A stretch of 64,000 bases of DNA, taken from NCBI GenBank assembly GCA_000002445.1, contig CH464492.1:1-64000 (forward strand), written 5' to 3'. This document shows positions 1 through 64,000 of the stretch, one piece after another. Source of the stretch: Trypanosoma brucei. Its lineage: Eukaryota. A program made the translations under genes and the position numbers. The notes beneath the pieces are model-generated. The model did not search any database. It was not told the DNA's origin and worked only from the letters and a program-made list of their open reading frames with translations. Positions within the stretch are counted from its first letter, which is position 1, and each line of letters starts with the position of its first letter.

Positions 1-1078
1 GGTGGGAGAGCTCAATTCCTGCTCCATGGTGTTGACGTTCTTCTCTATACCAATGTTGACGCATAGCTCGTTAACCTTCAAACGGAAATATCCTCCAATT
101 AGCTTTTAGCCATGCGTACATGGGCTATCGAAGCCGCGGGCAACTCATTGCATCTGTGTCGTCTACAACGATAACTTCGAACAATATGTGATGGTGATCG
201 CTATCGGGAGAATACAGCGATGTCCACGTGTACACTGTGCAATACCTTGACAGCTGTCCATCATGGGTGGACTCCCCGTGGTGGCACGCGTACCTCGAGC
301 ACTCACCAGTGTTGCAAACCATAAACTGGTTGTCAATGCACCACTGTGTGAGGGTTTCACCCTTGGTATTCGGTGGGCTCGCGCGATCCCATGCCAACGC
401 GTGTGCGTTAGCGTCTGCACCGATGAGCTGGGCACCGTCAGTCGTCAGAAGCGTATCTAGGTCAGTTGCCGTGAATGTGTGTTTTGGTGGGATGTATGCC
501 GACGTGAAGGTCACCGCCTTTCCATGTGTAAGGTGAATTGTTGCATGCACTTGTTCAATGCGACCAACAACGGCCATACCGGTCTCGACTGGTAGGTCCT
601 CCCTCACTAGTATTGATACACCACCTCCTTTGCAGTTACGAGCTATTCCGTGATGTTGGTAGCCATCAACGCTAAAGCAAGCGGCTTCTCAAGGCGTCAT
701 CCTTGTCTCGCTCAACAGACAAAAGGCGATCCGCTCATCAACAAGGGTTTTGTGGAGTGCTAATCTCTTTCCTTGAGATAGCCCGGCGCAGTTCCACTGC
801 ATCCCGCGCAACGACAGGCCGGGATTCTCTTCCACATCACCGGACAGCAGCATCTTAGTGCGGATGATACTGCTGATGGCACGCTGGCACGTGCTCAGGG
901 ACCGACAAATGAAAAAGTGTGTGTCCCAGCAAGACGCTTCTGATCCCTGTGCTGTATGATGCCGTAGCCGGAGCAAAGCAGTGTTCCCCATGAAAGGAAC
1001 GCTGCTGGCTCTTGGCTTCCCCCGATGATACGGGGTACTGGACCCTGGCACCACGTTGAGGTGGCCGGCATCGCCAGG
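1..1078 (-). mobile_element. ingi: ingi/RIME non-LTR retrotransposon, 5' portion (element continues beyond window start)
   Basis: Minus-strand ORF 689..1375 contains LLSGDVEENPGLSLRGMQWNCAGLSQGKRLALHKTLVDE (2A-like peptide plus the ingi ORF N-terminus). ORF 125..607(-) is the APE-like region. The minus-strand terminus at 1078->1021 reads CCCCTGGCGATGCCGGCCACCTCAACGTGGTGCCAGGGTCCAGTACCCCGTATCATCGGGGG, the canonical RIME/ingi 5' end. The block is nearly identical to 34078-34908 and 57067-57916. Confidence 0.9.
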
Positions 1079-1700
1079 GGGTGCAAAGGTAGACAACCAG
1101 CAGACGGTCACGTCACAATGGGCCGCCCTAAAAGCCTCGTGCGCGCTAAACGACGACAACAGCATCACGGCGCACGAACTAACGGCAGCACTAACGGCTT
1201 GGTACGGCATTCTAACACAAGAAGGAGCAGCAAGTGACAACAGCGTCTGGATCGGCAAAAGCAGCAACACAGGGAGCGAATGCGCCGGGACGGCCGGCAA
1301 CACCTGCGTCGAGTACACAAACTTTTTCAAGAAGTCATCAACAACGACACACGAAACACAGCCGTGGTACAACAAGATGCGCCAAGCAGCAGTAGCAATT
1401 GAAAAAAGAGCGCTGCAGCAAGCTCAAGAAAGCCTCTACGCAGCAACGATAGAAACAACTTACGCAAAAGCAATAGCAGTCTACCAGGCGGCAGTTATAG
1501 GCAAACTGGTCCCACCCCTGTCGCAGGCACAGGCCCAAACAGAGCAAAAGGGCGCGGGAAACCCACAGAAATAACAAGCCATTTTCACCGCACACAAAAA
1601 CAACAAAGCTGCTTGTATTGATGCTAACTGCATATGGAAAGGTGGGGAAAGCGGGAAAGGGGAGTGCGAAATAGATAAAAACCAATTTCAGAGCAGTTAA
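1079..1700 (+). pseudogene. VSG fragment (mid N-domain to C-terminus) starting exactly at the ingi 5' end; in-frame TAA at 1572-1574; no hydrophobic GPI signal
   Basis: ORF 1056..1574 is Ala/Thr/Gln-rich N-domain-like sequence (…CAGTAGNTCVEYTNFF…). The same frame continues past the stop as …CIDANCIWKGGESGKGECEIDKNQFQSS*, a CKWEG-type C-terminal motif. It abuts the ingi terminus at 1078/1079. Confidence 0.65.
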
Positions 1701-2179
1701 ATGCGGTAGCAGAAGATGGAGAAAGCAGAGACAACAGCTATAAAAAAGTACAAAGAAAATTAGAATTAGACTGTGCCAAGGCTCTTGGCTGAAAATAGAA
1801 AAATAATGCTTTTAAAAACTCGACCATTCTCGTAAATAAAAAAATTGCTCTTTTCTCACCAAAATTTGTAGTTTAGGTAGAATTTTAGTATTCTAGAACT
1901 CTAAGGATTTTTGCTAAATTTTATAATAATTATGAAATTTTTTTAGATCCTTTTCTAAATATACTATGATTTGATATATTTTAAGACTATTAAATTCAAA
2001 TATTAAAATTAGTGAAAACCATGATAACTAAAAAAAAAATTTTTAAAGTTTGCAATTTGGTATTAATGTACCGTGTGGTTCAACAGCAGTATGGATAATG
2101 GTATGACAAGTTAGTGTTATTCTAATTTACTTTATTTTGTTTATTTAAGTCACTTATGGATACTTGTTAGCATTAAAAT

Positions 2180-2250
2180 AGTGATGTAACGATAATGATA
2201 GGAGAGTGTTGTGAGTGTATGCATATACTACTGTTATAATATGAGTTTTT
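2180..2250 (+). repeat. 70-bp repeat unit (VSG upstream recombination repeat)
   Basis: GTGATGTAACGATAATGATAGGAGAGTGTTGTGAGTGTATGCATATACTACTGTTATAATATGAG matches the TRR/GT-rich/AT-rich architecture of the other units in the window. Confidence 0.7.
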
Positions 2251-3559
2251 GTAGGGAACAATTCGAGGAGAAAAAGAGAAGTCTTTAAAGTAATGAAAAG
2301 GAATGAATTAGAGGAAGTGAATGGGTGGCTTGTTGAGTTATAGGGGAGAAATAAAATTGAATATGCACATTTTCAAATACAAAAAAATGACTGTAAACGT
2401 CATCATATACAAGGAAATATGTGGGGATAAAAGGAGAGAGAGAATAACATATTCAGTCGCATGAAATTGCTACTTTCTTCGAAGTGATGGCGGACGTACA
2501 TTTAGAATATAATGAAATACAGAGAGAAAAAAGTGAATGTGCGGCAAATCAAAGAACAGAAAAAATAATACAGGCTGAGATCGTACCACATATTTCACTG
2601 TATAATGGATAGATGTGACAAATGAAATTATAATAGTGACTGTAGTTTCAAATATGATAGTGGATATTGATTTCAAGCAGTAAAAAAATTCAAAATCATG
2701 AATAATGAGTTCTGTTAGTCAGAAATAATGTCCAAATTTTCTTCTTATCAGATATATTTCTAACGGCAAACATTTACGTCATACAATAAAATATAGCTGC
2801 GAGTGAAATTTTAAAACTGGAACTACTAATGTATTATCGACGTTTAAAAAAGCATGAAGACGCTGAAACTGCTGAAAATAGAACATATATGAAAGGATAG
2901 TAGAATACTATGAAGTACAAAAGTTTGTAATGATACTCTTTCAACTTCTTGCTGATATACTAAGGAGACACTAAGAACTTCCAAGGAACGAGTAATAAAT
3001 ATAAAGAGCTGGTAATGGTGAGTTGGTGGCGCGTATCAGTAAAGCAAAAACAACAAAAAAAGAAATTTCAGACTCCAATTCGCCAGATTTGATCGTCATT
3101 TCCACACAGCGAAACAAAATAATCAAAACCAGGAACAAATGGTCAATCATATGCTGGAGCAACAGCAATGCCATCTTCTTATTCGGAGTTAAAATGAGAA
3201 CTACAAATTAACAAATTAGAGAAAACAGCGAAAACAAAAATTTTAAGTGTTTATATATATATATATATTATAGGTTATATTTAAGACGTTAAATTGATAA
3301 GCTAAAAGTACGCTTTTTACTACAAATAGTCAACTGAGGATGTACGGCACACTTTTCTTTTTTTCAAACAATAAGCACCTTAAAACAAAAAACCTAAGGC
3401 GGCCACGAGACTGACAAAGAAAGACAAAAGTTAACCTGGATGAAATTCACTTTTGAAAAATCGCAGTTTAGAGAAAGTCCAGCAACTAAACACTAAAGTA
3501 AAAAAAAACTCAACTTAGTTCCAGGAGACTAAACGCTAACTCAGAAAGTTACACGGAAC

Positions 3560-4965
3560 ATACGCACCTCTGCATGAAAGAACAGACGGCAAACTCCTTC
3601 CTGAAATTTTAAGCAAAGAAAAATTGAAGAATAAACTAGCAATAGCAGTGGTCACTTTAATTGCGTCGTTTCGAGTAGTAAAGGCACAGCAACCCGCTCA
3701 AGCATGTAAGAGCGTCTGCGGCTGTGCTTACCGAGTAGAGTGAAGAGCAAAGCACTACATTGACGAGCTTGAAAATGCCAAAGCCGGACTCAAGGCGCTG
3801 AAAAGGCAATTATTAGCAGCAATAATAGCCGCGAACACGGGCACGGAGCTGAACAGGCAGCGCACCGTGCCAATTGTAGCAGCGGGAGCAGCTTTAGTAA
3901 GAGACTGCGAACAAGAAAAATCAAACAAAGAAACAGTCACAGCAAAATTAACTAATGCGTCGGCGGCTGCAGCGGCTTTACTCCGTGGCTTACACTACAT
4001 TAGCAAGTCAACACGAATTTACCACCTAACCTGTACGTCAGACTTAAACTTCAACACCGCGGCAAAAACGGCAGCAAATTCCGCTGAACTCAAAACACAC
4101 ATCGCCTGCAACGAACAGCTAACAGAAGATAAAGACATCGACGACAGGGATCCAAACGCGGCGGAGCCCGAAATCCCAGACCTCCTCATCAAGGTGAATG
4201 TCACGAATGATTGCTTATCAGCAAGCACGCCAACAAACTGCGGCGCAAACGACGTAACATCCAGCACGCAGCTGAAGTTCGGACTAAATTTAACAAAAGG
4301 CGCCGCGGCTGACAGCGACAATTTTGCAACAGCCTGGGGAGCGCCGTTAAAAGTAACGGCAGCAGACTTTAAACTTGCAACCCAAGCAATAGTAGACGCC
4401 AATGCGGCATTACAAGAGGCGAAAGAGGCACAAACAGTCATCGCGTGCAACAAAATACTGGCAAACTACGGAGATGTAGCAAGTACAAGCGACTACAGAC
4501 TATTCGTACTAAAAGTCTTAGGAGGTAAACCAATGGCGGAAAAAATCGAAGCAGCAGACGAAACTCTAATAGACACCGCAATCCAACAATCCTACGGCAA
4601 AGCAGGAGAAACCTACGAAGCAGAGTACTGGAAAGAGGTAGAAGCAACGCCAGTACCCAAGGGAGATGGCAAATCTGAAATAAAAGAGGAAGTGAAGAAA
4701 CTCCAAACAACGGCTTCGCGTGGTGCAGGGTTAGCGAGGATTTTTCTAAAAACACAAGTCCAGAAACAGGAACAAGAAAAAGAAAGCAAAAAAGTTAAAG
4801 AAACGAAATCACCAGATTGCAGCAGCAAAAAGGGAATTGAGTGTACGGGAGAATGCGAACTGGTAGAGGGAGCTTGCAAACCAACACAGAAGAGGGATGT
4901 AGAAGAGAAAGTTAAAGGTGGAAAAGAAGGAACAAAAATACAACAAGGAGAAATTTCTTTGTGAT
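3560..4965 (+). pseudogene. VSG-like pseudogene (signal-peptide-like start interrupted by stop; atypical C-terminus)
   Basis: Upstream frame reads …AIAVVTLIASFRVVKAQ… followed by stops. ORF 3867..4964 is an Ala/Thr-rich surface-glycoprotein-like N-domain. It ends …CSSKKGIECTGECELVEGACKP… with a degenerate hydrophobic tail in another frame. It is followed by a 16-mer-like TTGATGTATTTTAACAT and a 70-bp repeat. Confidence 0.55.
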
Positions 4966-5264
4966 TAAAATTCTTCTTTCGCTTGCACTTTTTCTTCTAT
5001 TATTAAATCTTAAAAGAGTTTCTCTCTATTTTATAAAAATTATAAAGTTTCTTATTTTGAAATAACTTTACAAAACTTGATGTATTTTAACATTTTTCGT
5101 TAACAACTGTGCAAACTAATGAAAATATAGAGAATTTGTAAAATCTTAAGATTTTAGTAACATGTATGGTGGTGAACTATGGGGAAAATTCGCAGAGTGA
5201 AAAGATGAAAAAGTAGTGATATACTATTCTATTTTATTTATTGTATGGATGTTAGTCAGGGTTA

Positions 5265-5352
5265 CAACAGTGATAGTGTTGATAGTAATAGTAATAAAGT
5301 AACCGAAACAATGATGATGGAAGTGTGTACATACTAATATTATAATAAAAGT
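5265..5352 (+). repeat. 70-bp repeat unit
   Basis: GGTTACAACAGTGATAGTGTTGATAGTAATAGTAATAAAG…GATGATGGAAGTGTGTACATACTAATATTATAATAAAAG. Confidence 0.7.
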
Positions 5353-6126
5353 AGTGGTGAAAACTAAACTCACATTTCAAAATAAAGAATATGAACTAAT
5401 TTTGAGGCTGGTGTGGGAGTATGTGAGTTTGTCAAACAATAAATGAGACAGATAAATTGAATATTCACAATGTCAAATACATACATAACGGCACGCATCA
5501 TTATGTACAAAGGGATTATAGAGAAGGATATGGGGAAGAGTCAGAGGCTACTGCACAAGAAAAATGGTTCCACTAATTTATCTGCAGTGAAAGAAACATT
5601 ACCCCAAAAATAAGGAAAAAATATGGAATGAAAGAATAAAATGCGCAACAGAAAATCACGGATGAAAATGATACAGTAGCAGGTTGCCGCAGATATTACA
5701 CAAAAACAAATAGATTCTATTTTTGAGGTTAAATTGACTTTGGTTTTTAATCTTATGGTGTATACAGATGTGAAGCATTGATATTTGGAGACAACGATTC
5801 ACGCAGAGGATTGTGGATCAATTGGAGGTGATGAGGGTGAATAATATTTAAAAAGACAAAACAATATTGTTTTAGATCGAAAACACCGCCACCCACTGGG
5901 AAAAATGTCTCTGACAGCATTAGTAATGCACTGAATGCTAAAAACAAATGTACTTTTGGCAGATGCAAACAGGCGGAAACAGAAACAATCACTTTAAAAT
6001 CATCTATACAACAGCTACGCAACACTAACGTGAGCACTAAACCTTCATTCCGCTATCTCCAAATGCAAGGCCAATAAGCGTAGTAAAAAAAAGCACGCGA
6101 TAAATCTAGCTGACCAGCGAAAGTCT

Positions 6127-7650
6127 TTGTCAATGGCCTCAACTGTAGCGGCTACGCCCATACTATTGTTTCTATTGGTGGCCACCACAGCAGCAACAGA
6201 CACGGCAGACACCATAAACGCCTTGGCCACAGACTTTTGCAGACTCGATATCTACTATGACGCTATTCAAACCGAACTTGCAGGCTGGATAACGGCAGCC
6301 AGCTCGACAGCGGTAGCCCTGGAAAAAGAGGCGCGGCAGATGCAACTGGCAGCAGAAATCTACAGGGGCTTCAACAAGGGTGCCGCTTATTATGTTTTAG
6401 CAGTCGTATCCAGCCAAAGCGCTGACAGCGCCGCTAAAACAGCGGAAGAAGCAGCCGCTAATATATTACCAGCGGTGCAGCTAATAACCGCAAGAAGAGC
6501 AGAAGCGGCGACTCTACAATTTTTTGAAGAAACAGCAGCGCTGAAGCCAGCAAAACATACTCCAGCAGCAACCGACCGGACAGCAGTACCGCAAACCGCG
6601 TCTAACACCAAGATCTGCACGGCAGAAGTGCAACCGGAATAAAAATTAGTGAAAGACTGCTCAAGCGCTGAAGGAGCCAAGGCAAGGATCACGAAGATAA
6701 GACAACACCTAGACAAACTGCATAAAATACAGACAGTAAAAACTACGGCGATGAAACCACCCAAAAATCAGATAACAGCAGAGGCCCAGGGGACATTCAA
6801 CAACGCCAATCAATGGGAACCAACAAAGGACAACAAAGCATGCGAACAACACACAAGCGGGGCCGGCACAGGCAGCGCAACAGCAGCAGACGCCACCAAC
6901 GCACTGGCAGTGGCGGCTGTGAAACTCGTCGGGGAGACAACACGATCAGCGCTAGACATAACAACCCAGGGAGCACAACCCAACAGCGAGACACAAGACG
7001 GGCAAGACAAAACAACCGACCGGCGGCTACTAACAGCCGACTCGGCGCTGGCCGCATCCCTGAAGACAGCGATAACAGCAAAGCCTACTCAATATAAGCG
7101 GCTTGCGGACTGGACGATCAGTGACGCGGCAAAAAGTGCCGCAGCCCAAGCGTTCTATAAATTCGCAAGAAAAGCACAAGCCAAAGAAACAGATTCACCA
7201 GTGACAGAAAAAATAGAGGAGGCAATGTTTGGGAAAAAAGACGTCAACATAAAAGATGAATTTATAGACCCTCTTACACGCGACACGCGGATAATTTCAA
7301 CTGAAAACGGAAAAATCGAAAGCAGCACAGAAAACTAAGTGAAAGCAACTTCGCACGGGCCATGGCTTATTATTATAGCGAAAACATAAAAAAGGCAGCG
7401 GTAACTGCAGGAGGCAACCCCAAAGCAGATGGTCAAGCAGCTGCAGGAGCAGACAAAACCGAAGAAAAGAAAGACGGGGACAATAAAGCCATAAAGTCAA
7501 ATTGTTCTAGTAATTCTACATCGGAAGCCTTTACCAAAATGCAGATTTGCAAACTGGAAAATAATGCTTGAAAATATTCCAGTTTTCTTGTAAATAAGAA
7601 ATTGGCTATGAGTATGGCTGCTGCTTTTGTGAGTTTGGTGGTATTCTTGC
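6127..7650 (+). pseudogene. VSG pseudogene (signal peptide present; in-frame TAA at 6640-6642; frameshifts before the GPI signal)
   Basis: MSMASTVAATPILLFLLVATTAATDTADTINA signal peptide. The coding sequence continues in the same frame after the stop (ORF 6649..7338), then shifts frame (7362..7571). A GPI-signal-like NKKLAMSMAAAFVSLVVF sits in a third frame at about 7590-7650. Confidence 0.75.
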
Positions 7651-7904
7651 ATTTTAAGGATTATTGCTCAATTTTATAAAACTTATAAAATTTAATATGT
7701 TGAGAGAAATTGTTGTTCTGACAGACATCTTTAAATTTGATATATTTAAACACTTTTTGATGAAAGAAAAAATATTGTAAAACTCCAAAATATAAAATTT
7801 TTTTGTTTAAAAGTGTTCTATTGATAAAAAGTAATAGGGTTATATGGAACGAAAAACGAGTGCTTCTCCAATTTGGTTTAATTATTTAATGGATATCGGT
7901 TAGG

Positions 7905-8005
7905 GTTATAATAATAATAGTGATATATCAAAATAGTGAAAATTATGATAATAATAATAACAGGAGTGTGTCGTGATTGTGTATATACGAATATTATAAG
8001 AAGAG
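7905..8005 (+). repeat. 70-bp repeat unit(s)
   Basis: GGTTAGGGTTATAATAATAATAGTGATATATC…GATAATAATAATAACAGGAGTGTGTCGTGATTGTGTATATACGAATATTATAAGAAG. Confidence 0.75.
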
Positions 8006-8918
8006 TGGTGGTAAGGGGTAAAATAGAGTGTAAAAATAGAAGTACTCAAGTTATGGGAGGGGTGCAATTAGTGAGTGAATCATTTAGTAAGTGAGAAAGC
8101 TAAAAATAACACAACGAATATTATTAAAAGATGTTTGAGGAAAGAAATGTAGATGAAGTGCGCACAGTCACACACACAAACATGACTATGTGTATTATTA
8201 TACTGTAGGAGATGATGAAGGGAACAATCATGGGAAAACATAGTTAAGTGTTGAAGTGAAATGGAGCCATTACATTGTTTGCAATGATAGAGGTAGCAAA
8301 AAAAATACTAAAGAGAAGGAAATAAAGTATGGAGTGAAACAACGGGATGATCAAAAGCCTACTGGAGAAGGAAGAGGTACAGGAAAAAACTGTGATTCAC
8401 ATTTTACAGAGAAAACTGATAAATGCTAATGTATTTCTCACAAATATAGATTAGAAGTGAATGCAGAGATGTTAGTAACCAAAAACAGTAACAGTAGTTA
8501 AAAAAGATACTGAGATAGACGTCTCGTGATTAAACCGAATGGTTGTGCAGTTATTGCAAAAAAATAGTAACATTCTTAGTAAAGCTGCGCACAGATAGTA
8601 CATCTTGATAATGCAATCCACATAACAATGAATATAGGGAAAATATGAAGAATACAAGGAGTATCAGAATACACACAGTAGAAGGCTAGAGATATACCCA
8701 AATCTTACTACTTAAAAAAATGTAGGTACGTACTCAAAGATAAGATACCAATATTGAGCATAAACAATTCAACAGATGTTCCATAAAAATCAAGGCATTA
8801 CATAAATATAAATACTAATTTCTTAACCAATAACATTATAAGGGAAAGTGACTTCCTTTCAAAAATTTCTGAGCTTTTCTTACAAATCTCTCAAAAAATT
8901 TAAAGGCATGTTAGGGAA

Positions 8919-9699
8919 ATGAAATTTTATATCTTGAGAACTTTACTATTACCGTTTTTATTTCTAAAAGTAGTGTGTTTACACTCAATAACTCTTCAAA
9001 AGGACCAAACTGTAAATAAACAAACAAATATAATAGAGAATAACACTAAGAATCCCAGAGTGTTTGTGGTTGTAGCTCAAACTCATACAACTCAAGTATG
9101 GTGTAAGCTGATATTGAGTTCCAAATTAAGCAAAGTTGATATTATCACAATTGCGATGGAAGGTTTGTACAGCCATGTTAAAAGACCTAGATGAGTTATG
9201 GAATTGTTGGAAAGACATAATGCAAGTGATTAGGATATTATGATAACTGTTGATGGGTCCGATGTTATCCTTAATGATGGAAATAAGTATGAAACTACTA
9301 AAGGTTATTTTATTCCAAATACTGCAGAAAGTGAAAAGAAGTTTAATGGAGATGATATAGTAAAGGAGAAAATAGAGAGATGTTACTAGTTTTTCAATGT
9401 CGTTCACAGGAAAGAAGAGAATAATAAACTTGTGTCATTTACTAAAACCACATCCTACTGAAAAACCTTACCTTGTCGGTGGAAATATAATAACCAGAGT
9501 TTGGGCGTTAAAGATATTTGAGTTTGAATTTAGAGAATCACTTGAAGGAAGTGAGAAATGGTGGTCAGAGCAGAGCATTTACAAACCGTTGTTAATATGG
9601 AGCGTTACACAGGAAGAAGCTGTTGAAAAAAGATTTGTTTTGAAGAGAGTAATGAGCGGATTGGATTATGAGGAGAGGCATTTCTATTCCAAATAATGA
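8919..9699 (+). pseudogene. Conserved VSG-array-associated ORF family with signal peptide, copy a (frameshifted); possibly ESAG3-like (identity unverified)
   Basis: MKFYILRTLLLPFLFLKVVCLHS… signal peptide. Shares …GLYSHVKRPRW…DGSD(V/I)I…KEE(D/N)(K/N)KL…(T/S)GKPYL(V/S)GG.I(I/A)RVWA(L/F)K…WSEQSIYKPLLIWS… with 20146-20625, 40700-41400(-) and 49000-49760. The coding sequence is split over three frames. Confidence 0.5.
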
Positions 9700-10324
9700 T
9701 GAGCTTGGTATAACCTAATTTATTCACTGTCTAGGGCATACAATTGTGTAGGAGGAAAGAGCTAAATTGATTGCTAAATATCTTACTTTGACGCGTGATT
9801 GAAAAGAAGAAATTTTTGTGGGAAAAATATAAAGTAATGTGAAACTTTTGCGATTAGTGAAGATGAATGGTATTTCGAATGTAGAGAGATTTGTGATGGT
9901 GCTTTAAAAAAGGGATATTTGTGTGAGGCTGAGAAAATGTAGCAATCCACAACAGAATAATTTCCCGATAGGCAAGTGGCCGTGACCAAAAGTGGAAACC
10001 CCGCCGAATAACACGGAGTTAGCCACCAGAAACCCCTCATATAAAACTAAAGAAGGCTATATAACGGAGTAGGACAGCGCGGCTTCGTCGCTAGAAACTA
10101 AAGCAAAGACCTCTCCAGCCAAGCGAAGAACTCATTAGCAGAGCAGCCGGGCTAAAACCGAGCGGAGCTGTAGGCATTGTGCAAACAACAAAATAAAAGC
10201 ACCCGGTAAAGTTAGTATGTAACAAATAATATGTTGTGACCAAAAGGAATCTTGAAAATGCAACCACGCGATGCTCCAAATATTCTAACTCACAAGAAGT
10301 AGAGTCGAAGAAGCCAAAAGACAA

Positions 10325-11866
10325 ATGCTCTCGGATACCGCCCCGGTTACAGCAGCTAGCGTCTTACTCGTCTTTGTTCTACAGCCCAAGGCAGAGGCGG
10401 CACCAGGGGAGGAGCTGGAAAATGCACCGGCTTTCTTCGCCCTCTGCAACGTCATACGCCAATGTCAGAGGGGTTTCACAGCACAAGCTGTAGAACTTGC
10501 GGAAGCAGCTGAAGCAGCATATAACAGCATACTGGCAGCGGAACATTTAGCAAGTACCAACAACAGCTATGTACTTGAAAAAATATTAGCCCAAGAAAAT
10601 GGCCTTAGAAAGGACCTCAAACCGTTGCCTGTGACGCCATTCGGCATAACGGCTCGGAAGCTGATAAACGATACAGCCGCAAAAGCCAAAGAAACTAAAA
10701 ATGCACTGGACGCAGCGGCGAAAGCAGCGAAGGACGAAGCGGCCGCAGCAAACAAATTGCTCGCAGCGGCAATAACAGGCGACGGCGAACTGAGGGACGA
10801 CCAAGACGACGGCAGTGGCTATTTTACGGCCGCAACAGCTAGTAAGATGTTCGGCACGGGGGCGAGCCAAAACGAAAATTGCGGCGGCAGCGGCGGTAAT
10901 GGCAATAACTTAGGTATCTCGATTATCAACGATCTGTTCTGTATTTGTGTGCGCGGCACTACAGGCAACAAAAAGGTCTGCCACGCAACCGCGACAGCCA
11001 AAGCAAGCGGCGCACACGACTTCACCAACAGCGGCAATAACAACAAAAACGCGTACGCAGCGTTGATGGCACAGTGCCCAAAGACGCTAAGGACGGTGAC
11101 GCCAGCATCGCTAGAAGCAGCCATCGCTGGATATAACAATCAGATAGGGACTCTGGTACACACCGTAAGTGGTAGCCACGAAGACGCCGGCTACATAGTA
11201 GGCTACGCCCACACAGGCAGCAAACGCTGCGAGGGAACCAACAGCCAAGTATGCATCAATTACAAAAAGCTGCTAGACAAAAAAGACGCAGCAGCAATAC
11301 CCTGGCAAGTAAAAATAGGTCAAGCAATAGAGAAACGACCCAGCAGCGCCGTCGTTCAAGAAATCAAGGCAGGGACCCAAACACTGGCCCATATGAACCT
11401 AACAGTCTGGCAGATCTACTACTCAGCACTCAGCCACACAGAAACCCAAGGCGACCACTCACCCAAATTACTGGATAGCAAAAAATTCGAAGAATGCAAG
11501 GAGCACAAACCAAAAAAGACGTGTAAAGAAAAGGGTTGCAAATGGGAAGAAAAAAATGAAACAGATGGAACATGCAAACCTAAAGCAGCAACAGAAAACA
11601 CAGCGGGAGCAGGAGAAGGAGCTGCAGGAGAACAAAAGAAAGAGGAGAAATGCAAAGGGAAATTGGAACCCGAATGCACCAAGGCTCCTGAATGCAAATG
11701 GGAAGGAAGAGCGTGCAAAGATTTCAGCCTTTATTTAATTAAACAATTTGCATTAATTTCCTCTGTTTTTATAAGTTTGTTAGGGGTTTTAGCATTTTTA
11801 AGAATTTTTCCTCAAATATATGAAATTTACGAACTCATGAAGATTTGGTATTTTGATACAATTTGA
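10325..11866 (+). CDS. VSG: Variant surface glycoprotein (a-type N-domain), 513 aa; ORF reads through the normal GPI-signal stop (atypical C-terminal extension)
   Basis: [25 protein letters not shown] signal peptide; N-domain cysteines; C-terminal …[43 protein letters not shown]… then about 30 extra residues; 70-bp repeat upstream and AT-rich 3' flank. Confidence 0.8.
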
Positions 11867-12094
11867 TAAATTTTCAAACAATTTTATATATTCTAACACT
11901 TTAATTTTCATCTTTTTACTAATTTACAAAATATAATCAAAGAGACTTAGTAAAATTATAAAATACAAGCTTTAGTAAAATGTGCATGATAGTAGCGTAT
12001 AAATGAAAAGTAGTACAGAGATAGTGTACAAAAATTAGTGAAATTCCAATTTTGTCTACTTGATTTATTTTATGGATATTAGAAGAAATTTATG

Positions 12095-12165
12095 GTTTTA
12101 ATAATAATGATGGTAGGAGAGTGTTTTGAATGTGTATATACTAATGTTGTAATGTAAAAACGATG
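12095..12165 (+). repeat. 70-bp repeat remnant
   Basis: TAATAATAATGATGGTAGGAGAGTGTTTTGAATGTGTATATACTAATGTTGTAATG. Confidence 0.6.
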
Positions 12166-13105
12166 AAAAAACGTATGCACATCCAAAAGGTGACCACTTA
12201 CAGAACCAACAGGGTGACTGATTATGAAAGGAAGAGAAAGAAGAATAATATAAAATAAAACGCAAAAAGAGAGAGGGAGAAAGAGATGAAATATGCACAG
12301 TGTCAAAGAAAAATGTGATGATGAGAAGCATACACAAGAAGAGCGAGAAAAAAATAACGGAAGGACAGAATCTGGTGTAAAAAAAAAATGTGGTTTCCAT
12401 TCTTTAGCAGAAGGAGAGACAGGAAACGAATAAGAAAGATACGGAAACTGCTGAACGTGGAGCATGTACGAATCTACGGAACTACTTTGTATGAAGTAAA
12501 AAGGAATTAAAGTAGTACACAACCACTACCAAATTGGTGTAAATGAAAGCTTCTAACACTATAAAAATAACGGGCAATCCACTAAAATTTTGTATCCAAC
12601 GAGAATTTAATAGCACGCATTAAAAATAAAATGCGGAGAGTAATACATTTTTCGGCCACACATCATAGAGTTTGTATGCATTTGACGCAAAAGTATACAG
12701 AATACGAAACAAAAGCTAAAGAAGAAAACATACCTATGACAAGCAGCAGTGCTACATCGTTATCTCACAAGCACGTAATTGATAATTACCCGACAGATAA
12801 AAGCAATTACAAAACATAAATAGTTTATTTTATAGTATAAAAACATATTCGGTATCTTAAAATGTTTAAGTATTGGACTTATATAAGAGAATAGAAGCAA
12901 TATATATGGAAATATACCAAGCTAACGTGGATTTTAAAGTGAAAAAACAGCTAAAAATTTTTTTTCGAGGCGGCACATGAAGAAATTCCATCTACACCAA
13001 CTCTAATTCACCCCATAGGAAGTGACGAATTTTGCATATTTGTGTTTGTATGCACCTTTTCTTCCAAGTGAGTACGAGTAACAAGAAAGTAGGCTGGTTT
13101 TAGGA

Positions 13106-14680
13106 GTGAAAACGGTGTCTATGGAAATAAGCGCGAAGAATCCTCTGCAACAGAAGCCGATCCGCCAGAGTTTCGGTGCAAAACTTGCAGTAGCAAAAAT
13201 ATTGTTACTAAATGCAGCGGCGGAGCACGGAAGCGCGGCTGTAGGTGATGCGCTAAAGAAAGACACGGTCACACAGCTGTGCAAACTAGAAGTCCACTAC
13301 AAGGCAGCGGCCGAAAGTGTCATCCACGCCACAAGTAGTTCAACTGGTTCACTAGACGGCATTAACCTTCTAAAGGCCAGAGTAGACGCCGCTGCCACCA
13401 CAGCAGATGAGCAGACGGCGGCTAAGCTTAAACTGTTGGTGAAGTTTCTGGAACAAAAGATGTCACAACTGACAACGCGTGCAACGGCAACAGCAGCCAA
13501 TGCCACAAAAGCAGCGGCAGCTTCTGCCTTTTTTGCCGGCAAACTAGCGCAGACACTAGAGGTTTTCCACGCAGCTAAGGACGGCACCGGAAACTTGGGA
13601 AATTGCATCCACACGGGGAGCGGAACGGACGGAGCAGCACCGCTGACAGCGGTGCTAGAAGGATGCGGCGTGCAGCCCAATTTCGACAGCCCGAAGACGC
13701 AGGTGCCGGACAGCCACAAACATGTGACTCTGACGGCGCCAAAGATCAGCGGATTAGGAGCATCAGGCGGTTCCGCCGACAGCAGCTGCCACCTAACTAA
13801 AGGCGCCGCCAGGGGGATCTTAACAACATCGCCCATCAGCGGCACCGTGAAGTGGTCGGCGAATTCAGCAACGGTCACCAGCGGCGCAATAACGTTGAAG
13901 GCAGTAAACACCGTCAACGTCGTCACAGGAGCAGGAGCCAAACACGACCATAGCGCAGCAATCAAGAACTACAGGGAATTCCACGGCCACAGCGGTAGTA
14001 CAGTTGTCGTCCCAACAGAAACGAATTATGACCAATGGAGACACGATCCTCTACTTGACAAGGTCCTGACGTGAGCACAACTAGCAAAAACAGAGCAAGC
14101 AGAGGACGCTACAATTGACACACGTCTATCGAACCTCAAAGACAGTACGTTCGGCCCCGACCAAGGCGCATTTGACACGCTGATATGGAACAAAGTCAAA
14201 GTGCTAACCGCACCGGTCAAAGTAGGCTCAGTCATCAAAGACGAGGCCATTGGCAACCTCAACACGGTCGACACCCTAGTGGGAGGACTGCTACGGTGCC
14301 AAGCAAAAAGGAAAAAAATATCTGCACAAGAGGCCCAAAAGCCGGAAAGATGCGAAGGTAAAACAAAAACACCTGAACAAATTTGCAGCGAAATAAGAGG
14401 CCCAAAAGAATGTGACCAAAATGAAAACTGCACTTATAATGAAGACAAACAAAAATGTGTATTGAGTGCCAAGGGCAAAAAAGCAGCCAAAGAAGCAGAA
14501 AGAAAGTAAGGGACAGATGGGAAAACTGAGGAGAAGTGTGCAAAGCATGGAAGTGGACAAAAAATGCTTGCAACAAGGACAATAACTGCAAATGGGAGGG
14601 CGAAACTTGCAAAGATTCCAGTTTTCTCGTCAATAAAAAAATTTCTCCAATGGCTGCTGCATTTGCGAGTTTAGTAGAAT
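13106..14680 (+). pseudogene. VSG pseudogene (frameshifts and stops; GPI signal in a different frame)
   Basis: ORF 13106..14074 is an Ala-rich N-domain. ORF 14201..14509 holds the C-domain cysteines …CEGKTKTPEQICSEIRGPKECDQNENCTYNEDKQKC…. In a third frame, about 14580-14680, is …[32 protein letters not shown]. Confidence 0.75.
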
Positions 14681-14939
14681 TATAACTATTTTTCTATATT
14701 TTATGGAATTTATGAGATTTTTTATTTTGAAAGAATTTGGTAAATTACTAAAATTTACGAAATTTGATACATTTTAAAACTTTTTGATAAAAATATGAAA
14801 GTCAATGTATATTAATGATAATATAAATTTTTTATGAAAGTGTACTATGGGTATACAGAATTATGGTGACATTTTATGGAAATTTAGTGGTATTATAAAA
14901 TAGTTTTTCTAGTTTATGTGCGTTAATTAGGGCTACAAT

Positions 14940-15615
14940 GATAATAATAATAATAATGATAGGAGAGGAGAGTGTTGTGAGTGTTTGTGTATACTAATAT
15001 TATAATAAGAGTATTAATAATAATAATAATAATAATGATAGGAGAGGAGAGTGTTGTGAGTGTGTGTATATACGAATATTATAATGAGAGTATTAATAAT
15101 AGTAATAATAATAATAATAGTAATAATAATAGTAATGATAGGAGAGTGTGTTGTGAGTGTGTGTATATACGAATATTTTAATAAGAGCAGTAATAATAAT
15201 AATAATAATAATGATAGTAATAATAATAGTAATGATAGGAGAGTGTGTTGTGAGTGTGTGTATATACGAATATTTTAATAAGAGCAGTAATAATAGTAAT
15301 AATAATAATAATGACAATAGAAAAGTGTTGTGAGTGTGTATATACGAATATTATAATTAGATCAGTAATAATGATAATAACAATAGGAGAGTGTGTTGTG
15401 AGTGTGTGTATATACGAATATTTTAATAAGAGCAGTAATAATAGTAATAATAATAATGATAGTAATAATAATAGTAATGATAGGAGAGTGTGTTGTGAGT
15501 GTGTGTATATACGAATATTTTAATAAGAGCAGTAATAATAGTAATAATAATAATAATGACAATAGAAAAGTGTTGTGAGTGTGTATATACGAATATTATA
15601 ATAAGAGTATTAATA

Positions 15616-15678
<63 letters not shown>

Positions 15679-15900
15679 GGAGAGTGTTGTGAGTGTGTGT
15701 ATATACAAATATTATTATAAGAGCAGTAATAATAATAATAATAATAGGAGAGTGTTGTGAGTGTTTGTGTATACTAATATTATAATAAGAGTATTAATAA
15801 TAATGATGATAATAATAATGATAATAGGAGAGTGTTGTGAGAGTGTGTATACTAATACTCTAATAAAAGTGATGAACATAAAATAGGGAAGCAATACAGA
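14940..15900 (+). repeat. Long 70-bp repeat array (about 12-13 imperfect units, about 1 kb) including a pure (TAA)n run at about 15625-15690
   Basis: Tandem units of (TAA/TGA)n + GGAGAGTGTGTTGTGAGTGTGTGTATATACGAATATT(T/A)TAATAAGAG. The six-frame ORFs here (14981-15921) are repeat artefacts. Confidence 0.9.
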
Positions 15901-16537
15901 AGCGTTTATAATAATGGCCATGGTGCTATGTGAGTATGTGACTTAGTGAAACAGAAAAGCGAAGTGGTATATGTGTGGCCTCAAACGCAAAATTAACGAA
16001 TGGCACCATTGTTCACGAGAAGACATTAAACTGAACATGAGTGGGAAAGAGAATGCGGTGTGCAATCAAATGTCTTTGCTACGTCATTCGCAGAGACACT
16101 GTCATAAAATTAAAAAATGAGGAAAGAAAATGTGGAACGTAACAATATAATACTGTTGAATATGCGGCAGTACACATGAAACAAATACATCAGTACCCAA
16201 TGATGCAGCATATATCATCTAAACGTGGAGATGTGCTACTGCATAGATAATGGTCACCTCAATTTAGATAACCATAATAATTGAACATGCATGATTACCA
16301 GAGGCTGTGAGAAGTTCTGGAAAAGCATAGAAGATTGATATTTACCGTAGTAAAATGTATATAAATATATCAATAGAGATAGTATAATGACTTGTAATAT
16401 AGGACGCAATTAGAGGAGTCGAACGGCAAGTAACAGGATCCACAATTCCCCACAGACACGGTGATGGACAAAGCGAGCCCAAAAAGAAACCCCCCTTTAA
16501 CTCTTTTTACAGAAGTAAGGTCTTAGCCACAAGCTGC

Positions 16538-18091
16538 ATGCAAGCCATTCAAGACTCAACAATTAAGATGTGCAAACAACTGATGCTCTTGCTGATCTTG
16601 TGTTCGATTCCGCCATCGGGAGCCAACGTCGGAGAAGCGGATAATTTAGCTGTTTTCGCAGCGGTTTGTGAGTTGTTCCAGATCGCTGAGGGGGAACTTC
16701 CTCCGGACGAACAGGTGACAGATTCAGCAAACGCCGTCCGCCAGCTCGAAGCACTCAACATGTCCGTAGCAGAGGACAAGTGGCGCCAGCAGTTCTACAA
16801 AGGCAACTACGAAAAGATATCCTGGCAGGAAGCCAAAGATGCAGGCCTTTCGCCACACGAAAGCTGGAAAACGAAATGGGAACGATGGCAGCAGGCGGCA
16901 CTCAGCACCAAACCGGAAGCCGAGCCCGGAAAAACCATAGCAGACCAAGGCTTCAATGAGTTAACGGGAATTTCCAAAAAAGCAGTCCAAGCAAAAGTAG
17001 CAGCGCTGCTGGCCAAAGTCGGACACCTGGAAGCCGAACGCGCCACAGCAGAACAAGAAATAATAAGCGCGAGCAACGCAGAGTTGAGCAAAAAACTAAA
17101 CAAAGCGTTATACGGAGTCGAAACTGGGAGAGGCGACTTCGGTAAAACAGCTGGAGCAACGGGGGCAGCGAAAACACTGGATGCGTGTAGCACGGCTGGA
17201 ACCATCGACAACCAACAACCACTAGCATATGTTATGATGTGCCTTTGTCTAGAAACAGGGTCGACCAAAACCGGCAAGATCTGTGCAAAAGACCACGCAC
17301 TAACCAAGGCATGGAACGATGCAAACCCAAAAGTCAAGCAAGCATTCGACGACATGCGCAACTTGTGCCCGAGCGGGAAAAAGACGCCAATAACAGCATA
17401 CCAGATACGGAAAGCACTCTCAGCAGTACAGGCCTTCATACGAATGCACAGCGGCACCGGCTATCTAGGAGGGTTCAACAGCGGGAGCTGCAACGGGAAT
17501 GTCGCTAACGGCATATGCGTAAAATACGACCACAAAATAACAGCCGGCGCAAACGGTTTCACAGAACTAACGTACGCCGCCAACATGCTGGAAGCGGCTA
17601 GTCTGCTAGAAAACAGGCAACACGCGGTTCAAAAAGCCAACCAACTGGCACACGCGATCAACGCAGAAGCTTCAGCAGCGTGGCTAATATCGAAAGAAGT
17701 GGAAGCACTGCAGAAACTGGAAAGGGCAGCGGCAGCACAGGTGCCAACCACCAGCCAGGCACCAGGGACAAGCAAGCAACCATCGGTGGAGGAACAAAAT
17801 AAATGCAAAAATGCTACCAATAAAACAGCGGAAGGATGCTCGGCTATCAACTGCGACTTCGACAACGAAAAAAAGGAATGCAAACCTAAAGATGGGGAAG
17901 GACAGACAAGCACAGCAACAGGAGAGCAAGCTACAGGAGCAGATGCCAAAAAGTGCTCCGATAAGAAAAAACAAGAAGACTGTAAAGATGGCTGCAAATG
18001 GGATGGAAAAGAATGCAAAGATTCTTCTATTCTAGCAAACAAACAATTCGCCCTAATGCTTTCTGCTGAATTTGTGGCCTTGCTGTTTTAA
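16538..18091 (+). CDS. VSG: Variant surface glycoprotein, intact (b-type N-domain), canonical GPI signal
   Basis: Signal peptide MCKQLMLLLILCSIPPSGANVG (the true start is probably the Met at 16568). Contains …YLGGFNSGSCNGNVANGICVKYD…. C-terminus …CKDGCKWDGKECKDSSILANKQFALMLSAEFVALLF*. Perfect 16-mer in the 3'UTR. Confidence 0.88.
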   Translation: MQAIQDSTIKMCKQLMLLLILCSIPPSGANVGEADNLAVFAAVCELFQIAEGELPPDEQVTDSANAVRQLEALNMSVAEDKWRQQFYKGNYEKISWQEAKDAGLSPHESWKTKWERWQQAALSTKPEAEPGKTIADQGFNELTGISKKAVQAKVAALLAKVGHLEAERATAEQEIISASNAELSKKLNKALYGVETGRGDFGKTAGATGAAKTLDACSTAGTIDNQQPLAYVMMCLCLETGSTKTGKICAKDHALTKAWNDANPKVKQAFDDMRNLCPSGKKTPITAYQIRKALSAVQAFIRMHSGTGYLGGFNSGSCNGNVANGICVKYDHKITAGANGFTELTYAANMLEAASLLENRQHAVQKANQLAHAINAEASAAWLISKEVEALQKLERAAAAQVPTTSQAPGTSKQPSVEEQNKCKNATNKTAEGCSAINCDFDNEKKECKPKDGEGQTSTATGEQATGADAKKCSDKKKQEDCKDGCKWDGKECKDSSILANKQFALMLSAEFVALLF

Positions 18092-18147
18092 AATTTCCCC
18101 CTCTTTTTAAAAGATTTTTTGCTAAATTTTTGCTACTGGAAAACTTC

Positions 18148-18163
18148 TGATATATTTTAACAC
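18148..18163 (+). promoter_or_regulatory. Conserved VSG 3'UTR 16-mer (mRNA stability element)
   Basis: Exact TGATATATTTTAACAC about 55 nt downstream of the VSG stop codon. Confidence 0.8.
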
Positions 18164-18289
18164 CTAAATTCGGCTGAGTTTTTTTCGTTGGTTGTAAAAA
18201 ATCTGATTCTGTAAATTTTTTTTGTTTTCTGGCACCTAAAAGAATTTCTCTCTTTTTTTTCCTGTTTTTTTTTGAGTTTTTTTTTGTGA

Positions 18290-18345
18290 AGGGAGGTAGG
18301 GGGTTAGGGTTAGTGTTATGGTTAGCGTTAGGGTTAGGGTTTTAA
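18290..18345 (+). repeat. Interstitial telomere-like hexamer tract (degenerate TTAGGG x about 7)
   Basis: GGTAGGGGGTTAGGGTTAGTGTTATGGTTAGCGTTAGGGTTAGGGTT, about 200 bp downstream of the VSG stop. Confidence 0.85.
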
Positions 18346-18789
18346 TTTACCTTTTTTGGCTTTTTTATAATTTGCCATTTTTTTCTTTGCGATGCAGCGG
18401 CTTTTTTTTATATTATGGTTGGCGCTTATTCAGAGAGTAGGCAACTTCGTCTTCATATTTTTCACCTATTTATTTTATTTCCACATTGTTACAATACCAC
18501 TTTTTAATCTTTTGTGAATTTCCGGTTTGCATTTCGGGTTGCGCCCGGCTTAAATAAATATATATATATATGTTTTTAACGCTGGCGCGTGGCAGTGTAG
18601 CTGCGCGAAACGAATTGCTTTTGAAGCATAAATAATCTAAAAAGAGAGTTATTCTAAACTAGGAGATTATTACGATCAGCAGTTAAGGAACGACTTCCAG
18701 ATCTGCCCCTGCCAGCAGACGTCTAAAGCCGCTCAACTGTCATGGCCGCATTTTCAATCCCAAATGAAACGAGAATAAAAAGTGCACAC

Positions 18790-19001
18790 TTAGTGAGGAT
18801 GGCAAAAAACAAGTAGAAAAAGAAGCAGCAAAAGAAGGAGGGAAAGATTAGAAGAAAGATAAGTGTACCAGACATGGCACTAATCTACAAGCTTTTGAAA
18901 AGGACAGCAACTGTAAATGGGAAGATAACAAGTGCAAGAATTCCAGTTTTCTTGTCAATAAAAAATTTGCTGTGATGGCTGCTGCTTTTGTGGATTTGTA
19001 A
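18790..19001 (+). pseudogene. VSG C-terminal fragment only (C-domain plus GPI signal)
   Basis: …[49 protein letters not shown]. No N-domain lies upstream. Confidence 0.7.
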
Positions 19002-19224
19002 AATTTTAGGTATTTTTTTTATAAATATGTTGTTTTCTAAGAAAATTACTTTTGTAATAATTTGCTAATATTTTCTAAACGTTGATGTATTTCAACACTT
19101 TATGATTGATATGTGCGACTTTTAGTAACATGTGTATGAACGTGGCATATTGGTGCAAAGTAGTAGGATAATAGTGTGTGAAAAATGTGTGCTATTCTAA
19201 TTTAGTTTAGTTTAGTTTTTAAAA

Positions 19225-19320
19225 TAATAGGTAGGGTTATAACGGTAGTGATAATAATAATGATGATATCGATATGATTGTATTGCGAGTCCGAATATAC
19301 TAATATTATATTAAGAGTTA
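19225..19320 (+). repeat. 70-bp repeat unit(s)
   Basis: GGTAGGGTTATAACGGTAGTGATAATAATAATGATGATATCGATATGATTGTATTGCGAGTCCGAATATACTAATATTATATTAAGAG. Confidence 0.7.
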
Positions 19321-20145
19321 TGGTGAAAACCGAATGAAAAGAAAAAAAGGAGCATATAAAAACAATGATAAGACTGCAATGGAAATAGGTGAATGAGTGA
19401 GAGGGAGGGTAAGAGACTAAGACAAATAGTGGCTGAATACATACAGTTGCGGCATAAACGCTGTGATGTGTATTATCACAGATGTGATAGTAATGGAGAG
19501 GACAGTAAGGAAGGCACAGAGTTCAATGTATAGCTCAGATAAGCTTGCTCTCTTATCCGCAGAAGCAGCAATAGAGGATGAAAAAGAAGAAATGGAAATG
19601 CGGAATGCGGAATGAAACATCTTGGAGCAGAACAGAACTCTAGAGAAAAATTAGAAAGAGATTGTGCAGCACCTTATACACATAAGTGGATAGATGCCAT
19701 CGCGTAGATAATGGTTGCACAAGAGAATTTGTAGGTAATAAAGCTATGATGATGAGAGTCTTGTGTTAAAAGCGGATGCCGGGATAGTTAGCAAAGGCAA
19801 CTGGTAAGACTCCTAGCGAATCAGTACAATTAGCTACTGTAGTTCCCATAACTACGATGAATGGAAAAATGTGAATAATTAAAGTAACAGTGTCATGCAT
19901 GTCGTGCGCAGAACCAACTACGGATAGAAACTAACTTTAAAAACAAAACCCAGGAATCTTTGCTCAAAGATAAGCTACAGATTGTGAGGATACGCCCTTT
20001 AAAAATTAGATCAAAACCATTTTAATGCATTATTTACATATGTAAACGTGGTTTCCTTAACTATTCACTTTAGAGGTGCAAGTGATTTCTTTTCTTAAAT
20101 TTCAATGTGATAATCTTACGAACTTTTAAAATTTTATGATAGTTT

Positions 20146-20625
20146 ATGGAATAAAATTCTATATCTTGAGAACTTTAATTTTACCGTTGATATTACATTT
20201 AGTTTGCTAAAGTTCAATAGCGCTTCAGTATAATGAAATAAAAAACAAAACAAATATAATAGAGAATAACACTAAGAATCCCAGAGTGTTTGTGGTTGTA
20301 GCTCAAACTCATACAACTCAAGTATGGTGTAGGCTCATATTGAGTTCCAAATTAAGCAAAGTTGATATTATCACAATTGCGATGGAAGGTTTGTACAGCC
20401 ATTTTAAAAGACCTAGATGAGTTATGGAATTGTTGGAAAGACATAATGCAAGTGATTAGGATATTATGATAACTGTTGATGGGTCCGATGTTATCCTTAA
20501 TGATGGAAATAAGTATGAAACTACTAAAGATTATTTTATTCCAAATACTGCAGAAAGTGAAAAGAAGTTTAATGGAGATGATATAGTAAAGGAGAAAATA
20601 GAGAGATGTTATTTATGACAACATC
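20146..20625 (+). pseudogene. Conserved array-associated ORF family, copy b (3'-truncated; near-identical to copy a over about 470 bp)
   Basis: The sequence from 20270-20615 is almost base-for-base identical to 9045-9390. Homology ends abruptly at about 20625. Confidence 0.55.
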
Positions 20626-21084
20626 GGAGTGTTAGGCACCTCATTTGGATTTTATTATGAATTTAGATCACAAAGAGCATGTGGAGAGACGTTATCGGTT
20701 TTTTTAATGTTGATCACGGAAAAGAAAAGGACAGGAATTCAATACCCGACATCACTGCCTTGGAAAAGTGACACCTCAGGGCTAGCAGAGAGAAACTGAA
20801 GACACACAGGTTGGAAATGACCGGTGAATGGCAACCAACTAAAGAAGATTTGCCACTAAACCGATAGAGCAGGTGAAGTCGCCAATTCCGCATTGGGACA
20901 TCGAATACATATGGATGGTTGCTGCGGAGGATAAAAAAAACAGTTCCTAACAGGTGCAGATGGTGTGAAACCCATCTCTGCGCACACTGCGGGAAAATAA
21001 ATTCCGATAGAGCTCACGTAGTGTTTCATACGAACTAAATTCACAGTGTACCCTACCATGAGGCATTGCGCCGGTTGAAACATG

Positions 21085-22825
21085 CTGCACACCCTGGTGA
21101 TGCTGGCTCCATCAAGGTGGTGTCAGAGTCCAGTACCCCGTCTCATCGGGGGAAGCCAAGAGCCAGCAGCGTTCTTCTCATGGGGAACAATGCTTTGCTT
21201 CGGCTACAGCGTCATACAGCACAGGGATCAGAAGCGTCTTTCTGGGACACCGTCTTTTATTTATCGGTCCCTGGGCACGTGGCTAGCGTGCCATCAGCAG
21301 TATCACCCGCGCATGCTGCAGAACTTGGGGTGGTGCCTGAAATTTCACCCTATAACCCCTGCCCCCTCCACCGAAGTCGTATGTGCTCATTGTCTGTAAC
21401 AAATCCTATGGAAACAAAGGAGGGCTCACATGGCACAAAACTCGATGCCTTCACGGCAAAACGAGAAAGTTAGACGATGAAATGTCGGAGAAGCGGAAAG
21501 AAGATGAAAATATCAAACAGCACAAATGGGTTTGCGCAGAACGTGGCTTTCAATCCAAGAGTGCAGGTGTACTAACATTGCGCAGGCCACAGAAACACTA
21601 CATGACCAACGACAGTCCCTTTCCACCCCACACTGGCGGAACCATAATCCACACTGAATATGATTAAAAAAACACACTCCAGTGAGGAATCTGTGGGTTC
21701 AAATTGATTTAGCAGAGAGGCTCGACAATACGTCATGGAATAAAGAGCAGAAGTCAGCTTTAGCACATCATTCCAGTGGTGGAGAAACGGCTAGGCACAC
21801 AAAGTGAAAACCGACCGCATCAACCCAACACCAATGAACAAAGTGATAACACCACCAGTTCAACCTCTGGAGAAAATGAAGCGATATATGGACCTCGCGG
21901 CTACATATTTCGCACAAAAAATGGACTAGTGATAAGTCACGGGATGAAATACTGCGAAGTGCAACCGCAAACGGGGTCGCGAGGAATAAAGAGGCAACGG
22001 GAACTCGAAGAGAATGCAAGTATTCCAACGAAGGGCTCCCGAGCGACGGAAACGAGAGGGCATCCACTGAACGACACAGTAGGCACATCTGAGCCGCTAC
22101 AATGCAGGCAATGCATCTTTGTATCACAATCAAAAGGGGGAACAACACCAAACACCAAGATTCAGCACCGCAGAGGCCATTCCCTGGAGAGTAACGCTGG
22201 TACAAAACGGAGCTGTTCCATCACAGAACAAGAGGTATCCCTCATTTGGAACACGGTAACTATAGGTCTAAATGATACCTGTTGCACGCAATGCCGTCAT
22301 ACGCATGTATCAAAAGACAGCCTGATGGAGCACTTCGGGGGAATGCATAGACAGCATCCCTTCTCCGTAGCAAAAGAATCTCCACCACCGCTCCGGAGCT
22401 TCAACGTCAGAGAGTTTCATCTACACTTCACGTTCGTAAACCGAAATAAGACGTCCCACTCAACATCAGGTTCATCTATACATCGCCATCAAAAACATGA
22501 AATCTGCGTTGAAAGGAAACATACACACTCCAACGAATGCGAAGGGAATCCCACCCACATACTCGTGCGCTCAAGCCTAAAGTGCTCCGCAGTTACTTCG
22601 GGCTTGAGGGCGAAAATATGCAGAAGACAGTGTTCACCAAGAACCTTGCACAATTCCTCCAAGAAATTGAGAAACCCCTCATTCTCTTCCAACATGTACT
22701 TTCTTCATTCGAGAGGAACACCCCTATAAAGGAGAATAGACTACACAAAAAGCTGCCCACTCCTCTGAATGAAAATGTAAACTCCACTATGCTCTTCTAC
22801 GTTTGGGTCAAAAAAAAAAAAAGAG
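21085..22825 (+). mobile_element. Degenerate ingi-related retroposon (DIRE/RIME-like), plus strand, ending in an A-run
   Basis: 21085-21370 aligns with divergence to the RIME/ingi 5' region (CCCTGGTGATGCTGGCTCCATCAAGGTGGTGTCAGAGTCCAGTACCCCGTCTCATCGGGGGAAGCCAAGAGCCAGCAGCGTTC…). Downstream ORFs carry Cys/His-rich zinc-finger-like motifs (CNKSYGNKGGLTWHKTRCLHG, CTQCRHTHVSKDSLMEHFGGMH). A(13) run at about 22810. Confidence 0.45.
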
Positions 22826-24764
22826 GCAGAAGCCTTTCACTCTCAAGTAAACTGTTTTCGCCATCGCCAAGAGCTGCTTATTAAATATTTGGCAGTTTCC
22901 AGCGGCCCCGTACAACTAGCTAGGACATAACATACAATAATCCTTCGGGAATCAAATATGGCACGCTCTGACTTCGATAGTAACAAACTGATGGCAGTCC
23001 ACCTACAGAGAACGATGCTAAAAAAAGGCTACTTTGACTCGAATAAAATACACAGACACTTGTGGGGAACAAGATGCCTTTTTATATTGTCTTGGAATGG
23101 AAGGTGTATCGCTCTTATGGGAGGGTGGGTTTCCTATTTCAGTTTTTTTTCAGGGGCCCCGCGTGCTCCCAATAGCCATCTGTTTGAAAAGTCCTAAAAT
23201 TTTTTCTACAGTTGGAATAAGTTTTGTATTACCGTGGAGCTAAGAATAGACCAAGGGAAGGGAAATTACGCCTCGTTGATTGTAAATTTGCAGTGCTGTT
23301 TAAATCCTCTTTTATAAAGCTCCGGTTTTTTGCCCAACGAAGTAAACCTAAAGAGCTATTACTGCACCTATGTGTTGAAATGATTCTACGACTAGGGTAT
23401 ATTCAAACGGCAATGCAACATTCTACAGATTTATTATGACGAACCTCACGCGGTAGTTATCAAATCAGTGAGCTGAACAAAAAGAGCCGCTACGCCCAGC
23501 AAGATTTAAATCTTGTAAAAGGCATGTAACATTGGCGCCCTACCAAAAAACATTGGAAGCGTGTTATTGAAAGTTTTGCTGGTGCAACGGATTGCGAAGA
23601 GATACCGATTGATAGTGAATACAACGTTCGTTTTGTCTCCGTAAATGATGCGTAGAGTATAAATGATAATTTTCGAGGGATATGCCACAGTGCCACACAA
23701 CTTGTGCCAAAAGACCACCTTGATTGCCAACACAACCGCTACGATGCCCTTAAATGCAGCAACCTGAAACACGTTGCTACGAATGTGTGGGTGACGCCCC
23801 GCACTTCCCCAATGTATCTAACTGCGTCGCGTCGCACACAATCTAGTGGAGAATGTCACACTAGTTTCCACGGATTCCCCGTTATTCCAGTATTTGTCAC
23901 CGTTCCCACATATACTTAGCAACTTTACCTCTGAGGTGTTGTTCCACGATAGAGGTTAAAATAATTAAAAACCTTTCAACGAAAGCTAACAGTAAGAGGC
24001 AAACGCCCATTACGCACATATGCACATGCGTGTGCATACTTCCATCTTTACTCTAAAATACCTCCACTTCATGAAAGAGAGAACGGACATCCCTCCCCTA
24101 AAAAGGATATTGCTTCACTCAACGCACTAGGCGTTACATCCAGGGTTATGATCCCCTCATTCAGAAGGCACTCCAAGCTTTCTTCACACACCACACCCAC
24201 TTTTCTCTACCCTTCGGTACAGCCACTTTACTAACGCACAGTTTTCACCGTATTTTAACAATGTCACTGAAAGGCGGCGGTTTTGCAATGAGTGTCTTCT
24301 TAATACTCCAAGAACGAACGCCGAAAATGTGAACAAAGGTGTTAACCGTATGTCTGCCGCCTTCGTCATTGCAGGGTCCCACAGGCGAATCACATCTACG
24401 CCATAACCACAGAAGAAATATCGAGACGCAACAACTGAGAAGCCACTATCCCCACAAATGCTTCAGTTTCATACCCTACAGATTCGTAAAGTTCCTACAA
24501 CTACAAACTGAAAAGCTCTGAAATAAGCAACCGGAAAGAACTTTGCTTCGCACACGCAAACTGTACATACAAGCATTTGAAACATAATAACATTGCCACT
24601 GTCTGATGATTAGTTTTTTTTCACGGAAACACAACATGTCAATGAAAAAAGAAAATCATTAAGCACGTGGGCGCGCGCAAACTCGCAAAAAAGCATGTAT
24701 GCAAAAACATCGGTGAAAAGGAGGAAATGTATATAAACGTATTTGTCAGATGTTAGAATCAGTA

Positions 24765-25343
24765 TTATCCACATCGGTTGTAAGATTGGTACCGAGTAGC
24801 AGCGAGGTGAAGTTGCCATGGATTCCGTTGAAGTGGGAGTAGAGAGAAGTGATATTTGACATCATCCCACACAGTTCTTTCGATCTCAGCAATGGCCGTA
24901 TAATATTTACTTGCCTTTATGAGGGCATCAGGTATTTCTTTTCTCACTGCCCTCACACTTTCATTAACCTCAGAAAATAATCCACCTACCTTAGCTACAA
25001 GGTCTCCCAATATATTTCCATAAGATATAAGCTTTTCTAGTTTATCATGTTTCCCCTCCATTACACCACTAATAACACTCAAATATCTAACACTTTCACC
25101 TGCTTTTCCTTCCATATCATCCAGCATACGAGATGCATTTGCGTATACTTCCTCATTCACAAGCATTCTCTGCTCTCCACCAGTGTATAAGCTGTTTAAT
25201 GCATCCGAAAGACAACGGAGATAACACACGGACTCATGTAAATTTTTGCCTTCATAATCATCCACCAACGTACATCTCTCCTCTCCGTTAATACAAATTG
25301 AAAAAAATATTAAGATAAAAAATTCCACAACAACAACGTTCAT
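24765..25343 (-). CDS. Hypothetical 192-aa protein with N-terminal hydrophobic signal/anchor; family not recognised
   Basis: Clean ORF MNVVVVEFFILIFFSICINGEERCTLVDDYEGKNLHESVCYLRC… in the non-VSG island. I recognise no homology. Confidence 0.35.
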   Translation of the reverse strand: MNVVVVEFFILIFFSICINGEERCTLVDDYEGKNLHESVCYLRCLSDALNSLYTGGEQRMLVNEEVYANASRMLDDMEGKAGESVRYLSVISGVMEGKHDKLEKLISYGNILGDLVAKVGGLFSEVNESVRAVRKEIPDALIKASKYYTAIAEIERTVWDDVKYHFSLLPLQRNPWQLHLAATRYQSYNRCG

Positions 25344-26995
25344 TACCTAGAATTTCCTAAACAGGACACAAAAAGTGAGAGATACGAGCATATCATACTC
25401 AGCAGCTATCAAAGACGTGCAATGAGAATTAACAAATAGCCCTCACAACACCGTCTAAAAACACACAAACAATATTTCTGAAAAAAGTATTTAACCAACT
25501 AGTACAGTGCGCTTCTTAACTGCAAATTCCTTATCATCTATAATACCAGTAGCAATGTCACCTTCGTATTTACCCACATCCTTCCTGAAGTATTTGCGTT
25601 CAATCATGTTTCAGGTCAGCATTCGTTTTATTTACTTCGGCTAGTAGAGTTGCTAAAGTGGCTGGTTTAGATTGCTTTATACCAACTATAGCGCATCCGC
25701 TAAGCATTGCCAGTTTTCCTGCACCAGCCAAAATTCGGCCTATGATGCACAGTAGAAGCGCACAACGGGTTTTCATTGCACAAACTCCGTGGCACACCGG
25801 TGCGCCAACATATTTTTGTACTCCTCATTTCCATTCCTTGTATCCTCGACATGTTTTTGAAGCAGAAGACTCATAAACATAATCCCCTCACCTACACGGT
25901 ACATTTGTATGCATCCCTTCGCACAAAGCGACCGACCTCACGTTCCGTACTGGAGTAATGTTATTGGACGGTAAAGCTTCTCATCACAGGAACAGGTGCT
26001 GCACACCGTGTTTAATGGCAATAGCATATCCGACACATGTTTGTGAAGGTGAAAACCACGTCAAACATGCAGAGATCTTTCTGCTTTCGCTTTACGAATG
26101 ATCCGTGCAATACAGTCAGACCATGGCACCACAGAAATTTGCGCGAGTGCAACCCGTCACGCCCTGTTTTTACTTCACATACGCGGCGCACACGCACATC
26201 CACACCTGCACGAGCGAGCACATCAAAAAAAAAGGAAAGATAATATCGTGACCACACATCGGTCGACATAACCGATGCATCCACTCATAGGTCGTACATT
26301 AGCGCGTGCCGGAGCAAGTATGCACTTATATTTGGGAATGGGAGTATGTATTAAAATGTAAAAATGCAATTGCTAAAGGGTGTAAATATCAATTTCGGCG
26401 TTGATGAGATTGTTATCGAATAGCAGTGATTTAAAGTTTTCGTGGATGGCATGGAAGTGAGAGCATAAATCCTCTACTTCGTTAACCGGGGGATAAAGAG
26501 CGGATGGCAGTAAAAAGGCAGCAAAGGACTTGATCAAAGGGATGACAATTTTGACAACGTAGATTTGGAGGATAAAACAATCACCGTCTCCCCTATCTCC
26601 GTTACTGCTCCATCGCAAAAGGTCTCCCACGTGGCCCTCGTATACTCACACGACAACCTATTCTTGTAATATTTACCCAATGACTAGCGCTTTGCTTTTA
26701 TTGCTTCTTAAATACTAACCGAGGGAAACTTAACCCTATGGAAAAATGCCACCCTAATCACCACCACTTCACTCCTCGTTGTACAGTTAACGTGGCTTGT
26801 CTCCAGTGTGGAGAAAATAGAAAAACTGGTGGAGCTATTACTAGACAAGGACGGTTCTGACACATAAATGTTTCATTAAACGTATACTTACAGTTAAAAA
26901 TACCCACGTTTCTTACTGAAATACAGACTTCAACTATTCTTCAAGTTAAACTTTATTCTCACACATTAGCTTTTCCAGGCCTTAACGTTGCATAT

Positions 26996-27771
26996 TTTTT
27001 TTTGAAATTTTCTTCGTGCCTTTGTAAGAGTTTCCCCCCACTGGCGCGGCCATCAGCCATCACCGTAGAGCCCTGAGATGCTATCGGTCTGGCGACTGTG
27101 GCAGAGTCTCCCTTTTTTGTTCAGCCTAACACACACTCTATAATTTTTTGTTGTAGCTCCGCAGATGAACGGAATACAGCAGATGGAGCAGAAAGCCCCC
27201 CACCCCTGACTCTCCAAAAGATGTCAATTAGCAATCCTTTTGTTTTGATTTTTGTTATTCGTTTATTATTCTCTCCCCCTCTTTCTGTTTTTGTTGCTTG
27301 TTGACTGCATACCCTCTCTGTCTCTGAGGGTGTCTGGACTATTCCTGCGTCCGGTGCTTTTCCTGCTAGCTCTACACTCTCGGCAATAAGGGGGGGAAGT
27401 TGCAGAATGGAGAGTGGGTTGTATGACTGTTACATTAGGTGAGGACTTCACCTGCGGCCGGCTCCGTTCAACCGCAATGAGAAACTGTGCCAGCCTTTTA
27501 GAGAAACATACATCCCGCACACACACACCTTCTACCGCAAACCTAACACGTAACTCCTTCAAACCGGGACAGCTCATCAAGTGCAGCGACGTTTCTTCGC
27601 AGTCGCCGCGTTGGCTGGTAACAGCGCACTCTACCTTCATACCGTGCATCTTCTTTTGATGTAGGGTGAGGCCAGTTTTGCTAGCACACTGCCTTCCGCA
27701 TGTCGGGCACACCAACATGGATGTGTTTGTATGCGGGGGAATCAGTGGGAAAACATTTTGTGCTTTTGCTG
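26996..27771 (-). mobile_element. ingi: ingi 3' end fragment (C2H2 zinc-finger region plus 3' RIME half plus poly(A)), cut off by an assembly gap
   Basis: TTTTTTTTTGAAATTTTCTTCGTGCC…CCACTGGCGCGGCCATCAGCCATCACCGTAGAGCCCTGAGATGCTATCGGTCTGGCGACTGTGGCAGAGTCTCCC is the reverse complement of the ingi 3' terminus. ORF 27266..27718(-) is MLVCPTCGRQCASKTGLTLHQKKMHG…. Nearly identical to 29641-30420 and 52665-53440. Confidence 0.85.
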
Positions 27772-27886
27772 NATTTAAGCTCGACTNNNNNNNNNNNNNN
27801 NNNNNNNNNNNNNNNNNNNNNNNNNNNNNNNNNNNNNNNNNNNNNNNNNNNNNNNNNNNNNNNNNNNNNNNNNNNNNNNNNNNNNN
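27772..27886. other. Assembly gap (N run)
   Basis: Run of n characters. Confidence 1.
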
Positions 27887-28602
27887 CAGACGCCCAACTT
27901 TTTAGCAGCAACGACCCGGCAGCAAGCTGCAGCGAAGCAACAGCGCCAGCCGGGACTGAACCACCAGGAAGCACAAAGCGGATAAAGCACACACTTTGCC
28001 AGGCGCTAAAAACATATAAAGCTTCCCTGGGAAGCACAGATGCGATTTCCGGCCAGGTACTTAAGCATAGCAACCTCGTGCTTAACTACCTAAGGAACTG
28101 CATCCCAAAGTACTCCAACATCAAAAAGCCTGAAGATGCAATAGAGGCGAAGGCTTTAATAGAATTTGTGGATAAAACATACGGCGAAAGCAACGAAAAG
28201 TTCAAAGAAATGTTCGTCACTCCACTCACAACAGCCAAGGCAGCAATTCGCTTGAATGAAAAAACAGAGCCGAAAGAAATCGCGAACATGGTGTCAGTGG
28301 AAGATAGAGCCGCAGCAATAAGCCACAATGAAGGTATGAGAAACGCCAAGGAACTTGAAGCCGACAAGAAGAATACAGTAGCCACTCCAGCAACAGATCT
28401 GGCCAAAAAATCAGAGGATTGCAAAGGCGAAAAAGACGAAACTAAATGCAACAATAAGGGTGGATGCGAATTCAAAGATGGGGAGTGCAAAATCAAAGTG
28501 ACAACAGCAACAGAGACAAATGGCAAGACTACAAACACCACAGGAAGCAATTCTTTTTTCATTAAAACTTCCCCTCTTTTGCTTGCATTTTTGATTCTAT
28601 AA
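27887..28602 (+). pseudogene. VSG 3' half (C-terminal domain plus canonical GPI signal) beginning at the gap edge
   Basis: …DCKGEKDETKCNNKGGCEFKDGECKIKVTTATETNGKTTNTTGSNSFFIKTSPLLLAFLIL*. The upstream part is missing or hidden in the gap. Confidence 0.7.
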
Positions 28603-28849
28603 TTAATTGTTAAAGGGTTTTTCCTCAAATTTATGAATTTATAAAACTTGCTATTTTGAGAAAAATTGGTACACCTATTGTAACACGATATATTTTAAGG
28701 ATTTTTGACGAAAGGTTCAAGACTATTGAGAATTATAGTATAATGTGTATCACGGTAGCATATGTGTACAAGGTATTATAGTTGTAGGGTATGAAAATTG
28801 ATTTCTATTCTCATTTGGTTAATCTTGTTTATATTATGGATATTGGTTA

Positions 28850-28915
28850 GTTTATAATAATAACAATTTTAGTAGTGTGTTGTGAGTGTGTATATACGAA
28901 TATTATAATAAGGGT
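28850..28915 (+). repeat. 70-bp repeat unit
   Basis: TAATAATAACAATTTTAGTAGTGTGTTGTGAGTGTGTATATACGAATATTATAATAAGGG. Confidence 0.7.
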
Positions 28916-30097
28916 GGTGGTTGTACAAACCTAAAAGTTAAGAAAAATAGAATCACTTCAAACAATTGCATAGGCAAATGTGAATACGAGAGGGAGTGAG
29001 CAATGGAAGGGGAGAGGAAAGGAAATCGTGTATTTGCAGTGCCAAACTCAAAAACTTCGACAGTCATAGACTTACACATTGGGATAAAGATAATAAAGAA
29101 AAGGGAGTGGCATGGTTCAGTGTATATATTGATGAGATAGACATTTTCTCTGCAATGAAAGTAAAAGAAAGCTAAAAGAAAGGAAATAGTTTCGAGGGAA
29201 ATAAATGGATGAGCTAGACCACGGTGCAAACGCACATGATACAGGAGGCGCAAACATCGATATCAATTATTTTGCTTACAAGTAGAGAGATGGACATGCA
29301 GAGAAGAAAATAGTTGGACCGTAGTTTTTAGTCTGATGATGCAACACAACGTAAAATGTTGAGAACAGGGGGCGGCAATTGTTGAATGGATGAGGGATAT
29401 TTAGTGTCGCAAGGAATAAAGAAGTGGGACACAGGGAAAGAGAGAGTAGAGCCTATTTTGAACTTAATACGTAAACTAATTGAATACTATCAGCTATTAT
29501 CACTGGAGGATTTCCGTTTTCATTCGTATGTAAAACCTTGGCAAAACAACCACACCAGAGCTTTATAGGGGGAAAGTGTATCAAGGCAATTTTGTAGAAA
29601 AGAAAAAACCACAACCTTCATACACGAACCTAATTGTGCTGCAATACTTTTTTTTTTAAATTTTCTTCGTGCCTTCGTGAGAGTTTCCCCCCACTGGCGC
29701 GGCCATCAGCCATCACCGTAGAGCCCTGAGATGCTATCGGTCTGGCAACTGTGGTAGAGTCTCCCTTTTTTTATTCAGCCTAACACACTCTCTATAATTT
29801 TTGTTGTAGCTCCACAGTTGAACGGAATACAGCAGATGGGGCGAGAAGCCCCCCACCCCAGACTCTCCCAAAGATGTCAATTAGCAATCCTTTTGTTTTG
29901 ATTTTTGTTATTCGTTTATTATTCTCTCCCCCTCTTTCTGTTTGTGTTGCTTGTTGATTGCATACCTCCTCTGTCTCTGAGGGTGTCTGGACTATTCCTG
30001 CGTCCGGTGCTTTTCCTGCTAGCTACACTCTCGGCAATAAGGGGGGAAGTTGCAGAAGGGAGAGTGGGTTGTATGACTGTTACATTAGGTGAGGACT

Positions 30098-31636
30098 TCA
30101 CCTGCGGCCGGCTCCGTTCAACCGCAATGAGAAACTGTGCCAGCCTTTTAGAGAAACATATATCCTGCACACACACACACCTTCTACCGCAAACCCGACA
30201 CGTAACTCCTTCAAACTGGGACAGCTCATCAAGTGCAGCGACGTTTCTTCGCAGTCGCCGCGTTGGCTGGTAACAGCACGCTCTACCTTCATACCGTGCA
30301 TCTTCTTTTGATGTAGGGTGAGGCCAGTTTTGCTAGCACACTGCCTTCCGCATGTCGGGCACACCAACATGGATGTGTTTGTATGCGGGGAATCAGTGGC
30401 ACACAATTTTGTGCTTTTGCTGCATTTAAGCTCGACTCCCTCACCTTTGTGGAAAGCCTTACAGTGTCGGATGAGGGAGTTCCTGCAACTGAGCACTTTT
30501 TGGCACACACCACACTGCACCTCGCCTTTCCCCGGGACGTCAACGTTTCCCTCACGGGTACACTTACGAGGGAATTGCACCACCACCACGGTACCGTCCT
30601 CCGTCACTATGCTCTTATGCTTGAATTTCTTGTGTAGTGACAGGGAAGAGCGTGTACCGAAGCTCGCCTCGCACAGGTCACATTTAAACGGCAGCTTCCG
30701 TGTATCCTGAGAGGCTGGCGCTGCTGGGACGCTACCATCTCCTTGCACTGAGTCCTCGTTCTCTCGCCTCCTTTTCACGCGGCAACTACCGCTACCTATG
30801 CCATGTATTGTTCTAAGGTGGTGTAATAGTCGGCCTGGCACTGCGAATTTGGAGGCACATAGTGTACAATGAAGCACCTGCGGTCTCATCGGGACTCGTG
30901 TGCTCGATGGTAAAGGAACGATCGCCACCACTGGAGGGGGCTCCGGGGGGATATCCACTGCAGGTGTTACATCGTCGTATTTGATCCTCCGGAGGGCATC
31001 AGCTCGCACAAAGCCGTTTTTGTTTACCATATGCGTTACAGCACTCGAGCGGCATTGGTATGTGGTATCACATTCCGTACATTTGGTCGGTTCGGAGGTT
31101 CTCTGAAGAGTGCGTGTCGCAACAGTTGGGGTTGTTTGTGTTTGTATTGTTGGCCCTATCGCTGCATGTTTCTGGTTACACCATCGGCACTGTGGAGACA
31201 CACTCGGGTTGATCTTTCGCAACATCCATCCATAGTATCTTGAAGACCCAACACGAAAGCGTGCCAGTGCCGTTTCTTCTTCCCTCGTTAGTTCTTCTTT
31301 ATGTTTTGTTGGAAAGTGGTTGCCAGTGATACCAAACCTATGAGTGTTCTCATGGACTTCTTCCGACCTAAGCACTCGCTTCGCATAAGCAATGATGTCG
31401 GGGATCCATGTGTCTCGCAAGTGTGGTAAACCAGCGGCCTTTTTGGTCATGTCATCGCAAACCTCATTCCGTTTCACGCCACAATGGACGAACACAAATT
31501 GCAGTCGGATAAGCACCTTCCTTCTCTGAACTTGAAGCAGAAGCCTCCATAGTCGTCTCAGAATTGGGTCCGTTACGGCTAGGGGGCCTGTCTGCAGTGC
31601 TTTTAACATTGACAGCGAGTCAGAGAAAATAGACAA
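30098..31636 (-). CDS. ingi ORF segment: RNase H-like domain plus five C2H2 zinc fingers
   Basis: …FVHCGVKRNEVCDDMTKKAA… (RNase H motif); CTECDTTYQCRSSAVTHM; HCTLCASKFAVPGRLLHHLRTIH; FKCDLCEASFGTRSSLSLHKKFKH; CGVCQKVLSCRNSLIRHCKAFH; CPTCGRQCASKTGLTLHQKKMH. Confidence 0.85.
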   Translation of the reverse strand: MSIFSDSLSMLKALQTGPLAVTDPILRRLWRLLLQVQRRKVLIRLQFVFVHCGVKRNEVCDDMTKKAAGLPHLRDTWIPDIIAYAKRVLRSEEVHENTHRFGITGNHFPTKHKEELTREEETALARFRVGSSRYYGWMLRKINPSVSPQCRWCNQKHAAIGPTIQTQTTPTVATRTLQRTSEPTKCTECDTTYQCRSSAVTHMVNKNGFVRADALRRIKYDDVTPAVDIPPEPPPVVAIVPLPSSTRVPMRPQVLHCTLCASKFAVPGRLLHHLRTIHGIGSGSCRVKRRRENEDSVQGDGSVPAAPASQDTRKLPFKCDLCEASFGTRSSLSLHKKFKHKSIVTEDGTVVVVQFPRKCTREGNVDVPGKGEVQCGVCQKVLSCRNSLIRHCKAFHKGEGVELKCSKSTKLCATDSPHTNTSMLVCPTCGRQCASKTGLTLHQKKMHGMKVERAVTSQRGDCEETSLHLMSCPSLKELRVGFAVEGVCVCRIYVSLKGWHSFSLRLNGAGRR

Positions 31637-32400
31637 CCTGCTCGGTGTGCTTCTGCATACCGGAAGCCATTTCAGCAGCCGTTGCAGTCCTATCTCTAAT
31701 GCTACGCATTCCGCTCTGTAACTGCATGAGAGTTCCCCTGCTCCGGTCTTGGGTGCACGAATCAGCGCTCGCTTCTATAGAGCAGGGCAGCTGCCTCGGA
31801 CTTCTCACCGAGGGACACGGATCCATCAGTCCACAATTCGTAGTGCTCTCGCCGCGGTGGCTCCTTCCCCCTCCGTGCAAAATGCCGTTCAATCCACTTT
31901 TCGGAAGCCTCTCTTTTGGCATCGTCAGGGTCATCAGCGCACGCAGGCTTTATCTGCGTGTGAAATAGTGATCGGCAGCTGTGGCGGAGCGTCGATGTCT
32001 CTAGTAGGTGCTCGCGTGGCTCAATGCGGAGGTGAAGGTAAGACCGCATGGTGCGGGAATGTAGGGCTTTGACTAGATGTTTGCTGTGGTATACTTCCTC
32101 AGCACTGCGCCGCAAACATCCGCCTCGTGACTCACACATCAGCATGAATTTCATGCTGCGCACAAGAGTGGTCGTCTTGAGTGGCAGGAGGTTTGCCTCC
32201 AGCAGAGAGTCCTCTTTGCGCGTCCCATGGGGTATGCCAGCTATGATGCAACTGGCTTTGTGTTGTGCTGCTGAAAGGAGGTCCCGACTTCGTTCCGAAG
32301 CGTCCCAGTACCATACCTCAATGCCATACATGGTGTGTGCCTGTACGAGTGCTAGATAAAGAGCTCTCAACACTTGTCGTCTTGGCCCCCATGTAGAAGC

Positions 32401-34065
32401 TTATATGGCTGCTATCTGCAGTAGTCTGAAGTTCATCTTGCGTCTCGTTTCGGCCGCATGTGTTTCCATCCCTTGCAGACACTGGAATGTTACTCCTAGA
32501 AGCTTCGGTGTCCCGTCAGCTCCTATTCTTTCGCCGTCCAGTTGCAATGTAAGGGGGTGGCGCTCTGTACACCCGAAGAGTGTGCACTTTGTTTTCGCTA
32601 TATTGACAGACATGAAGTACTCTTTTGACCACTGTAACATCACGTTTAGGCCGCATTGTAGTGTGTGGTTGATGACATCCCTCTCTGTGTGCCTCGCAAG
32701 AGCGTCAGGTCGTCTGCAAAGAATCCGTGCTGCAGTAACGGCACTTCTGCAAGGCGTTGGCTCAACGAGTTCATGACAATAATGAACATGATTGGGCCAA
32801 GGACAGTTTCCTTGTGGCACTCCTCGCTCAAATGTTCTGCTGCTGGAAAGCTTCTCCTTGAATCTCACTCTGCCAGTTCGGTTACTCAGAAATGATACGC
32901 ACCACTTCACAATGTGGGGTGATACCTTCATTCTGTGCATTTCCCTCGCAATTTTGTCGTGGTCCACTGTATCAAATGCCTTCTCGTAGTCGACGAATAC
33001 AGCACCCGTACGATATTGGTGCGTGGGACGGCAGAGGGCAGCGCGGACGTGCAGGAGTTGTTCGAGTGTTGAGCATCCGGGGCAAAAGCCTGATTGCTGC
33101 GGCGTCAGCTGGGACTCAACAGTGTCTCTAAGTCTCGCGGCAATTATGCACTCCATGACTTTGCAGAGACAGCTCGTGAGCGTCACAGGCCTGTAAGAAT
33201 CGAGGTCCTCCCACTTTTTTCCGGCCTTCAGGATGGGGATGATAACACCAGTCTTCCATGCAGACGGCACGACTCCCGTTCGTAGGCTCTCATTGAATAG
33301 CCTCAGAACAACATTCAGTGCTGTTCTACCGAGATGTTGCAGTGCCTCGTTGTATAAGCAATCAGGTCCGGGTGCGGATCCACTCGGAAGCAGTTTGATC
33401 GATCTCCGTAGTTCAGCCATCGTGATGGGACTGAACTCACTCGCTATCGTCTTTATGGGTGCCGGTGGGTGTGAGTCGGGGTGCCTTCTTGCGCGGGACG
33501 AGTACAGTTTACTGAACCTCTCAGCTTGACGGTAGTCCGTGATGGCCGCGTTATCAACAAGCACAGCCGGTGTGGTTAGTGGTCGTGGTGCATATACCTT
33601 CTTGACAATGTGCCAACTGCAGCGGTCTGACACCGCAAGTCTGGAGCATAGCGTGCTCCATCTCTTCTTTGTGGTACGGTCCAGGATCTGCTTACGCGTG
33701 GCTACCAACTTTTCCCTTCTGTGGGAGGGTCCGCATCCAGCGATCTCTTCATCGAGTTTCGGGAGTGTATGTGTCCAATGTGGTGGCGTTGCTCTGCAGC
33801 CACGGGGGACGGAGACCTTCGTCGCAATGCGGATGGCGGAGCTCAATTTCTGTTCCAGGGTGTTGACGTTCTTCTCTCTACCAATTTTCCTGCAGAGCTC
33901 GTCAACCTTGAGACGGAAATTCCTCCAGTCAGCTTTTAGCCATGCGTACATGGGCTTTCGAAGCCGCGGGCAACTCAGTGCATCTGTGTCGTCTCCAACG
34001 ATAACGTCGAAAAATATGTGATGGTGATCGCTATCGGGAGAATACAGCGATGTCCACGTGTACAC
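32401..34065 (-). CDS. ingi ORF segment: reverse transcriptase domain
   Basis: …VFVDYEKAFDTVDHDKIAREMHRMKV… (RT motifs). The adjacent ORF 32646..32831(-) contains …HGFFADDLTLL… (YXDD-type active site). Confidence 0.85.
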   Translation of the reverse strand: MYTWTSLYSPDSDHHHIFFDVIVGDDTDALSCPRLRKPMYAWLKADWRNFRLKVDELCRKIGREKNVNTLEQKLSSAIRIATKVSVPRGCRATPPHWTHTLPKLDEEIAGCGPSHRREKLVATRKQILDRTTKKRWSTLCSRLAVSDRCSWHIVKKVYAPRPLTTPAVLVDNAAITDYRQAERFSKLYSSRARRHPDSHPPAPIKTIASEFSPITMAELRRSIKLLPSGSAPGPDCLYNEALQHLGRTALNVVLRLFNESLRTGVVPSAWKTGVIIPILKAGKKWEDLDSYRPVTLTSCLCKVMECIIAARLRDTVESQLTPQQSGFCPGCSTLEQLLHVRAALCRPTHQYRTGAVFVDYEKAFDTVDHDKIAREMHRMKVSPHIVKWCVSFLSNRTGRVRFKEKLSSSRTFERGVPQGNCPWPNHVHYCHELVEPTPCRSAVTAARILCRRPDALARHTERDVINHTLQCGLNVMLQWSKEYFMSVNIAKTKCTLFGCTERHPLTLQLDGERIGADGTPKLLGVTFQCLQGMETHAAETRRKMNFRLLQIAAI

Positions 34066-35491
34066 TGTGCAATTCCTTCACAGTGTCACATCAGGGCTGG
34101 ACTCCCCGTGGTGGCGTGCGTACCTGGTGCACTCACCAGTGTTGCAGACCAGAAACTGGTTGTCAATGCACCACTGTGTGAGGGTTTCACCCTTGGTATT
34201 TGGTGAGCTCGCGCGATCCCATGCCAACGCGTGTACGTTAGCGTCTGCACCGATGAGCTGGACACCGTCAGTCGACAGAAGCGTATCTATGTCATTTTCC
34301 GTGAAGTTGTGTTTTGGTGGGATGTATGCCGACGTGACGGTCAGCGCCTTTCCATGTGTAAGGTGAATTGTTCCATGCACTTGTTCAATGCGACCAACAA
34401 CGGCCATACCGGTCTCGACTGGTAGGTCTTCCCTCACTAGTATTGATACACCACCTCCTTTGCAGTTACGAGCTATTCCGTGATGTTGGTAGCCATCAAC
34501 GCTAAAGCAAGCGGCTTCTCAAGGCGTCATCCTTGTCTCGCTCAACAGACAAAAGGCGATCCGCTCATCAACAAGGGTTTTGTGGAGTGCTAATCTCTTT
34601 CCTTGAGATAGCCCGGCGCAGTTCCACTGCATCCCGCGCAACGACAGGCCGGGATTCTCTTCCACATCACCGGACAGCAGCATCTTAGTGCGGATGATAT
34701 TGCTGATGGCACGCTGGCACGTGCCTAGGGACCGACAAATGAAAAAGTGTGTGTCCCAGCAAGACGCTGCTGATCCCTGTGCTGTATGATGCCGTAGCCG
34801 GAGCAAAGCAGTGTTCCCCATGAAAGGAACGCTGCTGGATCTTGGCTTCCCCCGATGATACGGGGTACTGGACCCTGGCACCACGTTGAGGTGGCCGGCA
34901 TCGCCAGGGAAGAAAAGAAGTCAGTTGTTACAGATGCCAAGTTTAATTTCTTCGATGAGTTTCTCGTTTCAATTATAAAACATGCCACACCTTATCTAAA
35001 TCCAAAATTTCAACATTTATGATCCTTAGTGGCCTCTATTAACTTAACTAATGTAGCTACCCCATTTGACCTGTACACTAATATTATTATCCCCATTGCT
35101 GTCCTCCGAATCATTTACATGAGTTAACAAGAGTAGCCATATTCATATTTGCTGTGAAACTGCGCATGTACCATATCTTTTCTTTTCCTCACCATTTCCA
35201 CTTATTTACTGCCTTTTTGCCGTGGCTCTGGTATATCCTATCATTATCATTATCCTTTCTATTATAACCCTAAATAACATCAATACAGAAAAAAAACTAA
35301 AGTAGTACAGGACTACTTTTTCATTTTTTCACTCTGCTAATTGTTCCCATAGTTCACCATGATACATATTACTTGAGTTATAAGATTTAAAAAAATCTCA
35401 ATATTTTCATTAATTTGCGTAGTTTTATCAAAAAGTATTTAAAAATATCAATCTTTAAAAAATTCTGTCAAAGTAGAAAATATTTCGTAAA

Positions 35492-37040
35492 TTATATATG
35501 ATTAAGAAAAATTCTTATAGTGCTATAATACTTAAAATGATACAAACCCATAAAAGCGGAAGATATCAGAGGCAATTTCTTACTGACGAGAAACCTGGAA
35601 TATTTGCAATCTTTTCCTTCCCATTGGCATTTATCATTTTCGCATGCGGTTTTATTGTCTTTGTGTTGTTTGCATTGTTGCCGCCTGGCTTTGTCTACTG
35701 CTGGTTTCGCTCCTTCTGGCGGGCCAGCCGCCGCTGTCTGCTTCCCTGACTGCGGTATGTGCATGTAAGCTATGTTATCTGCTAGTTTGCGCTTGGCTTC
35801 TACTGCCTCCTTGATGCTTTCTAACCTCATTACTGCACTCTCGTGTTCGTGCAGTCTGTCCGCTACCGTTTTTAAATTCTTGAGCCAGCTGATCTGCTCT
35901 GTTGGGTCCCCTGTCGTCGTTGTTATTGTTGTGTACTTGACGCACATGCCCTGGCCTGTTACGCCCGAGCAGCCTGTTCCGAGGTAAGCACCGAGGTAAG
36001 CGTCGCTGGCGGTTTTTCTCACGAGGTGAGCGACGTCACTTATTCTTCTTGTTAGTTCGGCGGCCGTTAGTTTAATTTGTGTATTTGTGTTGCACAGTTG
36101 TTTCACGTCTTTCATGGCGTCATCACTTGGGTTTGAGTTGGCTGTCCACGTGTTTGTTAGTGCGGCGGAGCCGCTGCACGCTTTGCCTGCGTTGGAGCTG
36201 TTGCTGCCGTCGGTTGCACACACACATATCAGCGTTGCAAATGCCGTATTTGCTTTTGCCGCACCCCCGTCGCCTGCGCAATTCGCACTCCTCGAGCCAC
36301 CTGGGTTTGCCGAAAACGCTTTGTACGTTGTGCCCGTGAATCCTGGCTCTTCATCCTGCCCATACACCGCCTTGTTTATCGCCTTGTGAAGTTCATCGTC
36401 GCTTATTAATTTTTTTCCTTTCGCCAGCTGCTTTGCTGACTTGTCGAGGGCCATCGCCTCCGCCGCCAGCGCTTGAATGTAAGGCCGGAGATGGTCTCGT
36501 GCTCTGCTGCTTGGCGAGTTCAGCTTGTACTTTTTTTCAGTGTTTGTTCGTTTGCTGTCTTCCAAGAGATTTTCAGCGGCTTTGGCCCACACTGCCCATT
36601 GCTGCGTCCAGTCTGTCCCTTCCGGTAGTTTTTTTTTTGTTTAGGTCTCTCGGTTTGTCCCGGTTTTCGTCGTCTCTGAATTCATTTATCCATTCTTCTG
36701 TTGAGGCTGACATGTTGAGCTCGAATATTTCCTGCAAGTCGCTTCCTTCTGCAGGTTGGGTCTTCGCTACTGTCGCACGTTTGCCAGCTAACTCAATCAA
36801 TGCGCATAGTGATGCCCTTTCCCGCTGGTTTGCGTCGGCCATGATGTTTCCGCGTGCTTGTCGGCGTAAGTACAGCGTTAAAAATATTGGAAAAAATACT
36901 TTTCCGAGCATGGTAGACTGCGTTTGTGCCTTGCTTAGTGGATTGGAGGGCTACAGAGTGCATTTGAAAAAGTATGTCCGTTGTGGCTGCTTCCTCCAGA
37001 TCCCACAAGTGTATCAGGTACTTGTCCTTATTTAGCGTTG
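35492..37040 (-). pseudogene. VSG pseudogene on minus strand (frameshifts in N-domain; C-terminus reads through the GPI signal)
   Basis: ORF 35492..36592(-) contains …YLGAYLGTGCSGVTGQGMCVKYT… (b-type N-domain) and C-terminal …CKQHKDNKTACENDKCQWEGKDCKYSRFLVSKKLPLISSAFMGLY…. N-terminal pieces lie in ORFs 36573..36911(-) and 36793..37008(-). Confidence 0.7.
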
Positions 37041-38819
37041 CAAATTCTTCTAGTTTATATAATTCTACTACATTTTACTTCATAACCTAGTGAAATACGT
37101 TTGTACATCACATCGGCTTTTTGGCAGCCCCTTTTAAATAAATAAATAAATAAATAAATAACCGGTCCTTTGAATAAAGCTATTAGCAAGAACAGGCTTC
37201 TGTTGCTATTTGGTTGTAACATTGTCTCAACATACCGGTGTCTCTTGAGAATGTCCCGTTGTGCTTGGACATCGATGGTGGAAATCCCAGCCTTGCCGCC
37301 AACCAGCAGTCTGCCAAAAGTATGTTCCTGTCAGCAAGTTCCTCTGCCGGCTGCGAGACCGTCTTTAGTAACTATTGCGTAAAGATCGTGCACCCTGGTG
37401 TTTAGCCATCTTCTGGTAGCCGTATCGTCGGGAGTCCTTGAATCACTGTAGTTTGCTGGTCCAACCTCTAAAGTTTATTCTTATATTATTGCTTTTTTGG
37501 AAGTATACTCGGCTCCACATTATTTTTCCGCGATGGGTTTTTGCAGGTTTAGCGGCTGTTGCTGTTTAAATGGGTTGATCATGCGCCAAATGTAAGCTTA
37601 GTGCGTCTGCAATGTTTATTTTCCTCTATTATTTCATGTCGTTAAACTTGGCTCTAAAGAAAGCTGTAAAAAGTTCAAAATACTGCTTAAGAACAATTTT
37701 TCTTTACTGCATTTTACCATGTAAGGTAGACTCATTTGCGGTCTTTCAAGCAACATCATTTCTGGCCACTAAATCAGGCATTTGAGGTACATTTAAACCC
37801 TTTAAATTGTCGAACCTAGAAAAAATGAAACGTTTCCCTCTATCTAATAACTTTGCCTGGTCGGGTTGGTATAAGGGTTACTAGGAATCACTGTCTGTAG
37901 GCAACTTTGAGACGAAGTAGCAGTTTTTTTTTCCTTCACTGTTTTGATCAATTCTCCACTTGTTGTTCTCCTTTATAAATGTACCTGTATTTTTATCACA
38001 AAGTGCAAGGTCGTGTCTACATATCATCTGTGCGGTTGCGCGTGCTTTGCTACCTTTCGTAATTCTGATTCGTGACAAAGTTTTCGAGAAGTCACATAGC
38101 TTTATTAGGAATATTATCTGCTGCAGATTGCCGCACAGCCAAGATATTGTTTTAACAAGAAATAACTCATTTTTCTAAAAAATATTGTGAACGTACCTGT
38201 AATGGTGCTATTGGATGCCTTCCACTTGCGCTGTTTCTTTATTTAAGTTCTAGCGATCACCTTTGGCCACTACACTGAACTATTTCTCTTGTTCTTTTTC
38301 CCTCCCACTTCATCATCTCGTTGTGTTTGATGTTACCTATGAACATGATTGTATTCTAAACCTCGCATATTCCATACACCTCTCCCCCTTGCTGTCTTTC
38401 TGTTTTTTCTCTATTAATATTCTTTGTTATTTTTCCTAGCCAGTTACTTGTTAACATTCCATCCTTTTAATTCTGTTAAGTGCTAATATTTTTCCGGGTA
38501 TTTCGTTTTACTTCCACTATAACATTAGCATTCACACACTCATAACACTTTCATCTCATTATTATTATTTATTATTATTATTACCCTAACTAATATTTAC
38601 TAAAAGAAATCTGATAAACAAAATTAGGGTACCGCTAAATTTTCATACCATATCACCTTACTATATTACAGCCATAGGCTATTTTTATACCATAATTTAG
38701 TATTTTCTAAATCTGTACATTTCGCAAGGTTTTACAAAATTATTAAAACATATCGAAATTTACCAATTTTAACAAAATATCAAATTTTTATAGAGTTTGA
38801 AAAACATCTTTATAATGCT

Positions 38820-40335
38820 AAAATCATTTCATACTCAAGAGAGAAGCAGTCATATGAGAAATATTATTATTTTCCAGATAACTAGAGTCCTGGCACTTGC
38901 CTTTAATCCAACCGCAAACAGCTTTTTTGTCTTTTGGGATATCGCCTTTTACTACAGCACATTCTTCAGGTGTTTTGGCGGCACCACACTTGTCTGTTGT
39001 TGTTTCAGTTCCTCCACCTGCTTGAGTTGCTTGTTGTTCTGCTGCTTTTACTGAGTCTAATGAGCATTTTTTATTTGTTTCAGTTGCTTTTTCTTCCCAT
39101 TTTCAGGGTTCTGTGCATTTGTCTTTTGATTGAAGTTTGTTGCAAGATTCCTTTGCTTCTTTTTCTTGCGGTGCTCCTGTGACCGTGTTGGGTTTGTTGG
39201 TTGCTGCTGCACTTATCGCTGCTACTTTGCTGAGCGTTAGGAAATTGTACGTTTGCCAAGCCGATGTGTTGGTTGCTTGTAGCGCCGCCTTTGCTGCTTC
39301 CACCTCTCTTGTCCCAATTGCTGCCTGCTCCAGTTTATCTCTGGCGTCGAGTAACTTCCCAACCCATTCCAGCTTACCTATTGGGTGTTTGTTAAGTTTT
39401 GCCGAGTAGTCTATGCATGTGGTCGCAGACTCCGCGCCAGTGCAGGTTGCTGCCGCGTTGTTTCCAAGTTTGTTGTGGGCGTTAGCTCTGTCCGTTATGC
39501 CTTTGCCAAGGGCGCTCTGGAAGTTTGCCAGAGCTGCCGTGACCGTGTTTACTGTTTTTTCTGTGTCAGCTGAGGCTCTCTTACAGTGGGACTTTATGTC
39601 GGTCCATGCCTGCAGAGCGTTGGCTGCGTCGTCGGCTGCGCTGGTATACCGTGTTGATCCTATGCCGGTCCCGCAGATATTGGCCCCGTCTGTTGCTCCG
39701 GAGCAGAGGCAAACGAGATCGGCTGTAATGGTTTTGCCTGGGCCGTGAGTGCCTCCGCCGGCGCACATCTGGGCATGGGCTGCGAAATCGGTTTGCTTGG
39801 CATCTCTTAGGACGGCGTCGCCGATTGCAGCTTGTGCCAATGCCTTCCTTGCGAGGCTCAGATGCCCCTCGATGTCAGCTGTCGCTTTCCTAAGGTTTTC
39901 CGCTGCTGATTGCGCTTGTTTCCTGATGTCCCCCAGTTGCTTGTGTACTTCTTTCTTCAGAGCTGATTGTTCCGGCCGCTTTATTTTCTGGTTACCTTTT
40001 TCGTCCTTGTGGTTTGTTAGTTCTGTTTTGGCTTGCGTCCAGTCCTCTTCTGAGGCACTGTATTCCCAGTATGTTTTGTTAGCAAACAGTGCGTCGTCTG
40101 CGGTAGCGACAAAAAGATGAGTTACATCCGATGGTATGGTTGGTGCCGCCGAATTACCAGTGTAACGCTCCGCTGTAATAGTTCCTGTTGCCGCATTGTA
40201 CGCTTCGCATAAGGCTGAGAAACCAACGGCGTTTTCGTCGTTCGCTTTTCTTTTCAACGATGCCGCGGATAGTACGAGCGACAAACAAAATATTAGCAGC
40301 GCTTTCTGCCTGGGTTCGGTGCAGCGGTGTGACAT
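38820..40335 (-). pseudogene. VSG pseudogene on minus strand (a-type N-domain intact; stop and frameshift in C-domain; degenerate GPI signal)
   Basis: ORF 39103..40335(-) has signal peptide MSHRCTEPRQKALLIFCLSLVLSAASLK… and ends …CNKLQSKDKCTEP*. The C-domain continues in another frame (…GAAKTPEECAVVKGDIPKDKKAVCGWIKGKCQDSSYLENNNISHMTASLLSMK*), whose tail is not hydrophobic. Confidence 0.7.
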
Positions 40336-40699
40336 GGTTGAACGTTATGTAGATTACAGTGTGAAATGGCTTACTTGAGTGTATAAAAATAAATGAGTTG
40401 TTATGAGGTGGTTCTCCTCTCGTGTTGCCAGTTGCTACGTGGATCTTGGCAGTGATTGCCTTGCATCTATTCTTTTGTCTTCAACGATGTTGGTTGCTTC
40501 GCCTCGTTGATAAAGGCAATCACAGACCTATAATTTTTCTCCTTCAAAGAAATCCACTTCTATAAATATATCCCCAGAAACTTCCCGACACTCAAAATCC
40601 TATTTCCTTCCATCTATTATATACGTTTGAACTTTACCCTAAAATCTCTCAGGCTAAACTGCATCCTTTCCAATTACTTATACCAAGTAAGATTTTTCA

Positions 40700-41400
40700 C
40701 AATCAGTCTTACTTTCTCCTCCCATGCAATTGGATGCCCAGGAAAATAAATGAATTCAGCCGCTCAAATCCCACCACTGTTTGTAATACAAAAGAAACTC
40801 TCTCGAAAATCCAATCCAATCATTCCTCTCTCCAAAACAAATCTCTGTCCAGCAGCTTCCGCCTGAATTGCACTCCAAATTAGTAAAGGCTTGTAAATAC
40901 TCTGCTCTGACCACCATTCCAAGCGGACATTTCAATAACTCCCAAAAATGCATATTCAAATATCTTAAATGCCCATACTCTGGCTATTAAACCTCCTCCA
41001 CTAAGATAAGGTTTTCCACTTGTTTGTGACATAAGTTGATGAGGCAACTTCTTATCCTCTTCTTTTCTGTAACCGAAAATAAACAACTAGTAATATCCCT
41101 CCATACTCTTATTGTAAATATCCTCCTCTCTAAACTTATCTTCATTTTCTGCAGTATTTTTTATAAAATATTCCACAGCACTCTCATACTTATTTCCATC
41201 ACTAACAATAACATCAAACCCATTAACATTTATTACAATATCCTCATCACATGCATTCTGTATCTCAAAAACTTCCATAAACCATCTGGGCCTTTTAACA
41301 TGGCTATACAAACTTCAGATCGCAACTGTAATAATTTCAAGATGGCTTAGTTTGGCACTCAATATCAGCCTACACCTTCTTGAGTTGTATGAGTTTGTAC
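40700..41400 (-). pseudogene. Conserved array-associated ORF family, copy c (minus strand, frameshifted)
   Basis: ORFs 41087..41311(-) MYSHVKRPRWFMEVFEIQNACDEDIVINVNGFDVIVSDGNKYESAVEYFIKNTAENEDKF… and 40880..41086(-) …YRKEEDKKLPHQLMSQTSGKPYLSGGGLIARVWAFKIFEY…. Confidence 0.55.
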
Positions 41401-41984
41401 AACAGCCACAAACGCTCTGTGATTCTTAGGTTGATTCTCTGTCACATTTGTTTTGTTATTTGCTTCATCTTGATGTGATATTGCACTTAAACACACTAAA
41501 TGTTATAGCAACATTAAGAGTAAAGTTCGCAAGACGCCGAATTTTACCTCCTAGGAAACTTTCAAAATTTGAAAAATATGTAATAAAAAAATAAATGGCT
41601 TAGGAAAAGGAGATATAACCACAAGGAGAATTTTAATTTTGAACAAGTTTCCAATTCTGATAAGAAAATATACTTCTCTGTTTCTAAATCTAAAATTTCA
41701 ACATTTATGGTCTGTAGTGGGCTCTTTTTTTTTTACTAACGTCACTACCCCATTTGACCTGTACACTAATATTATTATCTCCATTGCTGTTCTTTAAATA
41801 ATTTACATGAGGTAACAAGAGTGGCCATATTCACATTCTTTCTGAAATGCGCATGTCCCGTACCTTTTTCTTTCTCTCCCTGTCCGCTTACTTACTGTCT
41901 TTTTGCCTTGGCAATGGTATATCTGCTACTATTGCTACAGTCCATTTACTTTTAAACACTGTTTTTATTATAATTTTAGCATGC

Positions 41985-42135
41985 ACACTCACAACAGTCT
42001 CCTATTATTATTATCATTATTATTATCATTATTATCACTATTACTGCTCTTATTATAATATAGTATGTACACTCTCCCAACACACTCCTATCATTATCAT
42101 TACTATTATTATTATTATAAACATAACTAATATTT
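41985..42135 (-). repeat. 70-bp repeat units (reverse complement orientation)
   Basis: …TATTATTATCATTATTATTATCATTATTATCACTATTACTGCTCTTATTATAATATAGTATGTACACTCTCCCAACACACTCCTATCATTATCATTACTATT… is the reverse complement of the 70-bp unit. Confidence 0.8.
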
Positions 42136-42389
42136 ATAATATAAGCAAATCAAAATAGCACCCGCTTTTTATGCCCTATTATCCTATTAATTTACTTCCA
42201 GGCGCCTCTATCGTACAAAGATTTCATATTGTTGAGTTTCAAAATTTAATATTCTGAACAGTTTCCACATTTTCACTTAAAAGTGTTAAAATGCAAAAAA
42301 TTTTAGTGCGTTTCATAAATTTATAAAATTCAGTATAAGTCCATATAATATTAAAATACTACAATCATTTTAAATTCAGAAACTATCAG

Positions 42390-43852
42390 GGCGAATTTTT
42401 GTTTACTAGAATAGAAGAATCTTTGCAAGTTTCGCCCTACAACTTACAATCTGGAGATTTGCAGTCATCCTTTTCCTTATCTTTGCATTTCTCCTCTTTC
42501 TTTTCTTCTGCTTTCATTCCCTCTTTGAGTTTGCATTTTCCTTCTTTGTGTTCTCAATCTGGGTCTGCTGTTCATTTACTTTGTTCTGTGTCTTCTTTGC
42601 ATTTTTCTGTAGTTTTTGATTCTGTAGTGGTCTTAGGTTTAGCTTGTTGTTGTCTGCTGTTTTCTTTCCAGAAAACAACTGCTATTGCTTCACCAAAATT
42701 TGCAGTTTTAGAGACTCCTACTATGTCTGGGTTGCCGTTTGTGGAGCCCACATTGCACGTTATTTTGTCATTTTTTAAGGGTTCAATGAACTCCTTGTTG
42801 ATATCGCTTGTATCTGGTCCGTATACTTCCGTTATTGCGGCTACCCAGTCCCCGTCTATTGCCGTTAGAGGTATCGATCCCTTCGTGAGAAGGAATGCTA
42901 TCTTCGCTGCCGGTGACCCTTTGGCTATTTGCTTGCGCGTCAGACTTGCTGCTTTCGCCTCTGGTTTTATCAGGACTTTTTTGGCTTCGCACACCTTGTT
43001 TAACAGTGTCTTTTCTGAAATTACTAGTTTAAGCGGCTGGTCGTTGACGACGCAGCTCGTGTCGTCCGGTCCTGTCTTTCCTAGTGCTTGTTTGGCTGGC
43101 TGCGTTATTGCCGCCGGGGATTGACTAGGCTTTGCTCCTACACCGTGAGTCACTGACCCTTTCGTTTCCGCGTTTGCTCCACAGTATCCGGCTTGCTTAG
43201 CGCCGGCTGTACTGACGCTCCGGCGCTGCTCTGCATGTGGATGTCAAATGAAAGCTGCATGGGTTTGAGTTCACTGTTTGGCGTTAGTGCTAGGTGCTTT
43301 AGTTCCGCTATTTCAGTGCTGANNNNNNNNNNNNNNNNNNNNNNNNNNNNNNNNNNNNNNNNNNNNNNNNNNNNNNNNNNNNNNNNNNNNNNNNNNNNNN
43401 NNNNNNNNNNNNNNNNNNNNNNTCGACTTGGGGCGACCATTGAGCAGCTGGCCCAGTACGCCGTTCCGTTTTTGCAGCGCTTCAATTGCAGCCTCTATTG
43501 TGCTTGCTTTTTCTTTCAAGACTTCCTGCTGTTTGATTGCCGTCGTCGCTGCTATTGCGCTGAGGGCTGTGTACAGCAGCTTCCTCTTACTGTCGTGTGT
43601 TGCTGTGGCCGCGAGAAAAAACATGCGCGTCTCAGTGTTGAGGTCCGAAAGACGCTGTTGGGATTCTTGGACATTTATCCTTAAGTGTTCGGCCAATTTC
43701 TTGTTAAAATAGATTTCGGCGCATGTGGTTTTGACCGCTGCTAGGCTTCCGGGGTCTGCTGGTTGCGCAGTTGCGAGGGTATCTAGAAGAAACACCACCA
43801 TTATAGCAGCGATTCTTCTCTTTGGTTCGTGCATCTGCATTCGCCTCCTCAT
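42390..43852 (-). pseudogene. VSG on minus strand spanning an assembly gap; stop inside the [12 protein letters not shown] motif
   Basis: N-terminal ORF 43313..43852(-) MRRRMQMHEPKRRIAAIMVVFLLDTLATAQPADPG… (signal peptide) runs into the N gap 43323-43422. ORF 42572..43153(-) is the C-domain. The terminal frame reads …[21 protein letters not shown]…. Confidence 0.65.
43323..43422. other. Assembly gap (N run)
   Basis: Run of n characters. Confidence 1.
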
Positions 43853-44449
43853 TTTGTGCTTAACTTGAGTTAGGATTGATCAAATGGGACATGCAAGTTC
43901 TGTACGTGTTGTTTTGGCCACATAGGAACGTTGGTCTAATCAATGCGATTTGCGTGACCTATTGTTACACAATCCAAACACAAAACAATATCTTCCCATT
44001 TCCACCTGCCCGTTCTATGCCCTCTATCATAAACTATTCTCTCTTCATCAAATACTCTCGATTGCCCATACAGCTTCGTTTACTTCACCATGGAAATATC
44101 TTTCCCAGTGATATTCGATTTAAGCACTAGTTTTCTAGTGAGTAAAGCTGTTTTTCTCATCTACAACTGATTAAAGTGCAGCTTCCTTTCAGTTAGCTTA
44201 TATGCTGTTCCCCTTTCCACTTGTAGTTCGTGCGCTATTCCTGAAGCTAGTCTCGCAGTTAGTTACGCTCTGTAGATTATTTTGTTTTTTGAATTCACTG
44301 TGTGTGCATATAGTAGTTTTGTTGTGTTTTTAAATGCTATTGGACGCATTTTCGTATGACTCTTTTCTTCAATGTGCATATTAATGGGCGAAATTTTTAC
44401 AATACGCTAGCTAAGAGGAGGAAATACGTTTATATACATCATGCCAAAT

Positions 44450-44549
44450 NNNNNNNNNNNNNNNNNNNNNNNNNNNNNNNNNNNNNNNNNNNNNNNNNNN
44501 NNNNNNNNNNNNNNNNNNNNNNNNNNNNNNNNNNNNNNNNNNNNNNNNN
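44450..44549. other. Assembly gap (N run)
   Basis: Run of n characters. Confidence 1.
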
Positions 44550-44769
44550 CCACTATCATAATAATTTCATATTTCCTATTCTAAATTTTTCCAATTTCTA
44601 CGTTTGTAAAGTTTTATAAAAGTGTCAAGATATATAAATTTAGAAAGCGTTAGCATATTTTTCAAAATAGCAAGTTTCATAAATTTTATAAAATAAGCAA
44701 AAAATCTTTGAAATTCTAAAATGTTGCAAAGATCATAAAAGCAGCAGCCATCAGAGCGAATTTCTTATT

Positions 44770-45700
44770 GACGAGAAAACTTCTATTTCAGTACTTTTAG
44801 GTATCCCTGTCGTTTTCACCATCTTTGCCATTTCTAAATGCACAATTTTGTTTGTCGCCTGTTTTGTCAACTAGGCAAGCCTCCTTATTGGTTCTGTGGC
44901 TTGCACACTCAGCTGTAGCTGCTGCTCCACCTGAAGCTCCTTCTACTGCTGCTCCTGCTGCTCCTGCTGCTGGGTTTTCTGTTTCTCCTTTAGGTTTGCG
45001 CTTGTTGTTCTCAGTATCATGATTACAACCAAGGGTTTGGCATCCCTCTGTACTTTTTTCTTTCCATAATTACACTTGCTTTGCGCCTCTTTTTTCCCAG
45101 TGTTTGTTGCTTTATTTTCTACCCGAGTTACTTCACTTAGGTCAGCAAGCTCGGCGTCTGCTAGTGGCAGCAGGCTGTATGCTAGTTTTCGTGCTGTCTC
45201 TAGCTGCGCTTCCAGTTCTTTTAGTTCGCTCTGCGCCTCTTCGTGTTGTTGTTGGAGTTTCGCAGCCTGCTGCAATTCCTTGATCCACTGTATTTTAGTA
45301 AACTTGCCTTGTGCTGTTTTTGTGTTGGCAGCGTACATGACACAAACTCCGTTGGTATCCGTGCCATCACAGCCTGTTTTGGAGAAATGCCCGAGGTAAA
45401 CATCTGTGGTCTTTGATTTTACTTGTGCTAAAAGCGCCACTAATTTGCTGTGGATTTCGGCTGTCGTGGGGCTGCTGATGTCTGGTTGCGGGCAGAGATT
45501 TAGCAGATTGGCCATTAGTTTGTGGCCGTTTGTGTCGAGCTTTAAGTTTGATTCCGTTTGCGACGATTCGCAGAACCGCTGGCTCTCACTGTCGTAGGCG
45601 CAGAGTAAGAGAATTAACTTGGCTATCTTATTTGCTTTGGCGTCTGTATTGGGCGCACCGCATCCTTTTCTGTGCCGGTGCATATGTTTAATATGTCATT
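44770..45700 (-). pseudogene. VSG fragment on minus strand (mid N-domain to degenerate C-terminus; no signal peptide)
   Basis: ORF 44943..45683(-) contains …VYLGHFSKTGCDGTDTNGVCVMYAANT… (b-type N-domain motif) then a QQEQQEQQ low-complexity stretch. A GPI-like tail lies in another frame. Confidence 0.6.
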
Positions 45701-46379
45701 GAACGTTATGAAAGCCTGTTCCTCTATTGGTCTTAGTAACTTCCTGTAAACAGCCATTTGCTTGCCTGTCGCTTTTCCATACAACGCTCTGCCAGGATCG
45801 CTTGCCGCTGATCATCGCTTGACACCTTCTTTGCTTTCTCTTTCTAGTACGTCTCTCGATGACCAGGGGCTGTTGTCGCTTTGGATAAAGGGGATGGTTT
45901 CTGTGGTGAAGATGGGGGTTCGTTGTATCCCTTGATAGCCTGCTTCCAACTCCTCGTTCCTATTGAATTGTTCAGTTTTGCAATGGCCAAATAAGATTCC
46001 TTGGCTGCGGCTTCTGAGAGTTTCTTCGAGGCAGGACGTTGTGCTAGGTTGACGAGGTCACAAAGTTACAGGAAAAGGTGCGTGTGGTCGCTAGCCGCCA
46101 CTGCCTGACACCTATGTGTTTGGCATGCTATTAAAGCTATCGTTGCCAGGGTGGGCTGTAATAAGCGTGGCCTTTCCAACTGCATTACTGCGTTGCTGGC
46201 TTTTTTCCCTTTCTTTTTTGACTTGCTAAAGGTTTTAAACTGGTGTGTCCGTAGATGTTTTGATTTGAGATTAGCTTCCTGATTAATTTCTTGTTATTGT
46301 TGGAATGATTGTTTTATCACAATTCTATTTTCTGAAACAACGCTTTTGTTTTACGGTCTCTACAATGAATTTTTTTCCA

Positions 46380-46860
46380 GTCGCCAAACCCTCAGGACCA
46401 TGCAGTCTGTCCACTTGTGGGTAAGGAAGAAATGCATTTACGCACACCACGCCGCGAGAACATGGTGGTAGTGTGTGACTCAACGCTGGATACTGGCGTT
46501 CCTACCCACTAAAATCCCCTGTTTTTGGAGAATTGATACCCACGGGTGGGCGACCGCATGTGCGCGTGTCTAGGGGGGGTCTCCATTTGACGCCCATTCG
46601 ATCCCTCCCACATTGCGTCTGAACCATGTTTACCATATCCATTTGTCTCCCTGGACGGAAGTTGTATCAGGTATTTTTGGTTCCCACACCTGAGCAGGGT
46701 GCTGGACCGTAGAACACTAAGTATTGGTTTTCTCCCCACGGAGCGGTCGCATCATATCCGGTGTTGTGGCCGCTGTTTGAATGGAACATTTGGCTTTCTA
46801 GTTGATTTCTCTTCTCGTACTAGACCCTGGCGCCACGTTGAGGCATATCCATTCTTAGTG
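46380..46860 (-). mobile_element. Degenerate retroposon fragment carrying the trypanosomatid retroposon 5' signature (ingi/RIME/DIRE-like)
   Basis: The plus strand GTACTAGACCCTGGCGCCACGTTGAGGCATATCC at about 46817-46850 resembles the ingi 5'-end block GGTACTGGACCCTGGCACCACGTTGAGGTGGCCGG (plus strand at 1036-1070; reverse complement of the minus-strand 5' terminus). The rest is highly diverged. Confidence 0.35.
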
Positions 46861-46929
46861 TAAGCTAAATACTCGCTGCCTTCGGGGATCGACCACGGTA
46901 CTATCTGCGACGAGCACTCTATTTCTCCA

Positions 46930-47790
46930 CTTAACAACTAAAGCAGGGCTGCAAACCACGCGGGACAACCAAAAACACGGGAGAATGGACCAACAACGCC
47001 GATGGTAAAGCTAAAACAGAGTTCCTAGACAGCACGTGCTCAGCGCTGCTAATACCGAAAGAACCCTCTTCAACGGAGCTACAACACAGGCTATCAGCAT
47101 TTCTGTACAAAGTAGACGGCGAGAAAGGCAGCACACAAACCTTCAACTTCGCATTCGCCGCAGTAGCAGGCACCGGCGACGGCTGCATCGGCAAAGTTAT
47201 AGGGATTTCTGGCTGATACGTCAAGTTGATGGAGAAAAAAATCAAGACAGCAGACCCAACATTAAAATGGCGGGTGCAGCTGCAGGAAGCGGCCGACGCA
47301 TGGGATGAACATCAGCATGCAAGAAGGCACCTGGAAGTTATAGCAAAAAAACCCAAACTAATAAACACAACAGCAGCGACATTGATATACATCAAAATAC
47401 CAAAGGCCATGAAGGATATAGGGAAGCCAACCGAAACCAAGCACACAAAAGGTTCAGTCCACTTCACTCACAAATCTAACATCACCTGCTCAGACAATAA
47501 CTGCAAATGGGATAACACCACAGAGAAGACAGGAAACCACTGCAAACCTAAAGATGATGCAGAGCAGACAAAGCAAGGAACGAAGGGAACTTTAGCGACG
47601 AATACTGAAGGGAAAAAGTGCTCTGAAAAGAAAAGTGAGGTCGAATGCAAATTTCCGGATTGTCAGTGGGAAGGAACAGAGCGTACAGATTACAGTATCA
47701 TTATAAATAGTAACATTTTCTCTTATTGTTGCTGCTCTTGCGAGTTTGACAACATGTTAGGTATACTAGCTCCATTTTACAAACAATTAT
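46930..47790 (+). pseudogene. VSG 3' fragment (C-terminal domain; degenerate GPI signal)
   Basis: ORF 47226..47798 contains …CSDNNCKWDNTTEKTGNHCKPKDDAEQTKQGTKG…KKCSEKKSEVECKFPDCQWEGTERTDYSIIINSNIFSYCCC…. Upstream frame: …AFAAVAGTGDGCIGKVIGISG*. Confidence 0.6.
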
Positions 47791-48009
47791 GCAACTAATA
47801 AAATTTGTTAAATTTGACAAATTTAAAATTTTTGATGAAAATGTGCAATTTTTTGAAAATTTTCGAATTTAACAAATTTGAAAATTTGATAAATATAGTA
47901 AATGTGCATAATAGTCACCTATTCTTAAAACAAAGCAGTGTGATAGGATGTGACAAGTTTCTTATTTGCTTATTTTACTTATTTTGTTTATTTAGTTTTT
48001 ATTAATTTA

Positions 48010-48175
48010 TGAACATTAATTAGCGTTATAATAATAATAATAATAAGAGAGTGTTGTGAGTGTGTGTATACAAATATTATAATAATAATATTAATAATAA
48101 TAGTAATAATGATAATGATAATAGGAGAGTGTTGTGAGTGTGCATAAACTGATATTATAATGAGAGCAGTAATAA
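48010..48175 (+). repeat. 70-bp repeat units (about 2)
   Basis: TTAGCGTTATAATAATAATAATAAGAGAGTGTTGTGAGTGTGTGTATACAAATATTATAATAATAATA…GATAATAGGAGAGTGTTGTGAGTGTGCATAAACTGATATTATAATGAGAG. Confidence 0.8.
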
Positions 48176-48999
48176 TACTGAATGGATGGGAAAGATGAAG
48201 GCACTGAAAATAATAAAAAAAGTGCAATGAGAATATGTTAGTGAAATCACAGTGAGTAAGTGAGGGAGCAATAAACACACAAAGAATATTATTATTAAAG
48301 GAAGTGCTAAAAACTGAGAAATAAATGTAGATGGAATAAGTGGAATTTCAAATATAACTATGACGATGGGCATAAAATATACAAAGAGATGTTGGAGAGA
48401 CAGAATACGGTATATAGGTATAATTGAATTGGTAGGTTATCCACAGCTATGGAGGTAGCAGAATAAAATGAACGAAAATACAGAAAACAACTGGATTTTG
48501 TAACCAGAAAAAAAGTACAATGACTAAAGAGGTGATTTGCTTCACATTTGACACATAAATATATAAATAATCGTGCAGAGATAGCGGTAGCATCAAGAAC
48601 AGTAGTTTATATATCTAACCTTATAGGAATTTTAAAATGAAATTAGGTGGAAGGAGTATTTGTCACAAGAAAATAATAAAATTACTGGCATATCTCAACA
48701 CATAAGTTAAACTATTTACTGCAATTGCTATAAAAATGCATAAAGAGGAACTTTGAATGCAGGAAAGAGCTGATTTAACGACTGCGCTGTGAATCATCAA
48801 GCTAATGTGTATGGCTAAAACTATAGATTCGTGCTCAAAGATAGGTTGCAGACACCGAGTATACTCTATTCAACAGATTCATCATAACAATATCGTGGGA
48901 TTACTTATATGAACATATTAGTCGTACTGCTCACTTTTTCCCTTACGGTTTCCACGTTATTCTTTTAACAGTCTCCAAATTTAAAGGTATGTTAGGGAA

Positions 49000-49760
49000 A
49001 TGAAATTTTATATCTTGAGAACTTTACTATTACTGTTGATATAACCTTTAGTGTGTTTAAGTGCAATATCCCTTCAATATACAGTGGATAGAATAACAAA
49101 TATGACACATAATAATACTACGTAACCCAGAATTATTGTGATTGTAGTTCAAACTCATGTAACTCAAGGATGGTATAGGCTCATATTGAGTGCCAAACTA
49201 AGCCGTGTTGAAATTGTTACAATTGCAATGGGAGGTTTGTACAGTCATGTTAAAAGGCCTAGATGGGTAATGGAATATTTAGAGAAACAGAATGCAAGTA
49301 ATGAGGATATTGTAATTCATTTGGATGGGTCTGATATTATAGTTAGTGATGAGGTGGGGTATAAGAATGCGGTGAAATATGTTATAAAAAATAGCGTAGC
49401 TAATGAAGATAAGTTTAGTGAAGAGGATAATCACAACGAGCTTGTGCAGAGATGTCTTTGGCTTTTTAATGTTGGTTACAGGAAAGAAGAGGATAAAAAG
49501 TTACCGCATTTACTGAAATCGCCTCCTAGTGGAAAACCCTATCTTAGTGATGGTGGTTTGATAGCCAGAGTATGGGCATTTAAGAAATTTAATATGCATT
49601 TGGAGAGTTACTAAAGGAAAGTGATGAAGGGTGGTCAGAGCAGAGTATTTACAAACCGTTGTTAATATGGAGTGCCATCCAGTAAGAAGCTGTTGGACAG
49701 AGATTTGTTTTGCGGAAAGGGATAATTGCATTGTATTATGAGGAGAGATTCTTTTTGATT
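49000..49760 (+). pseudogene. Conserved array-associated ORF family, copy d (longest continuous ORF segment in the window, 158 aa; 5' and 3' parts in other frames)
   Basis: Start context GTTAGGGAAATGAAATTTTATATCTTGAGAACTTTACTATTAC is shared with copy a. ORF 49138..49614 reads MIVVQTHVTQGWYRLILSAKLSRVEIVTIAMGGLYSHVKRPRWVMEYLEKQNASNEDIVIHLDGSDIIVSDE…KEEDKKLPHLLKSPPSGKPYLSDGGLIARVWAFKKF. A downstream …WSEQSIYKPLLIWS… sits out of frame. Confidence 0.55.
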
Positions 49761-50281
49761 CTGACTAATAGTGTGGCGAGTGGAGAGATGCTATTTATTT
49801 ATTTTGATGGACAGCCGATCGCGTGAAAAGAGAAAGCCAAGTTAATTGTGAAAAATCTTACTTTGTATGAAGAGTTAGAAAAAAAGGAATTTGGTTTGGC
49901 AGACTTGGGAAGAATTCAAACTCATACAAAAGATAAAAGGAAATGGGAATTTGGGTATTCGAATATTTGTACTGAAGCGGTTGAAGGCAGTGATTTGTTA
50001 AATGCCACAAAGCTGTGAAACTATACAAACTGTCAAAGATATCAGGACGTCCGAAACGAACGGCGATTAGCCGGGCCGGCGGGCACCAGTGGTTGGCAAA
50101 GGAAAAAACAGGGAACACCATGATTTCAAGAGCTATCCAATCGCATCCATAAAAGTGCTCCAGGCGCAACTGACAAAGCAACAGCAAGCGGCGCTAAACC
50201 TCAGCAGTAAAAAGCACCCTCCAAAGGAACAAAACAGCTCATCGATCGCAGTATTTCAGGTTTATTTTTCTTTTCTGTGGA

Positions 50282-51883
50282 GTGGAAAAGCAGTTAGCAA
50301 GTCGACAGTTGCGTATTCGGATGACCCCAACACCTAAAGCAACGGCGGAACTACAGCGCATCTTGATTCTATACATCGGTGTGCTGTTCTTTGGCCTCAA
50401 CCTAGTAGAGGCCGCCACCGACGCCAACGCCGCACAACACCGCGTGATGTGTCTTCTCACCGCACTAGCCAACACCCCCATCAAGCAAGCAGAAATAACA
50501 GGCAGTGGCGGTTCCGCAAGAGAGACAATCAGTGCGTTGAACGTAACAACGAGCTCAAGCGAGTGGCAAAAAATCTTTGACACCAGTCTCAGCCGGGAAG
50601 CAGGCACAAACTTCCCAGAGACGCTCAAAGACAAGCCGTACGCAGACATCTGGAAAGCGAACTGGGCGTCATGGTGGAAAGCAGCAAAGCATGCCAAAAA
50701 CACTAACATTGGCCAGCCAACACACGACCTATACAAGCCCATCTCATCAGCAATACAAAAAGCAGCCGCAAACAAGAAGATACGGCAACTAGCACTACAA
50801 GCAGAAACCTTAGGTCGAATGTACGACGAAGCGGCGCAACAGGCAACAAGTACCCAAAAGCAACTAGCGCAAACAAAATTAACAGCAGCGCTGTACGGAG
50901 GCGACGGCAGCAAAGCAACACCAGGAACAGACCACACCCGCAAAGCATTTACAACCTGGGACGCCGCATGCACAGGAGACGAAAATGGCAAATCAATCGT
51001 AGGCGACTTTTTCTGCCTTTGTGCCCCAAAAGACGGGACAACGAAAGAATGTGCTGATGGTTACGCCCCGACGCGCTGGGACGCCACCATAGCAGACCCA
51101 GCGGCGGAGTGGAAAAAGCTACAGACGTCTTGCCCAACTGCTAAGCTCAGCAGCGCCAAAGAGCATGATATAAGAATGGCCATAGGAGCGTTCCTACAAG
51201 CCTTGACTACCAGAACTCAAGGCGGCACAACAAAAACTTACCTAGGGAGCAGCGACACAGGCGCATGCGACGGGACAAGCAGCAAGCTATGCGTCGATTA
51301 CACCGGCTACTTCAGCAAGCAAGCAGGTAAAACCTACAAAGATATACCATGGCTCAAATCCCTCGAAGATGCGGTTACGGCCCTAGAAAACATGCACAAG
51401 CAGGAAGAAAAAGCAAATAACCTCGACGCGCAGCTGGCAAACCTGCTGAAACAAGCCAATCTTATCTACGCCGCTGCATTAAACGGCGACTTGATGACCG
51501 AGACAGCGGTCAAAGCCGAAGTTGTTCCTGAAGGGAACCCAAGACAAAATGTAAACTGCGCGCAGCATGACAACAACAAAACTTGCGTTTCTCCATGCAA
51601 GTGGGAATCTAAAGGCGACAAAGGAACATGCAAATTAGATGAAAGCAAAGTTACAACTCAGACAAATACAGAAAGAACAGGAACAGGAGATGGCGCAGCA
51701 AAACATGGAGTAAATTGCTCTAGCCATGCAACCAAGGAGGCATGCGAGGGATTCCAAGGAACTTCAGTCCCAGGCAAAAAAGCTGTTTGTGGCTGGATTG
51801 AAGGCAAATGTCAGGATTCCAGTTTTCTTGTAAACAAAAAATTCGCCCTCATGGTTTCTGCATTTGTGGCCATGCTTTTCTAA
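50282..51883 (+). CDS. VSG: Variant surface glycoprotein, intact (b-type), canonical GPI signal; probable true start at the Met at 50324
   Basis: MTPTPKATAELQRILILYIGVLFFGLNLVEAATDANAA signal peptide. Contains …YLGSSDTGACDGTSSKLCVDYTG…. C-terminus …[31 protein letters not shown]. Exact 16-mer downstream. Confidence 0.88.
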   Translation: MEKQLASRQLRIRMTPTPKATAELQRILILYIGVLFFGLNLVEAATDANAAQHRVMCLLTALANTPIKQAEITGSGGSARETISALNVTTSSSEWQKIFDTSLSREAGTNFPETLKDKPYADIWKANWASWWKAAKHAKNTNIGQPTHDLYKPISSAIQKAAANKKIRQLALQAETLGRMYDEAAQQATSTQKQLAQTKLTAALYGGDGSKATPGTDHTRKAFTTWDAACTGDENGKSIVGDFFCLCAPKDGTTKECADGYAPTRWDATIADPAAEWKKLQTSCPTAKLSSAKEHDIRMAIGAFLQALTTRTQGGTTKTYLGSSDTGACDGTSSKLCVDYTGYFSKQAGKTYKDIPWLKSLEDAVTALENMHKQEEKANNLDAQLANLLKQANLIYAAALNGDLMTETAVKAEVVPEGNPRQNVNCAQHDNNKTCVSPCKWESKGDKGTCKLDESKVTTQTNTERTGTGDGAAKHGVNCSSHATKEACEGFQGTSVPGKKAVCGWIEGKCQDSSFLVNKKFALMVSAFVAMLF

Positions 51884-51919
51884 AAGAATTTCCCTTCTTT
51901 TTAAAATAATTTTGCTGTT

Positions 51920-51935
51920 TGATATATTTTAACAC
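51920..51935 (+). promoter_or_regulatory. Conserved VSG 3'UTR 16-mer
   Basis: Exact TGATATATTTTAACAC about 35 nt after the stop codon. Confidence 0.8.
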
Positions 51936-52045
51936 GTAAGTTACCTGGAAAAGTAATTAAATTTTTTGTCCCGGCTCCGCGTATAAAAATTTTTGCCGAC
52001 TAAAAATTTCTCCTTTTTTCTGTTGTTTTTTGTTTAAAAAACAAA

Positions 52046-52094
52046 AAGAAGGTAGGAGGAATGAAGGTAGGTTGGAGTTAGGGTTAGGGTTATT
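52046..52094 (+). repeat. Interstitial telomere-like tract (GGTAGG/TTAGGG degenerate hexamers)
   Basis: AGGTAGGAGGAATGAAGGTAGGTTGGAGTTAGGGTTAGGGTTA. Confidence 0.8.
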
Positions 52095-52185
52095 TTTTCT
52101 CTTAGCAATAAGTGTTTTTACCAGCACTTAACCGTAACGACTTTAGCTCTTTTTTTTAATCATGCGAGTCGCTCTTTTTTAATGC

Positions 52186-52240
52186 AACCCTAACCCTTAT
52201 TCTTCCACTCCCCCCCCCAACGCCCAACTCCGCTTAACTT
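52186..52240 (+). repeat. Inverted C-strand telomere-like tract (CCCTAA x2 plus C-rich run), head-to-head with 52046-52094
   Basis: AACCCTAACCCTTATTCTTCCACTCCCCCCCCCAACGCCCAACTCC. Confidence 0.7.
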
Positions 52241-52664
52241 TTTCACCTGCACCTTCGCCCGTATTTGTAACTTTTTTCTGCTTCTGTGGATTTCAGCTCT
52301 GCATTTTGAGCTGCGCGCGGTATCAATTTTTTTTAAAGCTGGAGCGCGGCCTATAACACCGCACGCAATTCTTTTACGCCGCCTCGCTGCAGTATCGGTG
52401 CGCCAAACAATTTTTGTTTTCAAAAAGAAAATAAAGGAAGGGGAAAATATTTGTGAGATGGCAATTATAAAGAGCAGAAATTAAGGAGCGATTAGACAAT
52501 CTGCTGCTGGCACCCAACGGCCAAAGACGATAAACTGCCAGAGGTACGTTTTTAACCCCTAAGCCGTCGAGGATAAAATGTGCACATTGAGTGAGAGAAA
52601 TCAAGAAGATAGAACAAAAAGAAGCGCGAACAGATGGAGACAAAAAAGAGAACTATTATTTTTT

Positions 52665-55600
52665 TTGAAATTTTCTTCGTGACTTCGTGAGAGTTTCTCC
52701 CCACTGGCGAGTCCATCAGCCATAACCGTAGAGCCATGAGATGCTATCGGTCTGGCGACTGTGGCAGAGTCTCCCTTTTTTATTCAGCCTAACACACCCT
52801 CTATAATTTTTTGTTGTAGCTCCGCAGTTGGACGGAATACAGCAGATGGAGCAGAAAGCCCCCCACCCCTGACTCTCCAAAAGATGTCAATTAACAGTCC
52901 TTTTGTTTTGATTTTTGTTATTCGTTTATTATTCTCTCCTCTTTCTCTTTCTGTTTTTGTTGCTTGTTGACAGCATACCCTCTCTGTCTCTGAGGGTGTC
53001 TGGACTATTCCTGCGTCCGGTGCTTTTCCTGCTGGCTCCACACTCGGCAATAAGGGGGGAAGCTGCAGAATGGAGAGTGGGTTGTATGACTGTTACATTA
53101 GGTGAGGACTTCACCTGCGGCCGGCTCCGTTCAACCGCAATAAGAAACTGCGCCAGCCTTTTAGAGAAACATATATCCTGCACACACACACTCACCTTCT
53201 ACCGCAAACCTAACACGTAACTCCTTCAAACCGGGACAGCTCATCAAGTGCAGCGACGTTTCTTCGCAGTCGCCGCGTTGGCTGGTAACAGCGCACTCTA
53301 CCTTCATACCTTGCATCTTCTTTTGATGTAGGGTGAGGCCAGTTTTGCTAGCACACTGCCTTCCGCATGTCGGGCATACCAACATGGATGTGTTTGTATG
53401 CGGGGAATCAGTGGCAAGCAATTTTGTGCTTTTGCTGCATTTAAGCTCGACTCCCTCACCTTTGTGGAAAGCCTTACAGTGTCGGATGAGGGAGTCCCTG
53501 CAACTGAGCATTTTTTGGCACACACCACACTGCACCTCGCCCTTCCCCGGGACGTCAACGTTTCCCTCACGGGCACGCTTACGAGGGAATTGCACCACCA
53601 CCACGGTACCGTCCTCCGTCACTATGCTCTTATGTTTGAATTTCTTGTGTAGTGACAGGGAAGAACGTGTACCGAAGCTCGCCTCGCACAGGTCACATTG
53701 AAACGGCAGCTTCCGTGTATCCTGAGAGGCTGGCGCTGCTGGGGCTCTACCATCTCCTTGCACTGAGTCCTCGTTCTCTCTCCCCCTTTTCACGCGGCAA
53801 CTACCGCTGCCTATGCCATGTATTGTTCTAAGGTGGTGTAATAGTCGGCCTAGCACTGCGAATATGGAGGCACAGATGGTACAATGAAGCACCTGCAGTC
53901 TCATCGGGACTCGTGTGCTCGATGGTAGAGGAACGATCGCCACCGCTGGAGGGGGCTCCGGGGGGATGTCCACTGCAGGTGTTGCATCGCCGTATTTGAT
54001 CCTCCGGAGGGCATCAGCTCGCACAAAGCCATGTTTGTTTACCATATGCGTTACAGCACTCGAGCGGCATTGGTATGTGGCATCACATTCCGTATATTAG
54101 GTCGGTTCGGAGGTTCTCTGAAGAGTGCGTGTCGCAACAGTTGGGGATGTTTGTATTGTGGGTCCTATTGCTTCATGTTTCGGGTTACACCATCGGCACT
54201 GTGGAGGCACACTCGGGTTGATATTTCGCAACATCCATCCATAGTGTCTTGAAGAACCAACCCGAAAGCGTGCCAGTGCCGTTTCTTCTTCCCTCGTCAG
54301 TTCTTCATTATGTTTTGTTGGAAAGTGGTTGCCCGTGATACCAAACCTATGAGTGTTCTCATGGACTTCTTCCGACCTAAGCACTCGCTTCGCATAAGCA
54401 ATGATGTCGGGGACCCATGTGTCTCGCAACTGTGGTAAATCAGCGGCCTTTTTGGCCATTTCATCGCAAACCTCATTCCGTTTCACGCCACAATGGCCAA
54501 ACAAAAATTGCAGTCGGATACGTATCTTCCTTCTCTGAACTTGAAGCAGAAGCCTCCATAGTCGTCTCAGAATTGGGTCCGTTACGGCTAGGGGGCCTGT
54601 CTGCAATGCTGTTAACATTGACAGCGAGTCAGAGAAGATGGACAACCTGCTCGGTGTGCTTCTGTATGCCGGAACCCATTTCAGCAGCCGTTGCAGTCCT
54701 ATCTCTAATGCTACGCATTCCGCTCTGTAACTTCATGAGAGTTCCCCTGCTCCGGTCTTGGGTGCGCAAATCAGCGTGTTGTTTCTATAGAGCAGGGCAG
54801 CTGCTCCGAACTTCTCACCGAGGGACAAAGATCCATCAGTCCACAATTCGTAGTGCTCTCGTCGCGGTGGCTCCTTCCCCCTCCGTGCAAAATGCCGTTC
54901 AATCCACTTTTCGGAAGCCTCCCTTTTGACATTGTTAGAGTCATCAGCGCACACAGGCTTTATCTGCGTGTGAAATAGCGGTCGGCAGCTGTGGCGGAGC
55001 GTCGATGTCTCTAGTGGGTTTTCGCGTGGCTCAATGCGGAGGTGAAGGTAGGACCGCATGATGCGGGAATGTGTGGCTCTGACTGGGTGTTTGCTGTGAT
55101 ATGCTTCCTCAGCACTGCGCCGCAAACATCCGCCTCGTGACTCACACATCAGCATGAATTTCATGCTGCGCACAAGAGTGGTCGTCTTGAGTGGCAGGAG
55201 GTTTGCTTCCAGCAGACAGTCCTCTTTGCTCGTCCCATGTGGTATGCCAGCTATGATGCGACTGACCTTGTGTTGCGCTGCTGCAAGGAGGTCGCGACTT
55301 CGTTCCGAAGCGTCCCAGTACCATACCTCAATGCCATACATGGTGTGTGCCTGTACGAGTGCTAGATAAAAAGCTCTCAGTACTTGTCGTCTTGGCCCCC
55401 ATGTAGAAGCTGAGATGGCTGCTATCTGCAGTAGTAGGAAGTCCATCTTGCGTCTCGTTTCTGCCGCATGTGTTGCCATCCCTTGCAGACACTGGAATGT
55501 TACTCCTAGAAGCTTCGGTGTCCTGTCAGCTCCTATTCTTTCGCCGTCCATTGTAATGTAAGGGGGTGGCGCTCTATACACCCGAAGAGTGTGCACTTCG

Positions 55601-57916
55601 TTTTCGCTACGTTGACAGACATGAAGTACTCTTTTGACCACTGTAACACCACGTTTAGGCCGCATTACAGCGTGTGGTTGATGACATCCCTCTCTGTGTG
55701 CCTCGCAAGTAGCGTCAGGTCATCTGCAAAGAATCCGTGCTGCAGTAACGGCACTTCTGCAAGGCGCTGGCTCAACGAGTTCATGACAATAATGAACATG
55801 ATTGGGCCAAGGACAGTTCCTTGTGGCACTCCTCGCTCAAATGTTCTGCTGCTGGAAAGCTTCTCCTTGAATCTCACTCTGCCAGTTCGGTTACTCAGAA
55901 ATGATACACACCACTTCACAATGTGGGGTGATACCTTCATTCTGTGCATTTCCCTCGCAATTTTGTCGTGGTCTACTGTATCGAATGCCTTCTCTTAGTC
56001 GACGAATACAGCACCTGTACGATATTGGTGCGTGGGACGGCAGAGGGCAGCGCGGACGTGCAGGAGGTGTTCGAGCGTTGAGCATCCGGGGCGAAAGCCT
56101 GATTGCTGCGGCGTCAGCTGGGACTCAACAGTGTCTCTAAGTCTCGCGGCAATTATTCGCTCCATGACTTTGCAGAGACAGCTCGTGAGCGTCACTGGCC
56201 TGTAAGAATCGAGGTCCTCCGCCTTTTTTCCGGCCTTCAGGATGGGGATGATAACACCAGTCTTCCATGCAGACGGCACGACTCCCGTTCGTAGGCTCTC
56301 ATTGAATAGCCTCAGAACAACATTCAGCGCTGTTCTACCGAGATGTTGCAGTGCCTTGTTGTATAAGCAATCAGGTCCGGCTGCGGATCCACTCGGTAGC
56401 AGTTTGATCGATCTCCGTAGTTCAGCCATCGTGATGGGACTGAACTCACTCGCTATCGTCTTTATGTGTGCCGGTGGGTGTGAGTCGGGGTGCCTTCTTG
56501 CGCAAGACGAGTACAGTTTAATGAACCTCTCAGCTTGACGGTAGTCCGTGATGGCCGCGTTATCAACAAGCACAGCCGGTGTGGTTAGTGGTCGTGGCGC
56601 ATATACCTTCTTGACAATGTGCCAACTGCAGCGGTCTGACACCGCAAGTCTGGAGCATAGCGTGCTCCATCTCTTCTTTGTGGTACGGTCCAGAATCTGC
56701 TTACGCGTGGCTACCAACTTTTCTCTTATGTGGAAAGGTCCTCATCCAGCGATCTCTTCATCGAGTTTCGCGAGCTCAGGTGTCCAATGTGGTGGCGTTA
56801 CTCTGCAGCCACGGGGGACGGAGACATTCGTCGCAGTGCGGATGGCGGAGCTCAATTTCTGTTCCAGAGTGTTGACATTCTTCTCTCTACCAATTTTCCT
56901 GCAGAGCTCGTGAACCTTGAGACGGAAATTCCTCCAGTTAGCTTTTAGCCATGCGTACATGGGCTTTTGAAGCCGCGGGCAACTCAGTGCATCTGTGTCG
57001 TCTCCAACGATATCGTCGAAAAATATGTTATGGTGATCGCTATCGGGAGAATACAGCGATGTCCACGTGTACACTGTGCAATTCCTTGACAGTGTCACAT
57101 CAGGGGTGGACTCCTCGTGGTGGCGCGTGTACCTGGTGCACTCACCAGTGTTACATACCAGAAACTGGTTGTCAATGCACCACTGTGTGAGGGTTTCACC
57201 CTTGGTATTTGGTGGGCTCGCGCGATCCCATGCCAACGCGTGTGCGTTAGCGTCTGCACCGATGAGCTTGGCACCGTCAGTTGTCAGAAGCGTATCTAGG
57301 TCAGTTGCCGTGAAGGTGTGTTTTGGTGGGATGTATGCCGACGTGACAGTCAGCGCCGTTCCACGTGCAAGGTGAATTGTTGCATGCACTTGTTCAATGC
57401 GACCAACAACGGTCATACCAGTCTCGACTAGCAGGTTCTCCATCACTAGTATTGATACACCACCTCCTTTGCAGTTACGAGCTATTCTGTGATGTCGGTA
57501 GCCAGCAACGCTAAAGCAAACCACCTCTCCAGGCGTCATCCTTGTCTCGCTCAACAGACAAAAGACAATCCGCTCATCAACAAGGGTTTTGTGGAGTGCT
57601 AATCTCTTTTCTTGAGATAGCCCAGCGCAGTTCCACTGCATCCCGCGCAACGACAGGCCGGGATTCTCTTCCACATCACCGGACAGCAGCATGTTAGTGC
57701 GGATGATATTGCTGATGGCACGCTGGCACATGCCCAGGGACCGACAAATGAAAAACGGTGTCCCAGCAAGACGCTGCTGATCCCTGTGCTGTATAATGCC
57801 TTGGCCGGAGCACAGCATTGTTCCCCATGAAAGGAACGTTGGTGGCTCTTGGCTTCCCCCGATGATACGGGGTACTGGACCCTGGCACCACGTTGATGTT
57901 GCCGGCATCGCCAGGG
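52665..57916 (-). mobile_element. ingi: Full-length ingi retrotransposon (about 5.25 kb), ORF fragmented by frameshifts
   Basis: 3' end (T-run at 52655-52665 plus the RIME 3' half). ORFs 53161..54045(-) ZnF, 54097..54645(-) RNaseH, 54733..55665(-), 55665..55949(-) and 55995..56717(-) RT. ORF 56742..57956(-) is APE-like, contains …LLSGDVEENPGLSLRGMQWNCAGLSQEKRLALHKTLVDE… and reads through the element 5' end. 5' terminus at about 57916. Confidence 0.95.
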
Positions 57917-58455
57917 GACGAATTTGAAACCACCCTGAGCGTGACACATTACTCAAATGGAAAATTTAAAGTAGACGGTAACGCTATGACAAAAACAGCC
58001 AAACTCTATCTCACAAGTCAGAAAGGTCAAAACAAGAAAAGACACAACCATGCACGACTTTCTCTGCCCTTTCAGTACAACACAACGGCAGATAGCGACC
58101 AAGTTATTAAATATGGCAAAAATATCTGGCACAACCGCGAAACAAAAGCGCGCATGGAACTGATTAACAGCATAAAATTCTTTCTAAAAGTAATCGCTGG
58201 ACGCAAAACTGGCAATAAACAGCCTCAATACGCCCTCTAACGGAATTCTTACAGCACCTAAAAAGGACAACTACAGGCGAAAAGGCGGCCCCAAATAGCT
58301 GAAAAGTGCAACTCGTTCAGGCCTTAAACCACAAAGAAAGCCATTCTAAATCCATAGGACCAGCGGCTTTTCAGATGAAGCCGAGACCACAAGACAACAC
58401 TGCCTTCACCGCCTGTAAGTTGTAATGCCTCAAGACAAGCCTGATATTTTCTTAA

Positions 58456-59990
58456 ATGCCACCGAAGTTAGAGATGCAGAGCAAGAAACTACGTAGACTA
58501 GCTATAGACCTAACACTAGCGCTAATTGCAGTGACTGGGACAGCAATAGGCTCGGCACCAGACGACAGTGCATATTTCTCTGCACTTTCTGCAGTTTACA
58601 ACCTTGCCGAAGTCAAAGACAAAATCGCGCCAGAGACGGCTTTCCCAGAAGCAACTACGATTCTAGAAGAGGCAAGCAACCTAAACCTATCAACAGCAAA
58701 CGACGGTTATTTTGATGCTGCGGATGACATTTATCACCAAGGCGGCAAAGTCAAAGATCAAGAAGGGCTTAAGCAATGGTAAGAAAAAAATAAAGCTATA
58801 GCGGACAAAGACCTGGCCGGCCAGAAGCCGTATCTAAGGTTGCCAGAACACAATGCACGGCACCGAGCAAACAAGAGAATTTACACGCTATTAAACAGGA
58901 GCGCGGAGCTGATAACGCAATATAACGCAGCTAAGCAAGCCTACAATGAGGCGAGAACAAATGCGATGAACAGCCTCACAGAAGCAGTCTATGGAAAAGG
59001 CAAAGTGGACTTCGACAAGGGCAGATTCAACAACGAAGCGGGCGCCGGGAGGGGTAAGGCATGCGGGGCGACGGCGCAGGGAGGAAACAATGTAGGAGCA
59101 GCGCTAGCCGACGCTTGTATTTGTCTTTGTACAGCTTCAGGAAACCCAGCGCAAAACGAGTGTGCGGACTCGCTGACTGGCCAGGTTGACGCAGCCGGCG
59201 ACAAAAGCGATCAAGCAAAGGCAGCATGGGACAACGTCAAAACAAAATGCAAATATATGCCGCAGCCACAGCCCAGCTAATGGCAAAGATCGACGCAAGC
59301 AACACGGACGCAACGCAAGCAACACGGACGCAACGCAAGCAAACGGGCGGTGAACTCTAGAAAAAACTAACACCGCAGCTTGCGCAGGCGTCCAGGCAAC
59401 ACCCACCATGTGCATAAACTTCAAACAACAGCTCGGCACAAGCGACGGAAAGCTACCATGGCTAGAAAAGCTACACGAAGCAGAAAACCAACTGATGACA
59501 GCCGCATGAAAAGAGAGCGAAGCAGCAGCTCTCAAGCAAACCCTTATGCAGCTAAATAATGACGCCCGGGCTTCTTACGTCGACGCACAACACGAAATTG
59601 AAAACCCACCAAAGCTTACGCAACTTCACCCACAATCCCCCGCCAAAACAACCAATGAAGAGGACTGTAAAAAACACAAATAAAGCGGCAAATGCGCTGA
59701 GCCGTGCCAAAGGGGTGACAATGCCACTGGTGCAAACAAAAAATGCTCATTAGATCCAAAAAAGCTGCAGATCAAGCAGCTCAGGTATAAAAAGAAACAT
59801 GAGAGCAACCTTCAAAGTATGCTGGACAAGATACCAAAGAGAAATGTGAAGGAGTCAAATGAACTCCAGCCCCAGGCAAAAAATATGTTTGTGGACGGAT
59901 AGAAGACAAGTGCAAAGATTACAGTTTTCTAGTAAATAAGAAATTTGCCCTGATTGTTGCTTCTGCTTTTGTGAGTTTGGTAGGACTCTA
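58456..59990 (+). pseudogene. VSG pseudogene (signal peptide present; multiple stops and frameshifts; GPI signal in a different frame)
   Basis: Signal-peptide region …LRRLAIDLTLALIAVTGTAIGSAPDDS…. ORF 58840..59280 contains …ACICLCTASGNPAQNECADSLTG…. Terminal …CKDYSFLVNKKFALIVASAFVSLVGL* at about 59900-59990. Contains a 20-bp tandem duplication at 59283-59345. Confidence 0.7.
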
Positions 59991-60154
59991 GCATTTTAAG
60001 GATAATAGCTAAATTTCACTCAATTTCTTAAAATTATGAAATTAAAGTAAAATATGTATAATAGTGGTATATGGGTGCAAAGTAATAGAGTAATAGTGTA
60101 TGAAAAATAAGTGCTGTTCTAACTTGGTTATTTTTTATTTAATGAATGCTGGTT

Positions 60155-60260
60155 AGGAATATAATTATTATCATTATTATTATTATGATAATAATGATGA
60201 TAATAATAATGATAATGATTATTATAAGAGAATGTTGTGAGTGTGTGGAAATGAGAGAAA
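60155..60260 (+). repeat. 70-bp repeat units
   Basis: ATAATTATTATCATTATTATTATTATGATAATAATGATGATAATAATAATGATAATGATTATTATAAGAGAATGTTGTGAGTGTGTGGAAATGAGAG. Confidence 0.75.
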
Positions 60261-62121
60261 ACAAGAGAAATAATATTAAAGTTGACACGAAAATAAAAAA
60301 GAAAAAATTAGATATAATATGCGTATTTTGACACACAAACATGAGTAGGATCATCATTACAAAGAAGTTGATAGAAGTGGCAATGATGTAGAAATAACCT
60401 CTAGTGTACACAGCAAATAGATTTGTTACGTCACTCGCTGTGTTGAAAGCATAAAAGGAAAAGAAGGGAAAAATTAAGGCACATTACGGAAAAGCAAAAC
60501 ACATTGGAATTAATAAATCAAGAGGATAAAAAGGATATGTTGTTCTTATTATACTAACAAATTGATAGATTATCATGCAGAATTTATGATAAAGACTGTA
60601 GTTATATGCTGATGGGGAATACTAATATGTGGCTTTGAATAATAAAAAGAATTATGATGAGGAGAAGAAAGAAAGGATTTGGTAATTGTGAAGTAATGTA
60701 CAACCATCTTCTTATCAGATACAGTAATAGGCACTAACATTTGTGGGCACAGTATTTTACTCTATGGAAGAATAATTTAAAACTAAACTACTAATGGACT
60801 GCCGAGGAAAGGAAAAGAAGGAATAAAAGCGCAGAAAGTGCTTAACAACCTCATAAATGAACCGCCATTTATCTTTATATAAATATGAAAAGTTTGCAAT
60901 GATGATCCAACAGTTCTATTCTTGTACAATGGCAAACCTTTGAACACTTTGAAGGAGCGACTAAATCATGTAAGAATATTCACTAATTTGGCATTGATGG
61001 AGTACCTTAGGAAACTTGTAAATAAAAAAATGCAGTAAGTGACGAACTTTCAGGGAGAGAGAGGCGAAAAAGAGCGTCATTTAGGCAGGATCACACTTGT
61101 AAATACTCAAAGCCATGCGGACGCTAGAGACGGCGGCGTTGTATTGTCACAGCCAATGCATCTGCACGATAGGAGTGGAGGCACAAATAAAACAAAGCGG
61201 CCGAAAAGACAGATGTTTTAGAAACGGATATAGAACAATCTAAATTATAATTGCAAAGTGGAAGTTCTTGGCCTTAACTGAGTGTGTTTTTACGTCACTA
61301 CTCTGTCACAGAGAATCCAAGCCATGGCACCTTTTTTTACCATTCGAACCACAAAACGGCAATAAATCTCGACTTTGCAGCCACAGTTCACTGAATGAAA
61401 GCAGCGCAGCGTTCTGAAATGCACTCCCCAACAACTTCAATATTGTCAAGTCACATTATACCTCGTAACTACAAATTTCGGTATCCGAATCCATTAAAAA
61501 AAGTATCAGAAGCAGTGTTACCTGTGTCAGCAACTTTTAAAGATCACAAGAAAGGAAGCAGAAGAGCACCAACACGAAAAGTGCGCAGATAGCTGCAAAT
61601 ACCTCACTCGGTTACCATCACGGCTTCTACACTACGGCATAAAGAAAGACACATCCATTCAGAAGCAGAGATCTATGAGAATTTTACCCACCAGGCTATT
61701 AGAGCCAACCGACCAAACGGCAGCGCCAATGATTATTAGGCCACAATTGCAGTGGAAAAAGCATGCCCTTGAAAGACAACTGACAAGATGCGACTATGGC
61801 ATTTTCTGCTTCCGAGAGGTGAACGAGGAGACGCTTTCAGATGTAAATAAAGCAAGAATCAACCTCGAAAGTGACCACAAAACAAAAATAACAGCATCAA
61901 GATATTGGAACATAGATTCAATAGGAGTACACACCAGCAGCACTCAATTTGAACCAACAGGTCAAAAGCATAAAAAAGTAACCGCCACTCGCAAGGAAAC
62001 AGAAGCCGAATCGACTATTGCAACGCTATTTAAAAACCCCGGAGGTTTATAGAAGGTATATCTCTCGTTTCCAAGTTTTGGTTAACAGGTTGTCTCAATA
62101 AATTAGGTAAATCAGCAGAAA

Positions 62122-63710
62122 ATGACAAATAACAAAATCAATAATGCGCCAAGCAATATGCGAAGCAAAACTATGTTATGTGCGGCCACACTTGCCCTAG
62201 CATTGCTCGTAACCCTTTTGCCAACGATAACAGCAGATGCAGCCGTGGCACACGCCGGGTCTTCAGCAAGCGGATTCAGGGTGATCTGCAACTTAATTAA
62301 CCTAGCGTCCATGGAATTAGAATCACCTAACTTGCCATCAACAGAAACCGAAATAGAAGACACAGTCGCACTAATAAACCTAACGTTGATGGCCCCGAAA
62401 GCGCTTGACGAACTCACTGCGGCGCCTGACTTATCACAGCTATGGAAAAAGGACAAAAATGAAACAAAAACACATTGTGCTGCAGAAGCCAGGCAAAGTT
62501 GCCGGAAAGCAGTAAATAGAGCGAAAACCCACGGCAAAGGCAACGTGATAGAGGCGGCCAAAAAGCTAGGTACGAACCCCGACGTGATCCCGCCGCTAAC
62601 AGAGACGATAAACCAAATCACCAAGGCTCTGACAGACTATTCTGAAGCGGCTAATGCAGCAGACGACAAAACCATACCAGCCGTCCTTGAAGCTGCTCTC
62701 AGAGGCAAAACGGACGGCACTACAACTGTAAAGCTCGCAGATGCGACTAACGACAGGCAGATAACGTGCGGCATACCCTCTGGCGAAACCAAAGGGACAA
62801 CAGGAGGCATACCTTAGCCGCAGACGTAATCTATTTGTGTGAGAGCGACGACAGCGATTCAGGCAACAATAACGCATGCTCGCTAAAAACAAAAAGAAGC
62901 GACATAAACTTCGCCGACGCTAATACAGACATTAAAGACGAATGTAAAAAAAACTAACAACCGAATGCAAAACACAATACCCAGGCAACAAACTCAACAG
63001 CAAGACACTTCAGACGGCGCTGCTGGCTTTTGACATCGAAATCGCAAAGAGCCAAGGAACAAACGGCAAGCTAATTAATACCCTAGGGTATATTGCAGGA
63101 GCTGGCAGCACTGGATGCGACGGCAGCAACGGCGGCACACACGGCGCTTGTGTTTACTACGGGAAGGACGACACTAACAAAAACGCACTTTCACCGGCGT
63201 GGTGCAAGCACATAACAGACGTAATAAACAAGATAAAAGCAGAGCAGAACGCGAACAATGCAACTACAATAGCGATGCGACTTGAAACATTAAACAACAC
63301 TCTCACTTCGCTCATACTTCTTGGTGCAGTGAGCAGTCAAAAGACACAACAAGCGACTGAAACTGCAACACAAAGCAAAAGTAGAGAAATATATGCACAA
63401 GAAGCAGCCAAAAAGGAATGCGAAAAGGCTAACTGCAAATGGAAAGGAGGGGAGAGTGAAACCAAAGTGGAATAAGAAGTAGATAAGAGCAAAATTAAAG
63501 AACAGAAGAATACAGAAGGAGCAGGAGAGGGTCATGCATGGACAGCGGCCACAACTGGGTGTGCGAAACACGGCATTGATAAGTCAAAATATGAAGATGA
63601 GAAAAGCTGCAAATGAAAGGGAGAAACTTGCAAAGATTTCGGAATTCTCGTCAATAAGAAATTGGCTCTGAGTGTGGCTGCTGTCATGAGTTTGGTGGTA
63701 TTTTAGGTTT
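62122..63710 (+). pseudogene. VSG pseudogene (N-domain ORF with signal peptide, then frameshifts; stop inside the C-terminal CK*KGETCKD motif)
   Basis: Signal peptide region …MLCAATLALALLVTLLPTITADAAVAHA…. Internal …YIAGAGSTGCDGSNGGTHGACVYYGKDD…. C-terminus …EKSCK*KGETCKDFGILVNKKLALSVAAVMSLVVF*. Confidence 0.75.
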
Positions 63711-63924
63711 TTTTAATTTTTAAATATGTTGTTTTTTAAGAAACGTTTTACGCAAAAATTTTTTAATATTTGCTAAACTTTGAGATATTTTGACACTTTA
63801 TAATTTAAATGTACGACTTTTTAGTAACATTTGTGTAAATTTGGCCTATTGGTGTAACGAAGTATGTTGTTAAGATATGGAAAACAAATGCTATTCTAAT
63901 TTTGTTTGTTTTGTAGATATTAGT

Positions 63925-63932
63925 TGGAGCTC

Positions 63933-63963
<31 letters not shown>

Positions 63964-64000
63964 AATAAAAGGAGAGTGTTGTAAGGGTATGTGTATACGA
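63925..64000 (+). repeat. 70-bp repeat unit (continues past window end)
   Basis: TAATAATAATAATGATAATGATAATGATAATAATAAAAGGAGAGTGTTGTAAGGGTATGTGTATACGA. Confidence 0.7.

Follow-up and report, generated by a model that had tools for sequence, protein, structure and literature searches.

The stretch of DNA analysed (64 kb; the window) carries 16 VSG-derived units, U1 to U16, all of which we placed with local profiles and tblastn. Two of them are fully intact, one is atypical, one is cut by an assembly gap and the remaining 12 are pseudogenes or fragments. The units are listed below with strand, state and evidence; CTD denotes the VSG C-terminal domain and 16-mer the 3'UTR 16-mer.

U1, 1081..1990, plus: B-type VSG 3' half, a fragment truncated 5' by ingi D; matches Pfam VSG_B over profile positions 234-351 (E 3.5e-19), CTD profile matches 1575-1697 and 1799-1873, 16-mer at 1972 (1 mismatch)
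U2, 3540..4961, plus: A-type (VSG13-like) pseudogene; a stop codon at 3741-3743 interrupts the frame, and ORF 3540-3740 contains the N-terminal piece; 74% identity to VSG 1125.4847, match to PDB VSG MITat1.13 6z8g (E 1.4e-21); no canonical GPI signal and no Pfam match
U3, 6034..7676, plus: full-length VSG pseudogene that has a signal peptide; its frame contains stops and shifts ahead of the CTD/GPI signal; CTD matches, 16-mer at 7738 (1 mismatch); Pfam and PDB searches gave no match for the N-domain
U4, 10325..11866, plus: B-type VSG, complete 513-aa ORF, Pfam VSG_B and CTD, classed as atypical; loss of the stop codon that closes the GPI signal lengthens the product by ~26 aa, and DSS is changed to DFS; degenerate 16-mer at 11884 (2 mismatches)
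U5, 13082..14682, plus: A-type pseudogene, its frame interrupted by a stop at 14072 and shifted ahead of the CTD; Pfam PF00913 (E 3.8e-15), CTD 14530-14682, 16-mer at 14765 (2 mismatches)
U6, 16538..18091, plus: intact B-type VSG, 517 aa, with signal peptide, CTD and canonical GPI signal; Pfam VSG_B E 3e-83, CTD E 1.5e-19, exact 16-mer 18148-18163
U7, 18789..19049, plus: VSG fragment, C-terminal domain only; 16-mer at 19083 (2 mismatches)
U8, 27889..28650, plus: VSG 3' half, open in one frame, its 5' half lost in a gap; its translation ends in the canonical class-2 GPI signal SNSFFIKTSPLLLAFLIL and a stop
U9, 35495..37074, minus: B-type pseudogene with a frameshift and the GPI-signal stop lost (Pfam, translation)
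U10, 38827..40335, minus: B-type pseudogene (Pfam, CTD, translation); its one in-frame stop falls on the CKWE cysteine codon, and the GPI signal is degenerate
U11, 42417..43879, minus: probable A-type VSG pseudogene containing the N gap 43323-43422; weak VSGsur match (E 0.0016), C-terminus LLF followed by two stops
U12, 44728..45695, minus: B-type VSG whose N-domain has lost its 5' part, CTD and GPI signal present; Pfam VSG_B 183-351
U13, 47067..47795, plus: 3' VSG fragment with complete CTD (Pfam CTD E 8.7e-11)
U14, 50321..51883, plus: intact B-type VSG, 520 aa (Pfam), starting at the ATG at 50321; exact 16-mer 51920-51935
U15, 58456..59997, plus: B-type pseudogene with several stops and frameshifts (Pfam, CTD)
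U16, 62107..63730, plus: B-type pseudogene (Pfam, CTD); 16-mer at 63781 (2 mismatches)

Across the window, Pfam detected A-type and B-type (VSG_B) VSG N-terminal domains as well as VSG C-terminal domains, with E values down to 3e-83; the N-domains of U3, U8 and U11 were assigned mainly from position and C-terminal features, without a significant N-domain match. The many VSG C-terminal and GPI signals that had been predicted were borne out by a motif scan combined with Pfam PF10659 and a local CTD profile, which placed such sites in the first 20 kb at ~1575-1873, 7572-7676, 11500-11866, 14530-14682, 17750-18091 and 18852-18998, and in the rest of the window at ~28450-28650, 35495-35750 (minus), 38827-39102 (minus), 44728-44907 (minus), 47430-47795, 51600-51883, 59863-59988 and 63617-63703. 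The original prediction had counted about 13 VSGs, three of them intact; that most are defective stands, while the units number 16 and the intact ones two, plus one atypical. In silent arrays 80-90% of the VSG repertoire is pseudogenic (PMC6464242; PMC12137147).

Protein comparison showed that the three full-length VSG ORFs match annotated TREU927 proteins exactly: U4 (CAJ17128.1), U6 (XP_828095.1) and U14 (XP_828097.1), indicating that the organism is T. brucei brucei TREU927. ORF 16538..18091 had been delimited correctly as a VSG. ORF 50282..51883 is likewise a VSG, but the match is exact from the ATG at 50321, position 50282 being a bacterial-style GTG start.

The VSG-derived units are arranged as recombination cassettes in the order 70-bp repeat, spacer of 0.7-2.3 kb, VSG and 3'UTR 16-mer. 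The repeats and associated tracts are as follows.

2197..2245, plus: 70-bp unit, 5' of U2
5323..5355, plus: partial 70-bp unit, 5' of U3 (E 5.6e-06)
7959..8009, plus: 70-bp unit, 5' of U4 (E 2.7e-10)
12115..12153, plus: 70-bp unit, 5' of U5 (core and profile matches)
14937..15875, plus: array of 11 70-bp units, TAA-rich run and GT-rich core (TRF periods 68-97; 11 core matches)
18301..18341, plus: degenerate TTAGGG tract, 209 nt past the U6 stop (TRF GGGTTA x6.8)
28872..28915, plus: orphan 70-bp unit; ingi B begins 0.7 kb further on
38518..38556, minus: 70-bp unit, 5' of U9
41958..42092, minus: two 70-bp units, 5' of U10
48028..48177, plus: two 70-bp units, 5' of U14 (TRF, core and profile)
52050..52199, no strand assigned: degenerate TTAGGG tract 52050-52092, 194 nt past the U14 stop, with inverted CCCTAA x2 at 52188-52199
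60185..60247, plus: 70-bp unit, 5' of U16 (TRF and core)
63933..64000, plus: 70-bp unit of the following cassette, beyond the window

Scanning the window for the 70-bp core GAGAGTGTTGTGAGTGTGTG gave 20 matches with up to 3 mismatches against 0.02 expected, and the 16-mer gave 9 matches against 0.09 expected, each 35-120 nt past a VSG 3' end; both counts exceed the shuffled expectation more than 100-fold. With a profile derived from the 11 array units at 14963-15875, more degenerate units were detected at 2197, 5323, 7959, 12115, 19274, 28872, 38518 (minus), 41958 (minus), 42039 (minus), 48043, 48120 and 63967. As predicted, 70-bp repeats lie 5' of most cassettes: units found by the profile precede 9 of the 16 VSG units, and two more are orphans. 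The units are nearly identical, base for base, to the published Lister 427 BES1 repeats, and the distances between repeat and VSG agree with the published spacing of ~1.5 kb. The 70-bp repeats have been reported in the T. brucei group only (PMC4858185), and an essential role has been reported for the 16-mer (PMC5698767). An exact 16-mer together with a short TTAGGG tract ~200 nt downstream was observed only at the two intact VSGs, U6 and U14.

The array is interrupted by four minus-strand copies of the non-LTR retrotransposon ingi, one further ingi-like dispersed element and a relic of ESAG1.

1..1080, minus: ingi D, 5' 1.08 kb, the remainder lying left of the window; adjoins the truncated VSG U1
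21092..22823, plus: ingi-clade retroposon-like dispersed element with an A13 tail at its end
24750..25350, minus: relic of ESAG1 carrying a frameshift and lacking an internal segment (Pfam PF03238, E 5e-40 to 1e-51)
26989..27786, minus: ingi A, 3' 0.8 kb, running into the gap 27787-27886
29641..34909, minus: ingi B, complete, 5269 bp, ORF in at least 3 pieces; at a convergent strand switch
52659..57917, minus: ingi C, complete, 5259 bp, ORF in at least 4 pieces

Three ingi with RIME ends had been predicted; their identity and the RIME ends were confirmed and the coordinates 29641-34908 proved correct, but the pieces number four, of which two are complete, one stops at the window boundary and one enters a gap. 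Neither the dispersed element nor the ESAG1 relic had been noted. The two complete copies, ingi B and ingi C, are 94.6% identical; ingi D is 95% identical to 33839-34909 and 92% to 56848-57917, carries RIME primer F3 at sense position 234 and gives endonuclease-region protein matches, and ingi A is 95% identical to 29640-30437 and contains the RIME 3'-half primers. All published RIME primers map within the ingi copies, to their first ~250 and last ~245 nt, and plus-strand runs of T9-10 correspond to the ingi A-tails. The ingi copies encode Exo_endo_phos_2, RVT_1 and zf-C2H2 domains (Pfam), and the best relatives of their RT are T. brucei-group RT and 'Tbingi protein'. Their GC content is 52.1% and that of the remaining window sequence 40.6%; these values, and the length, match the published description (52.3% against 41%, 5.25 kb; PMC2323293). 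In length, GC content, order of domains and A-tail, and in having a RIME half at either end, the copies resemble the known ingi/RIME pair; they differ in that the complete copies have a broken ORF and no visible 12-bp target-site duplications. No target-site duplication was found at any ingi copy, which is atypical for untouched insertions. Given the broken ORFs, both complete copies are non-autonomous relics. The dispersed element resembles ingi only over its first 220 nt, at 87% identity to the ingi 5' end; its ORF (21764-22726) is a different and dispersed one, bearing the annotation 'T. brucei spp.-specific protein'.

The cassettes fall into three strand blocks: those at 1-29.6 kb and 47-64 kb are on the plus strand, and the one between them, at 35-46.3 kb, is on the minus strand. 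The scaffold contains three gaps of 100 N each (27787-27886, 43323-43422 and 44450-44549), which leave order, orientation and the states of two genes locally uncertain. All three signature types, namely CTD/GPI signals, 70-bp repeats and ingi, are present far over chance, no tRNA or Rfam family was found in the window, and we met nothing that contradicts the identification. Organism, genes, repeats, elements and the state of each gene are established directly. With at least 12 of the 16 units defective, no expression-site gene set and no long telomere tract, the locus conforms to the published picture of a silent array, and we conclude that the window is, almost certainly, part of a T. brucei brucei TREU927 silent VSG array. 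Like the silent subtelomeric arrays of TREU927 (the 'VSG archive'), it has the cassette layout, a mix of A- and B-type N-domains, mostly defective copies and ingi insertions, and it shows no essential difference from them: it is a piece of the archive, of draft quality owing to the three scaffold gaps. It is also a stretch of an already sequenced and annotated genome and in that respect nothing new. The evidence supports the earlier reading of organism, locus type and element identities, and its counts alone need correction.

Might the window instead be a chromosome-internal VSG 'island'? Such islands exist, segmental duplication can bring several canonical VSGs into them (PMC2854126), and chromosomal position goes beyond what the window alone shows. 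However, islands are said to be less common, the single example given having 8 VSGs (PMC2854126), whereas here 16 units and four ingi pieces extend over 64 kb in which no housekeeping gene was found, and the source record bearing two of these VSGs is 286 kb long. We consider an island improbable.

Slighter still is the chance that the window represents the end of a minichromosome or a telomeric VSG expression site of the bloodstream or metacyclic type. It resembles a bloodstream expression site (BES) in having 70-bp repeats 5' of an intact VSG (the 11-unit array before U6), TTAGGG repeats ~200 nt past that VSG, a distance that fits the 200-1600 nt reported at expression sites (PMC3963442), and ESAG1-related sequence. 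Yet the two TTAGGG tracts are internal and span no more than 12-41 nt, further VSG cassettes continuing for tens of kb beyond them, and the 70-bp array is shorter than 1 kb. In a BES the conserved order is ESAG7-6-5-3-4-8-3-2-11-1 (PMC2567434); here the promoter-proximal ESAG set is missing and no other ESAG was detected in the ORFs scanned, the frameshifted ESAG1 relic standing alone on the strand opposite U6, 6.7 kb past the U6 stop and 17 kb from the end of the U6 70-bp array. An expression site has one or two VSGs, with one terminal gene, rather than 16 units. The short internal TTAGGG tracts, the lone relic and the number of VSG units refute presentation of the window as an expression site. 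Bacterial or other non-trypanosome DNA with VSG-like motifs arising by chance was rejected, as nothing supports it and it is contradicted by the exact full-length T. brucei protein matches, the Pfam E values, the motif counts and the lack of any tRNA or Rfam family; the prediction of a T. brucei-group VSG array rather than bacterial DNA is upheld by those matches, the taxon-restricted 70-bp repeats and the RIME primers.

Taken as a silent array, and judging from established knowledge, the locus would not be transcribed in place. Its intact VSGs would be switched on by being copied into a telomeric expression site through duplicative gene conversion, for which the 70-bp repeats could provide the homology on the 5' side and the C-terminal/3'UTR region that on the 3' side. 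The defective copies may give segments to mosaic VSGs through segmental gene conversion, and array pseudogenes have in general been shown by experiment to serve as mosaic donors (PMC12137147; PMC3708902). The ingi copies, because their ORFs are broken, are probably dead insertions, and the absence of target-site duplications would fit recombination of the copies with one another at a later time. A silent array in which most of the surface-coat (VSG) genes are broken and ingi has inserted, as found here, is the textbook raw material for antigenic variation.

In a six-frame motif scan, the signature of VSG C-termini and GPI signals (CKWE..., C[KQ]...LLF followed by a stop) recurred many times on both strands. 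Combining tblastn with the window's own VSGs, Pfam searches of stop-to-stop ORFs, local profile HMMs, database and PDB searches and direct translation, we found 16 VSG-derived units (U1 to U16, numbered from left to right), two intact, one atypical, one cut by a gap and 12 defective. The original prediction of a silent VSG array is supported, as VSG domains, 70-bp repeats and ingi retrotransposons were all confirmed; its estimate of about 13 VSGs, three of them intact, came near the exact count of 16 units, with two intact and one atypical. The usable share of two to three in 16 agrees with the 80-90% pseudogenes published for the VSG repertoire (PMC6464242). Because this is eukaryotic (kinetoplastid) DNA, calls of ORFs, operons, promoters and terminators made by bacterial rules are meaningless here. 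The units are as follows:

16538-18091: U6, 517 aa, intact, with signal peptide, complete N- and C-terminal domains and canonical GPI signal
50321-51883: U14, 520 aa, intact, with signal peptide, complete N- and C-terminal domains and canonical GPI signal
10325-11866: U4, atypical, ORF complete, stop after the GPI signal lost
27889-28650: U8, open, with the class-2 GPI signal SNSFFIKTSPLLLAFLIL and a stop at its end, 5' half in a gap
U2, U3, U5, U9, U10, U15 and U16: full-length pseudogenes with in-frame stops or frameshifts
U11: probably a full-length pseudogene, with a gap inside
U1: fragment, cut by the partial ingi copy D, which adjoins the truncated VSG at 1081
U7: fragment, C-terminal domain only
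U12: fragment, 5' part missing
U13: fragment, 3' part only

The Pfam families represented in these units were PF13206, PF00913 and PF10659. The ORFs at 16538-18091, 50282-51883 and 10325-11866 matched VSG_B (E 3e-83, 3e-61 and 2e-30, respectively), each together with the VSG C-terminal domain, and the minus-strand ORFs 39103-40335 and 35492-36592 were also assigned to VSG_B. The GPI signals of U6 and U14 end in LLF or MLF before the stop; in U4, translation revealed that loss of the stop adds ~26 residues and that DSS is changed to DFS. The N-domain types are mixed, U5 being A-type (Pfam) and the majority of the remaining units B-type. U2 is related to VSG13 (PDB 6z8g, E 1.4e-21) and is 74% identical to EATRO1125 VSG 1125.4847, the N-domain of U11 gave only a weak VSGsur match, and Pfam and PDB searches returned no class for the N-domains of U3 (6034-7335) and U8 (27889-28599).

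Comparison with annotated T. brucei brucei TREU927 VSGs showed that the U6 protein (16538-18088) is identical residue for residue to XP_828095.1 / EAN78983.1, and that all residues of the U14 (50321-51880) and U4 (10325-11863) proteins are identical to XP_828097.1 / EAN78985.1 / CAJ16998.1 and CAJ17128.1, respectively; a 286,308-bp record carries both the XP_828095.1 and the XP_828097.1 VSGs. The three exact matches indicate that the DNA of the window has already been sequenced and annotated. The locus is a standard example of the VSG archive, with nothing beyond the published TREU927 annotation. The exact match to XP_828095.1 bears out ORF 16538..18091 as a VSG; ORF 50282..51883 is likewise a VSG, matching XP_828097.1, but its bacterial-style GTG start at 50282 was wrong, the start being at 50321. 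U6 and 'VSG 1125.186' from strain EATRO1125 cluster together at 90% identity, indicating that U6 is conserved between strains; the U4 and U14 proteins are singletons in the protein collection. Three scaffold gaps of unspecified size, each a run of exactly 100 N, interrupt the window, and a single N lies at 27772. The gap at 27787-27886 truncates ingi copy A and conceals the 5' half of U8, that at 43323-43422 lies inside U11, and that at 44450-44549 lies just 3' of U12, between U12 and U11, at the expected site of the 70-bp repeat of U11. Scans for tRNA genes and Rfam families found none in the window.

Searching the window with the 70-bp repeat core GAGAGTGTTGTGAGTGTGTG at up to 3 mismatches gave 20 matches, compared with 0.02 expected. 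Tandem Repeats Finder placed an array between 14937 and 15875 (periods 68-97 nt), the units of which correspond nearly base for base to the published Lister 427 BES1 (bloodstream VSG expression site) repeats, e.g. ATAATAATGATAATAATAATAGGAGAGTGTTGTGAGTGTGTGTATATACGAATATTATAATAAGGGCAGTAATAATA (PMC4858185 supplement), and a profile built from this 11-unit array found more degenerate units. Together, core matches and profile placed a 70-bp unit 0.7-2.3 kb upstream of U2, U3, U4, U5, U6, U9, U10, U14 and U16, in keeping with the published repeat-to-VSG spacing of ~1.5 kb (PMC4858185). The repeats had been predicted upstream of almost every VSG, and this holds, as they are absent only where ingi, a gap or truncation removed the upstream region. 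The cassettes, i.e. 70-bp repeat, spacer, VSG and 3'UTR, switch strand twice, first convergently, at the complete ingi copy B, and then divergently. Self-comparison also revealed a non-coding upstream segment of 0.5-0.95 kb, with 75-92% identity, common to four cassettes and located between the 70-bp repeat and the gene:

8896-9788: common upstream segment
20124-20611: common upstream segment
48977-49953: common upstream segment
40593-41534, minus strand: common upstream segment

The VSGs behind these segments share only ~25% protein identity, and the copy at 20124 is followed by retroposon remnants, not by a VSG.

GC content is 41-49% where the window looks coding and 30-35% in its AT-rich spacers, and two 5-kb blocks are exceptional at 51-53%. 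Self-comparison found two complete repeats of 5.26-5.27 kb, 94.6% identical, and two partial copies, so that the original prediction of three ingi was right in identity, the number being four pieces, two complete and two partial:

1-1080, minus strand: ingi D, partial
26989-27786, minus strand: ingi A, partial
29641-34909, minus strand: ingi B, complete
52659-57917, minus strand: ingi C, complete

The complete copies, 5269 and 5259 bp, have a GC content of 52.1% vs 40.6% in the rest of the window; the published figures for ingi are 5.25 kb and 52.3% vs 41% (PMC2323293). On the minus strand, Pfam detected endonuclease (PF14529), reverse transcriptase (PF00078) and C2H2 zinc finger (PF13894) in this order, and the nearest named relatives of the reverse transcriptase were a T. 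brucei equiperdum reverse transcriptase (84% identity) and the 'Tbingi protein' of T. theileri and T. grayi. Both complete copies carry a T9-T10 run at the low-coordinate end of the plus strand, i.e. an A-tail on the element strand. Their 5' ends read CCCTGGCGATGCCGGCCACCTCAACGTGG..., in agreement with what we take to be the conserved 77-79-nt 5' hallmark of ingi. The predicted RIME ends were tested independently by mapping published RIME-LAMP primers (PMC6324077), which mapped to both ends of the complete copies. At each ingi 5' end, primer F3 falls at sense positions 232-234; F2, LF, F1c, B1c, LB, B2 and B3 fall, in correct order and orientation, within the last 20-245 nt. These positions set the RIME halves ~4.77 kb apart, matching the definition of ingi, in which RIME halves stand at the ends around a ~4.7 kb core. 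Neither complete copy has a single long ORF: in each it is broken into at least 3-4 pieces, so that both are inactive, as are most ingi copies. A search beside the ends of ingi B and C for a shared flank of at least 10 nt, as a target-site duplication would leave, was negative, which is compatible with post-insertion recombination between copies, given that ingi and RIME tend to recombine with one another (PMC2854126). All four copies lie on the minus strand, with ingi B exactly at the convergent switch of plus- and minus-strand cassettes, and at the divergent switch there is a 27-nt piece of the ingi 5' hallmark (46817-46843, minus strand; 92.6% identity, E 1.6e-4).

The earlier inventory was incomplete, having missed, besides the two strand changes, an element at 21092-22823, a short DIRE-like piece just upstream of it (20742-20966) and an ESAG1 relic. 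Over its first 220 nt, the 21092-22823 element (plus strand) shares 87% identity with the 5' end of ingi/RIME, and its other end is formed by an A13 tract. Its ORF 21764-22726 has 96% identity to a 'conserved hypothetical' protein of TREU927. This protein is one of a cluster of 21 near-identical proteins that carry the annotation 'T. brucei spp.-specific protein' and are encoded on many chromosomes in TREU927, DAL972 and T. b. equiperdum. Within the ORF there are C2H2-like motifs, and it aligns weakly and colinearly with the C-terminal region of ingi (E 0.003). The position of this ORF after a 70-bp unit and the shared upstream segment would suit a diverged VSG; this reading was rejected, as the ORF matches no VSG profile, is preceded by an ingi 5' segment and followed by an A-tail, and belongs to a dispersed near-identical family. 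Judged by its sequence features, the element is probably a dispersed repeat derived from an ingi-clade retroposon and annotated as a host gene; no target-site duplication was found beside it. The ESAG1 relic (~24750-25350, minus strand; PF03238) is frameshifted and internally deleted, the middle of the domain being missing. It stands alone, flanked by the dispersed element and ingi copy A, and neither a VSG nor 70-bp repeats follow it on its own strand.

Searching the window with TGATATATTTTAACAC, which we take to be the 16-mer of the VSG 3'UTR, gave nine matches at up to 2 mismatches, compared with 0.09 expected, always just 3' of a VSG end. An essential role has been reported for the 16-mer (PMC5698767). 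Exact copies were found only at U6 and U14, the two intact genes, and copies with 1-2 mismatches at U1, U2, U3, U4, U5, U7 and U16; at this threshold none was found for the minus-strand units, U8, U13 or U15. Short degenerate TTAGGG tracts follow U6 and U14 only, 209 and 194 nt past the stop codon, respectively, and at U14 an additional inverted CCCTAA x2 lies ~100 nt beyond the tract. The regions from the 16-mer through the tract and, at U14, the inverted CCCTAA x2 are:

18148-18341: downstream of U6
51920-52199: downstream of U14

The ~750-bp regions downstream of the two genes are homologous in three colinear blocks, tract included, and no further copy of this module was found in the window. 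Two independent telomere captures were rejected, as the tract belongs to the colinear homology, which indicates one inherited module and not two separate events. At expression sites, VSG and telomere lie 200-1600 nt apart (PMC3963442); the tract spacing equals the lower end of this range and suggests telomeric ancestry of the downstream module, in a sample that is effectively one since the U6 and U14 cassettes are related. It is conceivable, if quite improbable, that the TTAGGG tract inside this module marks ex-telomeric copies folded into the array and may also still act as 3' homology with the expression-site telomere tract. If so, array genes followed by such a tract would gain an activation advantage over neighbours without it. 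In literature other than the primary archive papers, we came across no mention of internal TTAGGG tracts behind array VSGs, a weak negative. Whether VSG intactness goes with exact 16-mers and short internal TTAGGG tracts across the archive is a question for the whole genome.

In bloodstream expression sites the ESAGs follow a conserved order (ESAG7-6-5-3-4-8-3-2-11-1), the 70-bp tract is long and one terminal VSG lies beside the telomere (PMC2567434). In contrast, the window has neither this ESAG order nor a long 70-bp tract, and it lacks the terminal telomere; the ESAG1 relic is the only member of the ESAG set found in the ORFs scanned, and the window contains no long telomere tract, indicating that it is not itself an expression site. 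Whereas our analysis establishes the identity and state of the genes and elements, the mechanism is inferred from established work: the array VSGs would be silent in place, and recombination would bring them into the one telomeric expression site that is active. Experiments have shown that mosaic VSGs receive segments from pseudogenes of subtelomeric arrays (PMC12137147; PMC3708902). Other findings from the window are to be read against this VSG-array background, the locus exemplifying the VSG archive that drives antigenic variation in African trypanosomes.

What the first reader, a model, noticed from the sequence alone, without database searches (positions are those of the whole stretch)
1000..1700. 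ingi 5' end abuts a VSG coding sequence: retrotransposon insertion inside a VSG
The canonical ingi 5' terminus ends at 1078. The very next base continues a VSG N-domain reading frame (…VDNQQTVTSQWAALKASCALNDDNSITAHELTAALTAWYG…) that runs on to a CIWKGGESGKGECE C-terminal motif. The upstream half of this VSG must lie beyond the other end of the ingi, outside the window. The VSG-derived remnant itself also carries an in-frame stop and lacks a GPI tail. Ingi usually targets RHS genes and intergenic sites, so an insertion within VSG coding sequence is less usual. It suggests ingi contributes directly to VSG pseudogenisation.
Basis: seen in the sequence. Interest (0 to 1): 0.5.

Follow-up and report, generated by a model that had tools for sequence, protein, structure and literature searches.

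The report
Ingi retroposon splitting a VSG pseudogene
In a Trypanosoma brucei TREU927 surface-antigen gene array, the start of an ingi retroposon sits exactly in the middle of a variant surface glycoprotein (VSG) coding sequence. This is an ordinary insertion into a gene copy that carries other, ingi-independent defects.

Summary
An ingi element lies on the minus strand. Its canonical first base is at window 1079, not 1078, and its body runs off the window start. From base 1080 the plus strand reads the last third of a b-type VSG N-domain (Pfam VSG_B, E=9e-19, profile positions 236-351 of 352). This is followed by a TAA stop, a decayed C-terminal domain, an out-of-frame GPI-signal relic and the VSG 3'UTR 16-mer.

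Two uninterrupted relatives read straight through the site. They are a T. equiperdum contig and EATRO1125 VSG 1125.1545. Similarity to them starts exactly at 1080, which corresponds to residue 240, so about 239 residues are missing. The 34 bases next to the ingi match the published Tbingi target-site signature at 6 of 10 positions in the exact register (background P=0.03). The junction is therefore most likely an original insertion junction.

I could not read the other flank, so it is untested whether the missing half lies beyond the element. Both complete ingi copies in this window lack target-site duplications, so that is not assured. The C-terminal frameshift and stop codons are shared with the ingi-free relative. 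The ingi is therefore not the only cause of decay, and probably not the first.

This is an ordinary instance of known biology.

The parts
1..1079 (-). The 5' 1,079 nt of an ingi non-LTR retroposon (copy 1). The rest of the element, about 4.2 kb, lies upstream of the window. It includes the conserved 79-nt 5' signature at about 1001-1079. The copy is defective: it has two in-frame stops and a frameshift.
   Evidence: Exact 66-nt match to the ingi 5' end. Boundary fixed by the three-copy alignment. 95% identity to the full-length copy at 29649-34909. Stops and frameshift seen in the translation. 46 private differences in 1,079 nt.
125..607 (-). Remnant of the ingi endonuclease ORF (apurinic/apyrimidinic-type endonuclease domain).
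   Evidence: Pfam Exo_endo_phos_2 (PF14529), E=1.2e-9, 38.5 bits against a cut-off of 27.4.
1080..1091 (+). Predicted 12-bp target-site duplication, GGTGCAAAGGTA (TACCTTTGCACC on the ingi strand). It encodes G-A-K-V of the VSG.
   Evidence: Inferred from the published 12-bp duplication and the signature register, and from the junction position. The second copy lies outside the window, so this is not verified.
1092..1113 (-). The 22 nt upstream of the predicted duplication, carrying the Tbingi (ingi4) target-site signature AxxxxxxxTxxxGTxGGxTxxx. It is read on the ingi strand, which is antisense to the VSG.
   Evidence: 6 of 10 specified positions match over the full 34 nt (1080-1113), and only in the exact register. 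Shifting by 1 or 2 nt gives 4 and 2 matches. The background frequency of 6 or more matches in this window is 0.029. The signature comes from PMC3820030.
1080..1571 (+). C-terminal third of a b-type VSG N-terminal domain, 164 codons. It corresponds to residue 240 onward of the uninterrupted relative VSG 1125.1545.
   Evidence: Pfam VSG_B, E=8.9e-19, profile positions 236-351 of 352. Relatives show 64-72% identity in the protein alignment (65-71% by BLASTP). DNA identity to T. equiperdum rises from 32% at 1040-1079 to 72% at 1080-1370 and 91.5% at 1371-1571.
1572..1574 (+). In-frame TAA stop. It is specific to this copy; the T. equiperdum relative has CAA (Gln) here.
1575..1700 (+). Remnant of the VSG C-terminal domain, with CIWKGGESGKGECE at 1629-1670. 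It ends at a TAA (1698-1700) that the T. equiperdum relative shares.
   Evidence: Pfam Trypan_glycop_C, E=0.0022, 18.8 bits, below the 21.4 cut-off. The shared ...NQFQSS* ending is seen.
1679..1873 (+). Frame-shifted continuation of the C-terminal domain (KPISEQLNAV...DCAKALG*K*KNNAFKNSTILVNKKIALFSPKFVV). The GPI-signal relic lies at 1808-1873. The frameshift and the two nonsense codons are shared with the relative. A 1-nt deletion is private to the window.
   Evidence: Three-frame translations of the window and L001, coordinates, DNA alignment.
1972..1987 (+). Conserved VSG 3'UTR 16-mer, TGATATATTTTAAGAC, with 1 mismatch to the consensus.
   Evidence: 9 matches in the window, all on the plus strand, against 0.09 expected. 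That this 16-mer is a VSG 3'UTR element is from my own knowledge.
2190..2250 (+). A single 70-bp-repeat-like unit (GATAATGATAGGAGAGTGTTGTGAGTGTATGCATATAC...). It marks the start of the next VSG cassette, so the fragment sits in normal array register.
   Evidence: Sequence read, compared by eye with the 70-bp-repeat consensus units found at 14.9-15.8 kb.

Best explanation
The window comes from a subtelomeric VSG array of Trypanosoma brucei brucei TREU927.

A full-length ingi, an autonomous non-LTR retroposon, retrotransposed into the coding region of a b-type VSG array copy. It inserted antisense to the VSG, at the codon equivalent to residue 240, about two thirds of the way through the N-terminal domain. 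The mechanism is inferred from what is established for this element family:
1. The ingi-encoded endonuclease recognises a loose signature in the target DNA and nicks it.
2. The element RNA is reverse-transcribed from the nick (target-primed reverse transcription).
3. A second nick 12 bp away produces a 12-bp duplication, here predicted to be GGTGCAAAGGTA.

Because the 5' end is complete to its first base, 1079|1080 is the original 5' junction.

What remains on this side is a dead 3' cassette. It comprises the last third of the N-domain, a decayed C-terminal domain, a GPI-signal relic and the 3'UTR. It carries further lesions that do not depend on the ingi, so the element most probably landed in, or simply adds to, an already defective archive copy.

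Shown: the junction, the identity of both partners, the continuity of uninterrupted relatives across the site, and the shared C-terminal lesions.
Inferred: the insertion mechanism, the predicted duplication, and the order of events.
Unknown: whether the 5' half of the VSG still lies at the far end of the ingi.
For: - Source organism: window ORFs are identical to TREU927 proteins XP_828095.1 and XP_828097.1.
- Ingi identity: exact 66-nt 5' end at 1014-1079; boundary defined by three copies; 95% identity over 1,072 nt to a 5.26-kb copy; endonuclease domain.
- VSG identity: VSG_B, E=9e-19, covering only profile positions 236-351 of 352.
- Uninterrupted relatives: the T. equiperdum contig CZPT02000620.1 (L001) has one open frame from MKKEQF... 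through ...GAFTGAEIASQATITTQW. EATRO1125 VSG 1125.1545 (P0011) reads ...GAFTGAEINNQATITTQW.
- Alignment puts the first window residue at column 240.
- DNA identity to L001 is 32% at 1040-1079 and 72% from 1080. The break therefore coincides to the base with ingi nucleotide 1.
- Target signature: 6 of 10 matches in the exact register, P=0.029. The other three ingi/RIME-like 5' flanks in the window score 5, 6 and 8 of 10.
- Array register is normal: 3'UTR 16-mer at 1972 and a 70-bp unit at about 2200.
- Independent lesions are shared with the ingi-free relative: the same stop after NQFQSS, the same frameshift and the same ALG*K*K nonsense codons.
Against: - The far end of the ingi, with its poly(A) and second duplication copy, is outside the window and could not be fetched. 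Insertion rather than later juxtaposition is therefore not proven.
- The signature match is modest (6 of 10; 3% of random positions score as well).
- Both complete ingi copies in the window lack recognisable 12-bp duplications. Ingi flanks in this array are often rearranged.
- No TREU927 ORF corresponding to the missing N-terminal half was found in the protein collection. It is also not elsewhere in the 64 kb.
- The 3' part of the cassette (91-93% identical to L001) may have been homogenised by gene conversion. The order of C-terminal decay and ingi insertion therefore cannot be fixed.
Confidence: 0.7

Rival explanations
1. The 5' junction is an original insertion junction, but the element is now a chimera. 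Ectopic recombination or gene conversion between ingi copies has exchanged its 3' part and 3' flank. What lies beyond the far end is then not the matching half of this VSG. It could be unrelated array sequence or a different VSG.
For: Neither complete ingi copy in the window (29649-34909, 52659-57916) has a matching 12-bp duplication. PMC2854126 states that ingi and RIME sequences recombine and cause rearrangements. No ORF for the missing half was found among T. brucei proteins. A related T. brucei VSG ORF (P0002) ends ...YAKAI-FFFF-stop. This is what a poly(T) plus AAATTT ingi/RIME 3' end in this same orientation would encode, but at a different VSG position.
Against: There is no direct evidence for this locus. 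Pseudogene halves broken into short ORFs would be missing from protein collections anyway. The P0002 reading rests on five C-terminal residues only.
Confidence: 0.35
2. There was no insertion into the VSG. The ingi originally lay in non-coding DNA upstream of the VSG, and a later deletion or unequal recombination removed everything between it and the middle of the VSG.
For: Subtelomeric VSG arrays are recombination-prone. About a fifth of archive VSGs are fragments (my own recollection of the TREU927 genome paper, not checked here).
Against: A deletion would have to end exactly at nucleotide 1 of the ingi, which keeps its complete 5' signature. The flank carries the ingi target signature only in the exact register.
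Confidence: 0.08
3. Assembly artefact: the contig joins an ingi read to an unrelated VSG read.
For: The window contains three 100-N gaps and one single N. One ingi 3' fragment (26995-27786) ends directly in a gap.
Against: There is no N run near 1079. The junction is a single uninterrupted sequence that one read would span. The target-signature register would not be expected from a chimeric join.
Confidence: 0.03

Closest known systems
RHS (retrotransposon hot spot) pseudogenes of T. brucei, split by RIME/ingi insertions
   Same: An ingi-clade retroposon sits inside a subtelomeric multigene-family coding sequence. The gene is left in two halves flanking the element and is thereby a pseudogene (summarised in PMC7563717).
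   Different: RHS genes carry one fixed hot-spot site used repeatedly. Here the site is a chance match to the loose ingi target signature inside a hypervariable VSG N-domain. The homologous site in the uninterrupted relative scores only 4 of 10. The second gene half was not seen here.
Ingi elements scattered through silent VSG arrays and expression sites
   Same: Same element, same genomic compartment. PMC3553974 describes ingi as present within subtelomeric VSG arrays. PMC2567434 records an ingi between the 70-bp repeats and the VSG in expression site BES2. The other two ingi copies in this window lie in VSG flanks, about 580 bp downstream of one VSG and about 540 bp upstream of another.
   Different: Those copies are described as lying in non-coding DNA. 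Copy 1 here cuts the coding sequence itself.
VSG gene fragments and pseudogenes of the silent archive
   Same: A 3' VSG cassette with a partial N-domain, a decayed C-terminal domain and a conserved 3'UTR, in normal array register. Such 3' segments can in principle still act as donors in segmental gene conversion (my own knowledge).
   Different: Here the cause of the 5' truncation can be assigned to a retroposon end rather than left unknown.

Membership tests
Tbingi (ingi4 subclade non-LTR retroposon) | Conserved 76-79-nt 5' signature starting CCCTGGCG... | tested here: met
   Exact 66-nt match at 1014-1079 on the minus strand. Two further copies are in the window.
Tbingi (ingi4 subclade non-LTR retroposon) | Colinear similarity to a full-length element of about 5.2 kb that encodes endonuclease and reverse transcriptase | tested here: met
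   95% identity over the 1,072 nt available to the 5.26-kb copy at 29649-34909. Exo_endo_phos_2 domain found. The reverse-transcriptase part lies outside the window.
Tbingi (ingi4 subclade non-LTR retroposon) | 3' poly(A) tail and flanking 12-bp target-site duplication | not testable with these tools
   The 3' end lies about 4.2 kb beyond the window start. All attempts to fetch it failed.
Tbingi (ingi4 subclade non-LTR retroposon) | Target-site signature 5'-AxxxxxxxTxxxGTxGGxTxxx^xTxTxxTxxxxx-3' upstream of the element | tested here: inconclusive
   6 of 10 positions match, including G-22, G-19, G-18, T-16 and A-34, in the exact register only. Background P=0.029.
VSG, b-type N-terminal domain | Match to Pfam VSG_B above the curated cut-off | tested here: met
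   68.4 bits against a cut-off of 25, E=8.9e-19. Only profile positions 236-351 of 352 are covered.
VSG, b-type N-terminal domain | Signal peptide and complete N-domain | tested here: not met
   About 239 residues are missing relative to P0011 and L001. They are not found elsewhere in the window.
VSG, b-type N-terminal domain | Intact C-terminal domain with an in-frame GPI-anchor signal | tested here: not met
   Trypan_glycop_C scores 18.8 bits, below the 21.4 cut-off. Stops lie at 1572 and 1698. The GPI relic at 1808-1873 is out of frame.
VSG, b-type N-terminal domain | Conserved 3'UTR 16-mer TGATATATTTTAACAC | tested here: met
   Found at 1972-1987 with 1 mismatch.
Retroposon-split gene (RHS-pseudogene-like arrangement) | Both halves of the same gene flank the element, colinear and sharing the duplicated target site | not testable with these tools
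   Only the half next to the ingi 5' end is in the window.

The most novel reading that the evidence does not exclude
VSG coding sequences of this b-type subfamily may be recurrent ingi/RIME targets. Two independent retroposon junctions would then exist in close relatives: the ingi 5' end here at residue 240, and a putative retroposon poly(T) 3' end after ...YAKAI in the related ORF P0002. Such retroposon ends could act as breakpoints or homology blocks that reshuffle VSG halves in the silent archive. On that reading, the far side of this ingi carries the 5' part of a different VSG.
Probability: 0.07. Interest if true: 0.45.

Novelty: new member of a known kind. Interest (0 to 1): 0.13.

Why it matters
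It matters little beyond annotation. It gives a clean, base-resolved example of one way a VSG 'fragment' in the silent archive can arise. It also shows that the loose target preference of ingi can be met inside VSG coding sequence, not only in RHS genes and non-coding DNA.

It does not show that ingi drives VSG pseudogenisation, because this copy carries independent, shared lesions. A genome-wide count of ingi/RIME ends that abut VSG coding sequence would be needed before any general claim.

Tried and rejected
1. Extending upstream. The look-up of encoding contigs failed for five sequences: window ORFs 3867-4964 and 10325-11866, and P0004, P0006 and P0002. No TREU927 gene is on record there, although one search lists a 286,308-bp contig for P0004 and P0006.
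2. Looking for an orthologous or empty-site locus through the neighbouring VSG (3867-4961). Only context-free VSG ORFs were returned.
3. Scanning metagenome and prokaryote genome collections for the exact junction. There were 0 hits, as expected for a trypanosome sequence.
4. Searching for the missing N-terminal half among T. brucei proteins, using the T. equiperdum N-domain as query. Only EATRO1125 VSG 1125.1545 was found. In the window, tblastn found only distant VSGs of 25-29% identity.
5. Using the other ingi copies as internal positive controls for 12-bp duplications. Neither complete copy has one, so they could not validate the expectation.
6. The apparent second 'ingi abutting a VSG ORF' at 26995-27786 / 27700-28602. 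I rejected it because the junction is a 100-N assembly gap.
7. An Rfam scan of 1-3000 for a ribozyme or other RNA family at the ingi 5' end found nothing.
8. Literature. The library holds no paper that describes ingi inside VSG coding sequence. The original Tbingi site-specificity paper (Mol Biol Evol 2004) and the RHS paper (PMC118050) are not held. I took the signature from PMC3820030 instead.

Full report
**Source.** Several window ORFs are identical to deposited Trypanosoma brucei brucei TREU927 proteins. Window 16538-18088 equals XP_828095.1/EAN78983.1 and 50321-51880 equals XP_828097.1. Four shorter ORFs equal entries of a T. brucei VSG ORF set. The window is a subtelomeric silent VSG array. 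The VSG 3'UTR 16-mer occurs nine times, all on the plus strand, against 0.09 expected. Canonical 70-bp repeats lie at 14.9-15.8 kb. The window also holds three ingi copies.

**Is the ingi end there?** Yes. The 66-nt ingi 5' sequence CCCTGGCGATGCCGGCCACC... matches the minus strand at 1014-1079 without mismatch, and again at 34844-34909 and 57851-57916. In an alignment of the three copies with their flanks, similarity ends at CCCTGG in all three. The two G bases at 1080-1081 could formally belong to either side.
- Window 8-1079 is 95% identical to the complete 5.26-kb copy at 29649-34909.
- It encodes the expected endonuclease domain (PF14529, E=1.2e-9).
- The copy is dead. It has two in-frame stops and a frameshift within the first 1.08 kb. 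It has 46 private substitutions relative to the other two copies.

**Is the VSG there?** Yes. Bases 1080-1571 translate to GAKVDNQQTVTSQWAALKASCALNDDNSITAHELTAALTAWYG....
- They hit Pfam VSG_B at E=8.9e-19, but only over profile positions 236-351 of 352.
- A TAA follows at 1572-1574. Then comes a 41-codon C-terminal-domain remnant containing CIWKGGESGKGECE (1629-1670). It scores below the Pfam cut-off. A second stop lies at 1698-1700.
- The 3'UTR 16-mer is at 1972-1987. A single 70-bp-repeat-like unit near 2200 opens the next cassette. The fragment therefore sits in normal array register.

**Does the ingi end fall inside a VSG?** I found uninterrupted relatives.
- The closest proteins are a T. 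equiperdum ORF (P0001, 65% identity) and a T. brucei ORF (P0002, 71%).
- The T. equiperdum contig CZPT02000620.1 (L001) could be fetched. There, one frame runs from a signal peptide (MKKEQFNLLLFLLILG...) through the whole N-domain and across the site...CSGAFTGAEIASQATITTQWADLKASCALH....
- A search with that N-domain returned EATRO1125 VSG 1125.1545 (P0011), which also spans the site.
- In the protein alignment the first window residue is column 240, so about 239 residues are missing. This agrees with the Pfam coordinates.
- At DNA level, identity to L001 is 32% over 1040-1079, which is the ingi against VSG and amounts to noise. It is 72% over 1080-1370 and 91-93% from 1371 to 2060. The break therefore coincides to the base with ingi nucleotide 1.

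**Insertion or later juxtaposition?** The published target signature for Tbingi/TbRIME-type elements is 5'-AxxxxxxxTxxxGTxGGxTxxx^xTxTxxTxxxxx-3'. The last 12 nt are the target-site duplication (PMC3820030).
- Read on the ingi strand, the flank ACGTGACCGTCTGCTGGTTGTC|TACCTTTGCACC matches 6 of the 10 specified positions. Shifting the register by 1 or 2 nt drops this to 4 and 2.
- 2.9% of all positions in the window score 6 or more.
- The other three ingi/RIME-like 5' flanks in the window score 5, 6 and 8, so the signature is visible in this data set.
- Together with a 5' end complete to its first base, this makes an original target-primed insertion junction the best reading.
- The predicted duplication is GGTGCAAAGGTA (1080-1091).
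- The homologous site in the uninterrupted relative scores 4 of 10. The site is therefore a chance match in this copy, not a conserved hot spot.

**What could not be shown.**
- Exact-product look-ups failed for every TREU927 protein tried.
- The neighbouring VSG gave only context-free relatives.
- Junction scans of the other collections found nothing.
- The missing half is not elsewhere in the 64 kb, and no T. brucei ORF for it was found.
- Neither of the two complete ingi copies in the window has a recognisable 12-bp duplication. Ingi and RIME are known to recombine (PMC2854126).
- I therefore put roughly even odds on the far flank being the colinear VSG half.

**Did the ingi cause the pseudogene?** Not on its own, and probably not first. 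The window copy and the ingi-free T. equiperdum copy share several lesions:
- the stop after ...NQFQSS;
- the frameshift into KPISEQLNAV...;
- the two nonsense codons in ...CAKALG*K*K..., which look like former Cys and Trp codons.

These lesions were inherited or spread by gene conversion independently of the ingi. Only the TAA at 1572 and a 1-nt deletion near 1797-1798 (alignment column 760) are private to the window. The 3' part is much more similar between the two copies than the N-domain part. Conversion may therefore have occurred, and the order of events cannot be fixed.

**Comparison with what is known.** The arrangement works like the RIME/ingi-split RHS pseudogenes (PMC7563717). It differs in having no fixed hot spot. 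Ingi elements inside VSG arrays and expression sites are well documented and are described as lying in non-coding DNA (PMC3553974; PMC2567434). In this window two of the three ingi copies do lie in VSG flanks. An ingi that cuts VSG coding sequence is therefore a minority case. It is nevertheless an expected consequence of loose target specificity in a compartment dense with VSG sequence.

**Verdict.** This is an ordinary instance of known biology in a published genome. Interest is low.

Noticed in passing
window 29649-34909 and 52659-57916 (minus strand): Two complete ingi copies of about 5.26 kb, 94.6% identical to each other. Neither has a recognisable 12-bp target-site duplication. Copy 2 lies about 580 bp downstream of a minus-strand VSG (35495-36640). 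Copy 3 lies about 540 bp upstream of a plus-strand VSG that starts at 58456.
   Followed up: partly
protein P0002 (UniProt A0A1V0FYR8, T. brucei); no genomic locus available: This close relative of the window VSG fragment ends ...ATIETTYAKAI-FFFF-stop. That is what a poly(T) run followed by AAATTT (an ingi/RIME 3' end in the same antisense orientation) would encode. It suggests a second retroposon-in-VSG junction in the same subfamily, at the position equivalent to window ~1483.
   Followed up: partly
window 26995-27886: An ingi 3' fragment (26995-27786, minus strand, 95% identity) ends in a 100-N assembly gap (27787-27886). The 300-aa ORF at 27700-28602 spans the gap and is an artefact of joining ingi antisense sequence to a VSG C-terminus. 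Further 100-N gaps lie at 43323-43422 and 44450-44549.
   Followed up: yes
window 21092-21310 (plus strand): A diverged (87% identity) 220-nt ingi/RIME-type 5' end in the opposite orientation to the three ingi copies. It has the best target-signature match in the window (8 of 10). The sequence after it is not ingi-like, and the downstream 321-aa ORF (21764-22726) has no Pfam hit. It may be a degenerate ingi-related element.
   Followed up: partly
window 18301-18341: An interstitial telomere-like repeat, (GGGTTA) x 6.8, about 150 bp downstream of the 3'UTR 16-mer of the intact VSG at 16538-18091. A second 16-mer follows at 19083. This looks like the relic of a formerly telomeric VSG now internal to the array.
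   Followed up: no
window 35495-45683: A block of minus-strand VSG genes or pseudogenes (35495-36640, 39103-40335, 44943-45683) lies inside an otherwise plus-strand array. It begins immediately beyond the 5' end of ingi copy 2, so there is a local strand switch next to a retroposon.
   Followed up: no
window 1371-2241 versus L001 10330-11183: The 3' part of the VSG cassette (end of the N-domain, C-terminal domain, 3'UTR and downstream sequence) is 91-93% identical between TREU927 and T. equiperdum. The adjacent N-domain part is only 72% identical. This mosaic pattern suggests segmental gene conversion of VSG 3' regions, including their inactivating mutations.
   Followed up: partly

Follow-up and report, generated by a model that had tools for sequence, protein, structure and literature searches.

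Introduction

Silent VSG cassettes of Trypanosoma brucei raise the question of what lies between the 70-bp repeat, which bounds duplicative VSG transposition on the 5′ side, and the VSG itself. In the first 64,000 nucleotides of contig CH464492.1 (assembly GCA_000002445.1, forward strand; hereafter the window), a family of disrupted open reading frames (ORFs) recurs in this interval. A preliminary description suspected these ORFs to be ESAG3-like pseudogenes of VSG arrays and kept an unnamed family as its fallback. We take ESAG3 to be expression site-associated gene 3, Fam53 of the cell-surface phylome. The four copies of the family, termed a to d (table 1), are very probably non-functional ESAG3 relics that hitch-hike in the co-transposed stretch of silent VSG cassettes.

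Table 1. Positions of the ESAG3 pseudogenes and neighbouring features in the window.
Feature	Position	Strand	Basis
Telomere-like unit GTTAGGGTTA, just 5′ of the cassette a 70-bp repeat	7899-7908		
70-bp repeat, one degenerate unit, opens cassette a	7925..8012	+	blastn to array 14937-15874; alignment A2 with canonical units
Spacer, 70-bp repeat to ESAG3 pseudogene a; weakly colinear with b and d spacers	8013..8918	+	low-stringency blastn
ESAG3 pseudogene copy a	8919..9939	+	tblastn with P0001; blastx, 47-48% identity to ESAG3
Tract 98-100% identical to copy b (20246-20611)	9023..9385	+	MAFFT pairwise, sliding identity; junction alignment
VSG of cassette a, B-type N-terminal and C-terminal domains	10325..11866	+	Pfam VSG_B E=2.1e-30; Trypan_glycop_C E=1.6e-20; ORF list
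Degenerate 70-bp repeat 5′ of copy b	19245..19325	+	sequence read; blastn to 70-bp consensus 19252-19317; alignment A2
ESAG3 pseudogene copy b	20151..~20740	+	tblastn
ingi/DIRE-like element	start 20741		ingi match 20742-21276; 20741-21097 96.6% to T. b. gambiense repeat
70-bp repeats 5′ of copy c	41958..42120	-	blastn; alignment A2
ESAG3 pseudogene copy c	40531..41547	-	tblastn
B-type VSG 3′ of copy c, ORF of 410 aa	39103..40335	-	Pfam VSG_B E=1.2e-41
Two 70-bp repeat units 5′ of copy d	48028..48177	+	alignment A2
ESAG3 pseudogene copy d	49000..50015	+	tblastn; 63-64% aa identity to ESAG3
B-type VSG 3′ of copy d	50282..51883	+	Pfam VSG_B E=2.8e-61; Trypan_glycop_C E=6.2e-28
Short TTAGGG repeats after cassette d VSG	52075-52092		

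Identity of the repeated open reading frames

The window contains four homologous ESAG3 copies. A blastn search of the window with copy a recovers the family with E values of 1e-141 to 0, and tblastn with ESAG3 gives E values of 1e-56 to 1e-113, far above chance; these searches bear out the four-copy family first described, at the same four loci but with different extents (table 1). The tblastn match to copy b has a tail reaching 20782, which was rejected as spurious. In tblastn, copies a, c and d span residues 1–368 of ESAG3 minus 29 aa, so that the product of each, when reconstructed, would be about 339 aa and not the earlier estimate of about 270 aa. The hydrophobic N-terminus is still recognisable in the translations, where all of the conserved blocks previously proposed (DGSD(V/I)I among them) are also found.

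Comparison of reconstructed copy d with a protein database, a check that the preliminary description had suggested, returns the ESAG3 cluster (E=2.5e-132, 61% identity, 100% coverage) and not an unrelated single-copy gene. The sole strong match is this cluster (90% identity), which holds expression-site ESAG3 proteins of T. b. gambiense and of T. brucei Lister 427 and TREU927; its members bear the name ESAG3, and the match excludes an unnamed family. Protein identity of the window copies is 47–64% to ESAG3, compared with 25–34% to the core ESAG3-like (GRESAG3) proteins P0017, P0018, P0019 and P0022. The copies are full-length homologues nearer to ESAG3 than to GRESAG3, as for ESAG3 sensu stricto (the Fam53 expansion), and their setting is a subtelomeric VSG array that also contains ingi elements, 70-bp repeats and an ESAG1 fragment. 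Judged on sequence, the four copies are ESAG3 sensu stricto by descent, not by function, and in annotation the ORF fragments are to be labelled ESAG3 pseudogenes and not a new family.

Other searches were less productive. A Pfam scan of two reconstructed copies gave no family at E≤1; to our knowledge, Pfam has no ESAG3 model. No match was obtained in a homology search using the 158-aa ORF of copy d, and no additional proteins in a profile search from alignment A1. That ORF, P0001, P0007 and the intact VSG (16538-18091) were also looked up as exact sequences, with no record found. P0031 was traced to a 980-bp contig only.

The relatives of the window copies differ from them in integrity and in position. 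Expression-site ESAG3 is homologous to them along the whole 368 aa, with the signal peptide, the DGSD metal-binding motif, the GG loop and the WWSEQ block; however, the window copies are disabled and lie 3′ of 70-bp repeats in silent cassettes, whereas working ESAG3 copies lie 5′ of the repeats in bloodstream expression sites (PMC2567434). The GRESAG3/ESAG3-like proteins (XP_823173, XP_823172 and those of T. vivax and T. conorhini) belong to the same family and have the predicted GT-A fold, DxxD, the GG loop and His297, but unlike the window copies they are intact, keep residues 150–178 and have no cassette association.

Function of intact ESAG3

A 2026 cryo-EM preprint reports ESAG3 to be a Mn2+-dependent GT-A UDP-glucose:VSG O-glucosyltransferase (bioRxiv 10.64898/2026.01.27.701950). 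In a Foldseek search, the AF2 model of ESAG3 (pLDDT 83) has the glucosyltransferase domain of human LH3 (PLOD3) as its best match (E=4.7e-10, probability 1.00), and sequence comparison across the DxxD region weakly links ESAG3 to Pfam GT_PLOD (E=0.005) and to LH3 in the PDB (E=0.029). D110, G111 and D113 hardly vary across the family alignment, and model and alignment together indicate a Rossmann-like GT-A fold with DxxD for intact ESAG3. The predicted structural match agrees with the glucosyltransferase of the preprint, on which the activity itself rests; identity to the human GT-A domain is about 15%, and the kinship concerns intact ESAG3, not the window relics. With ESAG3 newly assigned as a VSG O-glucosyltransferase, a catalogue of relics would be a cheap marker set, and it would reveal any relic sequence entering an expression-site ESAG3.

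Decay and shared lesions

Stops and/or frameshifts disrupt all four copies, all of which the preliminary description had called frameshifted. Its common start context was found exactly (36 nt) in copies a and d only, the start codon being ATA in copy b and GTG in copy c. Copies a, c and d have two lesions in common: an 87-bp in-frame deletion (29 aa) that removes a core β-strand (residues 154–159 of the AF2 model), and H297Y, which replaces the catalytic histidine. In addition, copy a (missing aa 150–178) has nine in-frame stops, one frameshift near 9430-9449 and G216 changed to N; copy c has six stops, three frameshifts and D110N; and copy d, the least decayed of the four, has four stops and one frameshift. 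Copy b keeps the segment of aa 154–178 but is cut at about aa 196 by the ingi/DIRE-like element, and everything beyond is lost, including the later catalytic residues.

The deleted segment and H297 are kept in every full-length homologue aligned (T. brucei, T. vivax, T. conorhini and others), the fragment P0016 being without part of the segment; the deletion and H297Y are therefore derived. Codons for VKEK and HKEH form imperfect direct repeats on either side of the 87-bp deletion, which could therefore in principle have had multiple origins.

The GT-A catalytic set (D110/D113, G215-G216, W242, E244/Q245 and H297) is incomplete in the window copies, which combine stops or frameshifts with the loss of essential segments, as pseudogenes do. 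Differences among the three codon positions are nearly flat (d3/d2 about 1.3–1.5); for the c-d pair, d1/d2/d3 are 0.24/0.23/0.31, in a protein-guided alignment that biases d1 and d2 downward. Read from these stops, frameshifts, the 87-bp deletion, H297Y or truncation, all four copies are dead, with the enzyme not encodable.

That the copies could instead be working ESAG3 or GRESAG3 genes, their lesions being artefacts of a draft assembly, is barely credible. Runs of N do mark the window as unfinished sequence, and the 158-aa open stretch of copy d keeps DGSD, GG, W242 and E244/Q245; but the lesions are not indels alone, many being substitutions that create stop codons, a retroelement truncates copy b, the three codon positions are near-equal in substitutions, and the 87-bp deletion with H297Y, present in three copies of the window, recurs in a T. 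b. equiperdum sequence that was assembled independently. Assembly error is already contradicted by the present data. With ESAG3 as the sole strong match, every copy disabled and a precedent in expression sites BES7 and BES15 (discussed below), the original suspicion of ESAG3-like pseudogenes has proved sound.

A near-identical tract in copies a and b

Over their whole alignment (662 columns, MAFFT), copies a and b are 84% identical, but identity reaches 98–100% over 9023-9385 and falls to 64–76% 5′ of this tract. Near-identity had been reported over about 470 bp; this is borne out in part, for a tract of about 362 bp. No a-b homology is found 3′ of 9385 in the pairwise alignment. The edges of the tract are sharp, the 3′ one coinciding with the 87-bp deletion junction. 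It looks, from the alignment, like a gene-conversion patch, and the direction of transfer was probably from a to b.

Organization of the cassettes

A 70-bp repeat lies upstream of each copy on the same strand, at distances of 907, 826, 410 and 823 bp from the ESAG3 start of a, b, c and d, respectively. Under random placement, the probability that all four copies fall less than 1 kb from a same-strand 70-bp repeat is about 5e-5. A VSG_B gene follows 195–385 bp downstream of copies a, c and d (Pfam E values of 2e-30 to 3e-61), which are thus enclosed between repeat and VSG ORF as first described. Copy b, also in keeping with that description, follows a repeat and is truncated; no VSG was found downstream of it, the retroelement having replaced what followed.

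The VSG ORF of cassette a extends about 25 aa beyond the usual end of the GPI signal, and Pfam found no C-terminal domain inside the 410-aa VSG ORF 3′ of copy c. All relic-bearing cassettes with a VSG carry the B-type (4/4: a, c, d and a T. b. equiperdum locus), a link that was discarded as uninformative because at least five relic-free VSGs of the window are also B-type.

Co-duplication of the family with VSG cassettes, as originally proposed, finds partial backing, in the upstream part. The upstream spacers of a, b and d are weakly alike, at 57–60% identity over 500–870 bp (low-stringency blastn, E values of 1e-11 to 1e-23), and what the cassettes share is a module of 70-bp repeat, upstream spacer and ESAG3 pseudogene. 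Between relic and VSG, low-stringency blastn detected nothing in common among the window cassettes, and the VSGs of a, c and d were rejected as close paralogues: their similarity (44–56 bits, in the N-terminal part) does not exceed that of other B-type VSGs in the window. Co-duplication of whole cassettes is not demonstrated, since neither the 3′ spacers nor the VSGs are specially related; an exchange of the VSG part may be responsible, or conversion may make the ESAG3 bodies look younger than their true age. The bodies are 73–77% identical, compared with 57–60% for the upstream spacers, a difference that neutral hitch-hiking does not predict and that therefore calls for conversion or past constraint.

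This difference in similarity between bodies and flanks also speaks for a reading in which the relics are kept, or at least used, as recombination substrates, either as extra 5′ homology between a silent cassette and expression-site ESAG3 in VSG switching or as a donor pool for segmental conversion diversifying the active ESAG3 glucosyltransferase. The a-b patch, as segmental conversion among ESAG3 copies, fits such a role, as does the coincidence of expression-site recombination breakpoints with ESAG3 loci (Hertz-Fowler et al., PMC2567434). Yet protein identity of 47–64% to expression-site ESAG3 suits homologous recombination poorly, only four of the 12 70-bp loci in the window (about a third) carry a relic, and the codon positions are without clear constraint; use as a substrate is quite improbable.

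Spread of the relics

The sample of six loci extends the pattern beyond the window: the order of 70-bp repeat, ESAG3 pseudogene and VSG recurs in T. b. gambiense (L001) and T. b. equiperdum (L002), and one T. b. equiperdum copy, from an independent assembly, has the same 87-bp deletion and H297Y. ESAG3 pseudogenes in silent VSG cassettes are an already known, ordinary trait of T. brucei subtelomeres, where ESAG3 copies are mostly pseudogenes (PMC6152948). Our literature search found no paper pairing ESAG3 with the term 'co-transposed region'.

We propose that the relics occupy this co-transposed stretch, 3′ of the 70-bp repeat and 5′ of the VSG ORF, as enzymatically inert passengers that would be copied, diverge and be patched by conversion along with the upstream module of the cassette. 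Copies a, c, d and the T. b. equiperdum copy would represent a sub-lineage that was dead before its spread. The common lesions, together with conversion tracts, could trace duplication and recombination of cassette upstream modules. VSG pseudogenes serve as donors for mosaic VSGs, and a bolder, parallel scheme can be drawn up for the dead sub-lineage: having spread through cassettes of several T. brucei subspecies, and still exchanging, it would be retained for its 5′ homology or as an ESAG3 donor archive. We consider such retention very unlikely.

The cassettes might alternatively be former telomeric ends (70-bp repeats, ESAG3 pseudogene, VSG and telomere, as in BES7) that have become internal, and not copies made within the array. 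Cassette d is followed by GTTAGGGTTAGGGTTA (table 1) with an inverted copy at 52185-52201, a neighbouring VSG (16538-18091) has a 70-bp array of about 11 units and a degenerate (GGGTTA)n at 18301-18341, and the order of elements in BES7 and BES15 is alike. Against this, no telomere tract follows the VSG in cassettes a and c, and lone TTAGGG-like units also occur 5′ of many relic-free 70-bp repeats, so that short telomere-like tracts may be a generic cassette boundary. The common deletion and H297Y, moreover, suggest that a single dead ancestor multiplied, wherever that happened. An origin from old telomeres is unlikely, though it is less improbable than retention as a recombination substrate.

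Hitch-hiking with the cassette would also connect the silent array to the expression sites. If a VSG is transferred to an expression site by copying that begins at the 70-bp repeat, the relic would be carried along, and such co-copying would explain why, in Lister 427, BES7 and BES15 have an ESAG3 pseudogene 3′ of their 70-bp repeats (Hertz-Fowler et al. 2008, PMC2567434). The order of 70-bp repeat, ESAG3 pseudogene and VSG is identical there to that of the window cassettes, although the BES7 and BES15 relics are in telomeric expression sites and those of the window in silent array cassettes.

Family identity and function

The window is a subtelomeric VSG array of Trypanosoma brucei, with about 15 VSG genes or fragments in 64 kb, 12 70-bp-repeat loci, three ingi retroelements and one ESAG1 fragment. 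When a reconstructed copy (d) of the recurring signal-peptide ORF was compared with 5.8 billion proteins, one cluster matched (E=2.5e-132, 61% identity, full coverage), and its 15 members are ESAG3 proteins of Lister 427 expression sites, TREU927 and T. b. gambiense. An exhaustive HMMER search returned 46 relatives of the cluster protein, the full-length ones (approx. 30% identity) being 'ESAG3-like' genes from T. brucei chromosome cores, T. vivax and T. conorhini. The window copies are 47–64% identical to expression-site ESAG3 but 25–34% identical to the 'ESAG3-like' genes, and are therefore ESAG3 sensu stricto. The suspicion, voiced in the preliminary description, that they are ESAG3-like pseudogenes is supported: the sole matched cluster is ESAG3, and every copy is disabled.

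Intact ESAG3 is reported to be an Mn2+-dependent UDP-glucose O-glucosyltransferase acting on VSG; its GT-A fold is like that of human LH3/PLOD3, and its catalytic residues are given as D110/D113, G215-G216, W242, E244/Q245 and H297 (2026 preprint, bioRxiv 10.64898/2026.01.27.701950). Our independent AlphaFold2 model of ESAG3, built from a 19-sequence alignment (mean pLDDT 83), has LH3 glucosyltransferase domains as its top PDB matches (E=4.7e-10, probability 1.00), and weak sequence-only matches agree with this fold (Pfam GT_PLOD, E=0.005; PDB LH3, E=0.029).

Four copies and the module they share

The recurrence of the family as four copies was borne out by blastn, in which 7905-10400 found three more ORF-region copies in the window (E 1e-141 to 0), and by tblastn with a full-length homologue. 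Copies a, c and d align to the very end of the 368-aa reference, with 29 residues missing internally, so the reconstructed product is approximately 339 aa and not 270 aa as first estimated. All five conserved blocks originally quoted were found in three-frame translations; the quoted start context is matched exactly (36 nt) in a and d only.

Positions of ESAG3 copies, related loci and repeat units (window coordinates unless a locus is named)
Feature	Position	Strand	Remarks
Copy a	8919-9939	+	tblastn
Copy b	20151-~20740	+	tblastn
Copy c	41547-40531	-	tblastn
Copy d	49000-50015	+	tblastn
Copy b region	19963-20611		blastn, 84% identity
Copy c region	41534-40685	-	blastn, 74% identity
Copy d region	48977-49747		blastn, 74% identity
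T. b. gambiense DAL972 locus L001, 70-bp repeats	8477-8640		
L001, ESAG3 relic	9501-10552		undeleted; then VSG fragments
T. b. equiperdum locus L002, 70-bp repeat	7408-7483		
L002, ESAG3 relic	9989-10784		
L002, B-type VSG	11123-12530		
GTTAGGGTTA-like units 5' of 70-bp repeats	2110, 5255, 7899, 19230		
GTTAGGGTTA-like unit 5' of 70-bp repeat	38581	-	

Each copy follows a same-strand 70-bp repeat, at 907 (a), 826 (b), 410 (c) and 823 bp (d), a proximity matched in about 5 of 100,000 trials in which four elements were placed at random; only four of the 12 70-bp loci carry an ESAG3 copy. As originally described, three copies lie between repeat and VSG, with Pfam VSG_B ORFs 385, 195 and 266 bp 3' of a, c and d, respectively, while b is repeat-linked and truncated: its repeat is degenerate yet recognisable, and an ingi/DIRE-like element cuts it at about 20741. 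That element is a degenerate piece (20741-21276(+)).

The ESAG3 bodies are 73–77% identical across cassettes, and the repeat-to-ESAG3 spacers of a, b and d are weakly colinear (57–60%). Comparison of the ESAG3-to-VSG spacers among cassettes detected no shared sequence, and the VSGs downstream of a, c and d resemble one another no more than they resemble the other B-type VSGs of the window. The module of demonstrable common ancestry is therefore the 70-bp repeat, upstream spacer and ESAG3 relic; co-duplication with VSG cassettes, as first proposed, is supported for these parts and putative for the VSGs themselves.

Decay and gene conversion

All four window copies are dead. Nine in-frame stops and one frameshift interrupt copy a; c has six stops and three frameshifts, and d four stops and one frameshift. 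In b, besides the truncation, the start codon is mutated and several stops occur. Differences between copies fall almost evenly across the three codon positions (d3/d2 about 1.3–1.5). Copies a, c and d have in common an 87-bp deletion (aa 150-178) and the change of H297 to tyrosine. Both are derived, since the deleted segment and H297 are kept in all full-length homologues aligned (in one fragmentary homologue, P0016, the segment is incomplete). In the AlphaFold2 model the deletion takes out beta-strand 154-159; it is flanked by imperfect direct repeats (VKEK/HKEH codons), whose spacing in undeleted copies is exactly 87 bp.

The near-identity of a and b, initially put at about 470 bp, is real (98–100%) but confined to 9023-9385; outside this tract identity is 64–76% on the 5' side and absent on the 3' side. 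The 3' edge coincides with the point in a where the deletion is joined. The junction-specific bases of a, AATAGAGAGATGTTA, are also present in copy b, where they are followed by the segment that a is missing and, further on, by b's own version of the post-deletion sequence. We read the tract as a gene-conversion patch with irregular 3' resolution in an older, undeleted copy, and infer an a-like donor and b as recipient. This tract is the sole point here favouring a role for the relics as homology for recombination or as an archive of donor sequence for the active glucosyltransferase, a role we consider very improbable. Passive carriage of dead ESAG3 copies in VSG cassettes is most likely: a dead copy would have become established within a cassette's co-transposed region and then multiplied along with the upstream module of that cassette, with conversion still patching the relics.

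Other genomes

Two of the HMMER hits, both ORF fragments, pointed to loci in T. b. gambiense and T. b. equiperdum; in each, 70-bp repeat sequence precedes the ESAG3 relic, and VSG sequence comes after it. Their relics are 72–78% identical to the window copies and are therefore paralogues, not orthologues; the equiperdum relic resembles a, c and d in having the same deletion and H297Y. ESAG3 pseudogenes in VSG cassettes are a feature of an already known kind. An 'ESAG3 pseudogene 3' of 70-bp repeat' is annotated once in BES7 and twice in BES15, and the 5' ESAG3 copy is a conserved pseudogene in most expression sites (Hertz-Fowler et al. 2008, PMC2567434). ESAG3 is found across subtelomeric loci as well as in expression sites, for the most part as pseudogenes (Abbas et al. 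2018, PMC6152948).

Further features of the array

The ingi retroelements lie at 7-1101(-), 30101-34907(-) and 53114-57956(-), and two of them share approximately 95% identity with one another and with a T. b. equiperdum copy. The ESAG1 match (Pfam, E=5e-40, N-terminal part only), a further ESAG relic, is to a 192-aa ORF at 24765-25343(-), and the whole of 20741-25282 is homologous to 14887-19573 of the T. b. gambiense locus. N runs at ~27760-27890 and ~43320-43420, marked by X residues in ORFs 27700-28602, 43193-43684 and 43313-43852, are assembly gaps inside VSG pseudogenes, and the window is therefore not finished sequence.

An intact B-type VSG (16538-18091) is preceded by a 70-bp array that, at about 11 units (14937-15874), is unusually long, and is followed, about 210 bp past its stop, by degenerate telomere repeats ((GGGTTA) about seven times, 18301-18341); on these two features, 14937-18341 looks like a telomeric VSG end turned internal. 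The 3' flank, with its telomere-repeat relic at 18301-18341, has a similar counterpart (72% identity) at 14975-15327 of the T. b. equiperdum locus. This telomere-repeat relic and the VSG C-terminal fragment at 18789-19016 enclose GCTGGCGCGTGGCAGTGTAGCTGCGCGAAACGAATTGC (18578-18615), which resembles the signature conserved at the 5' end of ingi/RIME-type retroposons. Two short telomere-repeat relics stand head to head downstream of VSG d, directly before an ingi element: GTTAGGGTTAGGGTTA (52075-52092) and, about 95 bp beyond, inverted CAACCCTAACCCTTA (52185-52201). At least five cassettes have a single GTTAGGGTTA-like unit (0–1 mismatch) directly 5' of their 70-bp repeat; the window has 17 matches where 3.2 would be expected, and the unit may be a component of a generic cassette boundary. 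The VSG of cassette a (10325-11866) is probably atypical or defective despite its long ORF, which extends about 25 residues past the usual hydrophobic GPI-signal end.

What the first reader, a model, noticed from the sequence alone, without database searches (positions are those of the whole stretch)
18090..18620. Interstitial telomere repeat tract downstream of an intact VSG that is also preceded by an unusually long 70-bp array
The intact VSG at 16538-18091 has three unusual flanks. Upstream is a roughly 1-kb 70-bp repeat array (14940-15900) containing a pure (TAA)n of about 20 units; array VSGs usually have only 1-3 units. Downstream are a perfect 3'UTR 16-mer and then, about 200 bp after the stop, a degenerate (TTAGGG)n tract of about 7 units (18290-18345). 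This arrangement resembles a formerly telomeric VSG cassette (expression-site or minichromosomal) captured into an internal array. It could also mark an ancient telomere position. Immediately beyond it lies only a VSG C-terminal fragment (18790-19001).
Basis: partly seen in the sequence, partly recalled or inferred. Interest (0 to 1): 0.7.

Follow-up and report, generated by a model that had tools for sequence, protein, structure and literature searches.

The report
Telomere-type flank behind two internal VSGs
A short, decayed stretch of telomere repeat sits just behind an intact trypanosome coat-protein (VSG) gene deep inside a gene array. The same flank, with the same repeat in the same place, follows a second unrelated VSG 34 kb away, so it is a shared flank module and not a one-off scar or a lost chromosome end.

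Summary
An intact B-type VSG (16538-18091; T. b. brucei TREU927 XP_828095.1) has 11 70-bp repeat units upstream, including a pure (TAA)19. Downstream are a perfect 16-mer and, 198 nt after the stop codon, six in-phase TTAGGG units (three perfect), with the G-strand pointing away from the gene.

It is not unique. A second intact VSG (50321-51883; XP_828097.1) is only 27% identical in protein. It carries a homologous ~0.6-kb non-coding 3' flank (nhmmer E=5e-30) with a TTAGGG block at the same offset from its own perfect 16-mer. Both flanks run into a VSG C-terminal-domain remnant.

About 13 other VSG cassettes in the window and six flanks in T. equiperdum loci lack the tract, so it is not a generic array feature.

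Published work describes 'TTAGGG-like' repeats a few hundred bp 3' of telomere-proximal VSGs. These were seen in TREU927 minichromosomal reads and in expression site BES1. My best reading is a telomere-type 3' flank that became array-internal once, was then duplicated, and later had its VSG coding regions exchanged.

I could not align the flank to a real telomeric flank, because no such DNA was reachable. This is a new member of a known kind, of modest interest.

The parts
14937..15826 (+). 70-bp repeat array upstream of VSG1, 11 units
   Evidence: TRF rows with periods 68-97. There are 11 GTGTTGTGAGTGTG cores at 14972-15832, against 1-2 at every other cassette.
15620..15676 (+). Pure (TAA)19 inside one 70-bp unit
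   Evidence: Regex count. TRF reports a 27-unit imperfect run at 15598-15678.
16538..18091 (+). Intact B-type VSG (VSG1), TREU927 XP_828095.1 / EAN78983.1
   Evidence: ORF. Pfam VSG_B plus Trypan_glycop_C. Exact-sequence look-up. It is 91% identical to EATRO1125 VSG 1125.186.
18092..18163 (+). VSG1 3'UTR with the TTTCCCCCTC motif and a perfect 16-mer (18148-18163)
   Evidence: Sequence and 16-mer search.
18164..18288 (+). T-rich proximal flank
   Evidence: Sequence. It aligns with the VSG2 flank at 53% identity.
18289..18343 (+). Degenerate telomere-repeat tract: a G-rich lead-in plus 6 in-phase TTAGGG units at 18304-18339
   Evidence: The G-rich strand runs 5'->3' away from the VSG.
18344..18725 (+). 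Distal non-coding flank, homologous to the VSG2 flank
   Evidence: nhmmer of flank 1 against flank 2 gives E=5e-30. blastx finds no VSG coding similarity. There is no Rfam match.
18726..19001 (+). VSG C-terminal-domain remnant with an in-frame stop
   Evidence: blastx matches residues ~403-493 of 495-aa VSGs at E=4e-11. blastn matches other VSG 3' ends.
19083..19098 (+). Degenerate 16-mer (2 mismatches) belonging to the C-terminal-domain remnant
48028..48177 (+). 70-bp repeats upstream of VSG2, 2 units only
   Evidence: TRF. Cores at 48051 and 48129.
50321..51883 (+). Intact B-type VSG (VSG2), TREU927 XP_828097.1 / EAN78985.1
   Evidence: Pfam. 100% match to P0022. Accessions. It is 27% identical to VSG1.
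51920..51935 (+). Perfect 16-mer of VSG2
52050..52092 (+). Second telomere-like block: a G-rich lead-in plus TTAGGGTTAGGGTTA at 52078-52092
   Evidence: It starts 132 nt after the 16-mer, against 135 nt at VSG1. It lies in the same alignment columns as the VSG1 tract.
52093..52547 (+). Distal flank of VSG2, homologous to 18344-18725
52188..52199 (-). Inverted telomere-like dodecamer (CCCTAACCCTTA on the + strand) about 95 nt after the VSG2 block
   Evidence: It has no counterpart in flank 1.
52548..52655 (+). Start of a C-terminal-domain remnant homologous to 18726-18830; similarity to flank 1 stops near 52655, about 0.5 kb before the domain hits of an ingi-like retroelement
   Evidence: 68% identity to the flank-1 remnant. 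Retroelement domains at 53161-57956 on the minus strand. The truncation point was read by eye.

Best explanation
The TTAGGG tract is one component of a roughly 0.6-kb 'telomere-type' VSG 3' flank. This is the arrangement described for telomere-proximal VSGs, in which a short degenerate TTAGGG block lies a few hundred bp after the gene and before the true telomere. In this TREU927 contig that flank lies inside a VSG array, behind two intact VSGs. At its distal end it is capped by a VSG C-terminal-domain remnant and the next cassette, not by a telomere.

Most likely history (inferred):
1. A telomere-proximal VSG site became internal once. This could have happened by recombination of the chromosome end with another array, or by copying of a telomeric cassette into an array.
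2. The flank plus remnant module was later duplicated.
3. The VSG coding regions were subsequently exchanged by ordinary cassette conversion, bounded by the 70-bp repeats and the 3'UTR. This would explain why the flanks are related but the genes are not.

The tract is a fossil with no demonstrated function. The predicted consequence, also inferred, is that these VSGs carry expression-site-like homology on both sides. This applies especially to VSG1, with its 11-unit 70-bp array. That homology could allow two-ended gene conversion into an expression site more readily than for ordinary array VSGs.
For: Shown here:
- The tract is real, non-random and oriented as a telomere would be.
- The only two telomere-like tracts in 64 kb lie 135 and 132 nt after the only two perfect 16-mers.
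- The two flanks are homologous across about 560 nt of non-coding DNA (nhmmer E=5e-30 and 4e-22; alignment; 54-62% identity by segment).
- The VSG proteins share only 27% identity.
- Both flanks lead into the same C-terminal-domain remnant.
- The flank type is absent from the other ~13 cassettes in the window and from six T. equiperdum VSG flanks.

From the literature:
- GGGTTA-like sequences lie about 300 bp after VSG2 in BES1, with the true telomere further out (PMC11229358).
- In BES clones the VSG-to-telomere distance is 200-1590 nt and the 70-bp tracts are 0.2-7.1 kb (PMC2567434).
- Chromosome-internal TTAGGG repeats are acknowledged in T. brucei (PMC8191777).
Against: - No bona fide telomeric VSG flank could be retrieved. 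'Telomere-type' therefore rests on position, orientation and published descriptions, not on sequence alignment.
- Four primer sequences from BES 3' flanks (Kieft 2024) do not match either flank. This is inconclusive, because BES flanks differ among themselves.
- VSG2 has only two 70-bp units, so the 'expression-site-like on both sides' picture holds for VSG1 only.
- The sample outside the window is small: six flanks, from a different subspecies.
- The functional consequence (privileged donor) is untested.
Confidence: 0.58

Rival explanations
1. This is an array flank subfamily with no telomeric history. On this view the roughly 0.6-kb flank is simply one of several 3'-flank families that spread by segmental duplication within arrays. 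The TTAGGG-like block would be a G/T-rich low-complexity patch that happens to resemble telomere repeats.
For: - There are two copies in one window, homologous well beyond the tract.
- Both are followed by array-type sequence: a C-terminal-domain remnant and then the next cassette.
- No long terminal repeat is present anywhere in the window.
- Upstream flank families clearly do spread this way.
Against: - Perfect TTAGGGTTAGGG is present in both copies against a chance expectation of 0.19 per window.
- The orientation is correct in both copies.
- Position and form match published descriptions of telomere-proximal VSG flanks.
Confidence: 0.2
2. This is a literal former chromosome end. On this view the tract at 18289-18343 is the eroded start of a real telomere that once ended the chromosome about 200 nt after the VSG. 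Everything distal would have been added later by end-to-array recombination.
For: - In some BES clones telomere repeats begin only 200 nt after the VSG, and here the distance is 198 nt.
- The G-strand orientation is correct.
- VSG1 has a long 70-bp array.
Against: - The approximately 380 nt distal to the tract and the following C-terminal-domain remnant are conserved between two loci whose VSGs are unrelated. The junction would therefore have to be old and single.
- T-rich sequence continues on both sides of the tract (by eye).
- BES1 shows that such blocks lie within the unique flank.
Confidence: 0.12
3. The repeats were inserted de novo at a repaired double-strand break, by telomerase or by capture of telomeric DNA. 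This is how short interstitial telomeric sequences arise in mammals.
For: The tract is short and interstitial. Such a mechanism is documented in vertebrates (PMC7215372 abstract).
Against: - The paralogous flank is not an 'empty site'. It carries the block at the same position.
- Non-homologous end-joining is reported absent in T. brucei (PMC12137147).
Confidence: 0.05
4. This is an assembly chimera that joins a telomeric clone to an internal array.
For: VSG arrays and telomeres are hard to assemble. No reads are available here to check.
Against: - The tract has only six degenerate units and is not a long perfect run.
- It is followed by unique sequence that is independently present, in diverged form, at a second locus with the same junctions.
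- It lies 18 kb and 46 kb from the window ends.
Confidence: 0.03

Closest known systems
Conserved 3' flank of telomere-proximal VSG genes (Aline & Stuart 1989, as cited by Hall et al. 2013; BES1 VSG2 flank in Kieft et al. 2024)
   Same: - A short TTAGGG-like block lies a few hundred bp after the VSG 3'UTR.
- The G-strand points away from the gene.
- A further stretch of unique flank follows the block.
- 70-bp repeats lie upstream.
   Different: - There is no terminal telomere. The flank ends in a VSG C-terminal-domain remnant, and the array continues for tens of kb.
- Sequence-level homology to a real telomeric flank was not tested.
Canonical subtelomeric array VSG cassette (1-2 70-bp repeats, VSG, 3'UTR with 16-mer, then the next cassette)
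   Same: - It has 70-bp repeats, an intact VSG and a perfect 16-mer.
- It is embedded among other VSG genes and pseudogenes and ingi elements.
   Different: - An extra ~0.6-kb non-coding flank with a telomere-like block, plus an orphan C-terminal-domain remnant, lies between the 3'UTR and the next cassette.
- VSG1 has 11 70-bp units instead of 1-2.
Short interstitial telomeric sequences (ITS) of vertebrate genomes
   Same: It is a few degenerate TTAGGG units at a non-terminal site.
   Different: - The block is inherited as part of a duplicated flank module. It was not inserted into an otherwise collinear empty site.
- It is tied to a specific gene-family flank.

Membership tests
Telomere-proximal VSG 3' flank | TTAGGG-like repeats within a few hundred bp 3' of the VSG | tested here: met
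   The tract starts 198 nt after the stop at VSG1 and about 170-195 nt after the stop at VSG2. Literature values are about 300 bp in BES1 and 200-1590 nt to the repeats in BES clones.
Telomere-proximal VSG 3' flank | G-rich strand runs 5'->3' away from the VSG, toward the chromosome end | tested here: met
   Both VSGs and both TTAGGG blocks are on the + strand.
Telomere-proximal VSG 3' flank | Flank ends in a long terminal (TTAGGG)n tract | tested here: not met
   The window holds no other telomere-like tract. Sequence continues 45 kb past VSG1 and 12 kb past VSG2.
Telomere-proximal VSG 3' flank | Sequence homology to the flanks of bona fide BES or minichromosomal VSGs | not testable with these tools
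   - No T. brucei telomeric DNA was reachable. TREU927 and Lister 427 contigs are not in the DNA index.
- The metagenome and prokaryote collections hold no VSG 3'UTRs.
- BES primer sequences do not match, which is inconclusive.
Telomere-proximal VSG 3' flank | Upstream 70-bp tract in the expression-site range (0.2-7.1 kb) | tested here: inconclusive
   The VSG1 array is 0.89 kb and within range. The VSG2 array is 0.15 kb and below it.
Canonical array VSG cassette | 70-bp repeat(s) upstream and a 3'UTR 16-mer downstream | tested here: met
Canonical array VSG cassette | 3'UTR followed directly by the next cassette's 70-bp region | tested here: not met
   About 560 nt of extra flank plus a C-terminal-domain remnant intervene. 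Compare L003, where the 70-bp-like sequence begins about 150 nt after the 16-mer.
Short interstitial telomeric sequence inserted at a break | A collinear 'empty' homologous site lacking the repeats | tested here: not met
   The only homologous flank carries the block at the same aligned position.
True telomere or assembly chimera | A long run of perfect hexamers at a sequence end | tested here: not met
   There are six units, three of them imperfect, at an internal position.

The most novel reading that the evidence does not exclude
Array-internal VSGs that keep a telomere-type 3' flank, and in the case of VSG1 also a long 70-bp array, could form a distinct 'pseudo-telomeric' donor class. Such genes could be copied into the active expression site by two-ended gene conversion, using homology to the expression site's own VSG-distal flank. 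They would then be activated earlier than ordinary intact array VSGs. This would link flank architecture to the VSG expression hierarchy. It would also mean that the 'TTAGGG-like' marker used to call VSGs telomeric is not fully specific.
Probability: 0.15. Interest if true: 0.6.

Novelty: new member of a known kind. Interest (0 to 1): 0.3.

Why it matters
The order in which VSGs are activated depends on what homology is available around the donor gene. Telomere-adjacent VSGs are copied by break-induced replication, and array genes by segmental conversion (PMC12137147). Long 70-bp tracts widen donor choice (PMC4858185).

An internal, intact VSG that keeps telomere-type homology on its 3' side is an in-between case. 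It can be tested against existing VSG-seq time courses.

The finding also has a practical use. 'TTAGGG-like' repeats have been used to label TREU927 reads as telomere-proximal. In that same strain the signature also occurs at two array-internal genes.

Otherwise the finding is a modest piece of subtelomere natural history. It documents that a telomere-type flank has ended up inside a VSG array.

Tried and rejected
- Exact-protein look-ups of VSG1 and VSG2, and of TREU927 homologues P0014 and P0022, returned no contigs. TREU927 DNA is not retrievable, so strain polymorphism and long-read checks were impossible.
- The only external DNA obtained was four T. equiperdum loci, L001-L004. They hold six usable VSG 3' flanks. 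None has a telomere-like tract or similarity to the flank.
- Pattern scans of the metagenome and prokaryote genome collections found nothing, as expected. The patterns were '16-mer + gap + TTAGGGTTAGGG' and the VSG 3'UTR motif pair.
- Primer sequences from BES 3' flanks (Kieft 2024 supplement) were searched in the window. Only chance-level matches with 4-5 edits (substitutions plus indels) appeared.
- blastx of the flank shows that 18164-18725 is not decayed VSG coding sequence. That ruled out the idea that the tract sits at a junction with a degraded VSG body.
- Rfam found no RNA family in 14800-19400.
- Single 'TTAATTAGGG' or 'GGTAGGGTTA' units just upstream of 70-bp arrays (14925-14934, 19229-19238) were considered as vestigial tracts and rejected. 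Each has one unit only and lies at a different position.
- Literature searches for VSG 1125.186 or 1125.142 expression data found nothing. Marcello & Barry 2007, Aline & Stuart 1989 and Aline 1985 are not held.

Full report
**1. What is there**

The window is a VSG array from Trypanosoma brucei brucei TREU927. The two intact VSG proteins discussed here are exact matches to XP_828095.1/EAN78983.1 and XP_828097.1/EAN78985.1, both on a 286,308-bp contig.

The ORF at 16538-18091 (+) encodes a 517-aa B-type VSG with Pfam VSG_B (E=3e-83) and Trypan_glycop_C. Its closest relative outside the strain is EATRO1125 VSG 1125.186, at 91% identity.

Upstream, TRF and a core-motif count show a 70-bp repeat array at 14937-15826 with 11 units. 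Every other cassette in the window has one or two units. One unit holds a pure (TAA)19 at 15620-15676.

Downstream lie the 3'UTR and a perfect 16-mer at 18148-18163, followed by a T-rich stretch. The telomere-like tract spans 18289-18343. It consists of a G-rich lead-in and then six in-phase hexamers: TTAGGG TTAGTG TTATGG TTAGCG TTAGGG TTAGGG.

The tract is far beyond chance. The dodecamer with up to one mismatch occurs five times, against 0.19 expected. The G-rich strand runs away from the gene, as at a real chromosome end.

**2. It is not unique**

The only other telomere-like tract in 64 kb is at 52050-52092, where TTAGGGTTAGGGTTA follows a similar G-rich lead-in. It lies 132 nt after the only other perfect 16-mer (51920-51935). 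That 16-mer belongs to a second intact B-type VSG at 50321-51883. At VSG1 the corresponding offset is 135 nt.

A pairwise alignment puts the two blocks in the same columns. nhmmer confirms that the non-coding flanks are homologous over about 560 nt, with E=5e-30 and 4e-22 in the two directions. Identity by segment is:
- T-rich part: 53%
- tract: 62%
- distal flank: 54%
- following C-terminal-domain remnant: 68%

The two VSG proteins, in contrast, are only 27% identical. No other copy of this flank exists in the window or in the four T. equiperdum loci I could fetch.

**3. What lies beyond the tract**

blastx shows that 18164-18725 has no similarity to VSG coding sequence. The stretch 18726-18998 is a complete VSG C-terminal domain with an in-frame stop (best E=4e-11). 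It is followed by its own 3'UTR with a degenerate 16-mer at 19083, and then by the next cassette's 70-bp region.

The VSG2 flank runs into the homologous start of the same remnant at about 52548. Similarity to flank 1 then stops near 52655, about 0.5 kb short of an ingi-like retroelement on the minus strand whose domain hits run from 53161 to 57956. I read this truncation point by eye.

The conserved module is therefore: 3'UTR, T-rich stretch, TTAGGG block, about 400 nt of unique flank, then an orphan C-terminal domain.

**4. How common it is**

tblastn and 16-mer mapping give about 15 VSG genes, pseudogenes or fragments in the window. Only these two have the tract. Six VSG 3' flanks in T. equiperdum loci L001-L003 have none. 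One of them (L003) has a perfect 16-mer followed almost at once by 70-bp-like sequence, which is the ordinary array arrangement.

The tract is also not a private scar of one gene.

**5. What is known**

- Hall et al. [quoted passage not shown] They used them to recognise telomere-proximal donors in TREU927. Their Table S1 marks five minichromosomal reads '[mc TTAGGG]'.
- Kieft et al. 2024 report GGGTTA-like sequences between VSG2 and the telomere in BES1. These cause mis-priming about 300 bp after the gene, and their amplicon sizes imply that the unique flank extends further, by my estimate to roughly 0.85 kb.
- Hertz-Fowler et al. [quoted passage not shown]
- Saha et al. [quoted passage not shown]
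- Long (TAA)n runs upstream of chromosome-internal VSGs were described in the 1980s. I know this only from titles in the reference list seen.

Each ingredient is therefore known.

**6. Interpretation**

The best reading, at confidence about 0.58, is that the tract belongs to a telomere-type VSG 3' flank that now lies inside an array. Two unrelated VSGs share the flank, including its junction with the C-terminal-domain remnant. The internalisation therefore happened once and was followed by duplication of the module. The coding regions were later replaced by ordinary cassette conversion between the 70-bp repeats and the 3'UTR.

This means the evidence speaks to the history of the locus. It does not show that this particular VSG was once telomeric.

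The steps that are shown are the anatomy, the homology, the orientation and the rarity. The steps that are inferred are the telomeric ancestry and the order of events. The ancestry rests on position and published description, not on alignment.

Rivals:
- An array-only flank family (0.2).
- A literal former chromosome end at the tract, with later distal addition (0.12). The 198-nt distance matches the shortest BES spacing, but the conserved distal flank argues against it.
- Break-repair insertion (0.05). The paralogous site is not empty, and NHEJ is reported absent in T. brucei.
- Assembly chimera (0.03).

**7. Possible consequence**

After a break in the active VSG, telomere-adjacent VSGs are copied by break-induced replication, and array genes are used through segmental conversion when homology exists. 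Longer 70-bp tracts broaden donor choice.

An internal VSG with telomere-type 3' homology, and in the case of VSG1 an 11-unit 70-bp array, could be copied by two-ended conversion more easily than its neighbours. This is a hypothesis only, at about 0.15 probability, and it can be tested with existing expression time courses.

**8. Verdict**

This is a new member of a known kind, of modest interest (0.3). The decisive missing step is an alignment against genuine telomeric VSG flanks, together with a genome-wide census.

Noticed in passing
window 52188-52199: CCCTAACCCTTA, the reverse complement of a telomere-like dodecamer with 1 mismatch, lies about 95 nt downstream of the VSG2 TTAGGG block. 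Together they form a head-to-head pair of telomere-like repeats. The aligned position in the VSG1 flank (18418-18432) is not telomere-like. This is unexplained.
   Followed up: partly
window ~30098-34065 (-) and ~53161-57956 (-): Two ingi-like non-LTR retroelements with broken ORFs, carrying C2H2 zinc finger, reverse transcriptase and endonuclease domains. The C-terminal-domain remnant downstream of VSG2 loses similarity to flank 1 near 52655, about 0.5 kb before the domain hits of the second element; the element's own end was not mapped.
   Followed up: partly
window 8063-9902, 19359-20586, 40580-41608 (-), 48180-50320: A 1-2 kb upstream-flank family is shared by four VSG cassettes (nhmmer E down to 1e-141). 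It includes a 128-aa ORF (49228-49614) with no Pfam match. So 5' flanks spread as families independently of the 3' flank type.
   Followed up: partly
window 1-22 kb (+), 35-46 kb (-), 47-64 kb (+): VSG orientation flips twice within the window, with a retroelement at the first flip. The array is not a simple head-to-tail series.
   Followed up: no
window 59293-59346: A 20-nt tandem repeat (ACGCAAGCAACACGGACGCA, 2.8 copies, 97% match) lies inside a VSG pseudogene region.
   Followed up: no
window 14925-14934 and 19229-19238; L003 5393-5402: A single TTAGGG-like unit (TTAATTAGGG or GGTAGGGTTA) recurs just upstream of 70-bp repeat regions. It has one unit only and is distinct from the tract studied here.
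   Followed up: partly
window 18541-18588: An imperfect 48-nt palindrome (79% self-complementary), centred on an (AT)n run in the distal flank of VSG1, flanked by GC-rich segments.
   Followed up: no

What the first reader, a model, noticed from the sequence alone, without database searches (positions are those of the whole stretch)
34900..46950. About 12-kb inverted block bounded by retroposons at both breakpoints
VSGs, 70-bp repeats and array-associated ORF copies are on the plus strand at 1-28.6 kb and 46.9-64 kb. Between about 34.9 and 46.9 kb every VSG (35492-37040, 38820-40335, 42390-43852, 44770-45700), the 70-bp repeats (41985-42135) and the family copy at 40700-41400 are on the minus strand. 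The convergent junction is occupied by the full-length ingi at 29641-34908. The divergent junction (46380-46860) carries a degenerate retroposon 5' signature. The pattern fits a retroelement-mediated inversion, or a strand-switch seeded by retroposons.
Basis: partly seen in the sequence, partly recalled or inferred. Interest (0 to 1): 0.6.

Follow-up and report, generated by a model that had tools for sequence, protein, structure and literature searches.

The report
Opposite-strand VSG block beside retroposons
A 12-kb run of four surface-antigen (VSG) pseudogenes in a Trypanosoma brucei TREU927 subtelomere really does point the opposite way to its neighbours, and mobile-element sequence sits at both ends, but this is an ordinary retroposon-associated patchwork and not a demonstrable inversion.

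Summary
Between about 34.9 and 46.9 kb, four VSG pseudogenes, two 70-bp-repeat remnants and one copy of the array repeat lie on the minus strand. Strand composition flips at about 29.5 kb and 46.75 kb. A full-length ingi (29649-34909, minus) fills the convergent junction. The divergent junction has only a 27-nt piece of the ingi 5' signature (46817-46843, 25/27), heading a roughly 0.5-kb GC-rich body that cannot be aligned to ingi or RIME.

The window comes from the T. brucei brucei TREU927 reference genome.

A single inversion by recombination between the two elements is not supported. Both are on the same strand, no target-site duplication or reciprocal exchange is detectable, and no split VSG halves match across the breakpoints.

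The window has two further polarity switches, at about 21-24.7 kb and at 27-27.9 kb. All four switches lie in gaps that hold ingi-clade sequence (P about 0.002). The ingi copies are mosaics.

The best reading is that ectopic recombination at dispersed retroposons joined array segments of different polarity.

Comparison with other strains was not possible with these tools. Both switch points lie inside contiguous sequence, away from the N gaps. Interest is low.

The parts
27889..28602 (+). 5'-truncated VSG fragment (C-terminal part with a GPI-signal-like tail). It is the last plus-strand gene before the convergent junction and starts at the N gap 27787-27886.
   Evidence: ORF translation; plus-type purine skew.
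28736..28921 (+). 70-bp repeat remnant of the plus-strand array. It is followed by 727 bp of purine-rich plus-type intergenic DNA up to the ingi poly(A) end.
   Evidence: blastn to the other 70-bp arrays; skew.
29649..34909 (-). Full-length, frameshifted ingi retroposon (ingi A) filling the convergent junction. Its 3' flank is plus-strand array and its 5' flank is minus-strand array. It has no 12-bp target-site duplication.
   Evidence: Pfam RVT_1 and C2H2 zinc finger; 94.6% identical over 5269 nt to the second ingi at 52659-57916; ends and flanks; mosaic identity pattern.
34995..35237 (-). Array intergenic segment repeated at 41683-41923 (82.7% identity). In the reference cassette it lies between the 70-bp repeat and the family repeat. 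Here it ends 85 bp before the ingi 5' end.
35492..37040 (-). VSG pseudogene (b-type N-terminal domain plus C-terminal domain).
   Evidence: Pfam VSG_B E 6.5e-50 and Trypan_glycop_C E 6e-13; degenerate 3'UTR 16-mer at 35435-35450.
38518..38690 (-). 70-bp repeat remnant.
38820..40335 (-). VSG pseudogene. The 410-aa N-terminal ORF is identical to ARB50712.1. The C-terminal domain is in another frame.
   Evidence: Pfam; phmmer; 88-90% identical full-length EATRO1125 VSGs of 503-504 aa.
40590..41534 (-). Copy of a repeated array DNA family. Plus-strand copies lie at 8.7-9.8, 20.0-20.6 and 49.0-50.0 kb. No protein homologue was found.
   Evidence: no Pfam hit; no protein hits.
41958..42157 (-). 70-bp repeats.
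42390..43879 (-). VSG pseudogene, probably a-type, interrupted by the N gap 43323-43422.
   Evidence: VSGsur 6z79 E 0.0016; signal-peptide-like N-terminus; VSG 3' end homology at 42377-42427.
44770..46185 (-). VSG pseudogene (b-type). Its N-terminus lies at about 46185, 190 bp from the relic.
   Evidence: Pfam; translation; 3' end homology at 44551-44781.
46376..46861 (-). GC-rich (51.8%) body of about 486 bp, headed by the signature fragment and ending at an A7 run. It is a SIDER-like degenerate short retroposon relic; the family is unresolved.
   Evidence: description of TbSIDER in PMC3820030.
46817..46843 (-). 27-nt match (25/27) to nt 19-45 of the ingi 5' signature.
46935..47798 (+). 5'-truncated VSG fragment (end of the N-terminal domain plus the C-terminal domain). 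It is the first plus-strand gene after the divergent junction and abuts the 5' side of the relic.
   Evidence: Pfam Trypan_glycop_C; tblastn; translation.

Best explanation
The 34.9-46.9 kb segment is a genuine opposite-polarity VSG sub-array in a T. brucei TREU927 subtelomere. Its two ends are rearrangement joints located at ingi-clade retroposons.

**Proposed mechanism.** Dispersed ingi or SIDER-like copies lie in the same absolute orientation in different arrays. They served as homology for ectopic crossovers or gene conversion between arrays. Each exchange leaves one chimeric element. That element has lost its target-site duplication, and its two flanks come from different arrays. Where the partner arrays carry VSGs in opposite directions relative to the element, a polarity switch results. 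On this view the block was patched in, or the chromosome end was exchanged, in two separate events. It was not flipped in place by recombination between the two elements seen today.

**Shown**
- The polarity of every feature.
- The positions and strands of the elements.
- The absence of target-site duplications.
- The mosaic make-up of the ingi copies.
- The association of all switches with retroposon sequence.

**Inferred**
- That recombination at the elements created the joints.
- That the relic is a short retroposon.
For: - Ingi A's 3' flank is plus-type array and its 5' flank is minus-type array.
- Its 5' flank matches the published ingi insertion motif in register at 5/10 positions (background mean 2.6; scores of 5 or more in 10% of positions). 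The 12 nt after its poly(A) tail do not repeat the 5' flank. So the 5' flank looks native and the 3' flank looks replaced.
- The minus cassette is cut off at the ingi. The segment 34995-35237 is normally followed by the family repeat and a VSG, and neither is found beyond the ingi.
- The ingi copies are mosaics. A versus C shows 9 differences in nt 1-600 and about 50 in nt 600-1075 (Fisher p = 4.7e-4).
- Ingi B, inside the plus-strand array, also lacks a target-site duplication. This fits frequent ingi-ingi exchange.
- All four polarity switches in the window lie in gaps that hold retroposon sequence. The hypergeometric P is 0.002.
- At the right junction a 5'-truncated plus-strand VSG abuts the relic's 5' side, while its 3' side is the upstream region of a minus-strand VSG.
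- The literature states that ingi and RIME recombine and cause rearrangements in T. brucei (PMC2854126), and that mobile elements accumulate at strand-switch regions (PMC4035085; PMC1868937).
Against: - No parental or partner locus was seen, so the exchange itself is inferred.
- The relic shares only 27 nt with ingi. It could not be compared with TbSIDER or DIRE consensus sequences, which were not available here.
- The lack of a target-site duplication is not specific to the junction, because ingi B lacks one too.
- The mosaic breakpoint cannot be assigned to ingi A as opposed to ingi C.
- The association test is post hoc, on one window of 17 gaps.
- Retroposon sequence makes up about 21% of the window.
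Confidence: 0.45

Rival explanations
1. In-place inversion. A formerly collinear plus-strand array segment of about 12 kb was inverted, with breakpoints at or in retroposons.
For: - The block is bounded by retroposon sequence on both sides.
- The cassette type on either side of the divergent junction is the same: 70-bp repeat, family repeat, then VSG, at 42.2-38.8 kb on the minus strand and 48.0-51.9 kb on the plus strand.
Against: - The two elements are direct repeats, not inverted ones.
- No reciprocal exchange of target-site duplications is seen.
- The truncated plus-strand VSG at 46.9 kb has no inverted 5' half next to the ingi. A VSG 3' end lies there instead.
- The mirrored cassettes are only 73-76% identical, no closer than to the plus-strand copy at 8.9 kb, and their VSG N-terminal domains are unrelated.
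- The reading could be rescued only by assuming a further, inverted element that has since been lost.
Confidence: 0.15
2. Bystander retroposons. The polarity switches arose by other means, such as VSG-array recombination or microhomology-mediated joining. Ingi-clade elements then inserted later, or persisted preferentially, in these non-coding junctions.
For: - Ingi-related sequence covers about 21% of the window, and ingi B lies inside a uniform plus-strand array.
- Ingi has a preferred insertion motif (PMC3820030).
- Accumulation of mobile elements at strand-switch regions is a known general pattern.
Against: - A later simple insertion should keep a 12-bp duplication at roughly the element's own divergence level of about 5%. 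In register only 2/12 positions match for ingi A.
- The minus cassette is truncated exactly at the ingi.
- Four of four switches at retroposon-bearing gaps is unlikely by chance (P = 0.002).
Confidence: 0.25
3. Assembly artefact. Either a mis-join through the 5.2-kb ingi repeat, or a wrongly oriented scaffold piece at the 100-N gaps of the Sanger-era TREU927 assembly.
For: - There are three 100-N gaps and a stray N in the region.
- Ingi copies are 92-98% identical.
- The neighbouring ingi D runs into a gap.
- Flipping the piece 27887-44449 would shrink the minus block to about 4 kb.
Against: - Both switch points lie inside contiguous sequence, in the pieces 27887-43322 and 44550-64000.
- No re-orientation of the scaffold pieces removes either switch.
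- The right junction holds no long repeat.
- The VSG at 42390-43879 reads consistently across the gap 43323-43422.
Confidence: 0.1

Closest known systems
Ingi/RIME-associated rearrangements in T. brucei genomes (T. b. gambiense versus TREU927 comparison, PMC2854126)
   Same: Ingi-clade elements lie at structural breakpoints. The literature states that they recombine and cause indels and rearrangements, and segmental inversions are reported.
   Different: Those cases were shown by comparing two genomes, mostly in chromosome cores. Here only one genome is available, and the event lies inside a silent VSG array.
Retroelement-rich strand-switch regions of trypanosomatid chromosomes (PMC1868937, PMC4035085)
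   Same: Changes of gene polarity coincide with ingi, DIRE or L1Tc sequences.
   Different: Those regions separate RNA polymerase II polycistronic units, and some are centromeric with AT-rich repeat arrays. Here the units are short runs of silent VSG pseudogenes. No AT-rich satellite is present.
TbSIDER1/TbSIDER2 short degenerate retroposons (PMC3820030)
   Same: Both are short, at about 0.5-0.6 kb. Both share only the 5' signature with ingi, end in an A-run, are inactive, and usually lack a target-site duplication.
   Different: Only 27 of about 79 signature nucleotides are present. The first 18 nt are missing. The upstream insertion motifs are not seen.
Subtelomeric patchworks built by ectopic recombination between dispersed repeats (yeast, human, Plasmodium; own knowledge)
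   Same: Blocks of contingency-gene arrays are exchanged between chromosome ends at shared repeats, which produces mosaic subtelomeres.
   Different: Not tested here. This is an analogy only.

Membership tests
Tbingi (autonomous ingi-clade non-LTR retroposon), for 29649-34909 | Length of about 5.2 kb with a reverse-transcriptase ORF and a C-terminal zinc-finger region | tested here: met
   The element is 5261 bp. Pfam finds RVT_1 (E 7e-27) and zf-C2H2. The near-identical copy B also shows the endonuclease domain. The ORF is broken into several pieces.
Tbingi (autonomous ingi-clade non-LTR retroposon), for 29649-34909 | Conserved 5' signature and 3' poly(A) tail | tested here: met
   The 5' end CCCTGGCG... 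is shared by three copies, and an A10 tail lies at 29649-29658.
Tbingi (autonomous ingi-clade non-LTR retroposon), for 29649-34909 | 12-bp target-site duplication, the mark of an undisturbed insertion (PMC3820030) | tested here: not met
   In register, ACTTCTTTTCTT is compared with GTATTGCAGCAC. The best off-register match is 7/12.
Short degenerate ingi-clade retroposon (TbSIDER or degenerate RIME), for 46376-46861 | 76-79 nt 5' signature | tested here: inconclusive
   Only nt 19-45 are present (25/27). Nt 1-18 do not match (3/18, read from the sequence).
Short degenerate ingi-clade retroposon (TbSIDER or degenerate RIME), for 46376-46861 | Body homologous to RIME (the two ingi ends) or to the TbSIDER consensus | tested here: not met
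   The RIME and ingi comparison was run and failed: local alignment score 51 against shuffles of 35 +/- 5 (maximum 55), and no ingi coding remnants. The TbSIDER consensus comparison could not be run with these tools.
Short degenerate ingi-clade retroposon (TbSIDER or degenerate RIME), for 46376-46861 | 3' poly(dA) stretch and a length of about 500-570 bp | tested here: inconclusive
   An A7 run lies at 46367-46375 on the minus strand, which gives about 486 bp. GC is 51.8%, against 32-44% for array intergenic DNA.
Inversion by homologous recombination between repeats | The repeats at the two breakpoints are in inverted orientation | tested here: not met
   Both signature copies are on the minus strand.
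Inversion by homologous recombination between repeats | Reciprocal exchange of flanks or target-site duplications, or split genes whose halves match across the breakpoints | tested here: not met
   No pair of flanks matches above chance. No VSG 5' half lies at the left junction.
Inversion by homologous recombination between repeats | Collinear, non-inverted arrangement in a related genome | not testable with these tools
   Exact-protein look-ups found no contigs. The homologues found carry no genomic context.
Silent VSG array cassette | VSG coding region with 70-bp repeats upstream and the conserved 3'UTR 16-mer downstream, all on one strand | tested here: met
   There are four minus-strand VSGs and minus-strand 70-bp remnants. 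The minus-strand 16-mers are degenerate, with 3 mismatches.

The most novel reading that the evidence does not exclude
Ingi-clade retroposons may systematically mark, and by ectopic recombination create, every polarity switch inside silent VSG arrays. They would then act as linkers that let whole multi-gene array modules be swapped between subtelomeres in either orientation. In this window, four of four switches fit that picture.
Probability: 0.25. Interest if true: 0.4.

Novelty: already known. Interest (0 to 1): 0.15.

Why it matters
If the patchwork reading is right, it adds one worked example of how the silent VSG archive is reshuffled in modules larger than a gene, with retroposons as the homology. 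That bears on how the antigen repertoire evolves between strains. It does not reveal a new kind of element or mechanism. Retroposon-linked rearrangements and retroelement-rich strand-switch regions are already described in trypanosomes, and the sequence is part of the published TREU927 reference.

Tried and rejected
1. **Synteny with other strains.** Five exact-protein look-ups of window VSGs found no contigs. A homologue search found only context-free VSG records.
2. **Naming the array-associated ORF.** There was no Pfam hit, no PDB hit and no protein homologue. I treat it as repeated non-coding or unannotated array DNA.
3. **Naming the relic.**
   - Alignment to RIME and ingi recovers only the 27-mer.
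   - There are no ingi coding remnants.
   - Its 76-aa ORF has no homologues.
   - Rfam finds nothing.
   - It is not VSG-like by tblastn or by composition.
4. **Target-site duplications and their reciprocal exchange.** I compared ingi A, B, C, D and the relic. The best pair was 9/12, which is chance level.
5. **Recent inverted duplication (palindrome) around about 45.3 kb.** The mirrored cassettes are only 73-76% identical, and the VSG N-terminal domains are unrelated. Rejected.
6. **Removing the switches by re-orienting scaffold pieces at the N gaps.** Each of the two large pieces contains a switch internally. Rejected.
7. **Literature.** Searches for an explicit statement on ingi at strand switches inside VSG arrays found only general statements. 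The 2005 genome paper and Marcello & Barry 2007 are not held.


Full report
**Source of the window.** The window is a subtelomeric VSG array of Trypanosoma brucei brucei TREU927. Two intact VSGs in it (16538-18088 and 50321-51880) are identical to XP_828095.1 and XP_828097.1, both recorded on a 286,308-bp contig. The 410-aa ORF at 39106-40335 on the minus strand is identical to ARB50712.1. Full-length relatives of 88-90% identity exist in strain EATRO1125. The window has one stray N (27772) and three 100-N gaps, at 27787-27886, 43323-43422 and 44450-44549.

**Check of the observation.** Four VSG pseudogenes lie on the minus strand inside the block.
- 35492-37040 has VSG_B plus the C-terminal domain.
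- 38820-40335 has VSG_B, with its C-terminal domain in another frame.
- 42390-43879 has no Pfam hit. It is similar to VSGsur (E 0.0016), has a signal-peptide-like start and has a VSG 3' end.
- 44770-46185 has VSG_B, and its N-terminus is traced to an ATG at about 46185.

Other minus-strand features in the block:
- 70-bp repeats at 41958-42157 and a remnant at 38518-38690.
- The array repeat at 40590-41534.
- Degenerate 3'UTR 16-mers at 35435 and 44622.

Every other VSG, 70-bp repeat and family copy in the window is on the plus strand. In these arrays the sense strand is purine-rich. The purine fraction of the plus strand drops from about 0.6 to about 0.42 at about 29.5 kb and rises again at about 46.75 kb. 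Four contiguous minus genes among 16 VSG units has P = 0.007 if orientation were random.

**The convergent junction.** A 5261-bp ingi (29649-34909, minus strand) has a reverse-transcriptase and zinc-finger ORF broken by frameshifts, a conserved 5' end and an A10 tail.
- Its 3' flank is plus-type array: a 5'-truncated VSG at 27889-28602, a 70-bp remnant at 28736-28921, then 727 bp of purine-rich intergenic DNA.
- Its 5' flank is minus-type array. The segment 34995-35237 is repeated at 41683-41923. In that reference cassette the segment is followed by the family repeat and a VSG. Neither is found beyond the ingi.
- There is no 12-bp target-site duplication.
- The 5' flank matches the published ingi insertion motif in register at 5/10 positions. 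Ingi B and C score 6/10. The background mean is 2.6, scores of 5 or more occur in 10% of positions, and scores of 6 or more in 2.9% (motif from PMC3820030).

The 5' flank therefore looks like the original target, and the 3' flank looks replaced.

**The divergent junction.** Only 46817-46843 matches ingi, at nt 19-45 of the 5' signature (25/27, minus strand; no such match occurs in shuffles).
- The first 18 nt of the signature are missing.
- The remaining roughly 440 bp do not align to ingi or to a RIME built from the ingi ends. The score is 51, against shuffles of 35 +/- 5 with a maximum of 55.
- There is no ingi coding remnant, no protein homologue, no Rfam hit and no VSG similarity.
- The body (46376-46860) has 51.8% GC, like ingi (52%) and unlike array intergenic DNA (32-44%).
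- On the minus strand it ends at an A7 run.

This fits the published description of TbSIDER elements: about 570 bp, sharing only the signature and a poly(dA) end with other elements, inactive, and mostly without a target-site duplication (PMC3820030). Membership could not be tested without a consensus sequence. To the right, a 5'-truncated plus-strand VSG begins at about 46935 and abuts the relic's 5' side. To the left lies 190 bp of AT-rich upstream region of the minus-strand VSG.

**Why a simple inversion is unlikely.**
- The two elements are on the same strand. Recombination between direct repeats cannot invert the DNA between them.
- No flank pair shows a reciprocal target-site duplication. 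The best pair is 9/12 in T-rich sequence, and 52% of shuffles reach that.
- A balanced inversion that broke the VSG at 46.9 kb should have placed its 5' half, inverted, next to the left breakpoint. A VSG 3' end lies there instead.
- The mirrored cassettes on either side of about 45.3 kb are the generic cassette type. They are only 73-76% identical, and their VSG N-terminal domains are unrelated. A recent inverted duplication is therefore also rejected.

**Wider context in the window.** All four long ingi copies or fragments are on the minus strand: 8-1080, 26995-27786 (running into a gap), 29649-34909 and 52659-57916. The last lies inside the plus-strand array, and it too lacks a target-site duplication.

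The left flank is not uniformly plus. ESAG1 pseudogene fragments at 24768-25343 and 26376-26630 are on the minus strand. That gives two more polarity switches:
- One at about 21-24.7 kb, where plus-oriented ingi/RIME fragments (20742-21310) and a weak DIRE-like ORF (21764-22726) lie.
- One at ingi D and its gap (26995-27886).

All four switches fall in the five of 17 inter-gene gaps that hold retroposon sequence. The hypergeometric P is 0.002, or 0.022 without the relic. The test is post hoc and covers one window.

The ingi copies are mosaics. A and C differ at 9 sites in nt 1-600 and at about 50 sites in nt 600-1075, and the informative-site pattern changes there (Fisher p = 4.7e-4). Recombination or gene conversion between ingi copies has therefore happened here.

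**Interpretation.** The best-supported reading is that the array is a patchwork. Ectopic homologous recombination between dispersed ingi-clade elements joined array segments. Polarity switches arose where the partner arrays carried VSGs in opposite directions relative to the element. The features, strands, missing target-site duplications, mosaicism and association are shown. The exchange events themselves are inferred.

Three rivals remain:
- An in-place inversion. This needs an inverted element that has since been lost.
- Bystander insertion at pre-existing junctions. This is weakened by the missing target-site duplication and by the cassette being truncated at the ingi.
- Assembly error. 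Both switches lie inside contiguous sequence, and no re-orientation of scaffold pieces removes them. A mis-join through the 5.2-kb ingi cannot be excluded. Flipping 27887-44449 would change the size of the block.

**Comparison with what is known.** The literature reports that ingi and RIME recombine and cause rearrangements in T. brucei, including segmental inversions between subspecies (PMC2854126). Ingi elements lie within subtelomeric VSG arrays (PMC3553974). Retroelements accumulate at strand-switch regions in trypanosomatids (PMC4035085; PMC1868937). This locus is an ordinary instance of that pattern in the annotated reference genome, so novelty and interest are low.

It could not be run here.

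Noticed in passing
window 18301-18341: A degenerate telomere-type repeat, (GGGTTA) x about 7, lies on the plus strand about 150 nt after the perfect 3'UTR 16-mer (18148-18163) of the intact VSG 16538-18091. A VSG C-terminal fragment follows at 18852-19098. This looks like a relic of a once-telomeric VSG copy that is now internal to the array.
   Followed up: partly
window 24768-25343 and 26376-26630: Two ESAG1 pseudogene fragments lie on the minus strand inside the supposedly plus-strand left flank (Pfam ESAG1, E 5e-40 and 3e-12). They create two further polarity switches, both next to ingi-clade sequence.
   Followed up: partly
window 20742-22726: Plus-oriented retroposon debris. It comprises an ingi ORF fragment (20742-20966), an ingi/RIME 5' end (21092-21310, 87% identical) and an ORF (21764-22726) with weak collinear similarity to the ingi zinc-finger region. 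This is the only ingi-clade sequence in the window on the plus strand.
   Followed up: partly
window 8-1080 versus 33839-34909: The ingi copies are mosaics. Copies A and C are 98-99% identical over the first roughly 600 nt and about 90% identical beyond, with a significant change in informative-site pattern (Fisher p = 4.7e-4). This indicates gene conversion or recombination between ingi copies.
   Followed up: yes
window 1029-1571, 27889-28602 and 46935-47798: Three 5'-truncated plus-strand VSG fragments each lie on the 5' side of a minus-strand retroposon. One abuts ingi C, one lies beside ingi D across the gap, and one abuts the relic. In the two cases where it can be checked, the VSG 5' half is not found on the other side of the element.
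   Followed up: partly
window 8733-9788, 19963-20611, 40590-41534 and 48977-49956: The array-associated ORF family is a roughly 1-kb DNA repeat, 74-84% identical between copies. It has no Pfam, PDB or protein-database relatives, so it may not be a gene at all.
   Followed up: yes
window 26995-27886: An ingi 3' part (ingi D) runs into a 100-N gap, with a stray N at 27772. The gap must hide at least 4.5 kb of the element, so distances across it are not real.
   Followed up: no
window 52659-57916: The second full-length ingi (B), inside the plus-strand array, also lacks a 12-bp target-site duplication. No 70-bp repeat lies between the VSGs on either side of it.
   Followed up: partly
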